Notes under the pieces: generated by a model
Database searches by the model: none
Told to the model about the DNA's origin: nothing
Seen by the model: only the letters and a program-made list of their open reading frames with translations
Shown here: positions 1 through 64,000 of the stretch, in pieces
Position numbering within the stretch: the first letter of the stretch is position 1
How the letters are laid out: each line of letters begins with the position of its first letter
NCBI GenBank assembly: GCA_043825215.1
Contig: JBDRSD010000039.1
Span: 14,302 to 78,301 of the forward strand
Direction: 5' to 3'
Source of the DNA: Nanobdellota archaeon
Lineage (GTDB): Archaea > Nanobdellota > Nanobdellia > Woesearchaeales > JAHJEM01
Length of the DNA stretch: 64,000 bases
Position numbers and translations under genes: made by a program

Positions 1-3000
1 CGAGATATTATTATACGGGCAACTAAAAGCCAGCCCGTCATCAAGGATTCCCCCATACCCATACATCCCCACATCGATAGGACTGTTTCCGGCATTGATG
101 ATCGCAACACCAATCTCGGGAGTTATATCAAACGAGGACACATTCCCATAAACGATGCCAGTCACATTCACATCAATCGCATACAAGGGAAGGATGGTGA
201 AATTGATACTGATATTTGAAGAGTTCTCTCCTTCATCCTCAGCATACGCAGTAAACGTCCAGGTCCCATTATTCGCAAAAAACCAGACATCAAACTGGCA
301 GGTAGCATTAATTGATGAGTTTGTCTCATTAGCTATTGTGCAATTGGTCGCATAATGATTCGTCTCATTATCATCTGCATAATATGTGGTGTTGCCAAAG
401 TGCCAGATAGTCCCATTCACGATAGCAATATCAGCAAAGCCGTTGTTATCACTGAAGATTGCACTGAAATTGATTGACAACTGCATGCCTCCAAGCAGAT
501 CCACCTGAGCTGATCCACCAGCGCTCCCTCCCTCTGGCGGGGTGTTATTGACTTCCAAACCTGATACCACGGTAATATTATCATACCATGCCAAGGGACC
601 TGTGATGATGAGCGTCCTGTTCTCAACTGAGAATGATCCTAAACCCTGGGAGTCATTGCATTCCACATTCCAGATAATACTGAGATTCAGAGGCAAGTCA
701 TTGACCACAAATGAGTGCATTCCTGCAGAGATAGGCAGGGTCTGGTTTGGTGAAAAGACTCCTGAAAAATTCGCATACAGCGTGCATGTGCTCACATCCT
801 CATCAACCACCTCATAGATGAATGTCACATTGCCATCAGGATCATTATCCCCCTCAAGCGGCTTCCAGAGCGTCACGACAGGGGGTTGATTCCACAGAAT
901 ATAATTATAGATGCTTGTTGAATTCCTATAATTCCCAAATGAATCATACGCGACAACCATCCAATAATACACGGTGTTGTACACAAGAGAGCCGGTCATG
1001 GTAAATGAGGTGTTTGCCACAGGAAATGTCACATACGTGAAATCAGGCGACGGAAACTGTGCAGAAGTATCAATCAGCAGGGTATAATTCTGGAAATCAG
1101 GATCAGACGTCTGCTGCCAAAAAAATGTGGGCGTGCGAGTGGTGGTATTGGAATTGTTCATCGGAGAGAGCAGATCAAAAGGAGCAGGCCTGCTCTCGAC
1201 GACCGAGAATGAGAGATTGAACCTGGTCTCGACAGTCGGTTTCCCATAGGAATCAACCGCATACAGCTGCGTCACATTATAGACGCCAAGATCACCTGTC
1301 TCGTCAACATCCACTGTATATATATTCCCGGACAAAGAGAGCGAGAGGTTCCTCACAGTCCCATTCGGATAACGGACAGCGACAGAGGCAGAGCCCACAC
1401 CGAAAGATTCCGTGATGGTCACATTGAGCCGGACAGTCCGGGACTGGTTGATCCCGCTCAGGTTGAATGACGGATTGGAGAAGACCGGCCCGTGCGTATT
1501 GATTCCCACAGTAAAGTTCTCAGAGATATTCGTATTATTTTCCTCGTCATAACAACGGACAGCCCAGGAATACCATGCATCCTCGATATCTCCCACAGTA
1601 AAATTCTTCTTCGTACTCAAGGGCACATCCCAGATGGTCGAGAGATTCCCGAACGTGCCTGAAAAATTCGCATACAAGGTACAGTTCTTCGCCTTGAAGT
1701 TCGAGTTGTCATACACGCTGAAATTAAACCATACCGGAGTCGAGCCAACCACGCTCACATTGCCAGGCTCAAGCAGGGTTATCGTCGGAGGGGTTGTGTC
1801 TGGAACAAGCGAAAATGCATTTGCAGCAGATCCGTCATTGAAACCTGATGCAGTCACCTTGGAGACGACAGAATAGTTCCCAAACGACCAATTGAGCGTG
1901 CTTACCGTGAAACTGTCCTGTCCAGAGTAGACGTCTGTTGTATTCCTGTGGAAATAGATAAGGGATTGTTCAACGCTGGAAATGCTCGTGCCCGGAAGCA
2001 ACGGGAGGTATTTCCTTACGCGAAGATTGTCCCACCAAGTGGTATAACCCGCGCCCAATCCATCTCCGATGAAGCCGATGAAGCCGCCATTGTTCGTGAA
2101 CGTGTAGGCACCACCGCACGCTGCATCATTGATATATCCTCTTGCAGTAGTTGCATTTATGAGCAGGGTGAAATTATACCACGTGTTTGTCGCGATGTTG
2201 CTGCAGGTCTGCGACGGAACGCTCCATGATGTCCAGGACGCAGCAGCGCCTACTCCCGCATTATTTCCTCCACGTGTCTCTGCCCTGAAATGCTGGCCAC
2301 TCCCTGCTGCATTCACCAAGAAATAGAGGTTACCCAGGCCATCGCTCCTTACCCCAAAATCCAAAACCCTATTCGTCGTAAGGGATATGTCCCTGTACAT
2401 GTAATTGCCATTGACTGACGTTGCATAATAGCTCGGCGCAGGCAATCCCTGGGAAAATGTCTGGCCAGAAGTACCCACAAGAGTCCAGCTGCCCACAGCG
2501 CTTCCCGTATCGAAATACTCAAAGACATCTGCTCCTGACGTACCTGCAGACGCAGACGAATTTCCATAATACAGATAGACGGCAGTCGTTGAAAAAGCAG
2601 AGAAATTCCCCTTTATCCATACCTTTGTCTTGGCAGAATTGCAATCAGCCTCTATCCAGTAAGGAATCGGGTTGGCAGAGACATCTGCAAAACGCAAGTC
2701 ATCGCAATCCGACTGCAGCTTTCCTGCTGCAACCAATGCTGATGTATCTATTGTCATGTTGGCCTGAAAATCGGTCAGGTTGGAATTGTTCTTTTCAGTG
2801 ACATTCAAAAGGCGCCGATAGGGCCAGGATGCATTCCACCACGGGCTCTCAGTGGTTGTCTGGTTGGTAAAGACTACTGCCGTTGCTGCATTCCCGCTGA
2901 CGGGATTTCCAAAACTGTCCTTCACAGATAATGAGATAGATACGTTTTCACCCCGTTCATACTCAGATTCAGATAAATTAATTGAGACATTCAAAGTTGT

Positions 3001-6000
3001 TGTCTCCATAACCTTGAAAGTTCGTATATCAGTTCCATTCCTGTTATGTGCTGCATCTGAACAATTCACCTGCCATGAATAAGATCCATCATCAAAATCG
3101 ACCACAAAGGTCTGTGTTGTCAGTTTTTGGACTGAAGTATTTGTATTATTAATAGTTCCATTGATCAAGAGAGAGCAATTCGAGATAGAACTTGAGTCAT
3201 TGACATTATATTGAAAGGTTACAGTAACACTTCCAAGAGTCGCATTATCTGCAGGGAAACTCAGATTGATCGTCGGAGGGGCAGTATCATTCACCTGCAA
3301 GAAATGTGTCTCATAACTCGAAGTATAATTCTGCGTCGCGTTATACAACGCTGTTATATTAAAAACAGCCGGATCAAAATAATAACTCAGGTTTGTCAAC
3401 GGGGAGCTCCCTGAACCAACAAGAACTCCATTCACAAATAGATTAACACCTCCATTGGGAGGAGTTACCATCTTTACCGAATGATTCACCAGCGCTCCCT
3501 CTGGCACACTCACATTTGAGTCTAAACCGTTAATGTCCAGATTCACAACAGATGCTGCTTTACCAACCGTGTGGGCAAATATTTGGGTCTTATTAGCATT
3601 CCCTTGCGAATCATTACTATACCACTTGAAGGCATATATGCCAACAGCAGAATCAGTAATATTCACCATGTAGACGGCACCCCCCTGAGCAGGAGTTGAA
3701 TTTACAGTGGAACCTGAAAAATTGCTTTCAAACATTACACTGTTTACACCGAAATTATCATTCAACGTCGCATTGAACTGAATGTTCCCCTCTGGAACAT
3801 ATGTTGATGGAGATGTTGGATACCTAGACGTATTCAATACAATGGGAGGAGCAGTATCTACCTTGGTCGTATAATTTGAGAGAGCAAAACTTTTTCGTCC
3901 AGATGAATCAAAGCAGCGTACATTCCACAAATATGTACCATCAGACAAGTTCTTAGTAAAAGTATTCGACACTCCATTTGTGGGTGTAGAATTCGTCTCA
4001 TTTAAAATAAATGCTCCTGTGAAATTTGCATAAAAAGAGCAATTCACAAGGTTTGTATCATTGGGCAGGTACGAGAACACGACAACCGATGAATTGGAGA
4101 AAGAATCATGCGAAGGAGCTATTAGAGTTATGTTTGGATCTGTCATGTCCACGGTAAAGTTTCTCGCGCTTGACGTGCCCAGGTTGTATTCCGTGCTGTT
4201 GTCATAACATGCGACTGACCAATTGTGCTTGCCCTCAGACAGATTAAAGATGTTGAAATAATTAAAGGCCAGATTTGTTATGTTGGCATCGCTCATATTC
4301 AATACATCATCAATATACAAAGAGCAGTTGTTGATTCCCGTCGCATCGCCAGGGGTATAATTGAAAGAGAGGTTTTCGTAAGGCAGGAAAGACTCAGCGC
4401 CAGGCCAGTTCGGGGTGATCAGAGGGGGATCTGAATCCACCACGCTCACCGACAGGTTGAAGAGGTCTGATGAGCCTTCAAGCCCGTTCTGGTCAGTGCA
4501 GTTGACCATCCAGGTATGGGTACCGTTCAGCACAAGCTCAGTGAACGTGAATGCCACATCATCAGTTATGGCATATTTGACCTGCTTTGATTCGTTGTCA
4601 ATGATGAGTTCGCAAGAGCTCACGTTGGCAAGCACATCGCTTGCGTTTGCCGTGAAGTTGATGTTGTTCGTCACAGTCTCAAACGTGCCATTATCAGGAG
4701 ACATAAGATGCACGCTTGGCCCTGTCAGATCCACAATCACCGTGTAATTTGTCCCGGCAGACCCTGAATTGCCAGCAGTATCATTGCATCTGACATTCCA
4801 ATGAGTCGCACCCTCTTCCAAGGTCGCATTAAAAAAATTCGGCTGGCTCTTATTTATTGATGAATTTGTTTGATTCGCAATCCAAGGACCTGTCGCATTC
4901 GTGTAGAAGGTACAGTTTGTAATCGTGTTCATATCTGACGGCGTATAATTGAAGGTGACTGACTGGGAGGTCGTAAATCCAAAGTCAGAGGGATTGTTAA
5001 GCGCCACCGACGGGGAAGTTAGATCCGTAATATACGAGTATACTGATGATGAATTCTTTGCATTGCCAAAAACGTCATATGCAATAACCTTCCAATAATA
5101 GGTGCTGTCAGGATCAACAGGCGCTTCCACAACTTTCGACGTGTTCGTGACCGCATAGGTCGCATAGGTGAAGTCAGGGCTTCCGAACAGGGAATCCTTG
5201 TCGAGGAGAAGCGTGTAATTCGCAAAAAGGGTGTCAGAGGACTCCTCCCATGTCATGTTCGGAAGCAGATTTGTCGTTTCTATCGTGTCAGGAGGAGACA
5301 GGAGATCAAAATCAGCAGGGGGTGATGCAGACACGTTGAAGGTCAGGTTCGAAAGCGGGGTATCGTTGACATTACCTGCATGGTCCTGAGCAATGACATG
5401 GGTGACATTATAGGTGCCGGTCATGTTCGTGTCACTCATCTCCAAGTACCAAGACGTGCCAGAGCCTCGAGAGAGAGTCCTGTTCACAACACTCCCATTC
5501 GGATATTTCAAACTTATCAGCCCTGAGATGAGGATGGTGTTGTCAGATAGCGAGACAGAGAAATGAACAGGCTCTGACTGGTTGATGAGCGACGTGTTCA
5601 GCGCAGGTCCTGTGACGACCGGCTTCTGCGTGTCGTTAATGATCGTGATGTTCAGGATCCCTGATTCAGTCCTGTCCACTGACTCATTAGCAGACACGAA
5701 CACCTGCCACGAGCTGTTATAATTCCCTGTCGAATTCACCGCCCAGACGACGAGACAATAGTCTCCTGCAGTCATGTTCCCAAGACAAGCATGCGTTGTC
5801 CAATTGGCAGGATTTGCCTGGGAGGTAAAAAATGGCGAGCCAGAACCGGTCTGCACGATCTCTTTTTGCACAAGGCGCTCCTCTGCTCCGATCACATACG
5901 TCGGCTCAGGAGACGCATATTTCCTGACCCGCACATCATCATACCGCGTAAAGGAGCCATAATGGTTCTGCAGGGAAATCTCCCCTGCTGCAGTATATTG

Positions 6001-7038
6001 CGAATCTGAGCAGGTTTTCGTGAGACTTCCTGTAAGTATTGTGAAGGTCGAACCGGTGATGGTCATCCTGAAGTCAAGCCAGGTGCTTATTGCGGGAGGG
6101 GTTCCGGATGCAGTGCATGACGGGAGAAAATTCCAACCAGAATAAGGAGGCTTGAGATGGGAAAGACCCTGACCTCCCCGCGCATCAATTCTTGATTTAT
6201 ATCCGGTATTCCCTGCATAAGAGCCTCTAAAGCCCAACTCCCCTATTGCATCAGCACTCAGAAAATACTTTCCCTCGATTATCCCGTCAACAAATCCAGT
6301 GTATGTCGCATTCGTACCAAGCGCAGTATGCCCATACGGAGAGGATGTCGAGCCTCCGCCTGCGACCATGTATTGGTTCTCGATTCTCGGATAGACCCCT
6401 GAGGTCTTATGCCTTGTCCACTTGGAAAGGTCTCCATTGAAGTCATCAAAAAATACGAAAGTCGCAGAGCCGTTGGTCAGCGGGGTGGCACTTTTATTTC
6501 CATAGTACACATAAATCGCGCTTGGAGTTGTCGTGATATTCTTATCAACCTCAACCCAAAGAGTGATATTCTGTCCGGCAACAGAGCAATTCTCAACCCA
6601 ATAATCCAGAAGGGACACATCTGACCCATTAATGATCCGAAGTCTTGAGGAATTGGCATTGACGCATTCATCAGACCAGTTCCAACTCGATCCGACATTG
6701 GACTGATTGAGGATGATCTTGACCTGATAGTCGCCAGGGGTCGTTCCTGAGGAAACGCTCAGATTTACCTGCTGGCGATACGGCCAGGAGGTGTTCCACC
6801 ACACAGGTGCATTCAGGGCAGCAGTGACATTCCCGCACGAACCTGTTTGACAGGAGATATTTGCTGTGACATTGAATATGAATCCTTTGGAAACATTAAA
6901 ATCAGTGGTTGGATCGGTGGACACGTCCATTCCTGCAGCAAGCAACAGGTTGCATAATACAGCTATCGCAGCCACAATGAAAATCCAATTCACTCTCGTG
7001 GTGACGCCTTTCTTCTCTATCTTTTCATCTTTCTTCAT
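1..7038 (-). CDS. Giant exported surface protein, N-terminal >=2345 aa. The C-terminus lies beyond the left window edge. It has a signal peptide, a DUF2341-like domain and a ConA/LamG-like region.
   Basis: The ATG at 7038 on the minus strand reads MKKDEKIEKKGVTTRVNWIFIVAAIAVLCNLLLAAG..., a hydrophobic signal/anchor. I translated 6361..7038 by hand: ...APVWWNTSWPYRQQVNLSVSSGTTPGDYQVKIILNQS...SSRLRIINGSDVSLLDYWVENCSVAGQNITLWVEVDKNITTTPSAIYVYYGNKSATPLTNGSATFVFFDDFNGDLSKW. The ORF track lists no minus ORF ending near 7038, so the frame is open to position 1. No other frame in 1..7035 has an ORF longer than 91 aa. Confidence 0.75.
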   Translation of the reverse strand, partial: MKKDEKIEKKGVTTRVNWIFIVAAIAVLCNLLLAAGMDVSTDPTTDFNVSKGFIFNVTANISCQTGSCGNVTAALNAPVWWNTSWPYRQQVNLSVSSGTTPGDYQVKIILNQSNVGSSWNWSDECVNANSSRLRIINGSDVSLLDYWVENCSVAGQNITLWVEVDKNITTTPSAIYVYYGNKSATPLTNGSATFVFFDDFNGDLSKWTRHKTSGVYPRIENQYMVAGGGSTSSPYGHTALGTNATYTGFVDGIIEGKYFLSADAIGELGFRGSYAGNTGYKSRIDARGGQGLSHLKPPYSGWNFLPSCTASGTPPAISTWLDFRMTITGSTFTILTGSLTKTCSDSQYTAAGEISLQNHYGSFTRYDDVRVRKYASPEPTYVIGAEERLVQKEIVQTGSGSPFFTSQANPANWTTHACLGNMTAGDYCLVVWAVNSTGNYNSSWQVFVSANESVDRTESGILNITIINDTQKPVVTGPALNTSLINQSEPVHFSVSLSDNTILISGLISLKYPNGSVVNRTLSRGSGTSWYLEMSDTNMTGTYNVTHVIAQDHAGNVNDTPLSNLTFNVSASPPADFDLLSPPDTIETTNLLPNMTWEESSDTLFANYTLLLDKDSLFGSPDFTYATYAVTNTSKVVEAPVDPDSTYYWKVIAYDVFGNAKNSSSVYSYITDLTSPSVALNNPSDFGFTTSQSVTFNYTPSDMNTITNCTFYTNATGPWIANQTNSSINKSQPNFFNATLEEGATHWNVRCNDTAGNSGSAGTNYTVIVDLTGPSVHLMSPDNGTFETVTNNINFTANASDVLANVSSCELIIDNESKQVKYAITDDVAFTFTELVLNGTHTWMVNCTDQNGLEGSSDLFNLSVSVVDSDPPLITPNWPGAESFLPYENLSFNYTPGDATGINNCSLYIDDVLNMSDANITNLAFNYFNIFNLSEGKHNWSVACYDNSTEYNLGTSSARNFTVDMTDPNITLIAPSHDSFSNSSVVVFSYLPNDTNLVNCSFYANFTGAFILNETNSTPTNGVSNTFTKNLSDGTYLWNVRCFDSSGRKSFALSNYTTKVDTAPPIVLNTSRYPTSPSTYVPEGNIQFNATLNDNFGVNSVMFESNFSGSTVNSTPAQGGAVYMVNITDSAVGIYAFKWYSNDSQGNANKTQIFAHTVGKAASVVNLDINGLDSNVSVPEGALVNHSVKMVTPPNGGVNLFVNGVLVGSGSSPLTNLSYYFDPAVFNITALYNATQNYTSSYETHFLQVNDTAPPTINLSFPADNATLGSVTVTFQYNVNDSSSISNCSLLINGTINNTNTSVQKLTTQTFVVDFDDGSYSWQVNCSDAAHNRNGTDIRTFKVMETTTLNVSINLSESEYERGENVSISLSVKDSFGNPVSGNAATAVVFTNQTTTESPWWNASWPYRRLLNVTEKNNSNLTDFQANMTIDTSALVAAGKLQSDCDDLRFADVSANPIPYWIEADCNSAKTKVWIKGNFSAFSTTAVYLYYGNSSASAGTSGADVFEYFDTGSAVGSWTLVGTSGQTFSQGLPAPSYYATSVNGNYMYRDISLTTNRVLDFGVRSDGLGNLYFLVNAAGSGQHFRAETRGGNNAGVGAAASWTSWSVPSQTCSNIATNTWYNFTLLINATTARGYINDAACGGAYTFTNNGGFIGFIGDGLGAGYTTWWDNLRVRKYLPLLPGTSISSVEQSLIYFHRNTTDVYSGQDSFTVSTLNWSFGNYSVVSKVTASGFNDGSAANAFSLVPDTTPPTITLLEPGNVSVVGSTPVWFNFSVYDNSNFKAKNCTLYANFSGTFGNLSTIWDVPLSTKKNFTVGDIEDAWYSWAVRCYDEENNTNISENFTVGINTHGPVFSNPSFNLSGINQSRTVRLNVTITESFGVGSASVAVRYPNGTVRNLSLSLSGNIYTVDVDETGDLGVYNVTQLYAVDSYGKPTVETRFNLSFSVVESRPAPFDLLSPMNNSNTTTRTPTFFWQQTSDPDFQNYTLLIDTSAQFPSPDFTYVTFPVANTSFTMTGSLVYNTVYYWMVVAYDSFGNYRNSTSIYNYILWNQPPVVTLWKPLEGDNDPDGNVTFIYEVVDEDVSTCTLYANFSGVFSPNQTLPISAGMHSFVVNDLPLNLSIIWNVECNDSQGLGSFSVENRTLIITGPLAWYDNITVVSGLEVNNTPPEGGSAGGSAQVDLLGGMQLSINFSAIFSDNNGFADIAIVNGTIWHFGNTTYYADDNETNHYATNCTIANETNSSINATCQFDVWFFANNGTWTFTAYAEDEGENSSNISINFTILPLYAIDVNVTGIVYGNVSSFDITPEIGVAIINAGNSPIDVGMYGYGGILDDGLAFSCPYNNIS

Positions 7039-7550
7039 TGTCTATCTGCGAAATACATGTATATGTATTGCTGGATGCTCCTTATCCCAACCATCTCCTC
7101 TATCTCACCCACTGGCACTTTGGCCTTGAATGCGTTGATGATAAAGGAATGCCGAAATACCCGCGGGTTGAGGGGTATGCCTATGATCCTTTCCGTATGA
7201 TGCCTCACTATTTGCTGGATCCTCCTCTCAGTCATCTGTTTTGACTGCCTTGTGGACAGCAGATAATCAGACCTTTTCAGCGAGCATTCCCTGATATGAT
7301 CAAGAACCTGAACCATCAGCTCTTTTGGCAGCAGGATCTTTCTACTCTTTTTATTCTTCGTAATTTTTGCAGGAACAATCAATGCATCATTTTCCATATC
7401 AAACTCCCCGACACGAAGAGTTGCCATTTCATGGACAGTCATACCCGTCCTTAAGAAGAGCAGGAAGAGGAGCCTGTGCTGGGGATCCTCGATTCCTGAG
7501 ATGAGCGCGTACTCGTCAATACTCGATAAGGCCTTAATTGTCACTGTCAA
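7035..7550 (-). CDS. Tyrosine recombinase (phage-integrase/Xer family). Only the catalytic domain is present, 171 aa.
   Basis: HRLLFLLFLRTGMTVHEMATLRVGEF matches box I with the Arg. LNPRVFRHSFIINAF...MVGIRSIQQYIYMY matches box II with the RH motif and a terminal Tyr nucleophile. There is no room upstream for an N-terminal core-binding domain. Its TGA stop overlaps the ATG of the giant gene as ATGA at 7035..7038. Confidence 0.8.
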   Translation of the reverse strand: MTVTIKALSSIDEYALISGIEDPQHRLLFLLFLRTGMTVHEMATLRVGEFDMENDALIVPAKITKNKKSRKILLPKELMVQVLDHIRECSLKRSDYLLSTRQSKQMTERRIQQIVRHHTERIIGIPLNPRVFRHSFIINAFKAKVPVGEIEEMVGIRSIQQYIYMYFADRQ

Positions 7551-7559
7551 TAGTCCTCA

Positions 7560-7625
7560 GTTTCGTATTTACTATGAATACGCCTATTTATAAAGGTTAT
7601 CTTTTAAGACGAGGGTTTCGTATTT
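7560..7625 (+). promoter_or_regulatory. Two direct copies of GTTTCGTATTT (7560..7570 and 7615..7625) bracketing the TATA box
   Basis: Exact 11-bp direct repeat spaced 55 bp apart. The same core TTCGTAT recurs at other promoters in the window. Confidence 0.5.
7587..7594 (-). promoter_or_regulatory. TATA box (TTTATAAA) about 37-44 bp upstream of the recombinase start codon
   Basis: AT-rich palindromic TATA element in the 133-bp gap 7551..7683. A TTTCGTATTT motif copy lies on each side of it. Confidence 0.45.
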
Positions 7626-7683
7626 GTATCAATTACGTAATAATTTCAATATTTCAACTACGTCCAGTGACATCACGAAAGGA

Positions 7684-9264
7684 TCAGCTCTGCACAAGAC
7701 TCACGACGACAAAACCGGAGCAGTTGCCCTTCTGCGGCTTTGGCACCCCCATCTTCCAATACACATCCCTCGTCGGAGAAAAGGTATCATTCTTCGGCTC
7801 AAGGTTGAAGGAATCAAGCTGCACAGCGGTTGCTGTCAAAGAGGTCATCAGGGAATACAGAAGTCCCCCACTCAAGGAATACCGCTCATAGCCAATAGAA
7901 ATGTTTCCCTCATCGCAAGCCATGGAGAGCCCGTCACCTTCACTTGCCCCATATCCGAACAATGCCACATCCATCTCACCATTTCCCACGTTCTCAATCG
8001 TTATGGCAGAATCTGCTGTCGAGTTCTCTCCAGGATTCAACACGCCATAATCAATAATAAGAGGCGTTATGTTCATCCCGAAGATAGTGCTCACATTCAC
8101 GACTGAATGATTGAAACCAGTCGTCCCGTTCATGTCCACAGCTGTCGCATTGCACGCCCACTCACCAGGAACAGCATAATACCAGACAGAAAAGCCACAG
8201 GTATAATTCCTATACCCACCTCCCTCATAGATTGAATCACAGCTCGCATTCGAAAGGTGAAGAGAACTCTCATCAGGAGCACCATTAGACGAAGAAGAAT
8301 GATACAGGCTTGCCTGCACATTGACTAGATCACCTAAACCGTCCAGGTCAGTCACACTCGCATTGCACTCGACCTGCACAATATCACCGAGGGAAGGAAC
8401 AACGACCGGCAGGCTAGTCACTGAAAGGACCTCTGGCTCCCGATTGGCATCAATTGCCACATAGTTCCTGCCCGCGTCAGACCAGATATCATTGCTATCT
8501 GTACAATTCACCAACCAAAAATACTCCTTGTTCTCCAGCGTCACATTGAACGTATTCAGACGATCTTTGTCAGGATAGCTCTGGGAACTGTTGAAAGAAT
8601 CATTCAAGTACAAATCACAAGACACAATCGTCGAATTGTCCGAGACAGTATAATTGAAAAGGACAGCGCTTGACAATTCCCAGACAGAATTGTTCTGAGG
8701 AGAAACTGCGGAAACTAATGGAATCTCATCATCAAGACCTACCACTACACGTACCTCGTACACATGCATCACCGCACCATCAGGAACAGAATCATTAAGA
8801 CCAGCAATGATGATCTTCAGTTTTTCCATGATCTCACTCCACACCCACACACCATTTCCGTGCTCTGTGAGATTTGACAAGGTAAGATTCTGCCTGACGA
8901 CATTCTCTGCAGAAAACAGCCTCAGATCATACTGCGTTGTGCCATTATCATCAGAATACCTGATCGCCCAGCGATCATCAGTGATGCCTGACACCTCCAG
9001 ATCAATAACCAAATTGACGACATACAATGGCTCCGCATCCGGATGGGAAGAGATGTTGAAATTAAAAAAAGTGAGATTTCCATCGCTCAGGTTGATATGG
9101 GCAAAGGTAGAATAATCCTCGTCGAATGCATTCGCCTGGTCACTTGAATTGATTGTGGCATCAAACCCCCGGGGATGAGAAGGAAGCTGGCTTCCTGACA
9201 CAAGACCCAAAGACAGGAGAAAGAGTGCAAGAAAGATATGAACATTCTTCTGGCCCATCTTCAC
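7684..9264 (-). CDS. Secreted glycoprotein-like protein, 526 aa. Its C-terminus shares a YWK...VP.P..G.C.G.VV motif with the 312-aa and 303-aa proteins.
   Basis: Signal peptide MKMGQKNVHIFLALFLLSLGLVSGS. Very many NxS/T sequons. C-terminus DVYWKMGVPKPQKGNCSGFVVV. It lies 4 nt downstream of the preceding gene. Confidence 0.7.
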   Translation of the reverse strand: MKMGQKNVHIFLALFLLSLGLVSGSQLPSHPRGFDATINSSDQANAFDEDYSTFAHINLSDGNLTFFNFNISSHPDAEPLYVVNLVIDLEVSGITDDRWAIRYSDDNGTTQYDLRLFSAENVVRQNLTLSNLTEHGNGVWVWSEIMEKLKIIIAGLNDSVPDGAVMHVYEVRVVVGLDDEIPLVSAVSPQNNSVWELSSAVLFNYTVSDNSTIVSCDLYLNDSFNSSQSYPDKDRLNTFNVTLENKEYFWLVNCTDSNDIWSDAGRNYVAIDANREPEVLSVTSLPVVVPSLGDIVQVECNASVTDLDGLGDLVNVQASLYHSSSSNGAPDESSLHLSNASCDSIYEGGGYRNYTCGFSVWYYAVPGEWACNATAVDMNGTTGFNHSVVNVSTIFGMNITPLIIDYGVLNPGENSTADSAITIENVGNGEMDVALFGYGASEGDGLSMACDEGNISIGYERYSLSGGLLYSLMTSLTATAVQLDSFNLEPKNDTFSPTRDVYWKMGVPKPQKGNCSGFVVVSLVQS

Positions 9265-9268
9265 CCCC

Positions 9269-10483
9269 CTATGATATGATTCGTTTTGCCTTCTTTTTGC
9301 GCTTCCTTTTGATCAACACAACCAGCAGCATGATCGCCACAAGGACAATTATGATCGGCACAAATGACCACGAGGAGATCCGCCTGCGCTCGACCTCTTT
9401 CTCCAATCCAACATCTGCAGGAAAGGCTTCCAGAAGAGACGCCTTCTCAAACGTCAGCTTGTTGTTGTACAAAACCCTTCCGAAAATCTCGTATTTGCCT
9501 TCCTTCTCGGGCGTAAAAAAGCTCTCGAAATCGACAATCTCTCCAGGAAGGACGTCCAGGTTGTCTGTCTCAATAAGCTTCACCACCACATTTGCCGATC
9601 GTATCGTCCCTTTGAATTTTGCTGAGACAGCCCGCTCCCCGCTGTTCTTGAAAATCGCTTTTATGGGGGTGATCTGGCCGACACGTCCGTAATATTGGTT
9701 CTCTATGCGCATCAAATCCCCCCTGTCTGAAATACCACCTTTTTCAAGAACCTCGAATGTGATCTCTTCTGCAGGCTGGGCGCAGAGCGGCACAGTCACA
9801 TTGACAAAATACTGGCCCTTGGAAAGTTCAAGGCCGGGAATCGCCTGAAATGTATCCACGCTTATCGTCGGAAGGACTTCCTCCCCAGTCACGGTCACGC
9901 TCGCAACCTTGACTGCATGCTCCCTGTCCCAAAAATCAAGCTTTGCCTCAGGAGTGATCCGTACATTGCCCTGGTTCAAGACAGAGAAACGAAATTCAAC
10001 AGGCTTTCCTTCCTCAGTATCAGGTATCCTAAAACCGCCAGGAATGCATGAGATCAATTCCTGCCCTGTTATGCCTATCTCTGTCTGGATAGCAAAAGAT
10101 ACGATAATCGTACTCCCAATGCGCCCCTTGATGTCTGTCGAGAGAACACCTGTCCTCACCCGTATCAATCCCGTATACATGCCATTTGCCACGTCAGCGG
10201 GCGGGCTTACGACGAAAGTCACCCATTGCCCGTGATCCCTGCTTATATAGAGCTCGCCCTCTTCCTTAACAGAAATCCAGGGCTTAATTTCTCCTTCTGC
10301 TTCATAGACCAAGGAAAGATTTTCTACTGAATCAGTCGAAACATACACCTGCTCCTCTGCATATCCATTTTTCAACACGTCATCAATATGGATGAGAGCT
10401 TTACTCACACCAATCGCCGTACCTTCAACATGGGGAAATGCGAGAAGCAAGAATAAAACTGTGCAAAGCAATAATCGTTTCAT
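9269..10483 (-). CDS. Surface protein, 404 aa, with an N-terminal signal peptide and a C-terminal TM helix plus polybasic tail
   Basis: N-terminus MKRLLLCTVLFLLLAFPHVEG. C-terminus WSFVPIIIVLVAIMLLVVLIKRKRKKKAKRIIS. A TATA box at 10508..10515 lies about 24 bp upstream of the ATG, which implies a leaderless transcript. Confidence 0.75.
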   Translation of the reverse strand: MKRLLLCTVLFLLLAFPHVEGTAIGVSKALIHIDDVLKNGYAEEQVYVSTDSVENLSLVYEAEGEIKPWISVKEEGELYISRDHGQWVTFVVSPPADVANGMYTGLIRVRTGVLSTDIKGRIGSTIIVSFAIQTEIGITGQELISCIPGGFRIPDTEEGKPVEFRFSVLNQGNVRITPEAKLDFWDREHAVKVASVTVTGEEVLPTISVDTFQAIPGLELSKGQYFVNVTVPLCAQPAEEITFEVLEKGGISDRGDLMRIENQYYGRVGQITPIKAIFKNSGERAVSAKFKGTIRSANVVVKLIETDNLDVLPGEIVDFESFFTPEKEGKYEIFGRVLYNNKLTFEKASLLEAFPADVGLEKEVERRRISSWSFVPIIIVLVAIMLLVVLIKRKRKKKAKRIIS

Positions 10484-10507
10484 ACATGAAAAAACAGAAC
10501 AAGCTCA

Positions 10508-10515
10508 TTTATAAA
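10508..10515 (-). promoter_or_regulatory. TATA box TTTATAAA centred about -28 from the ATG of the 404-aa gene (leaderless transcript)
   Basis: The minus strand reads actaaataTTTATAAAtgagcttgttctgttttttcatgtATG. Confidence 0.55.
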
Positions 10516-10553
10516 TATTTAGTTTGAAAGACACAAACATTTTCAAAGAACAC

Positions 10554-10569
10554 AAAAAAAGAAAAATTT
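10554..10569 (-). terminator. Oligo-T terminator (AAATTTTTCTTTTTTT on the minus strand) 2 nt after the stop of the 312-aa gene
   Basis: A T-rich tract follows the TAG stop at 10572 directly. This is the archaeal-style intergenic layout of terminator followed by the next promoter. Confidence 0.5.
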
Positions 10570-10571
10570 CC

Positions 10572-11510
10572 CTAACCAGACCAGCCAGCAAGTTGCGCCT
10601 CATACACAACAGTCCCATTGCAGACGCCGAAAGGATTTGGCGGGACGTAGAGCTTCCAATAGGTCGTGTTGAGCGAGAGCTCATCAGTCTGCTGCTTGAA
10701 GATCGTCACATTGCCTATCGTCCTTGGCCCGCTAGTCAGATTGACCATAGTCACCCAAGAGACATTTCCTACCGGAGTCCAGCGCTCATTACCAATGGTA
10801 ATATTTGTCCCATACGGACAGATAAAAGAGAGTTCCTGACCTGTCAGGTTGCTTGTGCCGCCGTAACCATACACACTGAGATTGATCGGCTGGTTGCCCC
10901 AGTTTGTCACATTCACCTGCTGGACGTTCGACGTGTCGAAGACAGACAGGTTGCCGTAATCAATGAGGTCTGTGACATTCATCGCAAACAGGGGATAGAT
11001 GAGGCTTGAATTGGTGCCGTTGATAGGGTAATTGAGTGTGTTGTTCACCTGGACAGAGCAGTTCCAGCTCCCATTGTAGGCATGATAGGTCACATTATTA
11101 AAGGCGCAGATGTACCTGAACGTGTAGGAGTTGACCGTCTGGTTATACTCACATGAATAATTTTGATATCGTGTATTGTTGTCTTGGGCACCGAACGGGG
11201 AGACATTGTCCCTGTGGAATGTCGCATTGACCTTGTCAATATCGGCAAGACCGTTGTAGTCAATGATCGTCACATTGCATTCGACCAGGCGGACAGTTCC
11301 CTCGGAGAGGTTGATTGGCGCACCTTGATTGATGATGATACTAGTTATAATAGGGAGTGACTGGGTGATGTTCACCCTTGTCGTGACATTGGTCCGGTCA
11401 TATGCTATGATGTATCCTATCTGGATGAGGAGAACCAATATGAGACCTGCGAGGAGAAAATAAAGAATCCTTGGCTTCTTGTTGATGTTTTTGTGCGCCA
11501 CGTCGATCAC
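10572..11510 (-). CDS. N-terminally anchored extracellular protein, 312 aa, paralog of the 303-aa protein at 21133..22044. GTG start.
   Basis: N-terminal TM FLLAGLILVLLIQIGYIIAY. Shared blocks with the 303-aa protein: VNITQS..INQGAPINLSEGT..CNVTIIDYNGLADIDKVNATFHRDN...YWKLYVPPNPFGVCNGTVV. Confidence 0.7.
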   Translation of the reverse strand: MIDVAHKNINKKPRILYFLLAGLILVLLIQIGYIIAYDRTNVTTRVNITQSLPIITSIIINQGAPINLSEGTVRLVECNVTIIDYNGLADIDKVNATFHRDNVSPFGAQDNNTRYQNYSCEYNQTVNSYTFRYICAFNNVTYHAYNGSWNCSVQVNNTLNYPINGTNSSLIYPLFAMNVTDLIDYGNLSVFDTSNVQQVNVTNWGNQPINLSVYGYGGTSNLTGQELSFICPYGTNITIGNERWTPVGNVSWVTMVNLTSGPRTIGNVTIFKQQTDELSLNTTYWKLYVPPNPFGVCNGTVVYEAQLAGWSG

Positions 11511-11644
11511 GTAATTGTGCTGCTAATATACGAATTAGTATATCTATATCATAACTTGTATATAAATCTTTCGTTCTTATGTACCCCACCTCTTCCTGCT
11601 CTCCACATTCATCCCACCAATAGCAACCCAGATACATCTTGAAA

Positions 11645-14548
11645 TCATGCGAAGCCCTTCAGGAAATCCCTGGAAAAGGATTCTGCCCTTCGTGCATAGG
11701 ACGACAAGGCGCTTTCCCGCGCATCCTCTTCTGCAAGCGACGACCTGAGTTCCTGAAGCCGTGTGAGCGCTGACCTGAGCCCGACGACATTTTTCCTGTC
11801 GATACACGCATGGACGTCTTTGACCGCTTGCATAAGGGCTAGCTTATCATACACCTCGCACATACCATGATGGAGCGCTACATTCTCCTGGTCAGCATAC
11901 TGATACAGGTCGAGCAAGGTCAGGTAATACGAATAGGCCTGGCCGACATCAAGCGCATCTGCACGCTCATTTGCATGATGCATGAGACGCATCAACTGCA
12001 CAGAGCCCACGTCAGGATGTGATCTCGTGCCAGGGACTGCTGCAGCATTCACCATTCCAGAAGATGCAGCAGCTGCTGAATCATTGGCTGGATTGACCAT
12101 GGCAGGCTGGCGCTCCTGAGTCCGTCGCTCTTGAACCTCATTTCCGCACATACTGCACCATGGTTCCGCAACATGACCAGATGCAGCTCTTCTCTCTGCA
12201 GAATGAAAATGGCGCTTTTCTTCCGTCGGGGAGACTGTATGGCCTGCTTCTGCCCCGGGTACCTCTCTTCCCTTCCTCTGCACGAGCTGTTGCACAGAAG
12301 CCTCCCCGCTCTGGCCAGCCTCATAACTTTCTTCTGCTTTCAAGAAAAAGAAGTAATAGACAGCAAGACCCAGGACGATGATCCCCCCTATGATAATCAT
12401 GATGAAATTCATTCCAGTGAACCATGAGCCTTTGCTCTCCGTCATCGTGAGGCCGTTTCCGCTCGCAAGGCCTGTGATCGAATCGTTCCTGCCTGACGAC
12501 GCATTCCTCCCTGCCAATACTGGCTCGGACAGGACGACAGTTCTCACCGTCTTCATGCTGTTGATGTCCTTCTGGCCAGGGATCGCGTATGAGAAGCGAA
12601 ACCCGTCAGCCCGGCTTGGATTCCATCTCAGGACTGGATCATCCTTGACCACAATAGGAGGTACGCTGCTCTTGACAAGGGACGCTTTCTGGGCGACTGC
12701 CTTTGGGATAATCTCGACGACAATGCCTGCGCTGCCTTCGGAGCGGATGCTCTTTTCCACCAGCGCGAAGGACGATTCCTTCTCAAAAGAGAGCAAGCGC
12801 ACCAGGAGTATCTTCACATTGACATCTGTCTTATCATTTATCGCAAGCATCTCCTGCTCAAACGATGCCCGGTCAGGCAGGTCACGGGAGAAGACATCGT
12901 CGATGGCCTGAAAGATCGTCACATCCTCAAGGGACTGCACAAGCTCGGATTTCTGGTCGATGTCAATCTCTTTCACCACATCCTTGAGTGCCCGCTCCAT
13001 GCGCACATCGATCAGGTCAAGCCTGGACGAGAGCTCCTGCTCAGAAAGTTGCGAGGACAGATAGCCCTCAAGCTCCAGGCGCATTCCCTGGATTGCCTGC
13101 GCTGCTGCTTTAGCTTCTCCCAGCAGGTCAAAAAAGGAGATGACAGACACCGTATCCGCATCAGTTGCTCCTGACAGGTCAGAGATGACCTGCTCGAGCT
13201 CAAGAGACTTCCTGTCAAGAAGAGTGATCTGCTTTTTCACGCTTCCTGAAAGGGATGCCGGAAGCGTGACCTGCTCAGATGCCTGCAGGCCGTAATCTGC
13301 AGTCAAGAAGCGCTCGGTAGAGAGATCCCCCTCATTTCCTGCCTTGTCCACTGCAGAGATCCGGTAATGGTACGTCGTCCCATCTTCGACATCACCATCA
13401 AGATAGCTTGTCGCAGTCGTTCTCGTCAGGTAGTTTATCTGGTCCACTGACGAGAGCTCAGACCGAAAGATCCTGAAGTAATCAACCTCCTCTCCCTCAT
13501 AATACCATTCCAGCTCCAATCCCTTCCTATCGTTCGTAACCTCAAGGGAAAGAGGTGCCGGCGGCTTTCTCGTATCGACGATGAACAGCTTTCCACCCGT
13601 TATCTCTGTCCCAGAAAGTCCGGAGAGATCAATCCCTGAAAAGGAGAACGTGCCGATGCGGTCAGCAGCATCTTCAGGGATGATAAGATAGCCATGATAG
13701 GCGAGACCGCTTCCCACCAATGACACTATCCGAAAATTCCCGTCATCATTATAATTATACTTGAGGATGGGGGCTTCCACAAGTTCTTCTGACAAAGACA
13801 CCCCGACCTCATAGGTGCCTGCCTTAAGCACGTCACCCCCGTCGATAATCACAGCAGCCGAAGGCCTCAGGTTGACATCAAATGAGACTTCGAAGCCGTC
13901 CTGCTGCACATTCCCAGCGCCATCCTTGCAACGCACATAATACCTGTACTGCGCCTGGGGCAGCTTTCCCAATAGCTCCTTATGGACGAATCTGCCAGTC
14001 GTGTCAAACGTCTCCTGGAGCAAGTCATAGGGCACATTGGTGATGTCATACCTGCATGCCGCCTGCTCATTTGTCGTCACGTTGAGCTCGACCAGTCCAG
14101 AGGTCAATGTCCCTGATGGGTATGCCTTTGTGATCAGTGGAGGGGTCCTGTCGACGGTAAATGTGAAATTCTCAGTCATTCCTGTGTTGTTCAGAAGATC
14201 CCTGCAGCCGACAAAAAAGGTATATTGCCCTTCCGGAAGGTTGAGAAGATCCTGATGGTCTGTGCCCTGGCCTGCGAAGAGGAACTCCAGCTCGTCAAAC
14301 AAGCCATAGCCTGTGTCATACCTGCATGATGCAGGCTCGTCAGTCGTGACCTCAAGCGCCACAGGATAGTCTGAGATTGCTCCTTTGGGGGATTTTGCGA
14401 GTATGATTGGCGGCAGCGTATCTGGGTCTGCCCGTGCTATTCCGGGAACCAGGGCAAGGATGAGGAAGATGCACAGTGCTGCACGCACAGAGGGGAATCT
14501 TTTGCCTGTCATTCCCCATTTCCCGCTTCCAGCCTTCCAGTCTTCCAT
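11645..14548 (-). CDS. Single-pass membrane protein, 967 aa. The extracellular part has repeated CRYD-containing domains and an FN3 domain. The cytoplasmic tail is large.
   Basis: Signal peptide ALCIFLILALVPGIARA. FN3 signature PPAPLSLEVTN...LEWYYEGEEVDYFRIFR...TTYHYRISAVDKAGNEG. TM FIMIIIGGIIVLGLAVYYFFFL. The start abuts the stop of the RHH gene at 14548/14549. Confidence 0.75.
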   Translation of the reverse strand: MEDWKAGSGKWGMTGKRFPSVRAALCIFLILALVPGIARADPDTLPPIILAKSPKGAISDYPVALEVTTDEPASCRYDTGYGLFDELEFLFAGQGTDHQDLLNLPEGQYTFFVGCRDLLNNTGMTENFTFTVDRTPPLITKAYPSGTLTSGLVELNVTTNEQAACRYDITNVPYDLLQETFDTTGRFVHKELLGKLPQAQYRYYVRCKDGAGNVQQDGFEVSFDVNLRPSAAVIIDGGDVLKAGTYEVGVSLSEELVEAPILKYNYNDDGNFRIVSLVGSGLAYHGYLIIPEDAADRIGTFSFSGIDLSGLSGTEITGGKLFIVDTRKPPAPLSLEVTNDRKGLELEWYYEGEEVDYFRIFRSELSSVDQINYLTRTTATSYLDGDVEDGTTYHYRISAVDKAGNEGDLSTERFLTADYGLQASEQVTLPASLSGSVKKQITLLDRKSLELEQVISDLSGATDADTVSVISFFDLLGEAKAAAQAIQGMRLELEGYLSSQLSEQELSSRLDLIDVRMERALKDVVKEIDIDQKSELVQSLEDVTIFQAIDDVFSRDLPDRASFEQEMLAINDKTDVNVKILLVRLLSFEKESSFALVEKSIRSEGSAGIVVEIIPKAVAQKASLVKSSVPPIVVKDDPVLRWNPSRADGFRFSYAIPGQKDINSMKTVRTVVLSEPVLAGRNASSGRNDSITGLASGNGLTMTESKGSWFTGMNFIMIIIGGIIVLGLAVYYFFFLKAEESYEAGQSGEASVQQLVQRKGREVPGAEAGHTVSPTEEKRHFHSAERRAASGHVAEPWCSMCGNEVQERRTQERQPAMVNPANDSAAAASSGMVNAAAVPGTRSHPDVGSVQLMRLMHHANERADALDVGQAYSYYLTLLDLYQYADQENVALHHGMCEVYDKLALMQAVKDVHACIDRKNVVGLRSALTRLQELRSSLAEEDARESALSSYARRAESFSRDFLKGFA

Positions 14549-14785
14549 CTACAGCTTCCTCTTCAGTTTTTCGAGAAGGTTCCTGTCCTTTTCGAGCGCA
14601 GCCTCTATCGCATCCTCGAAATAGCTGTTCAGTGTCGTGTCCTTCAGAACCGCGATAAGCTTTGCCTTGGTATGGACATCGTCTTTCAGTGCAATGTTGA
14701 CTCGTTTCACGTATACCCCGACTGTGCAATTGCCGCGCCGAAACGGCAAATACAAGTAAGTGATCATATCTCTGATAGAACTCAT
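14549..14785 (-). CDS. Small ribbon-helix-helix (CopG/Arc-like) DNA-binding protein, 78 aa
   Basis: VYVKRVNIALKDDVHTKAKLIAVLKDTTLNSYFEDAIEAAL fits a beta-strand followed by helix-turn-helix. It is translationally coupled to the 967-aa gene. Confidence 0.55.
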   Translation of the reverse strand: MSSIRDMITYLYLPFRRGNCTVGVYVKRVNIALKDDVHTKAKLIAVLKDTTLNSYFEDAIEAALEKDRNLLEKLKRKL

Positions 14786-14786
14786 A

Positions 14787-14804
14787 TAAATAGTTTACTA
14801 TTTA
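14787..14804 (-). promoter_or_regulatory. Perfect 8-bp inverted repeat TAAATAGT-TT-ACTATTTA immediately upstream of the RHH start codon (candidate operator)
   Basis: Read directly from the sequence. A second AT palindrome AAATATAAAAATATTT (TATA-like) lies at about 14821..14836. Confidence 0.5.
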
Positions 14805-14925
14805 TACAATTACATCATAAAAATATTTTTATATTTCTGCACAGATATGATATCTGCCCGGTAAACAGGGCTTCCAACCACATCATTACGCTTGCGCACC
14901 TCCCAACATCTCTTGCCGCGACCCA

Positions 14926-17055
14926 TCAGCCATCTCCTCCAGTCTTTCCCTGAGTCTTTCCTTCACCCCTCCCCTCAACCTCCCCTTCAGCAGCACCCGC
15001 CGCATGATCCTGCCCTTTAGGCCCGGCCCCGTCCTTTGCGCTTCCAGAAGATGCCTTTTCTTTCGCAGGGCTTTGCTCTGCATTTCCTGTTGACAAGTCT
15101 TTAGAAGATGCCTGACCAGATGGAGAGACAGGCTGCTCAGATTGCTCCTCTGCCGTCTTAGATGAAACTCCTGAAGCTGCCACCCCCTCTTTCCCATCTT
15201 CATCTGCATCAAGCCTGTCCAATGCCTCATACAGCTCCTGCTTCTGCTCGTATATGGTGTAGAGCTGCTTCAGGCGATCCCCTATCGCCTGTATCCTGGG
15301 ATGATTGACACTCTGCTGCACATATTCCTGGCTTTCCAAAAGCGCGCGCAGCTCGCTCAAGAGCAGGCGCTCCTCTGCAAAAGGCGTGCTGCTCTTCTTA
15401 TACTTGTCAAAAAGGGCAAGCAGGGAAGAATAGACCTTCTTCAGGGAATGCGTCCCCCTGAACAATTCCGCATACTCCGGACTTTTTTGCACCTGCACGA
15501 TCTCATCCGCGATCTCATGCTCAAGCTCAAGCAGGTGAGCATTCTGCAGGCTGATCAAATCCGTGATCTGCTTATAGTGGGTGTCTGCAAGCAAGCGCAG
15601 CCCATCCAGCCTTTTCTTCTCATCATACTCGTATCGCTTCATGATGAAATGGACTACCACGGGAATCAGAACAAGGGCGAGGATGAACACCCAAAGGTAG
15701 AGCAGGTTGAGCTGATAGCAGATGCCGATGAAATAATAATACAGGAACGTCACAAGAGCAACAAGGAGTATTGACATGATGAACCTGAATGTCCTTCGCC
15801 TGATCCTGCTAATCTTGAGAACGCGCTTGAGGCGGCTCTTTGCTGGCTCATCCTGCATCCGCATCTTAATCCGCCTGACCTTCAATTCAGATGAGACCAC
15901 CCTTCCCACAAGCACCAAGAACAGCAATGATGCTATGAAGATAAAATAGGGATTGAACGGATCGACCATGCGCACACACACCAGGCGCGGCAATTCAAAA
16001 ATCGTCTTGCAAGCCTGGCACGGGCCGCCGCAATCAACACCTGATTCCCCCTGGTTCCTCATCCCATCAGCACAGGACGGGCATGCAGGACAAGGCCCGC
16101 CGCAATCAACAGCAAGCTCGCCATAATTCTGAATCCTATCAAAGCAATGCGCACAGGGAGGGCAGGGGCCGCCGCAATCAACTCCTGTTTCCAGCCCGTT
16201 CATGATGCCATCAAAGCAGGTGGGAACATAGAAGCACTCCTGGGAAAGAAGCGGCTTGTTCCTGTCCGTGTTGCAATCAGTCATCTCAGTGCAATTTCGC
16301 GTTTGCACTCCTGACGACTGGCAATCACCCCACTCGGTGCAGAGCCACTTCTCCTCGCATGTGCTCTTGGTGCTTGCCGGCTGGTTTGCAGCTGCTCCTG
16401 CACCAGCACCCCCGCCAGCACCGCTACCGCCTCCAGCCCCAGCCTCACCCTGACCTTCATCGCCGCCCCCTCCAGGAGTCTCATTGGCAGGAGGCGCTCC
16501 GCAGTCGTCAGGACAGGTCTGCTGTGACTCCAGACTATCACAGAATCCGTCACCGCAGACCAGTTTTGGCACGACTATATCCACTCTCTTGAAGGTTCCC
16601 GGCTCATACGTCGGATCCCCTATCAGGCTTGTCTCCAGGCTATCAAAGGTGAAATTCAAGACATTACCCACGCCTGCACCCTCGTCAGTAGCATTGGTCT
16701 CCTCCCAATCGCCCATGCAGGACAACACGCCATAATACCCGCTGTTGACTGTCGTGAACCTGCCGCACTGCTGCGCACCAGGGTCATAGACACGGATCAC
16801 GAGACCAGTAGACGCATTGTCATTATATACCTTCACGCTTCCATAAAACTCAGTAGGAAGGGGAGGAATGGCGCTGCCCATGCCTGCGAAAAGCAGCACG
16901 AACAGCAATATAGCAGCATGTAAACAATAGCTCTGCATCCAGGAACGCATCTGGGGAATAGGCGACAAACTACCTTTATGGACTCGCACTTTCGCATTCC
17001 TATTACGCACGTCCCACGCTTTCCACGCTTCTTTCTGCACTTCTTTTCTTTTCAT
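14926..17055 (-). CDS. Membrane protein, 709 aa. The extracellular domain carries a CGDGxC...CPxDC motif, a Gly/Ala-rich linker and three Cys-rich repeats. Two TM helices and a cytoplasmic coiled-coil plus acidic low-complexity tail follow.
   Basis: CGDGFCDSLESQQTCPDDCG. Three repeats: NGLETGVDCGGPCPPC, NYGELAVDCGGPCPACPSC, NQGESGVDCGGPCQAC. TMs FIFIASLLFLVLVG and IMSILLVALVTFLYYYFIGICY. The start could instead be the internal Met at about 16950. Confidence 0.7.
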   Translation of the reverse strand: MKRKEVQKEAWKAWDVRNRNAKVRVHKGSLSPIPQMRSWMQSYCLHAAILLFVLLFAGMGSAIPPLPTEFYGSVKVYNDNASTGLVIRVYDPGAQQCGRFTTVNSGYYGVLSCMGDWEETNATDEGAGVGNVLNFTFDSLETSLIGDPTYEPGTFKRVDIVVPKLVCGDGFCDSLESQQTCPDDCGAPPANETPGGGGDEGQGEAGAGGGSGAGGGAGAGAAANQPASTKSTCEEKWLCTEWGDCQSSGVQTRNCTEMTDCNTDRNKPLLSQECFYVPTCFDGIMNGLETGVDCGGPCPPCAHCFDRIQNYGELAVDCGGPCPACPSCADGMRNQGESGVDCGGPCQACKTIFELPRLVCVRMVDPFNPYFIFIASLLFLVLVGRVVSSELKVRRIKMRMQDEPAKSRLKRVLKISRIRRRTFRFIMSILLVALVTFLYYYFIGICYQLNLLYLWVFILALVLIPVVVHFIMKRYEYDEKKRLDGLRLLADTHYKQITDLISLQNAHLLELEHEIADEIVQVQKSPEYAELFRGTHSLKKVYSSLLALFDKYKKSSTPFAEERLLLSELRALLESQEYVQQSVNHPRIQAIGDRLKQLYTIYEQKQELYEALDRLDADEDGKEGVAASGVSSKTAEEQSEQPVSPSGQASSKDLSTGNAEQSPAKEKASSGSAKDGAGPKGQDHAAGAAEGEVEGRGEGKTQGKTGGDG

Positions 17056-17085
17056 CTTTTCAGGATTGCAATTTTTCTCCAGACG

Positions 17086-17790
17086 CTATGCTACGAAATT
17101 GATCGTCCCATCAGCAGTCATGTTGATCCAATATGCCTGGAAGGGCACGGTATAGTTCAATGAATTATTATCAAGATCAGGAATGAAGAGTACATAGTCC
17201 GCAATCGTCGTATTATATCCCACCACGTGGGTATATGTCCCATAGACCGAGGACAAGGACTCGTTGATGTCCTTGACGACAGCAAGCGGATAGCTGATCA
17301 GGTTATAGCCGCTATCCACAGGCACATCCTCCTGTGACTTGAGGATTCCCAAATAGGAAAAATGGCCTTCAGCGCTCATGCCGATGACATATCCCTTCAG
17401 GCGCGACACATACGTGAGGTCCTGGACTGTCCAGTTCGGAAGTGTCGGATTATAGCTTTTCCAATAGTCTGTTGCCACACCAGGGCTGTATTCAAAGAGA
17501 TAGGAAAACCCGGACACGTTCTGGAAGAGATTAGCTGGATTCTCATACATCCCGATGCAGTATGCTGAAAAGAGGCTCTGGCCAACAGGAATGTCTGTTG
17601 CACATTCAACAATCGTTCCGTTTCTCACATTCACTGTGGCGACTGCCCATCCTGTCGCCCTGTCCAGAAGAGTCTGGTCTGTCCCGATGAAGCTGACGAA
17701 GAACAAGCAGAGGACAAGCAGGAAAACAAATAGTACGAAGAATCCTTTCCTGCTCCATAGTCCGCCTTGTCTCTCGTCAGCCATCTTCAT
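17086..17790 (-). CDS. N-anchored membrane protein with an extracellular domain, 234 aa (hypothetical)
   Basis: TM FFVLFVFLLVLCLFFVSFIG followed by a sequon-rich domain. The start overlaps the AbrB-like gene stop by 4 nt. Confidence 0.65.
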   Translation of the reverse strand: MKMADERQGGLWSRKGFFVLFVFLLVLCLFFVSFIGTDQTLLDRATGWAVATVNVRNGTIVECATDIPVGQSLFSAYCIGMYENPANLFQNVSGFSYLFEYSPGVATDYWKSYNPTLPNWTVQDLTYVSRLKGYVIGMSAEGHFSYLGILKSQEDVPVDSGYNLISYPLAVVKDINESLSSVYGTYTHVVGYNTTIADYVLFIPDLDNNSLNYTVPFQAYWINMTADGTINFVA

Positions 17791-18059
17791 ACCATGCGCC
17801 TACGATCCTTTTGTGCTTCGTCTTTCTCGATTATGACATACCATCTCTTTTTCTCATGGTCATACTGGAATGCCACCACATACTTCATTCCCGGCTCCAT
17901 GTCGAAGAGAAGAGGACGGGGAATCGTTGTCTCAAATGAGCTTCCCCTGGAATAGAGTTTCCTTCTGATTTCCATAACCATCCTCATTTTTTTATAGGGA
18001 TTTATATATTTACTTATTTTCATACTTATATTTCTCCTTATATATGTGGGCAATATCAC
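17787..18059 (-). CDS. AbrB/MazE/SpoVT-like swapped-hairpin DNA-binding protein, 90 aa
   Basis: RRKLYSRGSSFETTIPRPLL resembles the consensus KrGnSl.vtIPkel. It is the first gene of a coupled operon. Confidence 0.5.
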   Translation of the reverse strand: MILPTYIRRNISMKISKYINPYKKMRMVMEIRRKLYSRGSSFETTIPRPLLFDMEPGMKYVVAFQYDHEKKRWYVIIEKDEAQKDRRRMV

Positions 18060-18113
18060 AAAGCAGTATACAAAAACGTATACAAATCGAAATATTTATA
18101 TATTAGTTATGCT

Positions 18114-18542
18114 TTGTATGCCTGTATGGTTATTTTATTCGATCAGTACAACCTGCCAGAGAACATTTACGAGATCATATTCGCAACAAAACAGCAAGTC
18201 ATAGTCGGCAAATTGCTCGTGGAAGAGATGAAACTGAAAGACGGCGAGATGGGAAAGACAGAGATGAGCATGTTCGCAACAGCACTTCACGAAGGAAAAC
18301 TCGTCGAAGAGGTCCAAGACTCCCCCCTCCGCCCAAAGAAGAAAGTCTCCCTCTCCTACAACAAGAGGCAATTCTATGACAGGATCCTCACCCCTATGAA
18401 GACCATGGGCATCATCGACTACGACCTGTACAAGAAGACGTACAAGCTGTCAGACAAGTTCAACAAGAACATGATGAGGATCGGGCTCATGTGGCTGCAG
18501 GAACTCAGAAAGCCACCGCAACGGCTCAACCTCAAAAGATAA
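18114..18542 (+). CDS. Hypothetical basic protein. It is the only plus-strand gene, and the true start is probably the second ATG at 18126.
   Basis: A TTTATATA TATA box at 18094..18101 would place a leaderless start near 18126. A T8 tract follows downstream. Confidence 0.45.
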   Translation: MYACMVILFDQYNLPENIYEIIFATKQQVIVGKLLVEEMKLKDGEMGKTEMSMFATALHEGKLVEEVQDSPLRPKKKVSLSYNKRQFYDRILTPMKTMGIIDYDLYKKTYKLSDKFNKNMMRIGLMWLQELRKPPQRLNLKR

Positions 18543-18606
18543 TCACATTCACAAAAAGAGGGCTCCCAAGAGATTTCTATTCTCTCAACCACCCTCCCCA
18601 CCACCC

Positions 18607-18625
18607 GGGAGCCACTCTTTTTTTT
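18607..18625 (+). terminator. T8 tract (18618..18625) after a weak hairpin, downstream of the plus-strand gene
   Basis: gggagccactcTTTTTTTTc. The 7-bp stem ggctccc/gggagcc encloses a large loop. The oligo-T tract is the main archaeal termination signal. Confidence 0.4.
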
Positions 18626-18777
18626 CTGGGATCAGCATCCGGCTGACGGCTAACTGAGAAATCAGAACTCAGCATCATAAAAAGGGAACAGAACGCAGCT
18701 ATACAACAAGGGATCGAAACGTAGCCAACTGCTGACGGGTGCTGCGAATTCTCGCAGGATTATCTGTAAAAGTCTCT

Positions 18778-19170
18778 TCAGGTACGCATCTTGATAACGC
18801 CCTGACATTTTTTGCTACCGCAGTTACAATTCAAATGTAGTCCAGGAACCTTTTCTCTCACATAATCTGCAGTAATTTCTTCACCTTTTCTAATCATTCT
18901 CACTGCAACATCACATCCTTCTTTTACGTAAGTATTGGAATCACAAGAGTGATTTACATATTTTCCAGGCGGCTTGAAAAGAACAAATACATTATCCTTA
19001 AGGAAGGAAACATACTTTTTTTGACTCGGGAGTAATTTATTAACTTCTTCCTTTGTCAATCTATCTGAACATGTAGACCAATCAATGACCACCTCTCCCT
19101 TCTTAAAATCCCTCCCGGCAAATACTCCTTGCCCATGGATTCTGGATTTTTTAACAACAATATCTGACAT
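18778..19170 (-). CDS. SET-domain protein-lysine methyltransferase (small archaeal-type SET, 130 aa)
   Basis: SRIHGQGVFAGRDFKKGEVV, YVNHSCDSNT (NHSC motif), EEITADY and post-SET CNCGSKKCQG. Confidence 0.85.
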   Translation of the reverse strand: MSDIVVKKSRIHGQGVFAGRDFKKGEVVIDWSTCSDRLTKEEVNKLLPSQKKYVSFLKDNVFVLFKPPGKYVNHSCDSNTYVKEGCDVAVRMIRKGEEITADYVREKVPGLHLNCNCGSKKCQGVIKMRT

Positions 19171-19204
19171 TTATCTTTCACACCCAGTGATACCCGACAC
19201 GGCC

Positions 19205-20989
19205 CTAATGACCACTCTGCTGGCTTCTATGGACGTCTTTTAAAGGATGCCCGCATTTCACACAATGCGTCGCTTTCTTCCTGTTCTTCGCCTTGCAGTT
19301 CGGGCAGCGCCTCTTTCTCAAGACAATGAATGCTATGAGGAGGATGACAACCAGAATGATAAGCCCATACGTCACATAGTCAAGACCTTTCTCCCTGAAC
19401 GCGAAGCTCTTGACCTTGACCTTGACAAGCGAGATCTCCCGAGCACCATAAAACGCCTGCACAAGGACCTGCTCATTATCAAGAACATCCTCTACTGCAA
19501 GCTCGATTGCCACAGGAATCCATTTCTTTTCCCCTTTCTTCAAAAACGTCACCCCGTCAGACGCGACAGTGACTGCCTCACCATTGACGAAAAGATCGAC
19601 AAGCTCCACCTGCGTATACACGTCCACAACCCCGGTGTTCTCAATCTGCACCTCAAACTGCTTCTTCTGCCGGTTATAGACAAGATCCATTATCTCGATG
19701 TCCGTGTCATCAAGGACAGTCACCGACTCCACCCGCAGGGTCTTTTCCACAGTAAACTCCAAAGATTTCTTGCCCTCGCCGAAAATCGTCAAGACCTTGG
19801 CCTCGAGCTCGTCATTCTGGAACCGCAGGGGAGACCCGTCTGAAGACTCTGTATAGATGACAGTCTTGTATTCTCCCCCGTCGATGAAAAGAGGCTCCGG
19901 ATCTCCGATGATAATGGTGTCAGCGCCATCGGTGATAGAAATGGCCGACTTGAAATATGTGGCAAGATCAACAAGATTATGGAAGGTGACTTCAAGAGCG
20001 CTTGTCCCTTTGTTGTAGGCAACAGCATAGATGTCCAGGTTCAGGTTATAGCTTGGCATCGGAAACCGGTCAAGATCCTCGACAGGCGCGATCGATCCTG
20101 AAGGCGTCCTCGACCCTTGGGCAAACTTGACAAAGACACTGATGCCAAGCTGCCTCCTGATGATCGTCGCAGAGCCGATCAGGTCGTTTCCAATAAGCAC
20201 ACCCACATCAATGCCGCTTTTCTTAATATAGTCCCTGATCTGGTCCGGGACATTGGTCCTTCCGATGAAAATGACAGGCTCAGCGCCTGTGAGAAGGCTT
20301 GCCTCGATAAACTCGCCATTGGTCAGGATCGCCTGCTTCTTATTGACAATCTCCTGGAATTTCTTCACGATAGCGATATTGTTGTCAAAGCGGTCTCCCT
20401 CATTGATCACCTCTGGATTGTACCTGGCAAGTTCATCCTTCACGCTCCTGTCCAGCTGGCCATAGAGAAGCACCTTATCAACATCAATCCCTCCGAGAAA
20501 ATCCATCACTTGACCGATTGTCCTGTCATCAGCAAAGAGCACGTACGACCTTGAAACGACTGCATACGGGCCGACAGAAATCGCATTATACCCATAAGAC
20601 GGATCAATGATGATGAAATTCCTGATCCCTGTCAGGCGGTCTGCAAGCTCAAGATTGACATTCTGGTAGATGACCTCTGTCACGTTCTCATATCCCCTTC
20701 CCTCGAAAATCGAGCTATAGCCTGCGACAAAGGCATTCCTTCTTGAGGAGATGACCTCGACCTCGATGTCTTTACTGATGGAATAGAGAAGGATTGTGGA
20801 ATGGCGAGCGCTCGTGATGAAATTCACTGATTTTCCCTCGAGGCTTCCAAAGAGCATGATGGAATACACATCCTTCCAGTCCGCAGAATTCGAAATAAGC
20901 TTCTCTGGTTCACTTGAAACCGAAGGAAGAGTAAATACAACAAGGCACAAAATGGCCATTGATAAAAATACTGACCAACCCCTTACCAT
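19205..20989 (-). CDS. Single-pass surface protein, 594 aa, with a large extracellular domain, a C-terminal TM helix and a cytoplasmic CPxC...CxxC zinc-ribbon tail
   Basis: Signal peptide FLSMAILCLVVFTLPSVSS. C-terminus GLIILVVILLIAFIVLRKRRCPNCKAKNRKKATHCVKCGHPL. A TATA box at 21013..21020 lies about 24 bp upstream. Confidence 0.75.
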   Translation of the reverse strand: MVRGWSVFLSMAILCLVVFTLPSVSSEPEKLISNSADWKDVYSIMLFGSLEGKSVNFITSARHSTILLYSISKDIEVEVISSRRNAFVAGYSSIFEGRGYENVTEVIYQNVNLELADRLTGIRNFIIIDPSYGYNAISVGPYAVVSRSYVLFADDRTIGQVMDFLGGIDVDKVLLYGQLDRSVKDELARYNPEVINEGDRFDNNIAIVKKFQEIVNKKQAILTNGEFIEASLLTGAEPVIFIGRTNVPDQIRDYIKKSGIDVGVLIGNDLIGSATIIRRQLGISVFVKFAQGSRTPSGSIAPVEDLDRFPMPSYNLNLDIYAVAYNKGTSALEVTFHNLVDLATYFKSAISITDGADTIIIGDPEPLFIDGGEYKTVIYTESSDGSPLRFQNDELEAKVLTIFGEGKKSLEFTVEKTLRVESVTVLDDTDIEIMDLVYNRQKKQFEVQIENTGVVDVYTQVELVDLFVNGEAVTVASDGVTFLKKGEKKWIPVAIELAVEDVLDNEQVLVQAFYGAREISLVKVKVKSFAFREKGLDYVTYGLIILVVILLIAFIVLRKRRCPNCKAKNRKKATHCVKCGHPLKDVHRSQQSGH

Positions 20990-21012
20990 GGCCTAAAAAA
21001 GGAATCAGGGCG

Positions 21013-21020
21013 TATATAAA
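21013..21020 (-). promoter_or_regulatory. TATA box (TTTATATA on the minus strand) about 24 bp upstream of the ATG of the 594-aa gene (leaderless)
   Basis: gggcgtatataaatcttg, with the adjacent CGTAT core. Confidence 0.5.
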
Positions 21021-21132
21021 TCTTGCGGTCAATACTTGCTCAATAACCCAGACGGATACTGACCAAAGCTTCATACGTGTCCCGCTCCACCAATGCCAAG
21101 TATTCTTCAGTTTCCATGAGTTTCACCTCTGT

Positions 21133-22044
21133 TTATGGATTTCCGCCCAATTGCCCTTCAATCACGATCGTGCCATTGCAGACACCGAAGGGATTCGGCG
21201 GGATGTATGTCTTCACATACGTTGTATTGATAGACAATTCATCAGTCATCTGCTTAGGCACAGTTATATTCTGAACAACCCGAGGACCACTCGTCATCGC
21301 AACCATGGTATCATAGCTGATGTTGCCAAGAGATGTCCACCGCACATTGCCAATAGAGATGTTTGTCCCTATCGGACAGACAAAGGCAAGGCCACCGCCT
21401 GATGCATTGCTGTTTCCCCCATAGCCATAGATGGTCAGGTTCAAGGGCTGGTTGCCCCAGTTCGTCACGTTGATCTCGCTGACATCTGACGTGTCAAAGA
21501 CCGAGAGGTTGCCAAAATCGACTGCGTCTGTCACGTTGACTGCGTAGAGGGGATAGATCGTGCTGAAATTGGTCCCATTCTGGGTGTAGTTCAGCGTGCT
21601 GTTGACAAAGACCGTGCAGTTCCAACTCCCGTTGTACGCGTAATAGGTCACGTTGAAATCGCAGTAGTACGCAAAATTGTTCGCATCGATCGAATAATTG
21701 TAGCTGCAATTGGTGTTCTTGTAGACCGTGTTGTTTTCAGCATCAGCAAAAACGCTCGTGTTCGACCTGTGGAATGTCGCGTTGACCTTGTCGATGTCGC
21801 TCAGGCCGGAATAGTCAGTGATTGTCACATTGCAGACCACATTCAAGTCCGTTCCCTCAGATAGGTTGATCGGCCCTCCCTGGTTGATAACGATATTTGC
21901 GACTGTCGCCGCAGACTGGGTGATGTTCACCTGGGTCGAGACTGTCGTCTGGTCATAGCTTACGGCAACGCCAACAAGCCCTATCATCAGAAGAGATGTT
22001 GCTGCTATCAACAGTGCCAGTATCTTATTGTTTGCCATTTTCAT
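21133..22044 (-). CDS. N-anchored extracellular protein, 303 aa, paralog of 10572..11510
   Basis: MKMANNKILALLIAATSLLMIGLVGVAV. Blocks VNITQS..INQGGPINLSEGT..CNVTITDYSGLSDIDKVNATFHRSN...YVKTYIPPNPFGVCNGTIV. The start abuts the stop of the next gene at 22044/22045. Confidence 0.75.
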   Translation of the reverse strand: MKMANNKILALLIAATSLLMIGLVGVAVSYDQTTVSTQVNITQSAATVANIVINQGGPINLSEGTDLNVVCNVTITDYSGLSDIDKVNATFHRSNTSVFADAENNTVYKNTNCSYNYSIDANNFAYYCDFNVTYYAYNGSWNCTVFVNSTLNYTQNGTNFSTIYPLYAVNVTDAVDFGNLSVFDTSDVSEINVTNWGNQPLNLTIYGYGGNSNASGGGLAFVCPIGTNISIGNVRWTSLGNISYDTMVAMTSGPRVVQNITVPKQMTDELSINTTYVKTYIPPNPFGVCNGTIVIEGQLGGNP

Positions 22045-22779
22045 TCACTTAATCTCTGCGTAAAAGTAATACGCGTTCGTTGTTGTGCTTGACCCGTTCT
22101 CAGGGACTATCATCTGGAAATCATACGTCGTGTTGTCAAAGCCGTATGCATTGTTCTCGATAAGGGCCGCAAAGACCATGTTGCCTCCGTCAGAGAGGAC
22201 AACCTCCTGGAAATCAGAGGCGGTCGCAGTCGCCTGGCGGGTGTCGTTGACAAACAGGAAGGTCGAATTACAGGTGTTCGCCGTGATCGTCACCGCACCC
22301 ACCTTGATCTGAGTATGCACAGTCGCATTGAACGAGCGGTTGATGTTGTCGACCTGTGTCGCGCTGTAGCCGAAGTAATTGTTCTCGCTCTCCATATGCG
22401 CCTCATTGGCGCAGACAATCCCTGGCCAGTTGATGGTGCTGTTCCTCGACGCATAGACCTCTCCGCCGGTGACGGTGAGTTCCCAATTGTATATCGTCCT
22501 GTTCTGCGCGTCATCCAAGGTGAAGCTTCCTGTCACGTTCCCGAGGTATGCCTTCCAGTTCTGGTTCTGGGAGAGCGTGTCCATGTTGGTTACATAGATA
22601 TACCCTCCAGAATCGTTCCTTGATCCGGCTGCGGTCCCATTGCTTGAGCCGTTGTACTGAAAAGAGACAGCAACACCGGACGGCAGTGCAGCTATCTCCC
22701 GTAGGACAAGCCCTGCAACCCCTAAAAACAGGACGAGGGTTACCAATCCGATGTATGCGTTTCTTTTCATGTTAGTCAC
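22045..22779 (-). CDS. Secreted ~240-aa protein, member 1 of a five-gene paralogous family
   Basis: Signal peptide with AALPSG cleavage region. Family motifs WKAYLGNVTG, TIYNWE, GEVYASR, DFQMIVPENG. C-terminus YYFYAEIK. Confidence 0.75.
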   Translation of the reverse strand: MTNMKRNAYIGLVTLVLFLGVAGLVLREIAALPSGVAVSFQYNGSSNGTAAGSRNDSGGYIYVTNMDTLSQNQNWKAYLGNVTGSFTLDDAQNRTIYNWELTVTGGEVYASRNSTINWPGIVCANEAHMESENNYFGYSATQVDNINRSFNATVHTQIKVGAVTITANTCNSTFLFVNDTRQATATASDFQEVVLSDGGNMVFAALIENNAYGFDNTTYDFQMIVPENGSSTTTNAYYFYAEIK

Positions 22780-22798
22780 CTTTTCAATAGTGTTCGTC

Positions 22799-23545
22799 TT
22801 ATCCGAGCTCCACCCAGAAGTAATACTGGGTCAGCGTGTTCTCCTCAGCCAATGTGTGCCCATCCTCAGGGACAAGCATCTGGAAGTCATGGGCCTCGCC
22901 ATCAAATCCTGTTGCCGTGTCGTTAATGACCGACACATAGACTATATCATGGTTGATATCATTCAAAATCACTTCAGCATACACATAAGGTGCTGATTGA
23001 GCTGCTCCACTCACATAGGTATAAGTCGTATAGCAGGTGTCTGCCTCTGTGATGTTCGCATTGCCCACATAGAACTGCGGGTGCGGATTTGCAGTTGAGA
23101 ATGTCGCTGAGATGTTGTCTGCGTCAGTCTCTTCCATGCCCATCGCGACCTCTTCCTCAAGGATCTTTGATGCATTCGAGCAGTTGACCCAATTGAAATT
23201 GACCGTGTTGACACGGGCTGCATAAACCTCTCCCTGGGTTGATCCTATACCCCACTTGTACAGCTGCTGGCCATTGGAATCTTCCAATGTGATGTTTCCG
23301 GTCACATTACCGTAGAAGCCCTGCCAGGCCTTGGTTATCTGGGTCCCGTTGATCTCGAGTTCAGATATGTTTCCTGCCTGCGCATACACGCTTCCGATGC
23401 TTCCACCAGACAGGTTTCCCCGTGTTGAGTTGAGCACGCCAACTTCTGCCCCTTCCGGGTTTGCGAGCGCCATTCTCACGCTTGCAAGGGCTATTGCTAG
23501 TGTCAATCCCACAAAAAGGATTGCGTATATTCTCTCTTTTTTCAT
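22799..23545 (-). CDS. Secreted ~248-aa protein, family member 2
   Basis: MKKERIYAILFVGLTLAIALASVRMALA. Motifs WQGFYGNVTG, GEVYAARV, DFQMLVPEDG. C-terminus YYFWVELG. ATGA overlap with the upstream HTH gene. Confidence 0.75.
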   Translation of the reverse strand: MKKERIYAILFVGLTLAIALASVRMALANPEGAEVGVLNSTRGNLSGGSIGSVYAQAGNISELEINGTQITKAWQGFYGNVTGNITLEDSNGQQLYKWGIGSTQGEVYAARVNTVNFNWVNCSNASKILEEEVAMGMEETDADNISATFSTANPHPQFYVGNANITEADTCYTTYTYVSGAAQSAPYVYAEVILNDINHDIVYVSVINDTATGFDGEAHDFQMLVPEDGHTLAEENTLTQYYFWVELG

Positions 23546-24144
23546 AAAACCACCTCTCCTTCATTTTTTTTTAGATGCGAAGGATCGTAAAGAACGAAAA
23601 AGTCCCCTTTCATGCGGCTTTGTGCATCATGAGCTGAGACAAACTGGCACTTGAATGATTTTTTCTGGACACTTGCTGCAAGATGTTTTTTCTTCACGCG
23701 GTCATCATCCGACACTATATAGAGAGTCTGGTTTGAGAAATCCGCATACAGTGCCTTGATCCTGTCCAGATCATCTTCAAAGGACATGAACATCCGAAAC
23801 AGCTGGTCAGACTTTGCTTCATCATCGAGAAGCAGGATCTTTATGACTGCAGATCTTTTTGCGTTCAGGGTGATCTGCTTTTTCTCTGCATGGTGGGGCT
23901 CAAGAAGAATGATCATTGCCGTGCTCTTGACAAGGGAATAGACAAGCCTTGGCTGGCCGCGATCCCGATTCGGCACCCGAACGCTTGCGACAAGACCTGC
24001 CATTTCAAGGAGGCGTAGCTGCTGGCTCACATTTGCGACAGAAGTCTTTGCGATCTTCGCGATCTGGATAGGGGACTTGCCTTCCTTACTCAGTATGGAC
24101 AGGATGTCCCATTTTGTTGCTGTAAAGAGCATCTCTTGATTCAT
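23542..24144 (-). CDS. Winged-HTH transcription regulator (TrmB/ArsR-like N-terminal domain), 200 aa
   Basis: SPIQIAKIAKTSVANVSQQLRLLEMAGLVASVRVPNRDRGQPRLVYSL. Confidence 0.65.
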   Translation of the reverse strand: MNQEMLFTATKWDILSILSKEGKSPIQIAKIAKTSVANVSQQLRLLEMAGLVASVRVPNRDRGQPRLVYSLVKSTAMIILLEPHHAEKKQITLNAKRSAVIKILLLDDEAKSDQLFRMFMSFEDDLDRIKALYADFSNQTLYIVSDDDRVKKKHLAASVQKKSFKCQFVSAHDAQSRMKGDFFVLYDPSHLKKNEGEVVL

Positions 24145-24473
24145 GCATGTACATTCGCGTGTTTCAGATTAGCGTTTCCGCCTATCACATACACACGAAC
24201 CCTCCCGACACTTTTTCACGATTGGCGCACGCGATGTTAGCCGGCACCGCATGCGCCGCTAGTATACACTTTTGTATGTTACTCTATCCCATGACAGTAC
24301 TTCTATTTAAATGTTTCGTTTTCTACTGTACCACTGTGTTAATGTACCACCACACTATTAATTGCACAATCTTACATTATTTTTGTAATTTTATAATTTA
24401 GTAACTAATTAAATTATGAGATTGAAGGCCTCAAGCGCCATAACTCAAGAATTCGTCGCAAATCATATGGCAC

Positions 24474-25193
24474 CTAACCAATCTCTGCAAAGAAATAATA
24501 GGTTGTCGGGCTTGACGCAAACTCATCATTGGCAAGAATCAGCTGGAAGTCATAGAGCTGGTTGTTGAAGCCATACTTATTGTTCTCAATGATTGTCGCG
24601 TAGAACAGGGAAGAGGTATCTGTCAGGAGGATCTCCTGGAAGAGCGCAGTCGGACCTGCTGCCTGACGCGTATCATTGACATAGGTTGCAATGGCAAAAC
24701 AATCGTTCTGAGGAATCGACACTGTCCCGACATAGAATGCCTTATGGAATGACGCATTGAAGGTGTTGTTCAGGCTGTCTGCGCTATCCGCATTCATATT
24801 GATTGCCGTCATCTCGCCAGACATGTCTGCTGCATCAGCACACTCTGTGAGCGCCCAATTGAGGGTTCCCGCTCGGGACGCAAATATCTCTCCTGTCACA
24901 ATCGACGGGGTCCAATCATAGATGGTGTTGTTCACAGCATCATTCAGCGTCATGATCCCGGTGACATTACCCACGTACGCCTTCCACCGCAGGGATTGCG
25001 CAGTGATATTGAGCGACATCGTCGTAAATGAACCTCCTGCTGTCGTCAATTCTGCTGCTGACTGCGGCGTGTAATTAAGGGTCTGATTATAGATGAAGTC
25101 GACACCGCTCGGAAGCGCGCTTGCCCAGGCAGACAGGGCAAGGACCATCAGGAGGGCAAGAATTCCCCATCCGGCCTGTTTCTCCTTATACAT
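24474..25193 (-). CDS. Secreted protein, family member 3. The start is refined to the internal ATG at 25193; the track ORF runs to 25283.
   Basis: MYKEKQAGWGILALLMVLALSAWASALPSG. Motifs WKAYVGNVTG, TIYDW, GEIFASR, DFQLILAND. C-terminus YYFFAEIG. The refined start removes the overlap with the upstream regulator. Confidence 0.7.
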   Translation of the reverse strand: MYKEKQAGWGILALLMVLALSAWASALPSGVDFIYNQTLNYTPQSAAELTTAGGSFTTMSLNITAQSLRWKAYVGNVTGIMTLNDAVNNTIYDWTPSIVTGEIFASRAGTLNWALTECADAADMSGEMTAINMNADSADSLNNTFNASFHKAFYVGTVSIPQNDCFAIATYVNDTRQAAGPTALFQEILLTDTSSLFYATIIENNKYGFNNQLYDFQLILANDEFASSPTTYYFFAEIG

Positions 25194-25701
25194 GTTCCCT
25201 CCCTTCAAGCTTTTTCTGCGCGCGATGATATGATGTCCAGACAGTCCTTTGGTCCTTCCTGAGGAGGGATCCCATCTCTGCATAGGAGAACCCTGCGCCC
25301 TTCAGGAAGACACAAATCGCCTCAAGAGGGCCGAGCAGACGATCTGAGAAGACAGACAAGGGAACATTCACGGCAGAGGATGCAGGGATGCCAGTTGCCC
25401 CTTGAGGAAGCTTTCTGTAGCTTGTCCAGACAGCAGCATAGCTTCTCTTGAGATGGAGCGCAATCTCATCAAACGACAGGCGCCCCACATCATGGAGATA
25501 AGCGACAAGCACCCGCAGGATGCTTGCATCAGTGAAGAAGACAGAAAGCGGGACAGACAACTCAGCCGTTTTCAGGGTGTGAGAATATCTCTGCTCATTC
25601 TGCATGGGCAATGCTATTGCGACATAGTTCTCTTCTTTTTCCTGCAGCGCCCCATCTCGCCAACTCTCAGTTGCAGTGTCATTTCGATACGTCGAATCCA
25701 C
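25186..25701 (-). CDS. Regulator with an internally duplicated HTH (sigma-70 region-4/LuxR-like), 171 aa
   Basis: Two repeats: LSVFFTDASILRVLVAYLHDVGRLSFDEIALHLKRSYAAVWTSYRKL and LSVFSDRLLGPLEAICVFLKGAGFSYAEMGSLLRKDQRTVWTSYHRAQKKL. Confidence 0.55.
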   Translation of the reverse strand: MDSTYRNDTATESWRDGALQEKEENYVAIALPMQNEQRYSHTLKTAELSVPLSVFFTDASILRVLVAYLHDVGRLSFDEIALHLKRSYAAVWTSYRKLPQGATGIPASSAVNVPLSVFSDRLLGPLEAICVFLKGAGFSYAEMGSLLRKDQRTVWTSYHRAQKKLEGREHV

Positions 25702-25705
25702 GTAA

Positions 25706-25776
25706 TTCGTATTATGTAAGTATCTGATTTAAAAAGTTTGGCTTTTTCCAAGTTATTTTTCGTATTATGTAAGTAT
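25706..25776 (+). promoter_or_regulatory. Perfect 18-bp direct repeat TTCGTATTATGTAAGTAT (25706..25723 and 25759..25776) flanking a TTTAAAAA TATA-like element
   Basis: Read from the sequence. It begins 5 bp upstream of the regulator start codon at 25701. Confidence 0.55.
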
Positions 25777-26002
25777 TTCATCACACAATAACCACATTAT
25801 TTAATTTATTACTAAAATATTGAAGTATTAAAACATTTAAACATAGAAACAATGAAGTACAGAAATACAAGAAAACAGAAATACAATAATCAATTATGTT
25901 CTACATGATTTCCTTCTGTCGTCGGAATAGGAGGCAAGCGTGTCCAGAACACCTGGAAACAAAGGAGTAAAAAGGGTCTACAAAAGTGAAAAAGCCTTTC
26001 CT

Positions 26003-26761
26003 TCAGATCTCCACATAGAAATAATAGGTGGTCGGGGTTGCGAGGGTCTTGTTCTCCGGGAGGATGAGCTGGAAGTCGCTCGTCACATTGTCTGTCGAAT
26101 TCGTCTGGTAATTGAATTGGTCCTGCTCGATGAAGGTCGCATAGATGAGGCTGAAATGCGCATCCATGAGGAGGAGCTCCTGGAATACACTGTTAACGCT
26201 CACAGTCTGCTTTGTGTCATTGACATAGGTCGAGGTCATCCTGCAGGTGCTCTCGTTTATTGTGGACGTCGCGACCTGCATGGGCTTATGCGTCGACTCA
26301 TTGAACGTGCTGTTGATGCTGTCAGGAGCAGAATCGACCATACCGAAAAAGGTGGTCTCATTGTCCCTCACGGAGCTATTTGAGCAGTTGATCCACGTCC
26401 AGTCTATCGAGTTGTTCCTTGTCGCGTAGATCTCTCCTGTGAGTTCAGACGCATTCACCGACCAGTCATAGATCGTCCTGCCTTCTGTATCATCCAATGT
26501 GAAGAGGCCTGTCACGTTCCCGATGTATGCCTTCCACGCATAGTTCTGCTGGGTAGCAGATATGGAACCATAATAGAGATAGCCGCCGGCATTCGCAAGG
26601 GAATACGGGGTTGAACTGATGGTCGAGTTATCGGTGACGCTTATCGTCGGGCCGACAGGAAGCGCACTGACAGATGCCCAGGTGATCAGAGAAACCCCAA
26701 TGACCATCAGGAGCCATATCGCCTGTACACTCTTGGCCTGTGTGCGTTTCATTGGCATCAT
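26003..26761 (-). CDS. Secreted protein, family member 4 (252 aa)
   Basis: AIWLLMVIGVSLITWASVSALPVG. Motifs WKAYIGNVTG, TIYDWS, GEIYATR, DFQLILPEN. C-terminus YYFYVEI. Confidence 0.75.
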   Translation of the reverse strand: MMPMKRTQAKSVQAIWLLMVIGVSLITWASVSALPVGPTISVTDNSTISSTPYSLANAGGYLYYGSISATQQNYAWKAYIGNVTGLFTLDDTEGRTIYDWSVNASELTGEIYATRNNSIDWTWINCSNSSVRDNETTFFGMVDSAPDSINSTFNESTHKPMQVATSTINESTCRMTSTYVNDTKQTVSVNSVFQELLLMDAHFSLIYATFIEQDQFNYQTNSTDNVTSDFQLILPENKTLATPTTYYFYVEI

Positions 26762-26819
26762 CGCGTTGTTGGTTAAAGGACAGACCCGGGCAATTGCCCA
26801 GAATCTGCTGTATTAATGT

Positions 26820-27704
26820 TTACTCAATCTCTACCCAGAAGTAATAGTTGGTCTGGGTGTCTTCTGTTGCTTCTGTATGACCATCTTCCATGACTAGCAT
26901 CTGGAAGTCATAGGGAGTTCCGTCAAAGCCGATAGGGTCTGATGCGTTGTTTTCGTCATTCTCGATGAACGTGACAAAGACAAGCGCATTGCTGCCACCG
27001 TCGCTTACGCTTCCGTCAGTCAGGAGGACTTCTGTGAAATCCTTTGCCTGGGAGACATTGCCTATGTATGTCCAGGTTGTCGGGCAGGTCTGTTCATGGA
27101 TCGTCACTGTTCCGACATTGAACCTTGTGTGGTTGGTCCAGTTGAAGGTCACGTTGATCGTGTCTGGATCAGTATTCAGGAGACCGAACCTGGCATTCTC
27201 TGTGCTTGCATTGATATCAGATCCAACATAGGTTCCGTTACCAACATCTGCATCCGGATCTCCAGCAGTGAAATTGAAGCAGCGGATCTGACCCCACGCA
27301 ACTGAGGAGTTTGTCGACGTGTAGATCTTTCCCTGGGGCTCTGCATCGTTCCAATTGTAGAGCGTGTTGTTCTGGGCATCCTGCAAGATGAGCTGGCCGC
27401 TGATGTTCCCATAGTAGCCCTGCCAGGATTTTGTGACGGATGTCGCGTTCAACACGAGCTCAGTCACGTTGCCTGCTTCGGCAGGAGTTGACTTGGGACT
27501 ATACGATGTGTTCAAGAGGCGCTCACTTCTTCCAACAGTGAGGGTGTGCACACCGATAGGCTCTGTCGGCTCTGCAAAGCTGAATCGCAGCACAAAACTG
27601 AGAGCCAATATTGTCAATACCACAAAACTGATGTTTTTTATCAGGTTTCGTCGAATCATTTTGATTTCACCTTTTCCACGATCCCGTCCGATAAACGAGA
27701 CCAT
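26820..27704 (-). CDS. Secreted protein, family member 5 (294 aa). An alternative start is at 27659.
   Basis: MIRRNLIKNISFVVLTILALSFVLRFSFA. Motifs WQGYYGNISG, TLYNWN, GKIYTST, DFQMLVMEDG. C-terminus YYFWVEIE. Confidence 0.75.
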   Translation of the reverse strand: MVSFIGRDRGKGEIKMIRRNLIKNISFVVLTILALSFVLRFSFAEPTEPIGVHTLTVGRSERLLNTSYSPKSTPAEAGNVTELVLNATSVTKSWQGYYGNISGQLILQDAQNNTLYNWNDAEPQGKIYTSTNSSVAWGQIRCFNFTAGDPDADVGNGTYVGSDINASTENARFGLLNTDPDTINVTFNWTNHTRFNVGTVTIHEQTCPTTWTYIGNVSQAKDFTEVLLTDGSVSDGGSNALVFVTFIENDENNASDPIGFDGTPYDFQMLVMEDGHTEATEDTQTNYYFWVEIE

Positions 27705-27725
27705 TATACTAAATTAATATATTAA

Positions 27726-27764
27726 TTCGTATACTCATATATAAATATTTCGGTTTCGTATAGT
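27726..27764 (+). promoter_or_regulatory. TTCGTATAC - TATATAAATATTT - TTTCGTATAG: two motif copies flanking a TATA box upstream of family member 5
   Basis: Same architecture as the recombinase promoter and the tandem-HTH regulator promoter. Confidence 0.5.
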
Positions 27765-27883
27765 GTTATGTATAATGATAGCGTAAATGGGTGTGCAGAA
27801 AAGTTATTGCCGTCGCTGATTCGAATCTCCAGCCAAAAGAACGGTCTCAGATGACAAGTAAGTGATACGAATCGGGTAGGGGA

Positions 27884-29188
27884 TTATCTTTCGTCGAGAA
27901 ATAGCGCATCGAGAAAGCGAGAAAACTCTTCCTTTGCACGTATTCCCTTTGCCTGTTCTGAGAGAAAAGGATCAAAGAGGGAAAGCCAGGGAAGAAAATG
28001 GTTCTCCTGCGCATTCACGTGATGTGAAAAGACAGTATCGTCGACAGATGAGAGCATCTCCTGCAGCTCACGAAGTGAGGCTATTGCCCTGCCGTCTGCG
28101 AGGATGAACGCCTTATCAGGCGGAAGCAGCTTGTCAAGGATTGTGGGAGCGGGAGGGCCTGCCAATCCAGCATTCTCAAGACCTTCATCAGAGAAACCTG
28201 CAGCAGGCATCACCTCTCCACCAGGATGTTGCCCTGGCAGGGATGCTATCGGCTGCTCAGGAATGCCTGCGATAAGTGGGCTTGCCGGAGGGGAGCTTGC
28301 CGGGAAAGGACGCATATCCCCTATCAGCGGATCAAGGGCTGTTTCTGCAGAGGCAGCCACTGCCCCGCCTGTTCTTGCCATCCTTTGCAGCCCTTTTTTC
28401 CCATTTTTTGCAAGAAGATCCTGCTTCTCAAACGCGCCATGCTTTGCCATCACCTGCTTCAGATCATCAATCATCTGCTCAATCTTCTCTTCCCGCTCAC
28501 GCAGGGTGTCCTGCAGGGCGCTCACTTCCTGGCTCACACGGATCCAATCGTCTTCCAATGACTTGAGCGAGTGGATCTTCTCCATGACATATGCATCATA
28601 ATCAGTCTTATCAAACACATAGGACTTGCCTTCCTTTTTTCTGCCATGATACTCCTTCATCTTGGCAAAGATGTCCTTTTCCAGAAGGTTCTTGACTTCC
28701 TGCTCTGACAGCTGCGTATCCTGCAAGAGGCGCTCGATCTTCTCAAAAAAGAGCGCGTTTGCAAGCAGCCCTGAAGGCAATGATGCAGTATCCTGGCCCG
28801 CGACAGAATGCGTGGCGGAAATATTGTTCTTCTGCACGTCTGCAATGATAGTATTGACGATCGAATTATAATCAACCTGTTTTTTCGGCGGGACTTTCAG
28901 CTCTGGAAAAGAAAGCTCTGGCTTTGATGCAGCAGATGCATCCCTGCCCGTCCTCAAGGCTGCGTCTGGTGGACTTCTCGCTTCTCCAGAAAACGCCTGG
29001 CTGATAGGGTGCTGTTTTTCCGACGGAGCTGTCACATGACCAGTTGCAGGAAACGGCCTGGACGTAGAGATTGCCTGCGGCAGTGCGTCAGTTTTCAAGG
29101 ATGGAAATGGAGGAGCCAACCCTCCCTGTTTCTTTTTGACCACTCCCTTGACTTTCTCTAGTATGCCTCTGATGATTTCACCCCGCAT
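27884..29188 (-). CDS. Cytoplasmic protein with a Pro-rich N-terminus and a central coiled coil, 434 aa (hypothetical)
   Basis: No TM segment. Heptad-like region LLEKDIFAKMKEYHGRKKEGKSYVFDKTDYDAYVMEKIHSLKSLEDDWIRVSQEVSALQDTLREREEKIEQMIDDLKQ. TATA 29206..29215 lies about 20 bp upstream of the ATG. Confidence 0.6.
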   Translation of the reverse strand: MRGEIIRGILEKVKGVVKKKQGGLAPPFPSLKTDALPQAISTSRPFPATGHVTAPSEKQHPISQAFSGEARSPPDAALRTGRDASAASKPELSFPELKVPPKKQVDYNSIVNTIIADVQKNNISATHSVAGQDTASLPSGLLANALFFEKIERLLQDTQLSEQEVKNLLEKDIFAKMKEYHGRKKEGKSYVFDKTDYDAYVMEKIHSLKSLEDDWIRVSQEVSALQDTLREREEKIEQMIDDLKQVMAKHGAFEKQDLLAKNGKKGLQRMARTGGAVAASAETALDPLIGDMRPFPASSPPASPLIAGIPEQPIASLPGQHPGGEVMPAAGFSDEGLENAGLAGPPAPTILDKLLPPDKAFILADGRAIASLRELQEMLSSVDDTVFSHHVNAQENHFLPWLSLFDPFLSEQAKGIRAKEEFSRFLDALFLDER

Positions 29189-29205
29189 TTTTCAGAAGTT
29201 CAGCT

Positions 29206-29215
29206 ATTTAAAAAT
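29206..29215 (-). promoter_or_regulatory. TATA-like TTTTTAAATA about 20-27 bp upstream of the ATG at 29188 (leaderless)
   Basis: ccgtaatatttttaaatagctgaacttctgaaaaATG on the minus strand. Confidence 0.5.
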
Positions 29216-29460
29216 ATTACGGTAAGGACAAAGGAAGCCAGAAAAATGTGTATAGAACATGCCAATAACCCTCTATATATAGTAATGGACAATCATATTC
29301 GGCACTTGCCAAGCCAAGACTTGCATCACCCACCCACACTATTTAAGTAATTAATTCATTTGTGTAATTTTTAAATACAGTATTATTCTAACTACAATCA
29401 GATATTGTTTAATATATTGTTCTATTTAATTAAATTGACTAATGGTTCGTCCTGCAACGT

Positions 29461-29515
29461 GGAAAAATAGGGAAAAAATTGCGCATTCGCCGGCCATCGG
29501 CCGGAGAATGCGCAA
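29461..29515 (-). terminator. GC-rich hairpin followed by a U-rich tract on the minus strand, downstream of the 4510-aa gene
   Basis: 17-bp stem with one mismatch and a 3-nt loop: TTGCGCATTCGCCGGCC / GGCCGGAGAATGCGCAA. On the minus strand it is followed by TTTTTTCCCTATTTTTCC. It lies 30-85 nt past the TAG stop at 29546. Confidence 0.6.
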
Positions 29516-29545
29516 GTGATGAAGCATGATTCCAATCATTCTGCG

Positions 29546-32500
29546 CTATGTCAACTCAACATAGATCGCGAACGCATCTGTTCCTGCCTTGTATGCCCGA
29601 AGGAGCGCGGGAACCTTGATCTCATAATCATACACCCCATACATGCCCGCTCCTCCAAGAGATAATTCTGTCACAAAGACCAAGTCCTCCTCATCCGAAT
29701 CATCATACTGGAGATTCACCGACGTGTCATCTGCAGTGTCCCACAGGATGCCAGACACGAATGCAGAGGTATTTGTCGAGTTGACTATGGGGACGTCAGA
29801 GATGTCTCCAGAGGAAAAATTGAATGCGCGTGTCGCGACCGGGACATCAGTGCCATTGCCCCAGACAAGTTTCACCGAATCATTGAAGCCCGCACTCGCA
29901 AGCCCGGCATCGATATCTGTGAAATCGTTTCCGACAGTCAGGTTGTTTGTGCTCCTTCCAATCGCCTGAAGACCAGAAAAGCTGAAACTGCTGTCAATAT
30001 CAGCAACAAAGAGGAAGCTATTTTCATTCACCGACGCATTCGTGAACCCAAGGAGCGAATCGTTGACGCCAAATCCGAGGATGATGTTTTTCGTCACATT
30101 GCCATAATAGAGCTGGTACAATGAGACGGACAAATTATAACTCGCATTGTTATTCTGCTCGTCAGTCTCATTCACCTCCTGCCCGGGATCGATCATGACC
30201 CATATCTCGTTCTTGCCCGGGATGAGTATATGGGACACGTTCACGACAGCCCATTCCCCTGATGCAAGGATGCCGACAGTCTGATTAGAATCGATGAGAG
30301 TCCCTCCTTGAGAAGGATTCCCAAGATAGAAGGACACATTGAACTCGCTTGTCGCGTTCGTCAATCCGGCATTGGAGATGTTTGCGAATATCGTGATGTT
30401 GTTGCCTTCGACAACCGACTCGTTTCCGAAGAAGATGTCGCTCGTGTCCATGGTGAAATCAGGTCCTGTGATGTTCAATGTGAAGTTAGCGGGAGCGAAT
30501 CCCCAGTTGCCGTCCGTGTCGCTGCAGTTCACGTTCCATGCGTAAACCCCGGAGACCATAAAGATGTCTGCGAACGTGTTGTTCGCCCCATTCACAGGAG
30601 AGGAATCGGTCTGGTTCTTGCTGAAACCGCCGTCTTTCCCGAGATACAATGCACAGGACAGCAGATTAATATCGTGTGGAGCATACGTGAAATTCACAAG
30701 GTCCTCCCCTTGCGCGTATAGGTCATGGGGAGAGACAAGGGTGATGTTCGGAGTGGTGGAATCAGGATTCAGGTTGAAAGCAGCATACCCTTTTCCCGTA
30801 TTAAAGCCTGAAGCCTGAGCAAAAGCCACTGCAGAATAATTCCCGACAGGCCACCCGAGCATCGAGAAGTTGGTGATGAGAGTCCCGTTCAGCGCGTCAG
30901 TCAGCCCCGCCTTCAGCCCGAGGAGAGTCTCCTGCGGCAATATGCCTGCTATCGGTTCATTCTCGATGAGAATCCTGATGCGGATATCATCTGTATCGAA
31001 TTGATAACCGCCATGGATGACAAACCTGTCGAATTGGACAACGCTCGGGTCTGTCCCCTGGAGGGAATCGAGGTAAGTGCGATCCGTATCATTATAGACA
31101 GTGATGTTGATCTGCGTGTTGTTCCACGTCTGCTCGATAACATACCAGGTGTTCAGGAAGAAATACGACGTAGCTGTCGTCGCGACATTTCCTGCGCTCG
31201 TTCCTCCTGAACGCTCTTCAATGCCGAATGTCCCAGAAGGGTTGACATCCGTTATCTGGAAGCCGTAGCCATTGAACCCGCTGTCAGATATCGCATATCT
31301 TGATTGTTCACCGCCAGCTTCATTCGGCCTGTTAAAGCGGTACAGCGCGACATATCCTGTGATGTTCTTCGTGAAGAGGGCGTATCCGCCGTTCGGATCG
31401 TTGTTGGTGTCCTTTCGGCCCACATAGCTTCCGCCAGCCAGCGCAAGCCCCACCTGCCCCAGGCTGTAATTGGTCCAGTCAGAGATATTCCCTTCCTCAA
31501 AATCCTCATAAAAGAAGTAGATATTGCTCTGATTTGCCGGCGGGCTTGTGACTGTGCCGTTCCCAAAATAGACGTAATACATGCTGGTATGATTATTTTC
31601 GCTTATGCCCTCCTGGAGCCTGAACCACAAGTCTGTCTGGGTTGTGTTGAATGCAGTCGTGTTGACCCGGTCGAGCTCTATGTTTGTCTGGTTGGACTCG
31701 TTGAAAAACACGATCCGAATGTCATCGCCATCAGGCTGCATCTCCGGATTGGTCGTGTTGAGCGCGATAAGCACAGTATACCCCTCCTCGAGTATGCTCG
31801 CGTTGTTGTTCGTGATGTTTATGGGGAAGCGGTAGGGATAGCTGGCATTCCACCAGGGGACTTGAGTAATGCTGTTGTTCGTAAAGATCACGCTCACTGT
31901 CGCATCGGACACGACCGGATTCCCATAGGTGTCATTCGCCATGACCCTCACGATGAGCGTATCTCCTCTCTCGTATTCTGGCAGGGATGTGTTGACGCTC
32001 ACGTTAAGGAAAGGGATGATGTTCACGACAAAATCCCGTATCCCGCTGGCACCAAGATTCCCAGGGATGTCGTAGCACCTCACCTGCCAGGAATAGCTTC
32101 CGTCTTCAAAGGGGACGGAGAACGTCTGGGTCGCATCCGTCATGATTTCCGTATCGGTCGTATTCAGCGAGCCATTGATGTAGAGGGAGCAATTGGTGAC
32201 TGCGCTTGCGTCTGCCACCTTGTACGAGAACGTGACAAGGGCTGTTCCGACTGTGCCGTTTGCCTCTGGGAAATACATCGTCAGGTTCGGGCCTGTCGTA
32301 TCGTTCACCTGAAGGAAGTGCGTGACCACCTGCCCGGTGTAATTCTGGGTTGTATTGAAGAACGCAGTGATGTTATAGGTCCCCGGATTTGAGAAAAAGG
32401 TTATGTTCTCAATGGGTGATGACCCGTTCTGGATCTCGGTGCCGTTCAAGTAGAGGTGCACAAATCCTCCCTGCGGCAGATTTGAAACCACAGTCATATT

Positions 32501-35500
32501 GACATCCTGATCCTCATTGGCCGTAAGGTTCCCTTCTGTCCCGTTGAGGTAGAGGCTGATGTTCGCCTGCGCACGATTGACAGTATAGGCGTAATTCGGG
32601 GTGCTGTTCGTGTGGCTTACTGTGTCGTTTGCGTACCAAGTATATATATAGGAGCCTGCGGAAAGCCCTTGAACCGTGAAAGAATAGATGCTGCCCGAGC
32701 CGGCCACGCTCTCATTCATCAAAGTCCCTGTGAAATTATGCTCGAGAAGGACGGCTGCGACGCCAAAGCTGTCAGTCCATGTGATGTTGAACTCGTAGAG
32801 CTGGGTTGCATTGAACGTCGCTGGTGATGCAGGAGAGGTCACATTGTTGGAATAGGCAGGAGCTGTCGTGTCCACTTTGACTGTCCGGTTGTAGTCGCCA
32901 TACTTCGTATTTCCTGCAGTGTCGTTGCACTTGATGTTCCAGAGATAATTCCCATCAGGAAGAAAAAGCGTGAAGTTGCTTGAGGCATTGCTTTGCGGCG
33001 CATCGGTCATATTCTCTGCGTAAACCCCTGAAAAATTTGCCAGGAGGGTGCACTGGTAAAGATGTGTATCATTTGCCACATAGGTGAAATTTACCATAGA
33101 GGATAATGAGAAGGTATCATTTGGCGGGCCGGCCACATCCAGGGAGGGATACGTCACATCGACCGTGAAATTTCTCCAGCCAGAGCTTCCCAGGTTGAAG
33201 TCTGTGCCATTGTCATAACAGGAGATGCTCCAATTATGGGTGCCCTCAGCAAGGCCTGCAACTGTGAAATTGTTCGCGATAAATGTCTCGACTGACGTAT
33301 TGGTCTGGTTAAGCAGGCCGTCTATGTGTATGCTGCAATTTGCGATGCCTGTCGCATCCTCTGGAGTGAAGTTGAAGTTGACATCCAGTGAGTTCTCGAA
33401 GCCATCCTGTCCAGGATGATGCAACGTGATGAGAGGCGGATCGTTATCGATGACAAGGACACTGAGATTGCTGATTTCAGACGAGTTCTCATTCCCAAGC
33501 GAGTCTGTGCAATTCACCATCCACGTGTGGTTGCCGTTCAGGACGAATCTCGTGAAGGTGAAGGGATCTCCCTCCTGGATTCCTGTCTTGGTCATTTCAA
33601 CAACGCCATCGATGATGAGCTTGCATGAGCTGATGTTCGCATAGGTATCATTCGCATTTGCCGTGAAGTTGATATTGTTGGTCGTGTTCTCGAGGGTATT
33701 GTTCGCGGGGCTTATAATCCCAATGGCGGGACCTGAGGTATCTGCAGTAAGTGTGTAGTTTCCTGACGCGAAGTTCGAATTGCCTGCAGTATCATTGCAC
33801 TGCGCATTCCAGTCAAATATTCCCTCCGGGACAGTAATGGTGAAGTTATTGACCGTGTTGTTCAGTATAGTCGTGTTGGTCGAATTCGCAAGGAACAGCC
33901 CTGAGAAATTCCCGTATAATGTACAGGAACTGAGGGTGTTGGTATCTGCAGGGGTATAGGTGAATGTGATTGAGGCATTATTGGTGATTGTCCTATGGGG
34001 TGGGCTGTTCAGGGTCACGGACGGGGCAATGGTGTCTATGATGTACTGGAACACGCTTATGGATGATGTGGAATTCCCATAGAGATTATAGGCGTTTACC
34101 CGCCAATAATACCGCGCATTCGCGTCAAGGGCATAGTCGACCTTGTAGGAGGTGTTTCCTATCGGGGATGTCTTGTAGGTATAGTCAGGGCTGCCGAAGA
34201 GAGGGTCCTTGTCCAGCTGGATCGTGTAGTTCAGGAAGTTCTTTCCTGAAGTCGCATCCCAGGTGAGGTTAGGGAGCAGGTTTTGGCTTTCAGACGCATT
34301 CACCGGCGATGAGAGATTGAACGAAGATAAGGGAGTCGCAACCGCCGTGAATGTCAGGTTGGTATAGGTGCTGTGGTTGGCCTGGCTGATGTTGTCCATG
34401 GCATAGATGTCCGTGACATTATACAATCCAAGCTGGTACGTGTCTGTCCATTCCGCCTGCCAAAGGCTTGACCTTGACTCGTGGCTTATCTCGATGACAA
34501 GGCCTGTCCAATTGATCTCGTCTATATTTGTCTCATCATAGTAATCCATGCCAGCCCCCCTGATCCTGACATCCCTGTTCGCCGACGTCAACCATGCCGT
34601 GAGGATTGCACTGTCTGTGGTTGTTGCAGAAAATGTCCCTGCTCCTGTTGCGCTGATGTTGCCTATTGTCACCCAGCCTCCCTGGTCGATGGTTGCGAGC
34701 GCCACCTCAAGGTCAGGATTGTCATTCCCGCTCATGAGCGAACCGCTTTTGTTATAGGAGGAGACGGTGACTTTCACGGTGATGTTGTTGATGCTGGCAA
34801 GGACTGTCGTGTCGATATCATCATAAGTTATCCAGGCTGTTGCGGCATCAGTCATGTTCTCGAAGATGACTGAGCTCGTATTAGGCCAGGTGATGATCCA
34901 GCAGTTGATCAACGATGGCTGGGTTGAGGATCTCGTCCTGAAATTTACCGCCCTGATGGTGCTGGTTGAGTCGAGCATGTACCCCCAGTAATCCCTCGTG
35001 TGGGCTGTGCCCCCTCCTGCTTCCATGGAATTGTCGCACGTGAGAAGGGTCCTGTTCAGGCTGCTGGCTGAAGGCGAGAACGCGCTTGTGATGTTCTGGT
35101 CAGTATATGCTGGACTTATGCGAAAGTGCTGGGTGGATGCCTGCGAGTCATTCTCGAAATTGGCCACGTATGCTGTCACCTGCGATTGCACTCCGGTAAG
35201 CCCGGTCTCTGCGACATAGAACTGGATGTTCGTGGCATTCGTGATGTTGTTGATGATCGCGTTCTGCCCAACGCCGTCATCTGCCTGGCGATGGTTATGG
35301 ATGGCAAATGAGATCGAGGTGTTCACCGGGCTCATGCTCACGTCCTGCGTGGCAGGCTCCGCGTCAGGCATGACCGTGAAAAGCTGCTGGACAACGCTTG
35401 CGTCCCTGAAGCACAAGACATCAGCGACAGTAGTTCCGGCAGCTGCAGGAGCTGTCTCAGGATCACGGTAAAAATCGATATTGTCGGCTGCCGTTATGTT

Positions 35501-38500
35501 GCTTTCCACCTCTGCCTCGGCGAAATCGTTGATATCATTAGAATTGATACTCGTCGACCGGTGCACATTCACGAGGCAGCTGTCGGCAAAGCCTGCCGGA
35601 AGGTCGGGGTCCGGATCAAATGTGGCGGCCGTCTGCCCTGATGCCCATGAGATCGTGAAGTTCCACGCCTGGATATTATCTGCCTGAAGTATGGAGTACG
35701 ATGCCAAAAGGTCTTCTTTTCCCGTGCTCGCATACCTTGTTGCCGTGAGCTGGTTGCAGACGTCTCCAGTGCAGTTCGCCCATTCGATATTCGCTGTAGC
35801 CCCGTCAGGCTCATTATTCGAATCATTGTTCGCCATGGCATACCGCCTGATGATGAATGCCTTGCTCCTGTTGTATGTGTTCTGGAGGGTGACTGTATCT
35901 GACAGGCTGGTGAGGATGATGAAACCAGTCTCAGCCCTCGCATTGGTGGAACCATACACCCGTGCGTACGCCTGCTGCTCGCCGCTCTCCCTGTCTGGCG
36001 TGTCATACGTGAGGTTCTCCAGAAGCTGAGTCAGGCTGGCATTCACTTTTGTCCCGTTCGGATACGTGAATGTGGCATTGACTGAGGAAACAGTGTCGTT
36101 TCCGAAAAGGTCGGTGACAGTCACATTAAGCATGACCGGATCGTTCCCCTCGATCAGCGAGGCATTGAACGTGGCATTCTCAACCACTGGAACATGGTTG
36201 ATCTCGCTTCCCATGATGACGGCTGCTGAATAGTTGAGGAGAATCTGTGCTGTCATATTGTACCAGTCAATACTCTCTGCAGTGTCCATGACCCTGAATT
36301 CGTGAATAGTTCCGATAAAATAGTTCCCCGCCTGGGTGGTACTGTCATGATAGTCCTTCGTGTCAGAACCGGTGTATGCGATGCCGCCGTTTCCTGTGTG
36401 GGCATTCATAAGTGCCGCTGCCACTCTCGCGTCCACTTGATTGCCGTTGACGATGAGAGAATAGTTTCCAGGATAACTGTAGGTCAGAACTGCATGATAG
36501 ACAGTATTTGCAGATATTGGCGTATTGATGTGGTCTCCTGCCCATCCCTGCGATTCGCTCCACCAGCGGGCATACAGCTGCCCTGCATCAATATAGAGCA
36601 TGACTCCGTTGGAAGCGCCCCCTTCTGCAAACAGGGTCTGCCTGGTTGTCACATCATTTCCAGTGGCAAAGAGGGCTTCATGGGTCCTCACGCTCCATTG
36701 TTGCTCCCAGTATGCCATGTCAGTCATATTCCACGCGCTCGTCCCGTCAAAGGAGCGCCCATAGCCAATGTACGTATTCTTGGCTCCTGGCGTCCCGATA
36801 TCTGAAACCCTGTCCAGGTTGTTTGCTGTGGAATCATTGCCGCTCGCATTCATGTGATAGACAATGCCAAAGTTGCTGTTCCACGTCCCTTCGGCGTCCT
36901 CTCCAGGGGAGGCAGCGGGGTTGTCATAGTACATTGCAATGACCTTCCCGTTGGCAGGTAGCATGTCGATCTCGACCCAGACCTCTGCCGCGATGGCTGT
37001 CTTGTATTCTATCTCGTAGTCCAGCGCTGATCCTCCATTGTCGCATGTCGTGTTCACGAAACGCAAGTCGCTGTAATCCGCGTTCATATTTGCAGTAGAA
37101 GAGACGTTGAGATAGACGGGAAAGTCGATGAGTGCCACCAATCCGTTGTTCTTTATTTCAATGTTCATGCACCTGCTCCAATTCTTGTTCCACCATTGGT
37201 CAAGACTGGTTATGGTGACCGTGTCTGGTGTAGAGAGTGCCTCATATCCCTGCGATGAGCCGTTGCACGTGACATTCCACGTGTATTCTCCCGTATAGAT
37301 GAATGATCTCGAAAACTCGTAGAGCTTGCTTGTGCTGTTATACGTCATGTTTATTGTTGAGCTGTCAACAGTAAGCATACAAGATATTCCTACACCGGTA
37401 ATCGGGACACTTGACGTCTTGTTTGAATAGTTCACGAAGAATCCTACCTGTTCAAGGACATATTTCGTCTGGGAGCCTTCTTCAGAGTCTGTACTGTCCC
37501 ATATGCCAAGATCAGCATTCGCTCCTGTCACATACGAAGAGAAAGAGGTCACGTTGAACGAGATGATGCCCCCTGCATACGTATTGATTGCGCATTGCAC
37601 TGGAAGGCAGGGGAGGCTGTCCTTGAGCACTACTGGCGTCTTGGTGTAGTCCAAGCCATATATGCTCAAGATGGCGGTCTTGTTGAGACGCGGCTCTTCG
37701 GAGCTGTTGACGCTGATGCTATTATTCGCTATCGTGATGACCGCCCCGAGATCAGCCCCGCCTGAGAGATTCACCGGCTCGGTAAAGAGTATGCGGCCGT
37801 ATGAGGGCATTTCTATTGTGAGATTCACGATATTCTCAGGGTCGACCCCTGACATGTTGGTTCCGTTTAGCCCACCGAACAATATCACATCAAGCACACG
37901 CTCTCCTGTCTCCTGCAGGTTGCCATAGACGTCGGCGCAACGAATCTTCCATTGAATCCTTGCTGGTTCATCCACGACATGGAAAAAGCTTTGGTTCTGT
38001 GCCTGATCTATTGTCACATTGGTCGCGTTTACCGTCGAATTGATGACAAGGCTGCAATTTCCGATTTCGCTCTCGTCAGAGACAGCATATCTGAAGCTGA
38101 TCATGCCATCAGCGTTTCCTGTGTTGTTCTGCGGCTCTGTCAGAGCAATAACAGGGGCTGCTGTCTCAATGACTGTGAGGTTTTGTGGAGTAGCATTGTA
38201 TGCGCTGTTTCCTGCAGGATCAGACACTGTCACATTCACGAACGTGAACGTGCCAACCGTATTCCCAACCTCCAGAACGAGGCCGTACACGCCATCGCCG
38301 AGGATGCCTGCGCATACAGAGGTATCATCAAGGAGGATGTTTTTTTCACTTCCATTTGAAAGATTGACATCCGCGGTGACAGAGGCGATGCCGTTCTCAT
38401 CTCCAATTCCAGACACATTAATGCAGACAGATTCATTCCTGTCCGCAGGACCCGACGTATTCAATTCCTTCTGTCCTATCGTAGGAGATGCCGTATCAAT

Positions 38501-41500
38501 ACTAATTTCCACGAGGACCGAATCATTAAAATTGTCCTCCCCGTCAGAGGCATTGAGAGATATATTGTATGTTCCATCCTCAAGAAGCACGGGATCATAG
38601 GTCAAGGACCAATACCCCTCTGAGGTATTTCCTGATGAGAGAGAAAGCACATCCTGATCAACAACATCACCTGTCCCATTCAACACGACAAACTTCGCGC
38701 TTGACACACCAGTACCTGAATCATTGATGCTCGCATTGACAAGAAATTCCCCATTATACAATCCGCTCATGTTCGGCGAGGCAACAGATACCTGCGGGGG
38801 AGAACCATCCTCAGACCAGGCAAATGCGACGCTGGTGAGGCTTATCACACGGGAGTCATTTGTCACAAACAAGGCATCATACACCATGCTTTGGCCAGCA
38901 ATAAATCCGGGACAGGATTTCATGTCAAGCCTCTGACCGTTCTGCGCTGTACAATACGATGCCCCGCCGTCCGCACTTACCTGTAAGCTGATGTTGTTTG
39001 CGCTGTCAGTTCCTGCCTCCTGCCAAGTTATATTCTTGAACACTGCGATCTCACCAGAAGCGTTGACTGCTCTGCTTATGAGATGGCCGGCATCCCCTGC
39101 CGCCCTGAATTCTTCAGATCCTAAGCTTATGGCAGGCTCTTTACCTAAGAACTCACGCACGGTCACATTATCATAATAGGCCTGGGTGCCATGCATCATC
39201 AGGCCGATGCCACCTGACGACCACGCTGTGTAATTGTACTCATGGGTAATGCCGTCAAAGATAGCCCGAATAGTGTCCTGGCCAGCATCATCGAACACCT
39301 TGATACGCAGGGGTGACCATACATCCCTGTTCACCGTGACATCCGTGTATTCCTGCGGACTGGTTGTATAACTGCCAGCGATCCATTGTCGAAACCAGAT
39401 GCTGTCATCAGGATCAACCCTATCATCAAGGATAGATGCATAATGGTCTGTCTCATTCTGCCACCTGAAGAGCACTCCTGCAAATCCACCTGTTGCTCCT
39501 CCGCTCAAGATGTTGATCATGACATCAACGGAGTAGTTCCCCCATGACGAATTCGAGTAGGATGCACGCATGTATGTTGCCAGGTTGTCGCTCTGATAAT
39601 ACGCGTTACTGTCGACCACCCATATGCCGTTATGCGCAATCCAGCCGTCTGCAGTGCCATCATCGAAATCCTCATAGAGGAGATAGACCTTGGAAGTATC
39701 GTTTGGCGGGCTCTGTGCTGATGGATTTGCGAGGTAGATATAATAGGATGCGTTTGTCACGCCCGCCTGAATCGGATTTCTAAGTCGGAACCTTACTTCT
39801 GTCGAGCCATTCGCACAGTCAAGAACAATCCTGTCCAGTTCAATGGATTGCTCTCCTTCCAATTCAACGATCCTCAGGTCATCACAGTCTGTCTGCAGCC
39901 TGGTCCTGTCGATGAGGTCTGTCGTGTTTATCGTAAAATTAATAGTATAGTCCCCCGAGATATCATCTGCATTCGTATTCGTGATGTTGACTTGCATACG
40001 ATACGAGTAGCTCGAGTTCCACCAGTCCTCCCTAATGCCACGGAAGCTCACATTTTGTGCCTGCCATGTTGTCCCATTCAACAATTGTATGCTCGATTCA
40101 TCTGCATAAGAATCACTAAAGGAGTGATTGAGATCAAGAGTGATTGACGACTGATCGTTTCCCACATTCCCAAAAGAATCATTGACATAGACGTCGAGTA
40201 TATAACCCCCCTCTGCCAGGTCAAGAAAATCCTGATACGAGGAACATGAACTACACAAGGTGACATTTTCTCCGCCATCAACAGCATACCACGCCTCCTC
40301 CACAGTCTCGCCAAAGGTCACATTCAAGAGAGGTGTCGGATCAGAGATGTTTCCTACAGGAGAAAGTATTGATACACTCGGAGGAGTCACATCAACAGTG
40401 AATGAGTAATTAATAGGATATGTCCCGCTAAAGTCAGTCTCATCATAGGCAAGGCAGTTCCACTGCCAGGTCCCGTCAGGAATATTCTTTGAGAAGTTCG
40501 TCGAATTCGACAGGCCGCCAAGAGGCACTGTTTCATTTGCATGCCAGCCATTCCAATCCCCATACAAGGTGATATTGACCAAGGGGTCATTCGAGCTTGC
40601 GCTGCAATTGAAATCAATAAGAGACGTTGTCTGAGTTGCTCCATTTTCAGGAGCGTCCAGATTGACGACGAGAACATTGGCCTGCTCATCAGACACGTTC
40701 GCACCAGGCTCACTTGTCGTAAACAATCGCACGGCAACATCATCCCACCAGCCATTCCTGTACGCGCCAACCCCATAATAGCCAGTGGTGTACGTCGCAT
40801 CAGTTGCTGTGAGGTTGCCCCAGGGAACCATGCTTGCATTCCACACCTCCATCCTCATGAAGCTGTCTGCCTGCCATGTGAACTTGATATAATACCACTT
40901 GAACTTTTCGACAGTATTCGCTGTTGATGAGGCGATCACTGAGCCGCTGTTGAAATTCCTCCTTATTTGCATATCAGAACTGCTTCCTGTCCCTGATCGC
41001 CAATCAAGCACTGCCTGAAAACCATTTGCTTCGGTTGTCGATGACATCCCCAATTCAAGTCCTGGAAGGTCTGCAGTCGTACCATTCCCCTGAGAGAACA
41101 CCCATCCCTCGATGATCAATCCCCGCGCCATTGTCTCAGGCTTCACTGCCCGTTTATAGCCAGCATTGCCGTCTCCTTGCAGACCGTAGTTTCCATTCTT
41201 TTTGGCATTTGCAGTTATTGTCGCACCAACTGTGCCGTCCGTGAAATTATGCGTGAGGTCCTCAAAATCATCCCAGAGCCAATAGATGTTTGACTTGTTC
41301 TCAGGAGGCGCTGGCGCTGTCGGATTTCCATAATAGACAGTATAATTCGCATCCCATGACCATATCGGCAGCCTACTCTTGATGAAAAAAACAGTGTTCG
41401 TATCATTGCACGGCGTGATATTGATCCTGTCCAATTCCACATTCTTTGTCCCGTTGTACCAGGTGAACCGGACGTCAGAGCAATCGGTATTTACCTTACC

Positions 41501-43078
41501 TTCGGATATTAGCGTCTGCGTATCAAGACTTATGTTAAGAGTGTACCCCTGGGCAAGGGATGTGCCATTGTTGTTCGTGAAATTGATTATGCGACGATAT
41601 GCATAGCTCCCATTCCACCAAGGCTTTGCATCATTATACGCGACAGCGCTCGCCGCACCATACTCGAAAAGAAGCGCGTGATATCCTTGCGTATGCACCC
41701 TGCTCCTCTCTTCACCGATGCCTTCGCAGGAATAATCGCTGACAACGATACTCCCATTCACCATTTGATCCGGAAGGATATTTCCGTCACAGGAAATATC
41801 AAGGAATTCAAGGTCTCCATACGAGTCATCTTCTGACCACCAAGACGTATTATCAAACGGCGTCACCACCAGGTCTGCCAGTCCACTAGTCTGAAATTTC
41901 ACAGACCAGATCCCGCCAACAATGGGAAAGCTCTGCACGTTCAAGACCTCGATCAAGCCTTCCGCAAAAGCGATCATGCCTTCACCAGCGTATTGCGCAC
42001 TATACTCTTCACCAGGGATTATCCGCTTGACAAGCTCCCACTTGCCAGGGCACGTCAAGCTGGACATATCAAAATCTGCACAGCGATACAGCGCATTTCC
42101 CTGGGCAATCTTTTTCAGCGTTCCGCCCGCATAAGATATATTGGAAAAATCAAGAGCTAAACCTGCCCGGACATCCTTGAGCGGAATCAGTCCCGACGAG
42201 ATATTCTCGACAGTCAACCGCAGCCCCTCTGCAAATGTCACGTTATGCACATCAATGGAAAACCCCTCGCCATACAAGAAGAGATCATATTGATTTCCCT
42301 GGATTAGCTGCTCAATATCCACCTGCTGCCTCGACTGCACCTGGATGATGTTTCCGCTCTGATAATCAAACGCGAGGGACTTTTGCATTGCGCCCGCATC
42401 AGAGAATGCGATGCCTATCTCACCTGAAAGGCCGGGCGTGCTGACAATGGGCGCCCTGCCTGCGAATGAGTCATTGACCAGGTGATGACCTTTCTGGCCG
42501 ACAACGCGGAACTGCCTTGCCTCTTCATGGCCTGTGACAAGATCGTTGAAGGTGACCTGGTAGTTTCCAACGCGTGGCGGGACAAATACTGCTGCCCCCC
42601 CATCCTCAGGCCGATAGAACCAGAAGTCAGAAGAGGATGATACCGTCAGCGTATAGGGATTGCCTGCAGTGATTACGATCTGCACCTCTTCTCCAACCAC
42701 GAACTCCTCCTTCTCAAGGGCTATTGCACCGGTTGATTGCAAGATATGGCCAACGGTGAACTCTAAAGCATCCTCAATCACGCCACTCTCTGACGTAAGG
42801 ACTATCCTATACACCCCGTCTGCCGAAGGCAGGAACACCTGCTCGCCGATGGGAGAGCCAAACAGCCTGAAGACCTTATCTCCTGCATAAATGTCAATCC
42901 GGGACGTGTTTGTCGTGTTCGCAAGAAAATGCACTTCATCACCTGACTGATAGTGGTAACGGTCGATCGTGATATACCCGCCAAATACGCCTGGGAGAGA
43001 GACCATGCTAAAGAGGATGCAGCAGAGGATAATAACCCATGCCCTGCTTCCCCGCCCTTTTGCCTTGCCACTCATCAT
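29546..43078 (-). CDS. Giant exported protein, 4510 aa. It has a signal peptide, at least four DUF2341-like domains, a LamG/ConA-like domain, many Ig-like domains, a CARDB domain and a conserved ~190-aa C-terminal domain.
   Basis: Signal peptide WVIILCCILFSMVSLPGVFG. DUF2341-like domains: WWNGSYAYRRIINFTN...DVRF...YTVYYGN, WWNSSYSYRMQVNITN, WWNKNWSRCMNIEIKNN, WWNASYPYRFPINITN. LamG-like region with WWSESQGW and FIGTIHEFRV. CARDB: NITIFANISNAGLTNATSEFNVSFYLG...VMIDPGQEVNETDEQNNNASYNLSV. The ATG overlaps the TGA of the upstream giant gene (ATGA at 43075..43078). Confidence 0.85.
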   Translation of the reverse strand: MMSGKAKGRGSRAWVIILCCILFSMVSLPGVFGGYITIDRYHYQSGDEVHFLANTTNTSRIDIYAGDKVFRLFGSPIGEQVFLPSADGVYRIVLTSESGVIEDALEFTVGHILQSTGAIALEKEEFVVGEEVQIVITAGNPYTLTVSSSSDFWFYRPEDGGAAVFVPPRVGNYQVTFNDLVTGHEEARQFRVVGQKGHHLVNDSFAGRAPIVSTPGLSGEIGIAFSDAGAMQKSLAFDYQSGNIIQVQSRQQVDIEQLIQGNQYDLFLYGEGFSIDVHNVTFAEGLRLTVENISSGLIPLKDVRAGLALDFSNISYAGGTLKKIAQGNALYRCADFDMSSLTCPGKWELVKRIIPGEEYSAQYAGEGMIAFAEGLIEVLNVQSFPIVGGIWSVKFQTSGLADLVVTPFDNTSWWSEDDSYGDLEFLDISCDGNILPDQMVNGSIVVSDYSCEGIGEERSRVHTQGYHALLFEYGAASAVAYNDAKPWWNGSYAYRRIINFTNNNGTSLAQGYTLNISLDTQTLISEGKVNTDCSDVRFTWYNGTKNVELDRINITPCNDTNTVFFIKSRLPIWSWDANYTVYYGNPTAPAPPENKSNIYWLWDDFEDLTHNFTDGTVGATITANAKKNGNYGLQGDGNAGYKRAVKPETMARGLIIEGWVFSQGNGTTADLPGLELGMSSTTEANGFQAVLDWRSGTGSSSDMQIRRNFNSGSVIASSTANTVEKFKWYYIKFTWQADSFMRMEVWNASMVPWGNLTATDATYTTGYYGVGAYRNGWWDDVAVRLFTTSEPGANVSDEQANVLVVNLDAPENGATQTTSLIDFNCSASSNDPLVNITLYGDWNGWHANETVPLGGLSNSTNFSKNIPDGTWQWNCLAYDETDFSGTYPINYSFTVDVTPPSVSILSPVGNISDPTPLLNVTFGETVEEAWYAVDGGENVTLCSSCSSYQDFLDLAEGGYILDVYVNDSFGNVGNDQSSITLDLNHSFSDSYADESSIQLLNGTTWQAQNVSFRGIREDWWNSSYSYRMQVNITNTNADDISGDYTINFTINTTDLIDRTRLQTDCDDLRIVELEGEQSIELDRIVLDCANGSTEVRFRLRNPIQAGVTNASYYIYLANPSAQSPPNDTSKVYLLYEDFDDGTADGWIAHNGIWVVDSNAYYQSDNLATYMRASYSNSSWGNYSVDVMINILSGGATGGFAGVLFRWQNETDHYASILDDRVDPDDSIWFRQWIAGSYTTSPQEYTDVTVNRDVWSPLRIKVFDDAGQDTIRAIFDGITHEYNYTAWSSGGIGLMMHGTQAYYDNVTVREFLGKEPAISLGSEEFRAAGDAGHLISRAVNASGEIAVFKNITWQEAGTDSANNISLQVSADGGASYCTAQNGQRLDMKSCPGFIAGQSMVYDALFVTNDSRVISLTSVAFAWSEDGSPPQVSVASPNMSGLYNGEFLVNASINDSGTGVSSAKFVVLNGTGDVVDQDVLSLSSGNTSEGYWSLTYDPVLLEDGTYNISLNASDGEDNFNDSVLVEISIDTASPTIGQKELNTSGPADRNESVCINVSGIGDENGIASVTADVNLSNGSEKNILLDDTSVCAGILGDGVYGLVLEVGNTVGTFTFVNVTVSDPAGNSAYNATPQNLTVIETAAPVIALTEPQNNTGNADGMISFRYAVSDESEIGNCSLVINSTVNATNVTIDQAQNQSFFHVVDEPARIQWKIRCADVYGNLQETGERVLDVILFGGLNGTNMSGVDPENIVNLTIEMPSYGRILFTEPVNLSGGADLGAVITIANNSISVNSSEEPRLNKTAILSIYGLDYTKTPVVLKDSLPCLPVQCAINTYAGGIISFNVTSFSSYVTGANADLGIWDSTDSEEGSQTKYVLEQVGFFVNYSNKTSSVPITGVGISCMLTVDSSTINMTYNSTSKLYEFSRSFIYTGEYTWNVTCNGSSQGYEALSTPDTVTITSLDQWWNKNWSRCMNIEIKNNGLVALIDFPVYLNVSSTANMNADYSDLRFVNTTCDNGGSALDYEIEYKTAIAAEVWVEIDMLPANGKVIAMYYDNPAASPGEDAEGTWNSNFGIVYHMNASGNDSTANNLDRVSDIGTPGAKNTYIGYGRSFDGTSAWNMTDMAYWEQQWSVRTHEALFATGNDVTTRQTLFAEGGASNGVMLYIDAGQLYARWWSESQGWAGDHINTPISANTVYHAVLTYSYPGNYSLIVNGNQVDARVAAALMNAHTGNGGIAYTGSDTKDYHDSTTQAGNYFIGTIHEFRVMDTAESIDWYNMTAQILLNYSAAVIMGSEINHVPVVENATFNASLIEGNDPVMLNVTVTDLFGNDTVSSVNATFTYPNGTKVNASLTQLLENLTYDTPDRESGEQQAYARVYGSTNARAETGFIILTSLSDTVTLQNTYNRSKAFIIRRYAMANNDSNNEPDGATANIEWANCTGDVCNQLTATRYASTGKEDLLASYSILQADNIQAWNFTISWASGQTAATFDPDPDLPAGFADSCLVNVHRSTSINSNDINDFAEAEVESNITAADNIDFYRDPETAPAAAGTTVADVLCFRDASVVQQLFTVMPDAEPATQDVSMSPVNTSISFAIHNHRQADDGVGQNAIINNITNATNIQFYVAETGLTGVQSQVTAYVANFENDSQASTQHFRISPAYTDQNITSAFSPSASSLNRTLLTCDNSMEAGGGTAHTRDYWGYMLDSTSTIRAVNFRTRSSTQPSLINCWIITWPNTSSVIFENMTDAATAWITYDDIDTTVLASINNITVKVTVSSYNKSGSLMSGNDNPDLEVALATIDQGGWVTIGNISATGAGTFSATTTDSAILTAWLTSANRDVRIRGAGMDYYDETNIDEINWTGLVIEISHESRSSLWQAEWTDTYQLGLYNVTDIYAMDNISQANHSTYTNLTFTAVATPLSSFNLSSPVNASESQNLLPNLTWDATSGKNFLNYTIQLDKDPLFGSPDYTYKTSPIGNTSYKVDYALDANARYYWRVNAYNLYGNSTSSISVFQYIIDTIAPSVTLNSPPHRTITNNASITFTYTPADTNTLSSCTLYGNFSGLFLANSTNTTILNNTVNNFTITVPEGIFDWNAQCNDTAGNSNFASGNYTLTADTSGPAIGIISPANNTLENTTNNINFTANANDTYANISSCKLIIDGVVEMTKTGIQEGDPFTFTRFVLNGNHTWMVNCTDSLGNENSSEISNLSVLVIDNDPPLITLHHPGQDGFENSLDVNFNFTPEDATGIANCSIHIDGLLNQTNTSVETFIANNFTVAGLAEGTHNWSISCYDNGTDFNLGSSGWRNFTVDVTYPSLDVAGPPNDTFSLSSMVNFTYVANDTHLYQCTLLANFSGVYAENMTDAPQSNASSNFTLFLPDGNYLWNIKCNDTAGNTKYGDYNRTVKVDTTAPAYSNNVTSPASPATFNATQLYEFNITWTDSFGVAAVLLEHNFTGTLMNESVAGSGSIYSFTVQGLSAGSYIYTWYANDTVSHTNSTPNYAYTVNRAQANISLYLNGTEGNLTANEDQDVNMTVVSNLPQGGFVHLYLNGTEIQNGSSPIENITFFSNPGTYNITAFFNTTQNYTGQVVTHFLQVNDTTGPNLTMYFPEANGTVGTALVTFSYKVADASAVTNCSLYINGSLNTTDTEIMTDATQTFSVPFEDGSYSWQVRCYDIPGNLGASGIRDFVVNIIPFLNVSVNTSLPEYERGDTLIVRVMANDTYGNPVVSDATVSVIFTNNSITQVPWWNASYPYRFPINITNNNASILEEGYTVLIALNTTNPEMQPDGDDIRIVFFNESNQTNIELDRVNTTAFNTTQTDLWFRLQEGISENNHTSMYYVYFGNGTVTSPPANQSNIYFFYEDFEEGNISDWTNYSLGQVGLALAGGSYVGRKDTNNDPNGGYALFTKNITGYVALYRFNRPNEAGGEQSRYAISDSGFNGYGFQITDVNPSGTFGIEERSGGTSAGNVATTATSYFFLNTWYVIEQTWNNTQINITVYNDTDRTYLDSLQGTDPSVVQFDRFVIHGGYQFDTDDIRIRILIENEPIAGILPQETLLGLKAGLTDALNGTLITNFSMLGWPVGNYSAVAFAQASGFNTGKGYAAFNLNPDSTTPNITLVSPHDLYAQGEDLVNFTYAPHDINLLSCALYLGKDGGFSKNQTDSSPVNGANNTFADIFMVSGVYAWNVNCSDTDGNWGFAPANFTLNITGPDFTMDTSDIFFGNESVVEGNNITIFANISNAGLTNATSEFNVSFYLGNPSQGGTLIDSNQTVGILASGEWAVVNVSHILIPGKNEIWVMIDPGQEVNETDEQNNNASYNLSVSLYQLYYGNVTKNIILGFGVNDSLLGFTNASVNENSFLFVADIDSSFSFSGLQAIGRSTNNLTVGNDFTDIDAGLASAGFNDSVKLVWGNGTDVPVATRAFNFSSGDISDVPIVNSTNTSAFVSGILWDTADDTSVNLQYDDSDEEDLVFVTELSLGGAGMYGVYDYEIKVPALLRAYKAGTDAFAIYVELT

Positions 43079-46000
43079 CTGATCTCACCGTAAAATACGA
43101 CTATGTCGTTTGTTCCTGTCAATTCCCGTAACGTTGCCGGAATCCTGATCTCAAAATCAGAGATTCCCGCGAATGACTCCATGCCCTCATTCACTGCGGT
43201 GATGAGCACAAGGTCCTGGGTTCCTGCATATTCTGTGCCGCCGTCCGACGCGTCCCAGAGAAGGCCTGTCTCAAAGGTTGTCATGTTCGTCGAGTTCACC
43301 ACAGAGACATTCGCGACATCCTTTGCGAAGATTGTATAATTGCGAAGTGCAATGGGAACGCCACCCACTGTATAGGTCACCGTGATATTATCCACATATG
43401 ACGAAGACCCGAGTGCCGTATCTGCCTCAGGGAAATCATCTGGTTGTGACAAGTTGTTCGTATCCCTTCCTAGTGCCTTCAGGCTGAAGAATGAGACCTG
43501 GCTGTCGATGTCTGCAATATAGATGTTCGTCCCATTCTCACCAAATGGCGTCCAGTTGTAGATGGTGCTGTTCGACTGGCTCCTAAGCGCCTTCTCCACA
43601 GTCGTGTTCCCTGCGACAAACATCCAGAACCCGACCGTGAAGGTCTGTGATGCGTTGTTGTTCTCTTCGTTCGCTTCCGCAACCGTGCCGTTCGTCTCGA
43701 GCGGAGCGTCGACGATAACGCGGAAATTATTGAAGCCAAGCGTGAGGTTGAAGGTCACGTTGAGCGTCATGTTCATCGACGCGTTGAGATAGGGAATGGT
43801 GAAGTTCTGGCCGATCTGGGAAGTCTTGTTTCCCGTATAGTTGAAGAACTGGACAGTGAAGTTCTCGGCATCGCGCACGCCCTCGTTGAAGATGACAACT
43901 GAGACAGTCACGTTCTTGCGCTCGATCAGGTCCGAGTCGTTCAGGGTGATGTTGCCGCTGTTCACGAGAAGATCTGCAGAAGTCACATTGAAGAAGTATG
44001 TCTCGCTCACATTATAGTTTCCGGCAAGATCGACGCATGAGACGTTCCAGTAATGCAGGCCGATCGAGAAGGTGAACACGTTGATGACATACTCCTCACC
44101 CTGTACGACAGTTGTCGCATTATAGAGCGCATGGTCTATCGTGAGATTGCAAGAGGTGTTATGCGACCTTGATTCGTTGACCGTGTAATTCAGAGTCACG
44201 ATGGGAGAGGAGACATTCTCATAATAGATGGGAGAGTTGAGGATGATTGTCGGCGCGACAGTATCAACGTAAATTGTCCTGTTTGTCGAATTCTTGACAT
44301 TTCTCGCACGATCAAACGCCTCAAGGACCAGGAAGTACGTGTCATCAGTGAGATTTGCCAGGATGTCTGAGGTCGTATTGGTCACATTCGAGATGTTTCT
44401 GAGATTGACCTGGCCTGTGGTATTCCTTGTCCCGTTGATGAAGAACGTGTAATTGATTATCCAGTCCATGTTGTCTGTGATGTTGAAAAATATCTCCGGG
44501 CTCGCATTCCTGAACCAGGTCCCGTTGGCTGTCGTGATGTTCGGCTCTGGTTGGGTGAAGTCAATATACAATGAGATGTTTCCTGTCGTCCCATTCGATT
44601 CCGTGACCGACGTGTCATAGCAGACGATGCTCCAGTTATGCCAGCCCTGTTCAAGGTTTTCCAGGGTGAAGAAGTTCTCCTGGTTGTTCTCTACGGCGTT
44701 GTCTGTATCATTCAGGGACTCGTCAAGCCATAAGGAACAGTTGTTTATGTCATCATTGTCTGTCACGTTATATGATATCGTGTGGTTCACTGAGCTGTTC
44801 CAGGTATTGTTCATCGGATAGTTCACGATAAGGTACGGGGCGAGGCTTGTCGCGAAATTGATGGTCTCTGAGACATTCGTATTACTCGCCGTATCATAGC
44901 ATTCAATGTACATCTCATGGTTCCCGTCTATGATGCTTGAGAGGGAGTAATTCGTGATCGTGTTGTTATCCACCTCCATCCAGTCATAATAGAATGCATC
45001 AAGTACAAGGCGACACGTCATATTATCATCGAATGAGTCAGTGGCAATCCAGGTGAAATTCACCGTGTTGTTCAGGATGATCAGCCCTTGCGTCGGATAG
45101 ATGACCTCAATGGACGGGTCTGTCGGATCATAGGAAAAATTCCAGACCGTTGAATTACCCATCTTCACACTATTATCTGTACAATTGATGCTCCAATTAT
45201 GGAAACCCAAAGAAAGATTGTCCAGACTGAATGTATTTGTCTGGTTGTTCAAAATGGACGTATTCGTCCTGTTCAGGATTCCGTCAATTGTTATCGAGCA
45301 CGCCGTGATGTTCCCATAATCCTGCGGCCTGTAGGAGAACAGGGCAGAGTCCTGGTTGGAATACCCGTTATTCGGCGGAGAGAGCAGGGTTATTGTCGGA
45401 GGGCCATAATCGACCCTGAATGTCCTTGTCTCGCTCGAATTCGGATTATTGAACGTGTCAACACAGCCTACATACCAGGTATGGATGCCATCACTGATGT
45501 TGGTCATGGTCACGTTATAGACAGTATTGTTCGACACGTTGAAGTTTGACACCCGCTCGTACGAATCCATGAAAAAGTCGCATATCGCATAGGATGAATT
45601 GTCATCGAACACCGTGAAGTTGAACGAGACATTCCTTATCTGGGTATAATAGTTCTGCTCTGGCTCATGCAGGACAATGGTCGGCGGGACCCTGCCAAAT
45701 GTCAGCGTCTGGGATGCCACATGGTCGTTCAGGGTCTTATTCACGATGTAAGACAGCTTTTCCTGGTTGTCTATCTCGCACGTATAGACCTCTTCCCCTT
45801 CCTCACCAGTCACATTCACATTGAATGTTGCCTGGCCCTGGGCGTTTGTCATAGTCGTGTCGATCAGGTCATAAGAGCCATTGTAGAGATACACCTGATA
45901 GTTCTGGATGGGCACGCCGCTATGCTTATCCGTCACATTACATTTCATGTCAACAAAGTTGGTCGTCACAATCCCTGAGGGAGAATCCCAATAGACTTTC

Positions 46001-49000
46001 GAACGGCCTGTCACGTTCAATGTCAGGTATGCAAGGGAGATGTTCCAGTTGCCTGCAAGGTCTCTCGCAAAGAGCTTTAAGCCATGAAGCCCGGCAAACC
46101 AGGAATTGTTCACCGTGAACGTGTAATTCGTCCAATTCCCCGTGTATGGTGGGGAGATATTCACGTTCTCAAGTGTCGCACTCGTCCCATTGAAGCGCGC
46201 ATAGCTGTAGTTAATCTCCTCATTCCACAACGCATAGATCGTTGTCGTCGGGCTTGCTCCCTTCGTGACGGCGTAGGACGTCAAGCCGTAGGAAAGATTG
46301 TATGGCGCATAGATGTCAGACCCTTCAGGAAGGGTGTTCAATTCCTCAGATATCTCATCATTTCCTGAGGCATTATAAAATATCGTCGGCGCATCATTAA
46401 TCCTGCAATACATCATCTCAATGCCTGTTGAATAATCAGCATAAGAATACGTTGCATAACCAGTGCTGTTTGTCGTATTTGTCCCAAGTGGGGTTGTCGA
46501 ATTGTAGAAGTAAACAGTATAGTTGGCTATTCCTGCAAGGCTGAGATTGTCCCTGACAAGACAGGTGATGTTGGTCGTGTTCGTCTCGAACATGCTCATC
46601 GGATCAAGGGTTATCGACGCTGCATCAGCCCAGCCCCAGACCTGGAACGGGTACGTCTGAGTCCCATTCTGGTTGTTTGAGGTATCATTTGCGAAGATCC
46701 GCCAACCGAAGATCCCTCTTGTTGAAGCTGCCCCGAAAGCAACAGAGAAATTCGAGACATACATAACCGAATCATTCAGGTCTATCGGGCTTGCAAGCGA
46801 GCTGTTCTGATACGTTCCTGTCTCATTGGTGGAGAAGACTGCCGTGTCCAGGGCAAGATTGTCATACCATGTCGTCCAGAAATAGGCTGTCTCTCCCTTA
46901 TGGATGATAAGGCGGCTCTGGTTCGTGTTATTGTAATAAGGAGGCGAGCCCTCCTGCGTGAAGAGCGATGCGATCTGGCTGTACGTGCCTGACCTGTTGT
47001 AATAAATGGCAGGCTCGTCTTCTATCACGCAGGTCATGTTCTCGCTGCCGGCAGAAGTGTCTGTATAGAGGAATGTCGCGTATCCTGAAGCGTTGGTCAT
47101 GTTCGTGCCGATAAGGCCTGTCGAATTGAAAAATGAGACCGTGTAATTCGCGATTCCTGCAAGGGTGATGTTATTGACGACTTTGCAGGTGATGGTTGTC
47201 GAGCCGGACTCATTTATCAGGGCTGGCGTCAGGTTGATGGACGCAAGGCTCGCATATGCCCAGACCTCAAATACCAGGTAGGGAAGCGTGTCGTTCCAGT
47301 TATAATTCAGGTCCTCTGCATATATCTTTGCGTAATGGATGCCCAATGTCCAGTTCTCTGACGTGTTTATGGTGTAGTTGCTCCAATTTTTCGGGTTCGG
47401 AGACGGAAGGGTTACCGAATAATTCGTCATGGACTGGTTTGTCGAATTATACTCGATCGTCGCTGACTCGAGCGTCTCGTTCCAGCGGGCAAAGACTGTC
47501 AGGTTCTCGCGGGTATGGACAATTCGCGGGGACACATTGTAGGTGCTGTTGAAAAGTACAGGAGGAATGCTCTCTGTCTCAATCACCCAGAACAGGGAAG
47601 AATCATGCTCGCTGTACTGTGCGTTTATAACGTCGAAACTCACAGGATAATACCCGGAAGTGTTCTGCGTGAGATTAAAGATGTAATAGAATGAAACGAT
47701 ATCAGGCGCGACAGAAATGCCACCCTGGGACGTGTTCCATGAGATATTTCCTCCAGTGAAGTTCCCGCTCGAATAGTTGTCTGTCCCGACAGCATAATAG
47801 ATATCTGAGATGGTTGACACATTCCAAAGCCCGCTCAATCCCTTATGATAGATATCCGCGGTTGAGATCGTCCAGTCCTGGATGCTCTCCTCAAGGTTGT
47901 CAACGATGACCTCAACCCTATAGGACCGATTCGTATACAGCCTGAACGTGGCATTCAGGCCCTGATCGATCAGATAGGCTGTGCTCTGATTCGTATCAGA
48001 GACATTTGTTATATCGTAGACACGGAGAGCATTCATGTCAAGGCTCACCGGGGATGGCGTTATCTGGAAGACGTAGGATGCATTGAAATAAGAGCCGTTA
48101 TCCATGCGCAGAATATTCTCGTAATAATCCCTGATCTCAGCATAGACCCGATAATACCCATTCTCCCTCGTCATGGTGTCGAAAGAGCCTGAATCATTCC
48201 AGGGAGTCGTCAGGTCAAATGGCTGCGTGTACTCAAAGGAGCGCAAGGTGGCATTCAGGATATCGTCGACAACGGTCTCTTCCTCCACCCACACCCCAGA
48301 ACTATTGAAATCAACTCGCATAAGGAGGTAGCCATCCATCGGATACTGGTTTATGATCACGCTCGAGCCCAGCTGCTGCGTCGACTGGAGCGATCCCTTC
48401 TCCGCACTCGGCTGGTTTGAGAGCATCGGCCAGATAGTATCAAGGTCGCTCCTATTTCCAGCCTTTCGCCAGAACGTGATCGTCACATACTCTCCAGCCG
48501 GAACGACGATGGAATAATTCCGTCCCCACACAGGATAGCCCCTCCCAGTCCAACCAACACCCGCAGTGTCCTCACTTCCAACAGGGATATTCTGGGGAGT
48601 TCCCTCTGCAGTGCAGCCAAACCCCTCAAAGTCATGGATATGCACTTCTGGAGGGATGGAAAGAGAATCGTTCACATACACGTACCCTGTGTCCAAGTAA
48701 GTCGCTGCAGGCCGGTAATTCTGCAGCCATGGCTCTCTCGACTGAAAGTTCATGATGTGCTGCTCTGTGCAGCCGTTACATACTGTCGGGGATCCTGCCG
48801 CGTCCGCATACCGGTAGTCATACGTGCCTCCCCCGTCAGCTCCGCCGAACTCCACCCTGATCGAGATGTTTGTCGTATTCTTGTTCTCGATGACATATTG
48901 CGTCTTTGCGAGGTAGCTGAAGTTATCATCCTGGAAGCTGCCATTGTACACGCTCATCATCTTGTTGAAATAGACACCATTCGTATAATCGTACTTGAAG

Positions 49001-52000
49001 CGGACAGTCGACCTGTACGCGTCCTGGGAAAGGAACGACTTCTGCGGCACGGGCTCGCTTGCCATGTTCTTGCAGGTCGTCGCGCTGTCAATGTTCGACC
49101 ACAGCACAGTGCCAGACTTGTTGAACCCGAACGAGAGCAGCTCATACCTCTCCATCTCAGTAGCCGTCGACCAGTTGTTTGCAGTGTACGCCCACTGCTG
49201 GTCACCCTGATCCTCGAACATGATGCCGTAATTGCTCGCATTTCCAGCAGGCATCAGGCACCAGGTATCCGTATAGGGCGAATTCGGCTGCCTACAATAC
49301 CCATACCCTGAATACATGGTCCTGTTCACGCCATAATCAGACAGGTTCTTAGCACTCACATTGCGCGAGAGATTGTTGAAATAGACATAATACATCCGGG
49401 ACTCGCTAGCAGTCAGGTTAACGAGGAAAGTGACTATCGCCGTGTCATTGTCAAACCAGTCCACCTGGACAGGCAGCTCGTTCCTGAACTCATCTGCCAC
49501 ACGAATGCTATCATTATCAAGGCTTGTCACATTGGCGAGGTAATCATCAAAGTCAACCCAGATATCCATGGGAAAATCATTCCTGTCAAACCCGTTCCCG
49601 GAAATGTTGTATGGAACCCTGTACTCCCACTGGTAGTCCCACCAGTCGGTCAATGTCGCGCCCTGGGTCAGGTTCACCTGCTGGTTGATGTCATAGGTAT
49701 CCTTTTCTGTCTGCACCTTCACATCCCCAGACGCCCTGACGTAGAACACGTCAGACGAAGAAACAGTGACCTCCTGAGTGGTATCTCTAGCATATACATA
49801 AAATGAATAATTGCCCCAGGTCCATGTCTGATTGAAAATCGCGCGATATGTATTTCCTCCCATCAAAGTTAATGACATATTAGATGTCGCATTATTAGGA
49901 TAGGTGACCATAATCACTGTCTCCTCCAATCCGTCCTCATCATACATGTCCACAGAGACAGTCACGTTCCGGCCATACCCCACAGTCTGCGGTTCAACTG
50001 TCAAATTACCTATCGTCGTCGCCTGCGTCACTGTTATGTTCAAGAGCCCATAAGAAGGAGTCAGGTACCGTGCAGCATCCCCAGCAAAGCTTACATTCAG
50101 GGTGTGCACGCCCACACTCGCATTCGCAAGCACATTATACTCGAAGGAACCGACACCAATGCCGTTGGTCACGTTCGATCCGATGAGATAACCATCTGTC
50201 ATGTCCCTGAACGTGACCGTCTCGCCAGACATGAGCGTCCCATTATCCCACTGCAAGGTGCCTTTCAACTCAATTCGCGCGCCCTGCTTGGGGTTTGAAT
50301 TGTTTGATTCAAACAGTGAAAATGACGGACGCGCATACACGTCAATAACATACTCTGCAGCAATCCCCAACTTATCAGCAGCAGTCACGTTCAGGCGCAC
50401 TGTCTGAGAACCCAACGCAGCATCACTATCCAGGATGACTGTCGTGTTCCCCCACAGATAAGCAGTCTCATTCAAGACAGTCTCGTTGAACGATGCAGGA
50501 GTCATGTTTGTCCAACCTCCCGGAAACGTCCAATTCAGGGTCACGTTGTTTGCAGGGGTCGTGTCCGTATTCTCAGCATAACCCAAGAAAGTGAAATTCC
50601 CATATGCCCTGGTTATCGTCGTCTCATTATTCACAATGTCTGTCAGAAGGGCTCCTGGGACAAGTACCCTGAACTGGCGCGACTGGCGCTGGGTGAGGTT
50701 TCTCACTTCACCACCAGGATTCATATACACTATAGTCACATTGGCATAATACGTGCCGACAGGAACCGATGCATTCGTCGAGATGTTGAACGATGCCTTT
50801 TCCCAAAATCCTGCAGAGATACCCGCATACGAGCAGGTCTGCGAGGGGGCGGCAGACTTGCAGAAGCAGGCAAGGCCTGTCACATTGGGGCAGTTTACAG
50901 TGAAGTTCACGAATGTCAGGTCAGATAGCCAGGGATTCATGAGCGTCACGTTATACGTTGTCGACTCGTTCTGGTAGATCAGCGACGGGGAGATCAGGGA
51001 TGACAAATTGTACAGCAGGTTATGGATCCTGAAGTAATTCGAGAAATTACTCACCTGATTGCCATTCGCATAATCAATCAAGATATCCCAATAGAAACTA
51101 TATGTCCCCGGAGACGCGCTTGAGGGGATGCGATACCCTGCTGACGAATTATCGAATCTTCTCTCACAAGACGCCCCCTCTGCAAGATCACCGCAGGACT
51201 GCGTCTCATCAGGACCCCAGGACACATCAATAAGATTATAATCAAGCACGTTCAATGAAAGATTCACATCTATCGCTGTGATATTGTTGTTCTGGATCGT
51301 GATATTCACCCACTGCAAGGTATCCCCTATCTCATACTCATTGATGCCGTGCTCATACTCGTTCTCATGCTCAACAGACGTGATAGTGATATCTGGCGAG
51401 CCAATCTTGAATGGATAATATGCTGAGAAGGGAGTCACCCCATCAAGAGTGAGCAAGTCCGATACGTTATCTCTTATCGTCGCATACACCCTGTACTGGC
51501 CCTTCTCATTGAGCTGGGTATTCCATGCGCCCTTATCATCCCACGTCTGGTTCAGATACAGGGTCGTCATATTGATAAAAGTACGAATCGATATCGGGGG
51601 AAGCAGGTCATTAACGACAGGCGTTCCCACATTCGCCCAGGTACCGCTCACATTCTTCTGTACGCGCATCACCAGATATGCCTTGAAATCAGTCGTCCCT
51701 GTATTGTCGACGACAGAATACCTGGTGACTTGCGTCTCAGCCCCACCGACAGTGACTCCCGGGACATTGGAAAGCAATGGATAATACGTATCAGGGGTTG
51801 CCGTATCAATCGTCCTCCAATACGTGATGATCTTCCTGCCTCCCGCAGGGACAGTCATGCTGTAATTGCCCCATACCTGATACCCTTTCTGCAGCCAGCC
51901 GACGCCTGCCCTGTCTTCAGTCCCATTCGGGACATTCTGCGGCATGCCCTCTGCAGAGCATGCGAACGACTCATGGTCATGCATGTGCGCCTGCTGCGGG

Positions 52001-55000
52001 ACGCTCACCGAATCATTGACATATATCCAGCCCGTGTCAAGGTACGTCTGGAAGGGCCGCGTATATGCGATCCACGGCTCACGGGACTGGAAATTTGTTA
52101 TGTGCACTTCAGCACAATCATCGCAGGTGACCGGGTTTCCAGCGCTATCCGGGTAAATATATTTATAATTGCCATTCCCGTCATAACCCGACAGGTCTAT
52201 CCTGATGGTCGCATTTGATGCGTTCTCGTTCTCGATGATATACTCGACCTTTGCAAGCTTCTCAAAGAGCCCTGATTGGTACGTCGGATTGAACACGCTC
52301 ACCCGTTTCTTGAAAATGATGCCTGACCTGAAACCATAATCAAAGGACACCGTACCCTTGAACCCCTGCTCTGTAAAAAAGGACATGTTCGGAGAGGGAG
52401 GGGAAGTCATATTCCCGCAGGTCGCTGCCGCACCGATGATCGACCAGTTATCTGCAGTTCCCACACGGTAACCGAATGAAAGGAACTCATGACGCTCCAT
52501 CTCAGTAATGCTTGACCAATTATCTCCAGAATACTGCCACTGCATATCCCCCGCCTGCTCAAGCATGATCCCATAATAGGAAGAGCTGCCCCCAGGCATG
52601 AGGCAGTAATTGTCTGTGTTTCCCTGCGGCTCACGGCAGCCAATTCCAGACCAATAGGTTCTTGTCACCCCATAATCAGCAAGAGTCTTCTCAGGCTTCG
52701 GGGATACAGTAGTATCATAATAAAGATAGTATTGGTCATTTCCATCTGTTGTCGTATTCACAAGGAACGTGATAATCGCAGTCGAATCATCATACCAGTC
52801 GATCTGGCGGGGAACCTCCTCTGATGTCGAATTTCCTGGAGCGTAAATGAGACGAGTCGAATTCTTGTCCACGTCCGAAACGTTCTCAAAACTAACCCAG
52901 ACCTCAACAGGAAACTCAGTCCTATTACTCCCTGCTGAAGAAACTGTCAAAGGAAGCCTGTATGCCCAGGAAAAATTCCACCAATTCGTGGTATTGATCT
53001 CACCCAGGAGATCCACCTGCTCATTTGACCCATAGATGTCCTGTTCAGTCGTCACCCTGAATGTCACATTCAAGTCAATCGTAAAAGAAGAGGTGTTCGT
53101 CCACGTCAAGCCAGCCGTGTCATTCGCCGTGACAGTCACATTATGCACACCATACATCCATGTCGACTCAAAGATATACGTGTACATATCTTTTGTCAAA
53201 TTAGTCATGACATAGATTTTCGAGCTGCCGTTTGGCTTTGTGATATTCACAATCACCGTATCAGTTAAATTCAGGTCATCAGTCACATTCGCCGTGATAT
53301 TGACCGGATACCCATAACCAAGATACGACGGTGAGACCGAAAGAGTGTTGATTCTCGGCTTGAAATTGGAGATGTTGACCGTAAGAGTTCTTTGCGTCCC
53401 GTTTCCGATATTTCCTGCAGTATCTGTGCAGTTCACCTGCCAGGAATAGATCCCGTTAGAAAGTGCCTGCAAGAATTCAATGGTCTGACCCTGAGTGATG
53501 TTTGAATCATTCTGGTAGACAGTATTATTGATAATGAGGGAACAATTGGCAACCTCGAGGAGATTATCAGTCACATTAAACGTGAAAGAGAGATCCGCTT
53601 CCTCAGTCTGGTTGTAATAATCCTCCGGTGTGATGAGAGTGATATTTGGCGCCTCCTGATCGACAGCAAAATTCCATGCAGAAGAGGAAGCAGTATTATT
53701 GAAGCCATCCCAGCAGGACAACGACCAATTATACAGCCCGGTTTCAAATCCATACACTGACTGGTTTGTGACAGAATCATTTGTCTGATTCATCAATGAA
53801 ACATTGACTTCATCAGCAATGCTCAGATTGCAAAGCAGGTAATCCCAGAAATTATCTGAGGCATTCCATGTGAAATTCAGCTCAGTTGACGAGGTATTAT
53901 AAAAAGCCAAGGGATACATCATATTGATATCTGGCGCATCTGCATCAACAAACAAGTACCGTGTCAAGTCTCCTGTGCTTCCCTGATAGGTGAGGTTCAC
54001 CCGGACAGAATAATTCCCTGTCTGATTAGGGCTTGTGAAGATATATAAGTAATCACCGAACTCATCAGTTGTTATCCCATAGATAAGGGTGACATTGTCC
54101 ACAATCGGCGACACGGTCACATTTACCGTCGTGAGATTGATTCTCCACTGCACATACCGTCCATATTGCGATGAAAGGTTAGTTCCATACGGCTCGAGGG
54201 AGAGGTTCGAGAGGTTATCTGAAGACCGCAATTCATAGCCAACACTCGCCCCAGACGGAACACTTATGTTCTGGATGACAAGGGACCCATAAAACACATC
54301 ATCCCTTCCTGCATCAAATATCTGTGACTCCAGGTTTCCATAAGATGAGTAATCCACGTGATACTCTGGGATGATCACCCCCCCGTCACCAAGATAAATA
54401 TAATTATCTTTTCTCGCCACATGGTTCGGATTCAAGGGAATCTCAAACTTTGTCTTCAGGACAGGAGTTGACCAATTTGAGATGTCAACGACAAGCATCT
54501 CATTCCAAGCAGTATCACCAGGACCGCCATACTCATCAGCAAGATAGAGATGACCATCAAACCAGGCGATTCCCTCTCCATAATAATCATCACCTGCGTC
54601 ATACGGGTCAAGAGTGTCGCCGTTGATCGTGCCATTTGCAGCACCATTAGTCTTATTATACCTATAGATGAGACCGCCTCTTGTGTTGCAGTAGACAAAG
54701 TCAGGGTCAACGTCGATGCCAATACAGTTCGTCGAATCAAAGCTGCTCTGCCACGTAAACGTATTCCCATTACTCGACACGTAATACTTGTGGATGTTGC
54801 CGCCATTGTACGTCCAGTCCTGAGACCAGAAGACAGCAGTGCCTGACGTGTTCAGGCTTTCCGTCTCCCACTTGTCAAAGGCAATCCCCGTGTACACTGT
54901 TTCAAAGGTTCCCCCTGTAGGACTGCTCACATAGTTGAAATCCTCACTAAATTTCCTGATATACGGATTTCCTCCGGACATGGATGCGAAAAAGAAGTAG

Positions 55001-58000
55001 TTTGCGTCAAAGCCAGACTCTATCGCAGGAGCATAGGTGAAACCCCACGCGGCAGTACCTGCAGAGGCAGTATTATTCTGGACAAAGGTCGCATTCTGGG
55101 AATGATTATACCGCAACCTGAACGAATCATCAGAGACATAGACATCATTCTTCGTGCCATTGTTGAAATCCTCATCCAAGGTCTGCAACCACTGCGAACC
55201 GCCTGCTATAAGAGACCCATTCAACCAGATATTCAAAGGAGCAAAGGTCGCATTCCCTCCAGAGGTTGTCTCAGCATGGCCATATACTGTCACATTCATA
55301 TCAGGCCCTACAGCATACTGGTCCAGGTATTCAGTCATCACAAGAAAGCCGATAGTGCCATTATAGGTCATGTTCAAGCCATCAGCATCGATCGCAAAGA
55401 CACTGTAGTTCCACGCGCCATATTCATCTATTGTATAATTGATCGACTTCCAAATACTGCCGTTCAAATACGTACCATTCAGATTATATACAACAACATC
55501 GAACGGATTAATCAAGGTAAAATTGACTGATACGAGGTTATCATCAGTCACATTCGCCCTCAGATTGAACTCAGTATCATACATGACCGCATCAGGATCA
55601 GTCCAGACATCCTCAATAATAGGACCCTGGTAGACCTTGATGTTCAGGCGCTTCTCGCCATAAATGCCCCTGAAAGTCGTGTTGACGATAACATCGTATG
55701 ACCCGCCGACAGTCGCATTGAACGTCACATTATAGTCCCCATTCGCATCAGTCTTCGCCCCGTAAAAAAGGGTCGAATTGATGAGCGTGGGTGTGAAGTT
55801 CCTGTCTGTCGTCGTCAGGTTGTAGCGCAATTGCGCATACCTTCCCCGCTCAAGCGAGGCATCTTCAGTCCACGACGCGACAAGAAGGGCAGCAACACTC
55901 TCACCTGAGCGTATCTCAGCAGAAATATTGGTTCCAGATCCCATCACACCGGACCAGTTGATCTCATAAAGAGGTGCTGTCTGCTCGGTATCGAAAATCT
56001 CGCTGATGATTTCACCAGAAGACTTATACTGTATCCTATACTTGTGGAATGTCGTTCCTCCATCGCCAAGCCAGAAGTATGAACCATTATTGGCCATGAA
56101 ATTCGCAGGATAGGCGCCAGCGAACTTGGTCTCGATGTTCGGATTGCTCCAATCCGTAATGTTCAAAACTATTATCTCGTCCCCATACTCATCATTCAGA
56201 TAAAGGTGATTGTCAAAATAGAAGATGCCCTCACCATAATAGGAATCCCCGCCGCCATCAAGCGTGTCCATGTTGATCGTGCCCATCGCGGTTCCCGACT
56301 TGTTATACCTATAGATCGAGCTTGTCGTTGCTGTCGGACGATCCCTTGTATTGCAGTAGATGTAATTCTCATCAACAGCAATACCGATGCACCTGTCGCT
56401 TGACCAGGAATCATACATTGCCCAGGTCGTCCCATTGTCTGTGACCAAATACCTATGCATCTGATAATTGTAGGTCCAGTCCTGGGTCCAGAAGACAGCA
56501 GTTCCCGACTGATTTAATAGGGCAGTTTCCCAGGGATCAAAGATGACAGCAGTATATATCGTGTTTGTCAGCCAGCCTGTCGGCGAATCCAGGTAGAAAA
56601 GCGTGCTGTTGAACCGCTGAACAGTATTTGCGGTCGTGAAGAAAAAGTAATCATTATCAAAACCTGATTGCGCTGCAGGGGCAAAAGTCATGTCCCAATC
56701 AGGAGGATTGGAGCCCACCTGCGATCCCAGATATGCAGACTGCGAGCCATGATCATACGCAAGCGTGAGGTTGTATGGGTTTAAGGTCAGGTTCTGATGC
56801 GTGCCATTGTCAAAATCAGCCTCCTCATCATACGTCCACTCCCGCACGCCATCAACAACGAGGACATCATCCAAGTAGACTGTGAATGGGTTGTTCGACG
56901 CATTCGTGCCATTGGATAGGTTGATATGACCCCACACACTCACATTATCGTAGAGGTTGACAACACTATTATCCAACTGGCCGCTTACCTCTAAAAGCTC
57001 AATTATCCCGCTCACATTATCCGTATACCCAAGAGCATCAGTCGCGAGGATCGTGTAATTGTATTGGAGGAATGATGTTATCGCAGAAGAGAGTGACGTC
57101 CATGTCATCCCACCACCCTTTGTGCCATTGAGATTATACACTATGTTTCCATCAAAATCAATCAGAGTGAAATTTACAGAGACCAAATCGTTATCCACGA
57201 CAGTCGCTGCAATAACAAAGTCCGCAGGATTATAAGGCGAGATTGGAGTCGTCGACCAGTTCGTGATATTCGGGCGCTGGATAACCGTGAAATTCTTCCT
57301 CGCCTCACCATAGATCCCATCATACGTAGAATTGACCAAGATCTCATACACACCACCAAATCCGGGAGCAGTAATCGTATAATTATAATCCCCATTACTA
57401 TCAGTAGACGCGCCATAGTACAAGGACACATTATCCACAATTGGGGTGAAATTGGCATCAGCCGTCGTCAGATTGATCCGCCACTGGGCAAAGCGACCGG
57501 CCTGGGTTGAAAGGTCAGTCGTCCACAACGCCGAACTCACCGCGGCATAACTTCCAGCAGACCGCATCTCAAAGGTGATATTTCCGGTTGCAGGAGTGGA
57601 ATTGATAATCTTAAATCCAGTATACGCAGGAGTGCTCAGGTTCGTGTTGAAAATCTGCGATACCAGATTCCCTGCATTCGCATACATGAGCTCGTACTTA
57701 TACAGCGTCACACCGCCATTACCCATGAAGATTGTGCCATTCCTTCTCGCAAGCTGATTAGGACCAGTGGTCAGGTTCGTTCCTGAAACATACACAGGAC
57801 TATCCCAATCAGAGATGTCAACAATGTGCAGCTCGTTCCAGGTTGTCGTGGGAGTTCCGCCATACTCATCCGCAAGGAAGAGATGATTGTCATACACGAC
57901 AATTCCCTCTCCATAATAATCATCACCGGCGGAATAGGGATCAAGCGCATCCATGTTGATGTTCCCTGCGGCAGTGCCATTCTTGTAATACCTATAGACT

Positions 58001-61000
58001 GCAGTCGCGCCAGCCGAGGGATTGCCACGCGTATTGCAATAGATATACGTGTCATCAACATCAATCCCTATGCAGTTGGTCGAATCAAAAATCGAAACCC
58101 ACGTCCAGGTGAGGCCGTTATTCGTAACATTATACCTGTGGATATTCGCCCCGTTGTTCGTCCAGTCCTGCGCCCAGAAGACAGCTGTACCTGATGTATT
58201 CAGAATGGCTGTCTCATACGGGTCAAAAGCAAGTCCTGTATAAATGGTGCTCGTGTTAAAGCCGGCAGCGTTTCCAACAAAAGAATACGCGTCATTGTAG
58301 ACATTGAGGACATTCTGCGTGGAGAAAAAGAAATAATTCGCATCAAAGCCAGATTCTGACTTGTGCGCATAGGTAAATCCCCAATCACCTGGATCTGAAT
58401 TCAACGTGGCTGTGCCGGAGTAGTAGGGACTTGTGCTGTAGTCATAGCCAAGGAAGAATGTACTGTTCTCGACGACCACATTTGACGCGTTTCCTGCATT
58501 GAAATCAGCATCCGAGTACTGCAGCCACGCATTGATTCCGCCAACACGAAGGACGCTATTGATATAGATGTAGATCGGATTATTGCTCACATTTGTCCCA
58601 TTGGAGATATTGATATGCCCGAAGACCGTGACATTCTCAGAAAGCCCGACCGTTTCCGGGGTATTGTTGAGCGTCACCTGCATCATCTGCAAGATCCTCG
58701 TCACCGTGTCATTGAAGCCTGTCTGGTCATACGCAAAGATGGTATAATTCCACGTCTGGTAGGAATCTATGGAATAAGAGGGCGACGTCCAGATGCTTCC
58801 CGCTCTTGTCCCGTTCTGGTTGAAGATGATGCTTCCGTTCGGGTGATTCAACGTGAAATTCACCCCGAGAATATTGTCATCAGACACATTTGCCTTGATG
58901 ACAAAAGAGCGGCCATAATACGGGTAGGATGGCACGGTATAATGATCCTCTATTGACGGGAACTGGTAGATGGTAAGGGACGATGTACTCTCGCCGTACA
59001 CTCCCTGGAATGTCGAATTGACAAGCACTTCATAGACACCTCCCAAAGACGGTGCCGTTATCGCGTAGCAGTAATTCCCATTTGCATCAGTCTGCGCACC
59101 ATAGGTGAGCGACACATTCCTTATCGTCGGCGTCTGCCACGTATTATTCGTCGCAAGCGTTGCACGGTACTGGGCATACCTGCCATTCTCCCCGGACAAG
59201 TTGGAGGTGAAATTCTTGTACGTCAGGTTCGCGGCAATAGGCGCGCTTCTCATCTCCAGGATAATCGAGGTGTTTGTCTCGGAAATGTTCGACGAATACA
59301 ATGATAAGTAGGACGGCGAGACCTGGCCTGTATCAAGCACCGTAGATATGAACTCTCCCTGAGGAAAATAGGGAATCCGATAATTATAGATATATCCAGA
59401 GCCTGCAGAGACAAAGATGTCAGACCTGTTCCTCGCAAGCATATTGATGTCCGGCGCGTACGCCCAGGTCGTGAGAAGGACAGGACTGCTCCAATCTGAC
59501 ACATTCAGGACAAGGATGTCATCAGAATTATCATTCCCAAGATACAGGATGTTCTTATACTTGACAATACCTTCCCCGCTGTATCCTGCAACAATGGCAT
59601 TCACATTGATAGATCCTGCCGCTGCCCCACCCTTCGTGAAGCGATAGACGCTCGCCCCATTGGCAAAGCGCGTATTGCAATAGATGTACGATTGATCGAC
59701 ATCAATCCCTAAGCAAGGCCTTGGACTCGAGCTAAACAAGGTCGAATCATCCCTCACCCAAGTAGCACCATTATTCGTGACATTCCAAGCGTACACCTGG
59801 TACGATGACCAGTTCTGCATCCAGATGACTGCACGACCCTGGCTCGCATTGGATAGCCAGGGATCAAATGCCATTCCAGTATACCATCCCGCTGTCGTAT
59901 TGCTGAGCGACTCCACCCAATTGAGATATGTATTGAACCGGCGGACCTGGTTCAAGGTGACTGAGAAGAGATAATCCTGATCCCAACCACTCTCCTGCTT
60001 TGGAACAAATGTCATGTCATATGTCGCGTACGTCACGATGCTGGAATGATTCCTTACATCAATGGGATCAGCAGTGTAGTTGTGCGAAAGCACCAGGGTA
60101 TTATTCATCTCGTGATAGAACGTGTCATTTCCAAGGGTCACATTATACCTTGTCCCTGCAAGATAATCCGCAAGGACAGACTGGGACCACGTCGACACAT
60201 CTCCCAGCTGCAGCACGTCGTTCAAATAGATGAAGATCGGATTATTGGTCACATTCGTCCCATTGGACAGGTTGATATGCCCACACACAAGAACCTCCTC
60301 TTCAAAATCCGCAATCTCAGGTGTGAGATTCATAGTTACCCACATCGTCTCAAAAAAGCCATCATAGGTATCATTGAACCCGTCACCATCCTGGGAATAG
60401 ATGGAGAAATTCCACGTCCCATGCACATCAACAGCGTGGCTCGGACTTGTCCAGATATCGCCAGACCGCGTGCCATTGCCAATGTATGCCAGGGAACCGT
60501 TCGGATAATACAAGGTGAATGTCGCAAAGACAGGATTGTCATCAGAGATGTTCACCTTTATGGTGAAGTTATCAGGATAATACGGCGATACCGGATTGAA
60601 GAACACAGAAACAATCTCTGGCGGCTTAAACGCGTGGATGCGCACCCGATTCTCACCATAGATGCTGTTATACGTCGTATTGACGATGACATCAAAATAC
60701 CCGCCAGAACTCAACGAAAGGGTTGTGATATTATAATCCCCGTTCTCATCCGTCTTCACGCCATAGGAAATGTTCACCCGGGAAACCTCAGGGCTGACAG
60801 ACGCATCAGTCGTGTTCAGGATGATCTTCCACTGGATATACCTACCCTGCGTCGTTCCGAGCGTGGACTTCCAGGATGTCGCATTGAGGTCAGCAAGGTC
60901 ACCCGCAGCACGGATCATCCATGTCATCTGGGAAGCGGAAGGAGTTGTATTCGTTACTGCGATGTCTGTGATGAGCGGGGCGAACTGCCCCGTATCAAAC

Positions 61001-64000
61001 ACCTGGGAAACCAGGTTCCCTTCTGTGACATGCTGCAAGCTATAAGCAATAACAGTCGCACCCCCGTCCACTGCATAGATAGTCGTGCCATTTCGCATCA
61101 GCTTGTTCGGCGCAAAAGGCAGGGAGAACTTATTGACAAGCACAGGATTATCCCAATCAGAGATGTTCACGACAACAACCTCATTTCCAACCGTGTCTCC
61201 CAAATACAAGTGATTGTCATAGACGACAATGCCCTGACCGAAGTAGCTGTTCCCACCACCATCAAGCGCGTCCATATTGATCGTTCCCGCATCAGTGCCA
61301 TTCTTGAAATAGCGATACACCATCGTCGTCAAAGCAGCGGGGCGATCTCGCGTATTGCAATAAATATACGTATCATCAACATCCAGCCCGATACAGTTCT
61401 GCGAAGTGAAATCATATGCGGGACCATCATCAGTCCACGAAGCACCATTATTCGTTACAGTCCAGCGATTGATCTCATATCCAGTCCAGTCCTGGCTCCA
61501 GAATATCATCTCGCCTGAACTGACATTCGATTCCCACGGATCAAACGTCAATCCCGTGTATATCTCAGCAGATACGGTCTCTGTTCCCATATAGACCCAA
61601 TTACCTGTCCAGCGCTGCAAGGCATTACTTGTCGCAAAGAAAAGATAATCCTGGCTCCATCCGGTCAGGTTCTGCGGAGCATAGGTCGCACCCCACGCAT
61701 ACGGCGTCGGAACAAGAGTGTAGTTTACCGCATTCACCGGATCAACACTATGGTTTATTGACAGCTTGAAATAATCATCCCAGCCCGGCCAAAGCCCGGA
61801 CCAGATAGCGATATTATCATACTCACCTGCTGTAAAATCAGTATCATTCTCCTGTATCCACGACGAGATGCCGCCAGCGACCAACGTATTATTGATATAC
61901 ACCCAGATGGGATTGTTCGCAGCATCAGCACCTGAACTGATGTTCACATGGCCCCAGACGGTCAGGTTCTCCTCGAGAAAGACCTCTGTCGGCGTGACAT
62001 TCTCCGAAACCCACAACGTGAGGATATAATCTGATGCGTTTCGCGAATAGTTCGCCTGGTCCATCGCAACGATCGTATAATTCCACGTGCCATGCGCATC
62101 AAGGTTGATCGTCGGGCTTGTCCATAAGTCACCATTACGCGTACCATTCACATTATAAACTATAGAACCGTTTGGCGCAATCAGCGTAAAATTCACCCAC
62201 CAGACATCATTGTCAGTCACGTTTCCGGTGATATTAAAGGGGGCAATGTAATACGGGGAGGTCGGAGTGGTATAATGGGAATGGACAGTTGGCATCTCAA
62301 CGACAAGTATATTCTTCGTGTTCTCGCCATAGACCTCATCCTGATATGTCGCATTCACTTTCACTGTGGCAATCCCACCGACACCAGGAGCCTTGATCGT
62401 GATATTATAATTCCCAGAAGAATCGGTTGCAGCACCATAGCGCAAGATGATGTCATCAACAAGAGCAGATGATGAGAGGTTTGTCGTCGTCAGGTTCACG
62501 CGCATCTGCACATACCTTCCATGGGTAGCGGAAATGTCAGTCGTGTAGGTCGCATTCGCAATATCTGACAGGAAGATCGCCGACCGGATCTCCTTTGTTA
62601 TTGCCGTATCTGCAGGAGTCGTATTGATGATGTTGAGAAGAGAATACGAGGTTGCTCCTTGCTCTGTATCATAGACTTCAGACGTCCATTGGGCAAATGA
62701 GACATACGGTATCTGGTAGCGATAGAAAATCGTATTTCCCCCATTCACGTGCATAACCGTATCCACGCGAGCAAGGCTGTTGATGTCCAGGCCATGATAC
62801 CATCTCGCATCCAATGTTGGCGTATTCCAGTTCGTAATGTCAACGACAACAACCTCATCGCTCGTCACGCTCCCATTGTCATTTCCAAGGTAGAGGTGGT
62901 TATTGTAGTACGCTATCCCTTCCCCGTCATAGCCAACAACAAGGGATGCAATGTCAATATTTCCTGCAGCGGTGCCATTCTTATAATACCTATAGACTGC
63001 CGAGACAGGAGTTCTCGTGTTGCAATAGATATACGTCTCATCCACGTCAATACCAATGCAATTGGTCGAATCAAACCAAGAGACCCACGTCCAGGTATCA
63101 CCGTTGTTCGTGACATTCCAGCGGTGGATGTTCGCTCCGTTATTTGTCCAGTCCTGCGTCCAGAAGACAGCAGTCCCTGACTCGTTCAGGAGAGCTGTCT
63201 CGTAGGGGTCGAACGCGATGCCAGTATAGACCGTGCTCAGGTTGAAGCCTGAAGGGTGGCTCTGCCAGGTATAGGTCGTGTCAAACTTGTCAATCAGGTT
63301 GTTTGTCACGGTGAAAAAATAATTCTGCACAAACCCTGACTCGCTCGCGCTCGCATAGGTATTATCCCAGGGGGCAATGCCATGCGTCGTCGTGAGCGTT
63401 CCGAGAGTCACCGGATCAGCAGTATAATTCACTTCTGCGCGGAACGTGTCATCAAAGACATAGATCTCATTCTTTGTCCCGTTATTGAAGTGGGTATCAT
63501 TCGTCCGGTTCCAATAATTGACCCCGCCCGCCTGGAGCTCATCATTGAGATATATCCATATCGGGTTGTTAGCGACAGTTGTGCCATTTGAGAGATTTAT
63601 ATGGCCAAAGACCGCAACGTTCTCATAGAAATTTGCGATTACCGGCGGATCGACATCCTCTGAGACCTGCATCACCTGCAAGACACCTGAGAGAGACTGC
63701 GAGAATCCTGTCGCGTCCATTGCAAGAATCGACCAGTTCAAGGAGCGATAAGAATCAATCAGATGGGATTGCGAATTCCAGATGTCACCTGCCCGTGTGC
63801 CATTCGCATTATAGATCAAGGACCCATTCTGGTCAGTGAGCGAAAAATTCACATAATACAAGTTGTCATCAGTCACATTCGCATAGATGACAAACGAATT
63901 ATTGAAGTAGGGAAGCGCGGGGATAAACCATTGCTCAGTTATATTTGGTCCCTGCAGGATGAGCAGGTCCTGCGATGCCTCACCATAGAGGCCATTATAC
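43075..64000 (-). CDS. Giant exported protein, at least 6975 aa in the window. The 5' end is beyond the right edge. The N-terminal half is a tandem array of ~550-aa modules. The C-terminal half has two DUF2341-like domains, Ig-like arrays, CARDB and the same C-terminal domain as the 4510-aa protein.
   Basis: The track ORF begins at a GTG at 63876, but I read the frame by hand as open to 64000: YNGLYGEASQDLLILQGPNITEQWFIPALPYFNNSFVIYANVTDDN. DUF2341-like domains: WWNFSWAYRLPLTVSS...YYLYYDT and WWDYQWEYRVPYNISGN...YVYFNN. CARDB: NVTVSVVIFNEGVRDAENFTVQFFNYTG...VDAPLETNGTVAEANEENNNASQTFTV. C-terminus ...DIVVFYGEIR. Confidence 0.85.
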   Translation of the reverse strand, partial: YNGLYGEASQDLLILQGPNITEQWFIPALPYFNNSFVIYANVTDDNLYYVNFSLTDQNGSLIYNANGTRAGDIWNSQSHLIDSYRSLNWSILAMDATGFSQSLSGVLQVMQVSEDVDPPVIANFYENVAVFGHINLSNGTTVANNPIWIYLNDELQAGGVNYWNRTNDTHFNNGTKNEIYVFDDTFRAEVNYTADPVTLGTLTTTHGIAPWDNTYASASESGFVQNYFFTVTNNLIDKFDTTYTWQSHPSGFNLSTVYTGIAFDPYETALLNESGTAVFWTQDWTNNGANIHRWNVTNNGDTWTWVSWFDSTNCIGIDVDETYIYCNTRTPVSAVYRYYKNGTAAGNIDIASLVVGYDGEGIAYYNNHLYLGNDNGSVTSDEVVVVDITNWNTPTLDARWYHGLDINSLARVDTVMHVNGGNTIFYRYQIPYVSFAQWTSEVYDTEQGATSYSLLNIINTTPADTAITKEIRSAIFLSDIANATYTTDISATHGRYVQMRVNLTTTNLSSSALVDDIILRYGAATDSSGNYNITIKAPGVGGIATVKVNATYQDEVYGENTKNILVVEMPTVHSHYTTPTSPYYIAPFNITGNVTDNDVWWVNFTLIAPNGSIVYNVNGTRNGDLWTSPTINLDAHGTWNYTIVAMDQANYSRNASDYILTLWVSENVTPTEVFLEENLTVWGHVNISSGADAANNPIWVYINNTLVAGGISSWIQENDTDFTAGEYDNIAIWSGLWPGWDDYFKLSINHSVDPVNAVNYTLVPTPYAWGATYAPQNLTGWSQDYLFFATSNALQRWTGNWVYMGTETVSAEIYTGLTFDPWESNVSSGEMIFWSQDWTGYEINRWTVTNNGASWTDDGPAYDFTSQNCIGLDVDDTYIYCNTRDRPAALTTMVYRYFKNGTDAGTINMDALDGGGNSYFGQGIVVYDNHLYLGDTVGNEVVVVNISDWDNPVLVNKFSLPFAPNKLMRNGTTIYAVDGGATVIAYSLQHVTEGNLVSQVFDTGQFAPLITDIAVTNTTPSASQMTWMIRAAGDLADLNATSWKSTLGTTQGRYIQWKIILNTTDASVSPEVSRVNISYGVKTDENGDYNITTLSLSSGGYFDVIVNTTYNSIYGENRVRIHAFKPPEIVSVFFNPVSPYYPDNFTIKVNISDDNPVFATFTLYYPNGSLAYIGNGTRSGDIWTSPSHAVDVHGTWNFSIYSQDGDGFNDTYDGFFETMWVTMNLTPEIADFEEEVLVCGHINLSNGTNVTNNPIFIYLNDVLQLGDVSTWSQSVLADYLAGTRYNVTLGNDTFYHEMNNTLVLSHNYTADPIDVRNHSSIVTYATYDMTFVPKQESGWDQDYLFSVTLNQVRRFNTYLNWVESLSNTTAGWYTGMAFDPWLSNASQGRAVIWMQNWSSYQVYAWNVTNNGATWVRDDSTLFSSSPRPCLGIDVDQSYIYCNTRFANGASVYRFTKGGAAAGSINVNAIVAGYSGEGIVKYKNILYLGNDNSDDILVLNVSDWSSPVLLTTWAYAPDINMLARNRSDIFVSAGSGYIYNYRIPYFPQGEFISTVLDTGQVSPSYLSLYSSNISETNTSIILEMRSAPIAANLTYKNFTSNLSGENGRYAQYRATLATNNTWQTPTIRNVSLTYGAQTDANGNYCYAITAPSLGGVYEVLVNSTFQGVYGESTSSLTIYQFPSIEDHYTVPSYPYYGRSFVIKANVSDDNILGVNFTLNHPNGSIIFNQNGTRAGSIWTSPSYSIDSYQTWNYTIFAYDQTGFNDTVTRILQMMQVTLNNTPETVGLSENVTVFGHINISNGTNVSNNPIYIYINSVLRVGGINAWLQYSDADFNAGNASNVVVENSTFFLGYDYSTSPYYSGTATLNSDPGDWGFTYAHKSESGFDANYFFFSTQNVLNVYNDAYSFVGNAAGFNTSTIYTGLAFDPYETAILNTSGTAVFWAQDWTNNGANIHRYNVTNNGLTWTWVSIFDSTNCIGIDVDDTYIYCNTRGNPSAGATAVYRYYKNGTAAGNINMDALDPYSAGDDYYGEGIVVYDNHLFLADEYGGTPTTTWNELHIVDISDWDSPVYVSGTNLTTGPNQLARRNGTIFMGNGGVTLYKYELMYANAGNLVSQIFNTNLSTPAYTGFKIINSTPATGNITFEMRSAGSYAAVSSALWTTDLSTQAGRFAQWRINLTTADANFTPIVDNVSLYYGASTDSNGDYNYTITAPGFGGVYEILVNSTYDGIYGEARKNFTVIQRPNITNWSTTPISPYNPADFVIAATVVDNDLVSVNFTLIDFDGNIVYNLNGTKGGGMTWTSLSSAITSFLQYNYTILATDALGYTDNVSGIIELLEVSGQLDNSVVNLYDNVSVWGHINLSNGTNASNNPFTVYLDDVLVVDGVREWTYDEEADFDNGTHQNLTLNPYNLTLAYDHGSQSAYLGSQVGSNPPDWDMTFAPAAQSGFDNDYFFFTTANTVQRFNSTLFYLDSPTGWLTNTIYTAVIFDPWETALLNQSGTAVFWTQDWTYNYQMHRYLVTDNGTTWAMYDSWSSDRCIGIAVDENYIYCNTRDRPTATTSSIYRYNKSGTAMGTINMDTLDGGGDSYYGEGIFYFDNHLYLNDEYGDEIIVLNITDWSNPNIETKFAGAYPANFMANNGSYFWLGDGGTTFHKYRIQYKSSGEIISEIFDTEQTAPLYEINWSGVMGSGTNISAEIRSGESVAALLVASWTEDASLERGRYAQLRYNLTTTDRNFTPTLINSTLFYGAKTDANGDYNVTFNATVGGSYDVIVNTTFRGIYGEKRLNIKVYQGPIIEDVWTDPDAVMYDTEFNLRANVTDDNLVSVNFTLINPFDVVVYNLNGTYLNGSIWKSINYTIDEYGAWNYSVFAIDADGLNMTYNGTIGFLVMTEYLDQYAVGPDMNVTVYGHAETTSGGNATFAPLNIWLNGSLIAGGSQWLQTLDEDFNNGTKNDVYVSDDSFRLRYNHSQNATFVQNNTASAGTAAWGFTYAPAIESGFDANYFFFASMSGGNPYIRKFSEDFNYVSSPTGGTFETVYTGIAFDKWETESLNTSGTAVFWSQDWTYNGGNIHKYYVSSNGNTFTWQSSFDSTNCIGIDVDPDFVYCNTRGGLIYRYNKTNGAANGTINGDTLDPYDAGDDYYGEGIAWFDGHLYLADEYGGPGDTAWNEMLVVDISNWSTPVLKTKFEIPLNPNHVARKDNYIYLGDGGVIIPEYHVDYSSYGNLESQIFDAGRDDVFYGSLVIQNISVPSGASVGYELRSSDNLSNLSLEPYGTNLSSQYGRYVQWRINLTTVNVTVSPIVDNVTLIYGITTDEFGDYLYIFTSPNQTGNYSVRVNLTYQGSTGDLTRYLFVDADAPDINMMYPLAFYNTSSTELNFTWNASDNFWDYLLCNLSIADEVNVSLMNQTNDSVTNQSVYGFETGLYNWSLSCWDGFNNTASSSAWNFAVDQEAPNITLITPEDYYNQTEEADLSFTFNVTDNLLEVANCSLIINNTVYQNDSNITQGQTIEFLQALSNGIYSWQVNCTDTAGNIGNGTQRTLTVNISNFKPRINTLSVSPSYLGYGYPVNITANVTDDLNLTDTVIVNITKPNGSSKIYVMTNLTKDMYTYIFESTWMYGVHNVTVTANDTAGLTWTNTSSFTIDLNVTFRVTTEQDIYGSNEQVDLLGEINTTNWWNFSWAYRLPLTVSSAGSNRTEFPVEVWVSFENVSDVDKNSTRLIYAPGNSTSEEVPRQIDWYDDSTAIITFLVNTTTDGNDQYYLYYDTTVSPKPEKTLADYGVTRTYWSGIGCREPQGNTDNYCLMPGGSSSYYGIMLEQAGDMQWQYSGDNWSSITEMERHEFLSFGYRVGTADNWSIIGAAATCGNMTSPPSPNMSFFTEQGFKGTVSFDYGFRSGIIFKKRVSVFNPTYQSGLFEKLAKVEYIIENENASNATIRIDLSGYDGNGNYKYIYPDSAGNPVTCDDCAEVHITNFQSREPWIAYTRPFQTYLDTGWIYVNDSVSVPQQAHMHDHESFACSAEGMPQNVPNGTEDRAGVGWLQKGYQVWGNYSMTVPAGGRKIITYWRTIDTATPDTYYPLLSNVPGVTVGGAETQVTRYSVVDNTGTTDFKAYLVMRVQKNVSGTWANVGTPVVNDLLPPISIRTFINMTTLYLNQTWDDKGAWNTQLNEKGQYRVYATIRDNVSDLLTLDGVTPFSAYYPFKIGSPDITITSVEHENEYEHGINEYEIGDTLQWVNITIQNNNITAIDVNLSLNVLDYNLIDVSWGPDETQSCGDLAEGASCERRFDNSSAGYRIPSSASPGTYSFYWDILIDYANGNQVSNFSNYFRIHNLLYNLSSLISPSLIYQNESTTYNVTLMNPWLSDLTFVNFTVNCPNVTGLACFCKSAAPSQTCSYAGISAGFWEKASFNISTNASVPVGTYYANVTIVYMNPGGEVRNLTQRQSRQFRVLVPGALLTDIVNNETTITRAYGNFTFLGYAENTDTTPANNVTLNWTFPGGWTNMTPASFNETVLNETAYLWGNTTVILDSDAALGSQTVRLNVTAADKLGIAAEYVIDVYARPSFSLFESNNSNPKQGARIELKGTLQWDNGTLMSGETVTFRDMTDGYLIGSNVTNGIGVGSFEYNVLANASVGVHTLNVSFAGDAARYLTPSYGLLNITVTQATTIGNLTVEPQTVGYGRNVTVSVDMYDEDGLEETVIMVTYPNNATSNMSLTLMGGNTYRAIFNQTWTWGNYSFYVYARDTTQEVTVSSSDVFYVRASGDVKVQTEKDTYDINQQVNLTQGATLTDWWDYQWEYRVPYNISGNGFDRNDFPMDIWVDFDDYLANVTSLDNDSIRVADEFRNELPVQVDWFDNDTAIVTFLVNLTASESRMYYVYFNNLSRNVSAKNLSDYGVNRTMYSGYGYCRQPNSPYTDTWCLMPAGNASNYGIMFEDQGDQQWAYTANNWSTATEMERYELLSFGFNKSGTVLWSNIDSATTCKNMASEPVPQKSFLSQDAYRSTVRFKYDYTNGVYFNKMMSVYNGSFQDDNFSYLAKTQYVIENKNTTNISIRVEFGGADGGGTYDYRYADAAGSPTVCNGCTEQHIMNFQSREPWLQNYRPAATYLDTGYVYVNDSLSIPPEVHIHDFEGFGCTAEGTPQNIPVGSEDTAGVGWTGRGYPVWGRNYSIVVPAGEYVTITFWRKAGNRSDLDTIWPMLSNQPSAEKGSLQSTQQLGSSVIINQYPMDGYLLMRVDFNSSGVWVEEETVVDDILNATLRSFEYTQPFDLTTPWNDSGSFDTMTRENGYYRVYAEIRDYYENILRMDNGSYFNASYVFQITPSPVSLDMNALRVYDITNVSDTNQSTAYLIDQGLNATFRLYTNRSYRVEVIVDNLEESIQDWTISTADIYHKGLSGLWNVSTISDIYYAVGTDNYSSGNFTGGNISWNTSQGGISVAPDIVSFYYIFNLTQNTSGYYPVSFDVINAQYSEHDSSLFWVIETESIPPVLFNSTYNVSPRIVHTRENLTVFARWNETLESATIEYNSTNQSMTNYSVTLPSPNPKNWSNYTINTSENWTLGIHYAKIYAEDLNYNWNDTLPYLVFEVWAYASLASINLTPALINESGSTTITCKVVNNITLAGIANYTVSFFNSTGLIGTNMTNASGYATFLYTDTSAGSENMTCVIEDEPAIYYNRSGTYSQIASLFTQEGSPPYYNNTNQSRLIIHKGETAYFWTTWYDNLALDTAVFSTNETGTYQNSSLASPIDLNDSVMYVSNFSVAFGAASTRGIFGWRIFANDTSNNQNGTQTYPFQVWGWADAASITLDPMSMFETNTTNITCLVRDNLSLAGIANYTVYFYNSTTPLGTNTTNSTGYATYSYADYSTGIEMMYCRINDAPTIFYNASGNDEISEELNTLPEGSDIYAPYNLSYGLTSYAVTKGASPTTTIYALWNEEINYSYARFNGTSATLENVNISPPYTGNWTNYTFTVNNSWFAGLHGLKLFARDLAGNWNISLAYLTLNVTGRSKVYWDSPSGIVTTNFVDMKCNVTDKHSGVPIQNYQVYLYNGSYDLIDTTMTNAQGQATFNVNVTGEEGEEVYTCEIDNQEKLSYIVNKTLNDHVASQTLTFGRVPPTIVLHEPEQNYYTQIRNVSFNFTVFDDNSSYAICDFFMDSYERVSNFNVSNNTVYNVTMTNISDGIHTWYVGCVDTFNNPNSSETRTFRVDYGPPTITLLSPPNNGYSNQDSALFSYRPQDYGNITACSITIDGILNRTNTSILNNQTNTFSLDNLSLGFHNWSINCTDNSVKMGNSTVWNFSYDPTDPSIEVIYPTQGLIILNNTVNFTWIATDSFDDNMTCRLVLDAFYYDWMEVDNNTITNYSLSSIIDGNHEMYIECYDTASNTNVSETINFATSLAPYLIVNYPMNNTWNSSVNHTISYNVTDNDDINNCSLWLDESLNDTDNAVENNQENFFTLENLEQGWHNWSIVCYDTSVTESNGTTGNISLYIDFTQPEPNITTANGTWFRNASPEIFFNITDNMDWIINYTFFINGTRNTTGQVNLRNISNVTNTTSDILANLTDDTYFLVLEAFDRARNVKNSTNRTIYVDTVAPTIILNSPIYYENVSSPIVTLNYTVNESRSHNTSCNLTIDHALYNATTVVQGEEYVINVFTFSIGLHYWNVSCVDLAGNYNVSETYFFNVTSADLLVNSGNITLNDSDLIERKNVTVSVVIFNEGVRDAENFTVQFFNYTGNKTSQIGQNFTIPYLNASMNMTLNVTFNLTLGFNNFRVIVDAPLETNGTVAEANEENNNASQTFTVGFWMFVAGNTTVEKALRSQSNSTIYNWTPFGENGTNIYIADIDSQVSFFSLKALGRDTNNLSQPDDFPEADTALGSSSYVDNITVTYTVGGVPIALRNYTIFAKDVANVSVVNSTNMTTFETGLLWDASDGGTEYAGTQDLVLITAVNEGMESFAGISDFEIRIPATLRELTGTNDIVVFYGEIR
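53700..64000 (-). repeat. At least six in-frame tandem modules of ~1.65 kb (~550 aa) inside the giant gene, continuing beyond the window
   Basis: Recurring blocks NGTR(A/N/S)GD(I/L)W, NNPI(W/F/Y)IY(L/I)N, NCIGIDVD(E/D)TYIYCNTR, GEGI(V/A)(V/Y)YDNHLYLGD. NGTR sits at aa 27 and aa 578 of the track protein, giving a 551-aa period. Homologous antisense ORFs at 62749..63180, 57826..58194 and 54550..54846 give 1.66-1.8-kb periodicity. Confidence 0.8.

Follow-up and report, generated by a model that had tools for sequence, protein, structure and literature searches.

[quoted passage not shown] The integrase-like protein encoded in the window (the whole 64-kb stretch of DNA analyzed here) resembles MrpR (PDB 8bpz/8bj6) in that the recombinase fold is present with most of the catalytic Arg and His residues replaced, and a repeated, conserved promoter element is likewise present at its locus, where binding is putative. 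MrpR is bacterial and phage-encoded, is ∼320 aa long with both domains, and controls lysogeny, whereas the window protein is archaeal, consists of the catalytic domain only (duplicated in tandem among relatives), and is linked by translational coupling to the gene that it presumably targets. In sequence it is nearer to XerA than to MrpR. XerA, the archaeal chromosome-dimer resolvase (4a8e, 5hxy; NF040815), is its best match in both sequence and structure, over residues about 100-256, but the window protein has no N-terminal domain, has Arg-I, His-II, and His-III replaced, and is encoded in a surface-protein operon rather than in a dif-type system. Against the NCBIfam XerA equivalog NF040815 it scores 69.8 bits, compared to a cutoff of 220, over model positions 94-246 of 263.

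Small recombinases beside surface genes are found in the FimB/FimE, mycoplasma, and Bacteroides systems. Like FimB/FimE of the E. coli fim switch, the mycoplasma vsa/vpma Xer-like recombinases, and Bacteroides Tsr, the window locus has a small recombinase-family gene that adjoins surface genes, and repeats in the promoter region. However, FimB/FimE-type invertases retain every catalytic residue and use inverted repeats on either side of a segment hundreds of bp long, whereas in the window the active site is dead and the repeats are direct with a spacing of 55 bp. The NCBIfam invertase model gives 20.3 bits compared to 221. P0156 (194 aa, locus L006), an archaeal mobile-element integrase, is similar in size to the window protein, also has the catalytic domain only, and is homologous to the family profile (E 6e-19). 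It differs in keeping R, H-x-x-R, G-H, and Y, and in its context of HNH, ParE, RadC, and STIV_B116-like genes, where it is not followed by a large gene. Short, canonical catalytic-domain-only integrases like P0156 are a plausible ancestor type of the window family.

The giant surface proteins of DPANN archaea, encoded by very costly genes, are their presumed host-contact apparatus.

An integrase-fold ORF with a degenerate active site

The ORF, its ends, and its neighbors are as follows.

7035..7550, minus strand: integrase-fold ORF, catalytic domain only, 171 aa from TTG 7550
7555..7558, minus strand: GAGG, Shine-Dalgarno-like, 4 nt before TTG 7550 and 10 nt before GTG 7544; conserved in the related locus L001
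7684..9264, minus strand: gene for a 526-aa signal-peptide, Big_7-like surface protein, upstream of the integrase-like ORF (Pfam)
7035..7038, minus strand: ATGA, in which the TGA of the integrase-like ORF overlaps the giant-gene ATG (translational coupling)
1..7038, minus strand: giant secreted/surface-protein gene, 5′ part, at least 2345 codons, running off the window (Pfam, ORF reading)

An alternative start at GTG 7544 gives 169 aa (7035..7544, minus strand) and is the NCBI call, entered as MFH1916354.1, ‘site-specific integrase [Nanoarchaeota archaeon]’. Because an in-frame TGA lies two codons 5′ of TTG 7550 and the upstream neighbor gene is only 133 nt away, the ORF has no space for an N-terminal core-binding domain. 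The first-pass annotation had said as much, and the search for such a SAM-like domain agreed: neither PF02899 nor PF13495 matched, and the ORF begins at the catalytic domain. Its identification of the ORF as a tyrosine recombinase also held, with a match to the Pfam Phage_integrase family PF00589 well above threshold (60.1 bits; gathering cutoff, 27.1; E 2.9e-16). The AF2 model of the window protein has a pLDDT of 94.4. Its top structural match in Foldseek was the XerA catalytic domain (5hxy; TM 0.83), and the best matches were XerA, IntI4, Tn1549 Int, XerH, and Cre, at TM 0.75-0.83; MrpR/YopR was also among the fold matches. The Pfam family MrpR_C_cat (PF22823) did not match the window protein at E≤0.01, and several relatives have weak or faint precomputed matches to it.

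Aligned to XerA and canonical Xer proteins, the window protein (169-aa numbering) has Thr36 in place of the catalytic Arg-I (G-M-T-V-H-E versus G-L-R-V-S-E), Arg128 in place of His-II, and Ile154 in place of His-III; Glu39, the hairpin Lys (Lys63-66), Arg-II (Arg131), and Tyr162 are kept. It had been credited at first with box I, box II, and the Tyr. Arg-II (R131) and Tyr162 are indeed there, but box I is lost at Thr36 and His-II at Arg128, and what had been counted as box I was probably an Arg four residues upstream of Thr36, a non-conserved residue away from the catalytic position. This degeneracy extends through ∼130 related sequences, some with a single domain (∼170 aa) and others with two domains in tandem (∼300-350 aa), and the complete R-(E/D)-K-H-R-(H/W)-Y catalytic set is found neither in the window protein nor across the family. 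Arg-I is replaced by T, S, K, or N, His-II by R, Q, or S, and His-III by L, I, or V; Arg-II and Glu are retained across the family. Among 70 single-domain pieces, 9 have Phe in place of the nucleophile Tyr, and domain 1 of the tandem forms lacks the Tyr. Tyr and Arg-II are nearly conserved, which a purely binding role does not explain.

The length of the intact ORF is conserved among the ∼130 relatives, and compared to L001 dN is far below dS, e.g., 0.09 versus 1.3 in codons 1-39. Purifying selection thus acts on the integrase-like protein. A single relative is long, P0125 (753 aa), and it is not a fusion with a surface protein. Scans of public metagenome, genome, and viral contig collections returned no relatives, and we found no paper linking DPANN or giant genes to integrase-like regulators; the family, from tiny symbiotic DPANN archaea, is apparently hitherto undescribed. 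Its genes are labelled ‘site-specific integrase’ or ‘XerC’ and could, as a warning for annotation, be wrongly read as signs of a mobile element or genomic island.

Conserved coupling to giant surface-protein genes

The giant protein begins with a Lys-rich stretch followed by a hydrophobic signal/anchor, and it contains DUF2341, the Ig-like domains Big_13, Big_7, and Big_3_3, and many N-x-S/T sequons. Its ATG is the earliest possible start, with a stop two codons upstream of that ATG, and the previously described ATGA overlap of the recombinase stop and the giant-gene start was confirmed. The same arrangement was found in the family. In 11 of 11 distinct subfamily members with readable context, which are ∼30-53% identical to the window protein and lie on contigs of 28-63% GC, a co-directional large signal-peptide gene starts −17 to +9 nt from the stop of the family gene, and 8 of the 11 junctions have a 4-nt stop/start overlap, ATGA. 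The ATGA of the window recurs in L003, L004, L007, L009, L011, and L013; in the P0009 contig the overlap is likewise 4 nt long. The coupling had been called unusual and meaningful from the window alone, and its conservation in all 11 members with readable context upholds that view.

The downstream products of family genes reach 3052 to at least 3534 aa. No common N-terminal domain was found in these giant proteins, only the signal/anchor and generic Ig-like repeats, which argues for gene-level control and not for a specific protein-protein partner. Between the window and L001 the downstream gene is entirely different. On the other side, a Big_7 protein also precedes the integrase-like gene in L011/L012 and L013, and the gene at 7684..9264 is part of a conserved neighborhood.

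Repeated boxes around the TATA-like element

The region between the integrase-like ORF and the upstream gene contains the following elements.

7560..7570, minus strand: proximal box AAATACGAAAC(T), 16 nt downstream of the TATA box, at the expected transcript start
7577..7582, minus strand: CGTATT inverted half-site, facing the proximal-box AATACG across 7 nt; weak, with 6-nt arms
7587..7594, strand unassigned: TATA-box-like archaeal element TTTATAAA, between both boxes
7615..7625, minus strand: distal box AAATACGAAAC, 20 nt upstream of the TATA box and 55 bp from the proximal box
7560..7625, minus strand: constrained promoter core, 63/66 (95.5%) identical to L001

The exact direct repeats around a central box reported by the first-pass annotation were recovered as two 11-nt copies of GTTTCGTATTT, at 7560-7570 and 7615-7625, that flank TTTATAAA. 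With up to one mismatch the 11-mer has 3 matches compared to 0.75 expected, a modest excess that 5 of 100 shuffles reach, and the repeat is convincing because it is conserved in other loci and not from its own statistics. Third codon positions are 70% identical to L001 in the upstream gene and 45-56% identical in the integrase-like ORF, compared to the 95.5% of the promoter core, the window and L001 not being independent for motif evidence. The CGTATT-N7-AATACG stretch differs between the two only within the 7-nt spacer.

In distant loci the (T)ACGAAACT box is again present close to the TATA box or the predicted transcript start: (T)ACGAAAC(T) boxes lie around these positions in the window, L001, L003, L004, L005, L009, L011, and L013. 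TATA-like boxes are found at the equivalent position in L001, L003, L005, L009, and L011, with a CGAAACT box 16-27 nt downstream of each. L009, with ∼30% protein identity and 28% GC, has the same layout of TACGAAACT, TATA box, and TACGAAACT, at a spacing of 65 bp. In the 200 nt upstream of family genes, CGAAACT is 37-fold enriched (9 in 2.0 kb versus 19 in 158 kb), as computed after seeing the data from which the motif was picked. The subgroup P0153/P0154 has the variant box GRGAAACT. In L003, L005, L009, L011, and L013 the box is mostly restricted to the family gene's own upstream region.

The geometry of the boxes varies by locus, with direct pairs at 55 and 65 bp, inverted pairs at 23, 37, and ∼83 bp, and four copies in L007. 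In the window organism, ‘ACGAAA’ directly upstream of the TATA box at other promoters resembles the ordinary BRE, and ATACGAA pairs are present at two other surface-gene promoters in the window, so that a different factor could read the boxes. Direct boxes 55 bp apart around a TATA box have the anatomy of an operator, not of an invertible or excisable segment.

A proposed regulatory role and its alternatives

The role of the window protein is most likely that of a DNA-binding switch for the giant gene rather than of a DNA-cutting enzyme. We rate at about even the chance that it is an exapted, inactive XerA-like catalytic domain that regulates giant surface-protein operons by binding DNA and is encoded in cis. 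In these genomes the family gene is fixed as the first cistron, and the second, translationally coupled cistron encodes the very large secreted/surface protein. The protein, probably dimeric or in two copies, would bind the (T)ACGAAAC(T) boxes, which lie on either side of the TATA box and extend over the predicted transcript start, and binding at its own promoter would set transcription of the integrase-like gene itself and, via the ATGA coupling, of the giant gene. In the simplest form this would amount to negative feedback or to an ON/OFF switch for a very costly gene; that the protein binds the boxes, and in which direction it regulates, is what we infer here. The regulator reading is supported by the fold, the family-wide dead active site, the synteny, and the conserved promoter boxes, by the precedent of MrpR/YopR, a repressor with a recombinase fold, and by positional analogy, since small DNA-binding-fold genes overlap other large surface genes. 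A recombinase catalytic domain that lacks its core-binding domain is usually a weak DNA binder, which counts against the regulator reading, as does the variation of box number, orientation, and spacing between loci.

More tentatively, and somewhat short of even, the members may together form a DPANN family of dead XerA-type domains, single or tandem, each tied by overlap to one giant gene and reading a conserved ACGAAACT operator at the promoter of that operon. Taken with the small HTH and RHH-like proteins that hold the same place, the family would represent a design of one private regulator per giant surface gene. If so, expression of host-contact proteins would be switch-like and possibly mutually exclusive without DNA rearrangement. 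The protein would also be the first case in archaea of a tyrosine-recombinase catalytic domain taken over for a non-catalytic task, and the first with that domain alone or in tandem, extending the single well-studied case, MrpR of phage SPbeta. The conserved, cis-encoded, coupled partner and the promoter box provide a testable handle consisting of one small protein and one 66-bp DNA.

The protein could instead have a role away from the promoter that is tied to the product or the expression of the giant gene, with another factor reading the boxes. It might be an mRNA/translation coupling factor, a secretion/assembly helper for the giant protein, or a DNA-topology/transcription-processivity helper for very long membrane-targeted genes; taken jointly, we regard these as unlikely. 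The strict stop/start coupling in nearly all loci suggests that product ratio or co-production matters, and the resemblance of the box to the local BRE, its presence at other window promoters, and its unconserved geometry all fit such a role. However, the fold is one of DNA binding and DNA processing with no known chaperone or secretion role, the downstream proteins offer no common N-terminal domain for recognition, HTH-type DNA-binding proteins hold the equivalent place before other surface genes, and the box is largely limited to the family gene's upstream region in L003, L005, L009, L011, and L013.

Quite improbable, in our estimate, is a still-active, non-canonical recombinase or invertase that uses the repeats as sites and rearranges the giant locus by phase variation, cassette exchange, or repeat resolution, an action on the giant locus that was initially proposed. 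Arg-II, the hairpin Lys, Glu, and Tyr are retained in the window protein and most single-domain relatives, CGTATT-N7-AATACG forms a 6-7-6 inverted arrangement at 7564-7582, the window and L001 carry wholly different downstream genes, and small recombinases beside surface genes are generally a known theme. Against these points, Arg-I and His-III are missing from the entire subfamily, and the Tyr is Phe in some members and lost in tandem domain 1; we know of no tyrosine recombinase that works without Arg-I. Around the TATA box the two repeats have the same orientation at a spacing of 55 bp, and the inverted pairs elsewhere, at 23-83 bp, lie too near each other for synapsis. No partner copy is present in the 64-kb window, where the only other match has one mismatch and lies in coding sequence at chance level. 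The inverted repeats returned by a repeat scan of 5500-9500 were all weak and such as chance would produce, with no convincing pair bracketing the promoter.

Identity to L001 falls sharply after codon ∼39 of the integrase-like ORF, and an SSV-type split integrase or a recombination junction within the gene was considered. The entire ORF is strongly diverged at synonymous sites (dS about 1.3-3), and codons 1-39 (pS 0.62, dS about 1.3) are much like codons 40-100. Since dS is already high in codons 1-39, that explanation was rejected, and the drop reflects changed amino-acid constraint and is no evidence of a breakpoint.

The other initial proposal, a remnant of an integrative element, found no support in the window. 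The tRNA scan detected nothing within the 64 kb, and the Rfam scan gave no match; as an att-like partner of the repeats, the 11-mer with one mismatch gave one extra match, inside coding sequence and at chance level. A blastn search of 7440-8330 against the window returned nothing relevant, and neither the intergenic region nor the integrase-like gene or its promoter has a second copy there. GC is flat across the junction, at 0.45-0.53, with no compositional break inside the window, the giant gene's far border being outside it, and one relative directly follows FtsZ-SecE-Spt5-L11 housekeeping genes. A decayed pseudogene without partner sites had been named as the outcome that would undo the recombinase reading; the catalytic decay and the lack of partner sites were found, but the gene is not a pseudogene. 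That the gene is a decaying, functionless integrase remnant of a mobile element that delivered the giant-gene island is very improbable and already contradicted by the conservation data: the degenerate catalytic residues and the mobile or viral-like context of the distant short relative P0156, whose active site is intact, would fit it, but ORF length is intact in ∼130 relatives with dN far below dS, the AF2 fold prediction is confident, synteny and overlap are kept at ∼30% identity, one relative sits in a housekeeping context, no tRNA, att site, or GC shift was seen in the window, and viral contigs yielded no relatives.

Small genes with DNA-binding folds, also overlapping, head other large surface genes of the same loci. 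In the window, a protein with 2x Sigma70_r4 (25186..25701) heads a large surface gene; a ribbon-helix-helix guess for the 53-aa ORF at 14549..14710 was unsupported by Pfam and PDB. In L003, a 120-aa HTH protein precedes a 2384-aa gene, and in L005, a 162-aa HTH-like protein precedes a gene of at least 1422 aa.

The integrase-like gene and its junction with the giant gene

The first-pass annotation had described a catalytic-domain-only tyrosine recombinase coupled to a giant surface-protein gene, and when the sequence was re-read, all of its coordinates proved correct. The elements are as follows.

7035..7550, minus strand: integrase-like ORF, read from the sequence as running from 7550 (TTG) or 7544 (GTG) to TGA 7037..7035
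1..7038, minus strand: giant surface-protein ORF of at least 2345 codons, open as far as the window edge
7560-7570 and 7615-7625: exact copies of GTTTCGTATTT, the proximal and distal repeats
7587-7594: TATA-like box, TTTATAAA
7684..9264: preceding gene, ending 133 nt from the integrase-like ORF

The 169-aa GTG form is annotated by NCBI as MFH1916354.1, "MAG: site-specific integrase [Nanoarchaeota archaeon]", on a 104-kb contig. Because a TGA lies in frame two codons 5′ of TTG 7550 and the gap to the preceding gene is so short, an N-terminal domain cannot be encoded. The stop codon overlaps the ATG of the giant ORF (7038..7036), which is the first possible start since an in-frame stop lies two codons upstream of it. 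The giant product opens with a Lys-rich stretch followed by a hydrophobic anchor, and it carries DUF2341, Ig-like Big domains, and many N-x-S/T sequons. An inverted copy of the 11-mer with one mismatch (CTTTCGTATTT on the minus strand) is found at 6451..6461, ∼580 nt into the giant ORF; such copies occur at chance level. Two further giant ORFs, 29546..43078 (4510 aa) and 43075..63876 (6933 aa), lie back to back on the minus strand with a 4-nt overlap, and the region 5′ of the latter's start falls beyond the window end. Together with the gene of at least 2345 aa, giant-gene coding sequence fills more than half of the window.

Fold, active site, and relatives

The window protein has a solid Pfam Phage_integrase match (60.1 bits) and a confident predicted structure (pLDDT 94.4), whose best superposition is on the catalytic domain of archaeal XerA (5hxy, TM 0.83). 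Its scores against the archaeal XerA equivalog model (69.8 bits; cut-off, 220) and the FimB/E-type invertase model (20 bits; cut-off, 221) fall far below threshold. We placed the catalytic positions by HMMER alignment to XerA and by multiple alignment with canonical Xer proteins.

Catalytic positions (169-aa numbering) in the window protein and in its degenerate relatives
Position; window protein; degenerate family
Arg-I (G-L-R-V-S-E); Thr36 (G-M-T-V-H-E); mostly Thr, also Ser, Lys, Asn
Glu; Glu39, kept; conserved
Hairpin Lys; kept; –
His-II; Arg128; Arg, Gln, Ser
Arg-II; Arg131, kept; Arg in ∼95%
His-III; Ile154; Leu, Ile, Val
Tyr; Tyr162, kept; Tyr in 46/70 and Phe in 9/70 of the single-domain form, essentially lost from the first domain of the tandem form

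Box I, which had been reported as present, is thus absent in the catalytic sense, as both alignments place Thr36 at the Arg-I position. Judged from these residues, the window protein is catalytically degenerate.

A word-indexed search of 5.8 billion proteins returned a single close relative, P0002 (171 aa, 53% identity), and phmmer, run exhaustively against 1.84 billion cluster representatives, returned 95 proteins at E<=1e-10. The relatives take two forms, one of ∼150-200 aa with a single domain and one of ∼270-390 aa with two tandem integrase-like domains. In an alignment of 162 retrieved sequences, the canonical active site (R...H-x-x-R...H) was retained in ∼31, and the degeneracy of the window protein was shared by ∼70 single-domain pieces and 59 tandem proteins. 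The motif T-R-(Q/E)-S-x-x-(M/I)-(S/T)-E-R-R-(I/V)-Q-Q-(I/L) marks the family. We know of no tyrosine recombinase that works without Arg-I, and the degenerate family would therefore best be called a pseudo-recombinase. Its members are annotated as "integrase" or "XerC", and a literature search found no published account of the family or of its association with giant genes; it is sizeable and apparently undescribed. In the tandem relatives (P0004-P0048 and others; L003 9800..10846 and L005 8175..9134 at two of the loci), the degenerate domain is duplicated within one 270-390-aa chain. The called start of the L003 gene, 10001, truncates the first of these domains, as the ORF is open from 9800.

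Comparison with L001, a locus carrying P0002, showed that residues 9-39 (within 7428..7544) are identical although synonymous sites are near saturation, and that dN/dS is ∼0.5 over residues 40-100. A recombination junction at the drop in identity after codon ∼39 was considered and rejected: dS is as high before the drop as after it, and the drop therefore comes from strong constraint confined to the N-terminal 39 residues. These N-terminal helices, under extreme constraint, could form a DNA-recognition or dimer surface.

Conserved coupling to large surface-protein genes

Counting the window protein, the degenerate subfamily has 11 distinct members whose genomic context could be read. The relatives among them are ∼30-53% identical to it, and their contigs range from 28% to 63% GC.

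Junctions between degenerate family genes and the genes downstream (P, related proteins; L, loci carrying them)
Member; junction; downstream product
Window; ATGA; at least 2345 aa
P0002, L001/L002; 8-nt overlap; at least 227 aa, with membrane anchor
P0030, L003, tandem form; ATGA; at least 3534 aa, CARDB/MG2
P0031, L004; ATGA; at least 1660 aa
P0009, JGI contig; 4-nt overlap; at least 434 aa
P0048, L005, tandem form; 17-nt overlap; 931-aa Ig-like protein
P0153, L007; ATGA; 526 aa, then at least 1687 aa
P0154, L008; 9-nt gap; at least 552 aa
P0152, L009/L010; ATGA; at least 320 aa
P0073, L011/L012; ATGA; 3052 aa
P0163, L013; ATGA; at least 678 aa

Coupling to the giant gene is the conserved feature of the family. 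Every downstream product at the 11 loci opens with a signal or anchor sequence; no common N-terminal domain was found among them, and generic Ig-like repeats are all that they share. Gene order in L011/L012 mirrors that of the window, with a 51/53-aa ORF and a protein of ∼970-1000 aa, followed at some distance by a Big_7 protein, the integrase-like gene, and then the giant gene. L005 directly follows genes for FtsZ, SecE, Spt5, and L11, and L008 adjoins archaellin genes; both settings are chromosomal and archaeal, not mobile. In contrast, the more distant P0156 (L006 3483..4067; 194 aa), also catalytic-domain-only, has a fully canonical active site, lies among mobile- or viral-like genes (HNH, RlaP, ParE, RadC, PDDEXK, STIV_B116-like), and has no large gene downstream. 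It possibly represents the ancestral, mobile-element type of the dead family.

At these loci, further large surface genes are preceded by small genes that overlap them and encode classical DNA-binding folds. In the window, 25186..25701 (minus strand) encodes 171 aa with two Sigma70_r4-like HTH units (E 7e-7) and overlaps the start of 24474..25283, a gene for a 269-aa signal-peptide protein. A 2384-aa gene in L003 is overlapped by the gene of a 120-aa HTH protein (E 2e-11), and a gene of at least 1422 aa in L005 by that of a 162-aa HTH-like protein. Thus, the integrase-like protein fills a slot otherwise held by transcription-factor folds. The TAG of a 53-aa ORF at 14549..14710 (minus strand; VKRVNIALKDDVHTKAKLIAVLK...) abuts the ATG of a gene for a 967-aa Ig-domain protein, and a 51-aa counterpart in L011, 51% identical, lies upstream of a 996-aa gene. 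Its product looks like a ribbon-helix-helix protein, an identity for which Pfam and PDB searches gave no support. Amid otherwise unannotatable genes, 18778..19170 (minus strand) encodes a 130-aa SET-domain protein (Pfam E 5e-12).

Promoter boxes and a predicted regulatory role

The window and L001 have diverged considerably, with third codon positions 70% identical in the upstream gene (dS ∼0.7) and 45-56% identical in the integrase-like gene (dS 1.3-3). Nonetheless, identity reaches 91% over the final 100 nt of the intergenic region and 95.5% (63/66) over the 66 bp from distal to proximal repeat, a phylogenetic footprint that takes in the TATA box and spacers along with both repeats. Archaeal TATA boxes are centered near −26, so transcription is predicted to start inside the proximal repeat, giving a leader of ∼20 nt that contains GAGG.

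Similar boxes recur at distant loci. L009 (28% GC, ∼30% protein identity) has GTACGAAACT, 23 nt, TTTATATAAA, 27 nt, and ATACGAAACT; a CGAAACT box follows the TATA box by 20-24 nt in L003, L005, and L011, of which L003 and L005 have an inverted second copy as well; L004 has AAAATACGAAATT and AATTTCGTATTTT on either side of the TATA box; and L013 has TTTCGTA ... TACGAAACT. In the L007/L008 subgroup the box is GRGAAACT, with four direct copies in L007, and the ACGAAACT and GRGAAACT subgroups give a first hint of protein-box covariation. Across ten loci, the 200-nt regions preceding family genes were enriched 37-fold in CGAAACT (9 in 2.0 kb versus 19 in 158 kb; binomial p ∼6e-12, for a motif picked after it had been seen and with window and L001 related). 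In L003, L005, L009, L011, and L013, the box occurs mostly upstream of the family gene itself. At several promoters of the window genome, ACGAAA lies directly 5′ of the TATA box and there resembles the ordinary BRE. Two further surface-gene promoters of the window, near 25.7 kb and 27.7 kb, have ATACGAA pairs on either side of the TATA box, and 8 of 21 ATACGAA matches fall within the 2.7 kb of intergenic DNA. This points either to a small regulon in the window organism or to a different factor that reads the boxes.

On balance, we give about even weight to the reading that an exapted XerA-type catalytic domain acts as a DNA-binding regulator. What was observed directly is the fold, the dead active site, the family with its synteny and gene overlap, and the constraint on the promoter. 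By binding the boxes that surround the TATA box and transcript start of the operon that it heads, the domain would regulate its own gene and the translationally coupled giant gene, and in the tandem relatives the two domains of one chain would serve as a covalent "dimer" on two-part sites. In archaea, a protein bound over the start site is usually a repressor, and one bound upstream of the BRE can be an activator; we lean toward negative feedback or a switch. Recombinase-fold proteins recruited as DNA-binding factors are a known kind. A precedent for recruitment as a promoter-binding repressor is MrpR/YopR of phage SPbeta, which has the recombinase fold, keeps 3 of 7 catalytic residues, shows no recombination activity, and represses through a repeated promoter element; its authors proposed that recruitment of this kind may extend more widely (PMC10516654). 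For the family described here DNA binding is predicted, and its unusual traits are the catalytic domain alone or in tandem, the archaeal origin, and obligatory translational coupling to giant surface-protein genes.

A coupled role away from the promoter, as an mRNA, secretion, topology, or processivity helper, seems unlikely to us. We think it less probable still that the protein is an unusual but active recombinase: it keeps the Tyr, but Arg-I and His-III are absent, the repeats are direct and only 55 bp apart, and no partner sites were found in the window and no convincing inverted repeats in 5500-9500. A decaying island integrase is very improbable, given purifying selection and conservation and given that no tRNA, att site, or GC shift was found in the window and no relatives in viral contigs.

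Two other window promoters may belong to a small ATACGAA regulon of surface genes. The one at 25706..25776 (minus strand), which serves the Sigma70_r4-like gene 25186..25701, carries ATACTTACATAATACGAA as an 18-nt direct repeat on both sides of a TTTTTAAA box, the copies being 53 bp apart; its layout and core (ATACGAA) are those of the integrase-like gene's promoter. At 27726..27761 (minus strand), TATACGAA(A/T) occurs twice, 29 bp apart, flanking TTTATATA; it precedes 26820..27704, whose product is a 294-aa surface protein paralogous to that of 24474..25283.

Follow-up and report, generated by a model that had tools for sequence, protein, structure and literature searches.

The word TTCGTAT (ATACGAA on the other strand) probably marks three separate operator systems, and not one, in the 64,000-nucleotide stretch of DNA analysed here (the window). 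We put the probability of this reading at roughly 0.7. The source of the window is an uncultured DPANN archaeon (Woesearchaeota/Nanoarchaeota), and the window carries a conserved cluster of genes encoding secreted, possibly pilin-like, and giant surface proteins, with archaeal BRE/TATA promoters throughout. The three longer motifs that share the 7-mer are GTATAC double boxes, a CTTACATAATAAG palindrome (the CTTAC motif) and a CGTAWT-N7-AWTACG palindrome, and in uncultured Woesearchaeota two of the operator types are conserved at the corresponding genes. The comparison set consisted of 160 related loci (about 1.9-2 Mb) fetched around two cluster genes. PWMs for the CTTAC motif and the double box were built from the relatives only and then run on the window, where they select non-overlapping sets of sites. 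The locus had been called an island in an earlier note on this DNA; this label does not hold, as conservation and synteny in Woesearchaeota extend to nearly all of the genes in 7684..29188.

Distribution of the TTCGTAT word

The earlier note had listed copies of TTCGTAT at several promoters and had read them as one element of one regulon. All of the listed copies are present. The letters are exact at 7560-7570, 7615-7625, 25706-25723, 25759-25776, 27726-27734, 11526-11543 and 21011-21020, three others were placed one base off and belong at 27754-27763 (TTTCGTATAG), 11569-11578 (TTTCGTTCTT) and 24313-24324 (GTTTCGTTTTCT), and the CGTATAC said to occur twice at 18068-18090 is instead AGTATAC and CGTATAC, that is GTATAC-N6-GTATAC at 18066-18083. 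On both strands of the window the word occurs 21 times against 6.35 expected, a count reached by 0 of 100 shuffles. It is the most enriched 7-mer of the 14 intergenic regions (2593 bp), with 8 occurrences against 0.58 expected (matched by 0 of 300 shuffles), and its density is ~3.1 per kb in intergenic and ~0.2 per kb in coding sequence. At all three promoters two copies bracket the TATA box as had been proposed, and these copies are located where archaeal regulators act. A copy was also said to lie 5-25 bp from the start codon; this is correct at 7560 (TTG 7550) and 25706 (GTG 25701) but not at 27726, because homologues and the NCBI annotation place that start at ATG 27659, after a GGTGA ribosome-binding site. 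The proposed promoter layout is supported, and the single element and regulon are not: three longer motifs, unrelated to each other, overlap in the 7-mer.

ATACGAA is found in all three operator types of the window, with two copies per promoter that share one orientation and lie around the TATA box, and no pair of this kind occurs in 1.9 Mb of relatives. The CTTAC sites of the window also have a C at motif position 13 that is rare in relatives (5%) and that creates ATACGAA. These observations, together with the intergenic enrichment, would be expected if one regulator read TTCGTAT/ATACGAA itself and controlled all three bracketed promoters and the variant sites as a single regulon. We consider this unlikely, however, as the identity within pairs runs over longer unrelated sequence (18 bp for 25706/25759 and 11 to ~23 bp for 7560/7615) and the spacings within pairs are unequal (29, 53 and 55 bp). 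Two of the three bracketing pairs belong to elements that many genomes keep at orthologous promoters, and what those promoters keep is GTATAC or CTTACATAATAAG, not ACGAA. Moreover, ATACGAA with a TATA box within ~40 nt is no commoner in relatives than AATCGAA and is rarer than ATACAAA or ATACTAA. The presence of ATACGAA in three operator types is treated here, short of proof, as a coincidence combined with a frequent TATAC-GAA junction.

Core promoter parts and GTATAC double boxes

Nearly all transcription units in the window and in the relatives are preceded by cGAAA-N2-TTTAWATA, and the lineage core promoter aaaacGAAAnA-TTTAWATA is found also at genes without boxes. The earlier note had allowed that its motif might be simply the generic BRE/TATA consensus, and for three sites this is a full explanation (strands are given in parentheses after coordinates). 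The site at 11569..11578 (-) is a generic BRE AAGAACGAAA beside the TATA box TTTATATA, follows the lineage BRE consensus and is not a regulator site; 24313..24324 (-) is a generic BRE AGAAAACGAAAC of the same consensus beside the TATA box TTTAAATA; and 21011..21020 (-) reads as the TATA box TTTATATACG of gene 19205..20989, a gene with a double box in 0 of 42 orthologous promoters. The GAAAC after the 27755 box is likewise accounted for by the core promoter, and ATATAC is the 3' end of many TATA boxes too. It is nevertheless very unlikely that all of the elements are generic parts (BRE, TATA box, initiator or promoter-proximal element) that need no specific regulator. The three palindrome classes do not follow this consensus, the CTTAC motif is confined to one gene family, and double boxes lie on both sides of the TATA box, upstream and downstream, and are restricted to certain genes.

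Particular orthologous genes keep the double-box consensus, AGTATAC-N6-GTATACT, next to their TATA boxes. About 2 Mb of related loci contain 152 double boxes against ~36 in local shuffles, a statistic that is partly circular, with loci chosen around two cluster genes; 107 of the 152 abut a TATA box. The genes downstream encode the 138-aa protein (57), the 279-aa family (21), proteins of ~65 aa (11) and proteins of ~310 aa including that of gene 10572 (7). A double box of at least 12 bits is present in 70 of 83 (84%) orthologous promoters of the 138-aa gene, in genomes of 26-63% GC, and a double box occurs in 23 of 50 orthologous promoters of the gene for the 200-aa protein HTH-200. The frequencies at other cluster genes are 0/42, 0/18, 0/18 and 0/30, which add up to 0 of 108 for the genes encoding 594, 404, 709 and 234 aa, and 2.3% of random segments score. 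It follows from these family-specific frequencies that the double box is not a generic core-promoter element. Its positions from the TATA box are fixed at -29/-17, +11/+23 and +43/44.

At a threshold of at least 12 bits the PWM finds exactly five double boxes in the whole window against 0.1 expected, and all five are at promoters. Two of these flank the core promoter at 27738..27752 (-), which matches the lineage consensus (BRE CGAAATA at 27752..27746, TATA TTTATATA at 27745..27738) and serves the gene of a 279-aa secreted protein (26820..27659 (-); N-terminal helix and beta domain, a member of a set of five paralogues that the window encodes). The class A double box tgaGTATACgaattAATATAttaa at 27714..27737 (-; 19.6 bits) contains the copy at 27726-27734 and lies directly downstream of the TATA box, with its first box beginning 11 nt past the first T; ~20 orthologous promoters have the form CGAAAC-A-TTTATATA-TGA-GTATAC-N6-GTATAY. 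The class B double box TTATAC-N6-CTATAC at 27755..27778 (-; 21.1 bits) lies just upstream of the BRE (-30/-18), overlaps the word copy at 27754-27763 and is arranged like GTATAC-N6-GTATAC-GAAA-CGAAAYA-TTTATATA in relatives. A perfect class B double box, GTATAC-AAAAAC-GTATAC, is found at 18063..18086 (+; 27.5 bits), the site listed earlier at 18068-18090, 4 nt upstream of the BRE/TATA of the 138-aa gene. The near-palindrome at 11526-11543 belongs to ATATAC-TAATTC-GTATAT at 11523..11546 (-; 19.0 bits). This double box belongs to gene 10572..11510 (312 aa), and its two boxes lie 23 and 35 nt past the first T of that gene's TATA box; in six other loci a homologue of the gene is preceded by a class A double box. 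The remaining site, ACATAC-AAAAGT-GTATAC at 24259..24282 (-; 15.5 bits), was absent from the earlier list. It belongs to the operon headed by the HTH-200 gene (23542..24144 (-)), with its boxes 31 and 43 nt past the operon's TATA box, and xATAC-N6-GTATAC-TGG recurs at orthologous promoters of this gene.

The most likely candidate to bind the GTATAC boxes is the near-invariant 138-aa protein (18126..18542 (+), the only plus-strand gene identified in the window), with HTH-200, an ArsR/MarR-type winged-HTH protein (Pfam HTH_5, E 5.8e-7) with homologues in 46 related loci, as the alternative. The 138-aa protein, whose relatives show 61-87% identity by tblastn (~30-47% for HTH-200), is preferred because protein and operator are both nearly invariant. 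The pairing is ambiguous since both genes carry boxes at their own promoters. The 138-aa protein is predicted to have a winged-helix fold at only moderate AlphaFold2 confidence (pLDDT 66), and winged-helix domains serve in protein-protein contacts too. The analysis establishes that the sites exist, are enriched, conserved and gene-specific, and have a defined geometry; protein binding, the sign of regulation and the pairing of proteins with sites are predictions from sequence at all of the sites discussed here.

The consensus AGTATAC-N6-GTATACT forms a palindrome of ~20 bp, a size that would suit one winged-helix dimer, and the 279-aa secreted-protein gene is a predicted target. At the secreted-protein genes and the HTH-200 operon (which also encodes three secreted-protein paralogues) the box immediately follows the TATA box or covers the start site, and a protein bound there would block RNA polymerase recruitment and lead to repression. 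At the 138-aa gene and 27755 the box is right upstream of the BRE, and a protein bound there may help or tune TBP/TFB recruitment, resulting in activation or autoregulation. Such placement, either 3-5 bp past the TATA box or immediately ahead of the BRE, is consistent with classical repression and activation in archaea.

The CTTAC palindrome at the double-HTH gene

The (A/T)CTTACATAATAAG palindrome brackets the TATA box of the double-HTH gene in ~25 relatives. In the window this gene (25186..25701 (-)) encodes a 171-aa protein with two sigma-70 region 4-like HTH units (Pfam Sigma70_r4_2, E 6.7e-7, in two stretches) and with homologues in 32 related loci. Its TATA box, read from the sequence, is TTTTTAAA at 25728..25735 (-). 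The proximal operator ataCTTACATAATACGaa is at 25706..25723 (-; 18.4 bits), its 15-mer core beginning 14 nt past the TATA box's first T, with 20 nt from there to GTG 25701, which is the favoured start; the operator-to-start distance agrees with relatives. The distal copy at 25759..25776 (-; 18.4 bits) precedes the TATA box by 39 nt and is separated by 53 bp from the proximal one, and these two are the only matches of the CTTAC PWM in the whole window.

The relatives contain 53 sites in 31 orthologous promoters, and 50 of the 60 sites with a downstream ORF precede double-HTH orthologues. The proximal site is at +12 to +14 in 19 orthologous promoters, and distal copies are at -39/-40, -53 or -61, with spacings to the proximal site of ~52, 65 and 74 bp. 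Copies within one genome share lineage-specific variants (0 of 2000 permutations reach the observed value), the pattern expected of an operator that co-evolves with its regulator. The suggestion that a locus-encoded regulator is involved is retained in part: the 171-aa protein is the best candidate at its own promoter, and a single regulon under one regulator is not supported. Two CTTACATAATA(A/C)G palindromes 53 bp (five helical turns) apart bracket the TATA box, with the proximal copy covering the stretch between TATA box and start site, and the 171-aa protein most likely represses its own gene cooperatively through them. Its predicted binding sequence is CTTACATAATACG.

The CGTAWT palindrome at the integrase-like/giant-protein operon

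The third pair consists of exact matches to CGTAWT-N7-AWTACG, each followed by AAAC, that lie 55 bp apart and bracket the operon TATA box (7594..7587). The proximal palindrome, CGTATT-CATAGTA-AATACG at 7564..7582 (-), contains 7560-7570; it precedes the integrase-like gene and begins 12 nt past the TATA box's first T. The distal one, CGTAAT-TGATACA-AATACG at 7619..7637 (-), contains 7615-7625 and lies upstream of the TATA box. Nothing similar was found in 1.9 Mb of relatives, so that this pair is without comparative support. It is probably an operator of a dimeric regulator specific to this genome, and its geometry around the TATA box is that of the CTTAC pair.

In each copy a 7-bp spacer separates inverted arms of 6 bp, as in the core site of a recombinase, and the adjacent gene (7035..7550) has a Phage_integrase domain, overlaps the start of the gene for a 2420-aa surface protein and is missing from all related loci. 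The copies could thus be recombination sites of this tyrosine recombinase, a highly improbable reading, and it is just as improbable that removal or rearrangement of the 55-bp TATA segment acts as a switch for the giant surface protein. Tyrosine recombinases require matching overlap regions, and the spacers TACTATG and TGTATCA match at 1 of 7 positions directly and 3 of 7 in reverse. The arms are just 6 bp, the geometry to the TATA box (+12, -43) is that of other operators in the locus, and no rearranged variant is present in the covered parts of near-identical contigs from two other datasets. Recent local duplication or chance matches without function in AT-rich, low-complexity sequence (intergenic GC 24-48%, 24-36% in most promoter regions, where short two-copy repeats are common) might be considered above all for the 7560/7615 pair, but are a most improbable account of the repeats given the shuffle controls, which are widely exceeded, and the orthologous sites, which in two of the three classes hold their positions across genomes that range from 26-63% GC.

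Comparison with known systems

Sites 11570, 24312 and 21011 are parts of the archaeal BRE/TATA core promoter; the GTATAC, CTTAC and CGTAWT palindromes differ from it in being gene-specific. In classical archaeal autorepressors such as MDR1, Phr and LrpA, the operators overlap the part of the promoter between TATA box and start site. Similarly, in the promoter of the candidate regulator's gene the double-HTH operator starts a few bp past the TATA box, the second, upstream CTTAC copy in helical phase suggests cooperative binding, and the expected mechanism would be blocked RNA polymerase recruitment. Unlike these autorepressors, the candidate regulator is uncharacterised, a protein of 171 aa whose two HTH units resemble sigma-70 region 4, and no earlier description of the motif CTTACATAATAAG was found in a full-text literature search.

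The GTATAC double boxes can be compared with the Thermococcales glycolytic motif (TGM), TATCAC-N5-GTGATA, of Pyrococcus and Thermococcus, on which TrmBL1 represses if bound downstream of the promoter and activates if bound upstream of BRE/TATA (PMC4706686). Both consist of two palindromic hexamers with a short spacer at many promoters of one functional gene set, with the site downstream of the TATA box or upstream of BRE/TATA and sometimes with autoregulation (PMC4706686). No TrmB-family protein was detected in the locus. The systems differ in the motif, which is GTATAC-N6-GTATAC here, in the lineage, which is DPANN, and in the targets, which are secreted and surface proteins and not sugar metabolism.

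Recurrence of the TTCGTAT word

The heptamer TTCGTAT (ATACGAA on the opposite strand) occurs far above chance in this DNA, with 21 copies on both strands of the window where 6.35 are expected; 21 was reached in none of 100 shuffles. Intergenic DNA amounts to only 2593 bp in 14 regions and holds 8 copies against 0.58 expected, a count that was reached in 0 of 300 dinucleotide shuffles. In these 14 regions ATACGAA/TTCGTAT is the most enriched 7-mer and GTATAC is the most enriched 6-mer. An earlier note had interpreted the word as one element that brackets TATA boxes and defines one regulon. The strings are present, and the window promoters show TATA boxes bracketed by copies of the word; coordinates are exact for seven sets and one base off for three, the correct positions being 27754-27763, 11569-11578, and 24313-24324. 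What had been described as CGTATAC occurring twice at 18068-18090 is GTATAC-N6-GTATAC at 18066-18083. The regulatory reading survives in that operators flank the TATA boxes and one of the proposed regulators is plausible. The single element and its regulon are an artefact: three unrelated AT-rich palindromes and the B recognition element (BRE) have a short word in common. One longer motif across all ATACGAA copies (ATAC-N6/7-ATAC) was also considered and rejected, as the periods differ and position-weight matrices (PWMs) separate the sites.

The GTATAC double box

The comparisons draw on 160 related loci (~1.9 Mb), 80 around homologues of the 279-aa gene product (26820..27659, minus strand) from GTDB genomes and 80 around homologues of a 138-aa protein (18126..18542, plus strand) from metagenomes. 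In ~20 orthologues of the 279-aa gene the promoter reads CGAAAC-A-TTTATATA-TGA-GTATAC-N6-GTATAY-TAATTTAGG, and the window promoter of this gene reads CGAAATA-TTTATATA-TGA-GTATAC-GAATT-AATATA-TTAATTTAG. Judged by these sequences, the promoter is deeply conserved and the ATACGAA-type copy at 27726 is its first GTATAC box; GTATAC is conserved there and ACGAA is not. The 18-bp unit GTATAC-N6-GTATAC is also found immediately 5' of the BRE at the 138-aa gene (18066-18083 in the window) and at nearly all orthologous promoters, in genomes of 26-63% GC. At 27754-27763 the copy forms the proximal box of another double box further upstream, TTATAC-N6-CTATAC-GAAAC-CGAAATA-TTTATATA, which is arranged exactly as at the 138-aa promoter. 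ATACGAA appears at these boxes because TATAC is often followed by GAAA(C) toward the BRE, a junction that relatives have too (e.g., GTATACGAAACGAAAC).

The loci and the window together (~2 Mb) contain 152 double boxes compared with ~36 in local shuffles, and 107 of the 152 abut a TATA box. The genes behind them belong to few families, namely the 138-aa gene (57), the 279-aa family (21), a ~65-aa protein that precedes the 279-aa family (11), and a ~310-aa family that includes the window gene 10572..11510 (7). Measured from the first T of the TATA box, box positions cluster at -29/-17, +11/+23, and +43/44. With a PWM built from relatives only, exactly five sites reach at least 12 bits in the 64-kb window against 0.1 expected, and all five are in promoters (11523-11546, 18063-18086, 24259-24282, 27714-27737, and 27755-27778). 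When boxes within 200 nt upstream of a gene were counted, 70 of the 83 promoters of the 138-aa gene and 23 of the 50 promoters of the gene encoding HTH-200 (a 200-aa helix-turn-helix regulator, 23542..24144, minus strand) had a double box, which was found in 2.3% of random segments and in none of the promoters of the 594-aa (0/42), 404-aa (0/18), 709-aa (0/18), and 234-aa (0/30) genes. The GTATAC double box is gene-specific.

In five related loci (L007, L008, L017, L028, and L068) a long 5' leader is conserved behind the double box, in the region ~100 nt ahead of the 279-aa homologue. In this leader TAATTTAGG is followed by a hairpin and the ATG is preceded by (A/G)CTTGCA...CTTGCAACGGTGA, and it may be a structured leader; the window has a shorter leader that lacks this feature. 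For the 279-aa gene ATG 27659 (behind GGTGA) is a likelier start than 27704, and for the 138-aa gene ATG 18126 is likelier than TTG 18114.

The CTTAC palindrome and the double-HTH protein

The second operator type, (A/T)CTTACATAATAAG(A/T), is found in 1-3 copies upstream of orthologues of 25186..25701 (minus strand) in ~25 loci. The gene encodes a 171-aa protein with two sigma-70 region 4-like helix-turn-helix (HTH) units (PF08281, 29.3 bits against a cut-off of 25.7, in two stretches), referred to here as the double-HTH, and this protein is the candidate binder of the operator string at its promoter, CTTACATAATACG. The two 18-bp repeats (25706-25723 and 25759-25776) have no TATAC box inside. 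A PWM from 53 sites in relatives gives both window copies 18.4 bits and nothing else of at least 10 bits in the 64-kb window, and, of the 60 strong sites in relatives that are followed by an ORF, 50 precede double-HTH orthologues.

In 19 promoters the proximal site starts at +12 to +14 relative to the first TATA-box T, with the start codon ~20 nt further on in relatives, where distal sites are located at -39/-40, -53, or -61 (spacings of ~52, 65, and 74 bp). The window copies are at +14 and -39, 53 bp apart and 20 nt from GTG 25701. This agreement in geometry supports the 171-aa reading from GTG 25701 and argues against a 55-aa ORF that one gene caller put over the repeats; the ORF (25614..25781, called on a Logan contig) is probably spurious. 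GTG 25701 is also a likelier start than the ATG 25605 of the gene caller.

Copies within one promoter have lineage-specific variants in common (ATAGG, ATCGAG, AGCAAG, and in the window ATACGA), with identity at 14.8 of 19 positions within a promoter versus 12.9 between promoters, a difference matched by 0 of 2000 permutations. Such sharing is the pattern that would be expected for an operator co-evolving with its own regulator. A word-indexed search with the 139-aa HTH returned the protein itself only; tblastn searches of the fetched loci identified homologues in 32 of them.

Strings resembling halves of this palindrome occur elsewhere in the window. At 18012..18041 (minus strand) ATAAGG/ATAAGT/ATAAGT follow one another with a 12-bp period directly upstream of the TATA box at 18008..18001, which belongs to a divergent minus-strand operon, and relatives keep TACTTATTTTTTTACTTAT at the same place. 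The half-site is identical to the right-hand half of CTTAC...TAAGT, so this may be a further site of action for the double-HTH. Close by, a start near 17975-17987 (ATG) is likelier than GTG 18059. The string CACTTACTTGT, which is similar to the ACTTAC half-site, is present in two intergenic regions, at 27865..27871 (near 27858) and at 14740..14760 on the minus strand (near 14750).

Candidate regulators of the GTATAC boxes

The 138-aa gene is the only plus-strand gene identified in the window, all others being on the minus strand. The protein is hypothetical in every source that names it, and its predicted fold is a winged helix. It has 4054 homologue clusters and is found in thousands of Woesearchaeota/Nanoarchaeota sequence clusters; the best 120 of the 4054 are 74-92% identical, whereas neighbouring cluster proteins are ~30-55% identical. 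We favour its pairing with the GTATAC boxes because a near-invariant protein parallels a near-invariant operator, in contrast to the fast-evolving double-HTH (27-45% identity), which goes with a variable operator. The one observation behind the predicted DNA binding is the conserved double box at the gene's own promoter in 70 of the 83 loci. HTH-200, an ArsR/MarR-type protein that is ~30-47% identical among relatives, likewise has boxes at its own promoter and is a good alternative as the binder.

With the 138-aa protein as the preferred partner, we give a probability of about one in three to the following reading. The invariant AGTATAC-N6-GTATACT and the 138-aa winged-helix protein would form a clade-wide master switch over the secreted, pilin-like surface-protein genes of episymbiotic archaea, and the double-HTH and the CTTAC palindrome would form a fast co-evolving autoregulatory circuit nested in the same cluster.

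The pair upstream of the integrase-like gene

The third type consists of two imperfect palindromes, CGTAWT-N7-AWTACG, at 7564-7582 and 7619-7637, each followed by AAAC and with no further match in the window or in the 1.9 Mb of relatives. The proximal copy (7564-7582) follows the TATA box (7594..7587), starting 12 nt after its first T, and the distal copy is upstream of the TATA box, 55 bp from the proximal one. They precede 7035..7550 (minus strand), which encodes a 171-aa Phage_integrase-domain protein with the tyrosine recombinase catalytic domain only, and whose stop codon overlaps (ATGA) the ATG of a 2420-aa DUF2341/Ig-domain surface protein (1..7038, minus strand). No homologue of the integrase-like protein was found in the 160 related loci (tblastn) or in viral contigs, and the gene represents either an insertion specific to this genome or a recombinase that has been recruited.

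A tyrosine-recombinase core site has inverted arms around a 6-8 bp overlap that is identical in both partner sites. The arms CGTAWT/AWTACG at both copies would fit recombination sites for this protein, but the central spacers of the two copies are not the same (TACTATG and TGTATCA), which makes that reading unlikely.

Generic promoter sequence

Archaeal core promoters combine an A/T-rich TATA box of 8 bp with a purine-rich BRE that immediately precedes it, and transcription is expected to start ~25 nt downstream of the TATA box. When 100 distinct upstream regions were aligned on their TATA boxes, the lineage consensus was aaaacGAAAnA-TTTAWATA, which also holds for gene families without any further motif or boxes, and the window promoters have this BRE/TATA arrangement. 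The distance from TATA box to start codon is ~30-35 nt at the 138-aa and 171-aa genes, which is compatible with short or absent leaders. Since the consensus is general, 11569-11578 (AAGAACGAAA-GA-TTTATATA) and 24313-24324 (AGAAAACGAAAC-A-TTTAAATA) are ordinary BREs, and 21011-21020 is a TATA box. The earlier note had listed these three as related variants of its element and had itself named identity with the generic BRE/TATA consensus as a refutation, which applies to them. It is improbable that ATACGAA recurs in each of the three operator types of this single genome for a meaningful reason.

The surface-protein gene cluster

Almost every gene in 7684..29188 has homologues in the 160 related loci by tblastn, the exceptions in that search being 7035..7550, the SET-domain gene 18778..19170, and the 55-aa gene-caller ORF. 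The locus had been regarded as an island; these homologues identify it instead as a conserved, syntenic Woesearchaeota core cluster and not a mobile island. A mobile element or provirus was rejected, since conservation in cellular metagenome-assembled genomes extends to nearly all genes of the cluster. Scans of viral contigs with the 967-aa, 434-aa, and integrase proteins gave no relatives. The product of 26820..27659 is 100% identical to an NCBI hypothetical protein encoded on a 104-kb contig of a 'Nanoarchaeota archaeon' metagenome-assembled genome and has at least 159 homologues in the DPANN groups Woesearchaeota, Pacearchaeota, and Nanoarchaeota. The names of these homologues speak against a haloarchaeal origin (Haloquadratum or a nanohaloarchaeon), which the GC content of 48% and the giant ORFs had brought into consideration and which was rejected.

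The cluster includes two paralogous secreted-protein families of 244-312 aa (genes at 22045, 22799, 24474, 26003, and 26820, and genes at 10572 and 21133). The 404-, 526-, 594-, 709-, and 967-aa proteins have no informative Pfam match, those of 526 and 967 aa being weakly Ig-like and that of 594 aa having a C-terminal zinc ribbon, and nothing usable on the function of cluster proteins came from Pfam or NCBIfam. The SET-domain protein within the cluster is 130 aa long (minus strand; Pfam E 5e-12). Three giant ORFs (1..7038, 29546..43078, and 43075..63876) fill most of the window, which has a GC content of 48%. The latter two are adjacent on the minus strand with a 4-nt overlap and encode 4510 and 6933 aa; the first of these has Ig-like, CARDB, and 3-keto-disaccharide-hydrolase-like domains, and Pfam matched nothing in the N-terminal 4959 aa of the second. 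Rfam and tRNA scans found no RNA genes in the window. Where they align, two contigs from a single Logan run and one from ENA match the window at 99.96-100% identity and so add nothing for footprinting.

We know of nothing on gene regulation in Woesearchaeota and their relatives, as the lineage is uncultured, and a full-text literature search found no described DPANN promoter or regulator motif, none of the present motifs, and no Woesearchaeota promoter elements. The analysis yields two conserved operator motifs with defined target genes, fixed positions from the TATA box, and concrete candidate regulators. These are the first cis-elements and candidate regulators to be defined for a conserved cluster of surface-protein genes in an uncultured DPANN lineage, and they offer testable entry points into the regulation of a cluster that may have a role in attachment to host cells. 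If true, the GTATAC/138-aa master switch would be the first cis-regulatory code for DPANN genes possibly involved in host interaction. Gene starts have also been corrected, and the island recast as a core syntenic cluster.

Proposed mechanism and comparison with known systems

In all three promoter types an operator starts 11-14 nt past the first TATA-box T, and a second copy is located upstream. This places the operator start 3-6 bp behind the 8-bp TATA box, on DNA that RNA polymerase has to occupy. By their position, the proximal operators would have the classical archaeal repression layout in which polymerase recruitment is blocked, and sites directly upstream of the BRE would have the activation layout. 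The 53- and 55-bp spacings (~5 helical turns) suggest that binding may be cooperative on one face of the DNA.

TrmBL1 both represses and activates through its TGM motif, depending on the position of the site, and the TGM operator is TATCAC-N5-GTGATA (PMC4706686). The window operator is GTATAC-N6-GTATAC, and no Pfam match to a TrmB-family regulator was found among the locus and cluster proteins scanned; because the motif differs and the locus yielded no TrmB protein, the system does not belong to the TrmB/TGM family. As an operator/regulator pair it would work like TrmBL1/TGM and the archaeal autorepressors. The proposed regulatory mechanism is of the classical archaeal type, and its conceptual novelty is modest.

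Follow-up and report, generated by a model that had tools for sequence, protein, structure and literature searches.

The window, the whole 64,000-nucleotide stretch of DNA analysed here, carries four genes whose products end in copies of one protein module (Table 1). The coordinates, strand and sequences quoted for three of them in the preliminary description were correct, all three lying on the minus strand. Paralog A consists of an N-terminal hydrophobic helix (residues 15–34), the short conserved segment TTRVNITQSLP and two Ig-like domains (residues 54–171 and 177–307). Paralog B, which begins where the upstream 244-aa gene stops, is homologous to it over the whole length, as originally proposed (63% identity over 296 residues, E 1e-133), and the quoted block CNVTI(I/T)DY(N/S)GL(A/S)DIDKVNATFHR is present in the alignment of the two. 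The 526-aa protein comprises a signal peptide, an N-terminal passenger of ~250 residues with a weak Big_7 match (residues 182–234), and the module (residues ~274–521; nt 7702..8445), which ends 5 residues before the C-terminus. The deposited gene for this protein begins two codons later. The fourth copy had been missed when the module was assigned to three proteins, all of which do carry it; it ends the 2,420-aa surface protein. The gene for that protein runs past the left edge of the window, which cuts the module (from ~nt 591); the full gene occupies 4564..11826 on sequence L005, with the module at the C-terminal end of its product (...GDVYWRLEIPPEPFGLCNGSVVVSAEVDA).

Table 1. Features of the window, with the basis or context of each assignment.
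Feature	Coordinates	Strand	Basis
Module-only paralog A, 312 aa	10572..11510	-	ORF; 100% identical to NCBI ABIJ21_03775
C-terminal block of paralog A, residues 280–307	10590..10673	-	AF2 secondary structure
Module-only paralog B, 303 aa	21133..22044	-	63% identity to A; family HMM E 3.9e-114
526-aa protein	7684..9264	-	BLASTP to paralogs; family HMM E 1.3e-60
2,420-aa surface protein (DUF2341 + Big domains), first 2,346 codons in window	1..7038	-	hmmsearch E 2.1e-35, HMM positions 35–236
404-aa type-I membrane protein: signal peptide, beta-rich ectodomain, C-terminal TM helix, basic tail	9269..10483	-	ORF, synteny
967-aa membrane protein: signal peptide, Big/fn3 ectodomain, TM at ~707, cytoplasmic tail	11645..14548	-	Directly upstream of paralog A
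Conserved locus core	14926..20989	-	ORFs, family scans, synteny
Two ~245-aa secreted YYF glycoproteins, C-termini YYFYAEIK and YYFWVELG	22045..23545	-	Directly upstream of paralog B
C-terminal domain of 4,510-aa giant, divergent YYF-type	29549..30100	-	hhalign; boundary nt 30100 approximate
C-terminal domain of 6,933-aa giant, divergent YYF-type	43078..43629	-	Profile-profile, probability 91.6%, E 8e-7

The 526-aa protein had been considered unrelated to the paralogs apart from a short shared C-terminal peptide. The C-terminal likeness is real and far above chance, but it extends well past ~20 residues: residues 291–521 align with residues ~62–302 of both paralogs at 30–31% identity (E 7e-26 and 8e-21). 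The protein is instead a homolog, with the two-domain module present in full. The alignments and an AF2 model of paralog A (pLDDT 87.5, pTM 0.72) define the shared unit as a ~265-residue tandem Ig-like module, of which the peptide is the end; in the two paralogs nothing but this module makes up the ectodomain. In the model the N-terminal helix is followed by two complete 8-stranded beta-sandwich domains, each with the general Ig-like architecture (two sheets, 7–9 strands, likeness to known Ig-like domains). The block is placed in the second domain, where it forms strand F (LNTTYWKLY), the FG loop (VPPNPFGVCNG, which holds the invariant Cys297 and an NGT sequon) and strand G (TVVYEAQL). It is the best-conserved stretch of the module, with a mean column conservation of 0.71 in the short forms and 0.57 in the long forms; past strand G come tails of 3–8 polar residues without conservation, and across the family the final 3–15 residues show none either.

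The cysteines of the module follow a consistent pattern across 228 family sequences. C120, C135, C231 and C297 are almost never lost, and every sequence that covers positions 231 and 297 keeps both of these cysteines. Loss of C78 is always joined by loss of C151 (5 of 5 cases), including in the 2,420-aa protein, which is without equivalents of either; all six are conserved in the 526-aa protein. The six cysteines thus suggest three structural disulfides, probably C78–C151, C120–C135 and C231–C297. Given the co-retention of C231 and C297, Cys297, which lies in an invariant G-x-C-x-G core near the module end (G295, C297, G299), is most likely one half of an intradomain structural disulfide and probably not an attachment site. 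The common interaction or attachment function first suggested for the cysteine-containing block would fit the strict C-terminal position, the varied passengers and the conserved locus described below, but the cysteine is an improbable point of attachment. N-x-S/T sequons are enriched about fourfold in the module-bearing proteins (26 against 6.0 expected from composition in paralog A, 25 against 7.2 in paralog B) and not in the neighbouring membrane proteins (2 against 1.4 in the 404-aa protein), a density that points to N-glycosylation of the module. No conserved Lys or Asp pair stands out in the family alignment as a candidate for isopeptide bonds, and assignment to the isopeptide domains was rejected.

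A profile search for the module gave 2,544 cluster representatives, labelled almost entirely Woesearchaeota or Nanoarchaeota. In 63 of the 63 listed members longer than 400 aa (414–4,139 aa) the module ends no more than 8 residues from the C-terminus, and it occupies no N-terminal or internal position among the listed members. The passengers ahead of it are mutually unrelated (Beta_helix/NosD, MG2, Big_7, Big_13, DUF2341). On balance, we favour the view that in Woesearchaeota-type DPANN archaea the module is a lineage-specific C-terminal domain common to surface glycoproteins exported by Sec.

Comparison with described sequence families placed the module in none of them. When all locus proteins and 30 family members were scanned with Pfam and NCBIfam, only sub-threshold matches appeared, and no Pfam family recurred among the 30. 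The first half of domain 2 matched choice_anch_D (NF012200) at 17.8 bits (E 0.0037), below the cut-off of 45. The domain 1 motif C-N-x-T-x-x-D-x-N-G-x-x-D-I-x-x-V-N-A-T-F resembles what we take to be the D-x-D-G...V motif of Big_7 (PF17957), a likeness that we treat as a lead only. Membership of Big_7 or choice-of-anchor D was rejected, all matches being below curated cut-offs; the pattern of six cysteines and the fixed pairing of two domains also set the module apart from both. Sequence searches of the PDB with the single protein and with profiles gave nothing significant. Foldseek matches were to generic Ig-like adhesin domains, and the nearest fold matches were adhesin and matrix Ig domains, including a Mobiluncus adhesin, RbmA and MSCRAMM N2-N3. 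A literature search found no description of a tandem-Ig module family of this kind.

The module-only genes sit in a conserved super-locus. A genome scan with the trimmed alignment as query identified 51 genome loci, and in nearly all of them the module-only gene lies directly downstream of a YYF-YYF pair or of the 967-aa gene; about 40 loci show the order YYF-YYF-module-only, and in 8 other genomes the 967-aa gene is again followed by the module-only gene. The 709-aa protein of the locus core is polytopic, with three Cys-rich repeats, and the 234-aa protein is N-anchored; the core also encodes a small ~54-aa protein (90-aa ORF) and a 594-aa protein in which a cytoplasmic zinc ribbon accompanies a weak, sub-threshold ArlF/G-like match. 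A SET-domain gene interrupts this core at 18778..19170. The ~400-aa type-I membrane protein is conserved in the neighbourhood of the long module-bearing genes. Just outside the window the 2,420-aa gene is followed by one for a 392-aa paralog of the 404-aa protein (32% identity, E 1e-43), and in other genomes long module-bearing genes adjoining module-only genes (1,071 aa in L003, 1,562 aa in L004) each have such a protein alongside. Neither a type IV ATPase nor a platform gene turned up when the conserved cluster was scanned with Pfam and NCBIfam. Cassette switching near the integrase-like gene was considered as well, and a search for DNA repeats and inverted repeats gave paralogy-derived direct repeats only.

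The ~300-aa paralogs had been described as N-anchored, which is plausible from their N-terminal sequences. Small residues (A/S/G) follow the hydrophobic stretch, so that cleavage by signal peptidase I would fit too; the stretch is longer in the short forms than in the long forms (median uncharged run 18 vs 13.5 residues). A class III signal peptide, as in type IV pilins or archaellins, would require a [KR]-[GAS] cleavage site ahead of a hydrophobic helix of ~20 aa, and the locus would have to encode an assembly ATPase and a platform protein. This candidate was rejected, since the hydrophobic stretch is preceded by no conserved G/A/S cleavage motif and the conserved cluster has neither an ATPase nor a platform gene.

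The observed part of the explanation that we propose comprises the homology, the fold, the strictly C-terminal placement, the diversity of the passengers and the conserved gene order. Surface location and module-mediated assembly we infer, as we do the disulfides and the glycosylation. We lean towards the module being a shared piece for incorporation or retention rather than a sorting signal. The ~300-aa module-only proteins would be the basic units from which a surface structure is built, kept in place by their own N-terminal helix or by partner membrane proteins of the locus. Long proteins would join this structure through contacts of their own C-terminal copy of the module, and their variable passengers would be displayed outward.

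A variable N-terminal passenger followed by a conserved C-terminal Ig-like module, which also occurs alone in small subunits encoded nearby, is likewise the arrangement of the two-domain tip adhesins (FimH, PapG, CsuE, CfaE) and pilins of chaperone-usher systems. It is possible, if unlikely, that the module-only proteins are pilin-like subunits of a chaperone-usher-like or thread-like donor-strand fibre, with the long proteins as tip adhesins in the manner of FimH and PapG. All four adhesins are among the Foldseek matches, but at TM 0.25–0.37 the likeness is weak, goes no further than the generic fold and extends to many unrelated proteins with two Ig domains; neither chaperone nor usher homologs were found here, and the organism is a single-membrane archaeon. 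Donor-strand subunits have an incomplete Ig fold without the last strand, plus an N-terminal donor strand, whereas both Ig domains of the module are predicted to be complete, each with its own G strand, in a high-confidence AF2 monomer. The segment that follows the signal helix (V.V.TRVNITN, an alternating pattern) is better conserved in short forms (0.55) than in long forms (0.26), and the co-operonic YYF proteins have a conserved N-terminal stretch of ~40 residues that is unstructured in AF2. Both features would suit donor strands, but the segment of the module proteins is not predicted as a strand, and many long forms align into HMM positions 25–45.

The Sulfolobus acidocaldarius thread filament, with Saci_0406 as its subunit and Saci_0405 as a putative cap (PMC9715654), offers an archaeal comparison for such a fibre. 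Shared features are a Sec/SPase-I type signal, beta-sandwich subunits, heavy N-glycosylation (here predicted) and a small, conserved cluster of genes that lacks a type IV ATPase, with a paralogous partner encoded next door (PMC9715654); the lack of an ATPase or platform gene in the locus favours the fibre to that extent. Unlike the threads, the module has no sequence match to solved structures (the thread subunit included, if it is in that library), its AF2 model does not support a donor-strand architecture, no Lys/Asp isopeptide pair is evident and the taxon is another.

That the module is itself a ligand-binding adhesin or lectin, for host glycans for example, with its C-terminal position incidental, seems improbable. 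The nearest folds are adhesin and matrix Ig domains, and DPANN archaea depend on host contact (PMC11420986; 10.1101/2023.10.27.564410). The module is conserved, however, and it is in the variable passengers that enzyme or binding folds can be recognised. In the short forms a spacer of only ~18 residues lies between the module and the hydrophobic helix, so the module would sit close to the membrane, and its absence from N-terminal and internal positions among the listed members also speaks against this reading.

The CTD of Bacteroidota T9SS cargo is also an Ig-like sandwich that is strictly C-terminal on many unrelated, often very large surface proteins. That CTD is a single domain of ~80–100 aa, cleaved by PorU and required for outer-membrane crossing, whereas the module has two domains and ~265 aa, also exists as a stand-alone conserved protein and occurs in a host without an outer membrane. 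A processed sorting domain of this or the PGF-CTERM/archaeosortase kind, cleaved and replaced by a lipid or glycan anchor, is quite improbable, even though the fold, the position (63 of 63 listed long members) and the G-x-C-x-G core near the end would all fit. The long proteins of this single-membrane archaeon have ordinary N-terminal signal peptides, and the best-conserved members are module-only, which would be a signal without cargo. The motif is followed by no TM helix or basic tail, the last residues are not conserved, and no sortase-like or peptidase-like gene was found in the conserved cluster. The known families were each rejected: the T9SS CTD for want of an NCBIfam match, for its size and domain number and for the DPANN host, and PGF-CTERM/archaeosortase or another tripartite signal because the three proteins have no C-terminal hydrophobic segment and no NCBIfam archaeosortase-target match. 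A chance or compositional match between the 526-aa C-terminus and the paralogs, suggested by nothing but the shortness of the block as first noticed, has practically no standing against composition-adjusted BLASTP E-values over ~240 residues, the family HMM match and six aligned cysteines.

Archaeal S-layer proteins built of Ig-like domains (Haloferax csg, 7ptp; the Nanobdella candidates MJ1_0160/0707) have no sequence homology to the module, and the module-only proteins differ from S-layer glycoproteins in being small (~270 aa mature). We know of no description of the C-terminal reuse rule for archaeal S-layer or S-layer-associated Ig proteins. Extending the incorporation reading, a tentative and somewhat doubtful scenario is that the super-locus (the YYF genes, the module-only gene, the 594-, 234-, 709- and 967-aa membrane proteins, the ~400-aa type-I proteins and the long or giant proteins) encodes an undescribed, ATPase-independent archaeal surface assembly. 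Two small glycoprotein families would form the body of a layer or fibre, and the giants would be plugged in through C-terminal copies of the same two domains. Such an assembly would give host-dependent cells an exchangeable set of surface passengers.

Woesearchaeota are abundant, uncultured and probably host-dependent archaea, and to our knowledge nothing is known experimentally of their envelope. Hundreds of surface proteins that are otherwise unrelated, some of 2,000–4,000 residues, end in the module, which provides a handle for cataloguing the surface proteome of the lineage; it also singles out a group of conserved partner genes. It further suggests a concrete, testable hypothesis of how giant adhesin-like proteins stay on a cell without a wall or outer membrane, in a group for which no S-layer protein has been determined so far (DPANN; 10.1101/2023.10.27.564410). 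If the incorporation reading is wrong, the finding shrinks to an undescribed, ordinary Ig-like domain family.

The YYF domain, from a second small family of the locus, is reused in a similar way, in divergent form, at the C-termini of the 4,510-aa and 6,933-aa proteins. The C-termini of the two giants were not detected by the YYF HMM, and profile-profile comparison was needed; the 4,510-aa C-terminus taken alone gave no significant match to YYF in such a comparison. A homolog search with the C-terminal domain of the giants returned short, probably fragmentary proteins only. Aligned to the YYF-type profile with hhalign, the giant C-terminal domain matched at a probability of 93% (E 3e-7) over 162 columns reaching the C-terminus, a parallel case that supports reuse of a small-protein domain at the C-terminus of large proteins.

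The two ~300-aa proteins (paralogs A and B) align with 63% identity across 296 residues (E 1e-133), and the internal and C-terminal blocks quoted for them in the preliminary description occur as written. The 526-aa protein, described there as unrelated, is in fact a relative. Its residues 291–521 align to residues ~62–302 of both paralogs (30–31% identity, E 7e-26 and 8e-21), six of six module cysteines are in register, and the family HMM matches it at 1.3e-60. Chance is excluded as the source of the C-terminal resemblance. The sharing of a C-terminal module by several proteins of the locus is real, but it extends well beyond the tail, and the observation as literally put is accounted for by ordinary domain homology.

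The family HMM also picked up a fourth copy of the module (a ~265-aa tandem Ig-like unit), in a minus-strand ORF that starts at 7038 and crosses the left edge of the window; this copy was missing from the ORF list because the gene runs off that edge. The gene is full length on L005, a public contig with the same genes, where it encodes a 2,420-aa protein ending ...GDVYWRLEIPPEPFGLCNGSVVVSAEVDA immediately after the module. The HMM did not find the module in either giant ORF (4,510 or 6,933 aa). Every gene of the region is on the minus strand. A Nanoarchaeota MAG matches the window, and the 312-aa protein (paralog A) is identical to ABIJ21_03775.

An AlphaFold2 model of the module-only protein, calculated from a 30-sequence alignment, was confident (pLDDT 87.5, pTM 0.72). 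The predicted layout comprises an N-terminal helix (residues 15–34, paralog A numbering), ~18 residues without regular structure, and two complete eight-stranded β-sandwich domains (54–171 and 177–307). The C-terminal block (YWKxYVPPNPFGVCNGT) falls in domain 2, where it spans predicted strand F (LNTTYWKLY), the FG loop (VPPNPFGVCNG) and strand G (TVVYEAQL). No other part of the module is as well conserved, in short (module-only) and long (passenger-bearing) family members alike, which is why in the 526-aa protein this block alone could be spotted by eye. An alignment of 228 family sequences shows essentially no variation at C120, C135, C231 and C297, and in it loss of C78 is always paired with loss of C151 (5/5 cases, including the 2,420-aa protein). 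From this pattern of co-retention and the domain boundaries we infer three putative disulfides, two within domain 1 (C78-C151, C120-C135) and one within domain 2 (C231-C297); the cysteine of the block (C297) is best explained as structural.

An exhaustive profile search gave 2,544 cluster representatives of the family, 508 of them at E ≤ 1e-30. Of the best 150, about two in three are module-only proteins of ~300 aa, and the rest range from about 360 to 4,139 aa. Among the matches listed, no more than 8 residues follow the module in 63/63 proteins longer than 400 aa, and it is internal or N-terminal in 0/63. The passengers ahead of it are mutually unrelated (right-handed β-helix/NosD, MG2, Big_7, Big_13); that of the 2,420-aa protein includes DUF2341. 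A scan of species-representative genomes yielded 51 loci, nearly all labelled Woesearchaeota, Nanoarchaeota or Nanoarchaeia; the few labelled otherwise (uncultured Methanosarcinales, Saccharibacteria, Euryarchaeota) are suspected binning or naming artefacts. On several contigs two module-only genes lie 10–16 kb apart, as in the window.

The module-only gene is part of a conserved super-locus, where it occupies one of two positions. One, found in about 40 loci and shared by paralog B, is directly downstream of two ~245-aa genes of the YYF family, a second small secreted glycoprotein family of the locus; paralog B abuts its upstream YYF gene. In eight other genomes, and for paralog A, it lies directly downstream of the gene for a 967-aa membrane protein. 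Further members recur (see the table). The window's genome holds two pairs of long and type-I proteins (526 aa with 404 aa; 2,420 aa with 392 aa), the two type-I proteins being paralogs (E 1e-43), and the 1,071-aa and 1,562-aa neighbours at the comparison loci L003 and L004 also have the module at the C-terminus. Pfam and NCBIfam scans of the locus proteins revealed no recognisable secretion ATPase, pilus platform, sortase or peptidase.

Module copies, YYF-type domains and recurrent members of the super-locus (positions in the window)
Feature	Position	Strand	Remark
Module-only paralog A, ~300 aa	10572..11510	-	
Module-only paralog B, ~300 aa	21133..22044	-	
526-aa module-bearing protein	7684..9264	-	
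Divergent YYF-type C-terminal domain of 4,510-aa protein	29549..30100	-	hhalign, joint profile
Divergent YYF-type C-terminal domain of 6,933-aa protein	43078..43629	-	hhalign
Recurrent 594-aa protein			cytoplasmic zinc ribbon
Recurrent ~54-aa protein			
Recurrent 234-aa N-anchored protein			
Recurrent 709-aa polytopic protein			Cys-rich repeats
Recurrent HTH regulators			
Recurrent long module-bearing proteins			each adjoined by a ~400-aa type-I membrane protein

Between the 526-aa and 2,420-aa genes lies a 171-aa tyrosine-recombinase catalytic-domain gene (7035..7550, minus strand; Phage_integrase, E 2.9e-16) that overlaps the start of the 2,420-aa gene by 4 nt. No inverted repeats were found flanking it; another MAG (L011) has a homolog after its long module-bearing gene. 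Three tandem 72-nt repeats (16017..16220) in the gene of the 709-aa polytopic membrane protein (14926..17055, minus strand) encode, within that protein's ectodomain, the Cys-rich unit C-x-D-G-x-x-N-x-x-E-x-G-V-D-C-G-G-P-C-x-x-C. A 130-aa SET-domain protein (18778..19170, minus strand; PF00856, E 5e-12) is encoded inside the surface-protein cluster; at the comparison locus L001 a 138-aa gene occupies this position, on the strand opposite to its neighbours.

The window contains five YYF paralogs, and the family counts at least 314 homologs, all of ~240 aa. Profile comparisons suggest a remote link to the giants. An hhalign match to the YYF profile covers the final ~185 residues of the 6,933-aa protein (probability 91.6%, E 8e-7), the C-termini of the two giants share 32% identity across ~340 residues reaching both ends, and a profile built from both also aligns with YYF in hhalign (probability 93%, E 3e-7). 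The 4,510-aa C-terminus alone gave no significant match to the YYF profile, and ordinary HMM search did not detect the domain in the giants. With the module and these YYF-type C-termini, each of the two small families of the locus thus reappears as the last domain of long or giant proteins. The 6,933-aa ORF (43075..63876, minus strand) extends 4 nt into the start of the 4,510-aa gene. At the GTG codon predicted to start this ORF, neither a signal peptide nor a hydrophobic segment is recognisable.

N-x-S/T sequons occur at ~4 times the expectation from composition in the module-bearing proteins (26 versus 6.0, 25 versus 7.2 and 27 versus 7.3) and are not enriched in neighbouring membrane proteins; the excess would fit an exposed, heavily glycosylated location. 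Among the predicted exported proteins of 7684..29188, sequon density splits sharply, from 3–8 per 100 aa (about 2–4 times expectation) in module-bearing, YYF and giant proteins to values at or near expectation in the 404-, 967-, 709- and 594-aa membrane proteins. The split may separate an outer exposed layer from membrane-proximal parts.

An incorporation or retention unit best fits the module, because it is always last, its stand-alone form is the most conserved, and it is encoded beside its carriers. Going beyond fold and distribution, we infer a scheme in which module-only proteins would be the base units of a surface structure, tethered via the N-terminal helix or, should this be removed by cleavage, by membrane proteins of the locus (the ~400-aa or 967-aa proteins, for instance), and each long protein would join by means of the module copy that it carries. 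The longer hydrophobic stretch of short forms (median 18 uncharged residues versus 13.5 in long forms) leans towards a membrane anchor, although the probable −1 position is occupied by small residues, which are compatible with cleavage too.

A donor-strand fibre, FimH-like or thread-like (PMC9715654), is an attractive alternative in light of the architecture of module-bearing proteins, the N-terminal segment specific to short forms, and the conserved, unstructured N-terminus of YYF proteins; in the AlphaFold2 prediction, however, the fold of the module is complete and supplies its last strand itself. Were the module instead a cleaved sorting domain of the T9SS-CTD kind, its strict C-terminal position would be accounted for, but the stand-alone proteins and the ordinary signal peptides would be left unexplained, no processing enzyme is seen at the locus, and the host has a single membrane. 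Direct ligand binding is possible but fits poorly with a module that is the invariant, membrane-proximal part.

The module is an Ig-like surface domain family, common in kind. Cultured DPANN (Nanobdella) are reported to have glycosylated multi-Ig surface proteins and pectin-lyase-like passengers, and according to the same work no DPANN S-layer protein has been determined so far (10.1101/2023.10.27.564410). A literature search found no description of the six-cysteine tandem unit, of the way thousands of Woesearchaeota proteins use it strictly at the C-terminus, or of the conserved locus that encodes module-only versions. What merits follow-up is this C-terminal rule, together with the locus. 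Outside the window, a large subclass of ~580–600-aa module-bearing proteins (P0128, P0130, P0151-P0155 and others) has a common N-terminal motif behind the signal peptide, PP.P.N[IV].G.[VI]f...G.G..NG[IV]PV, and may represent a widespread fixed passenger type.
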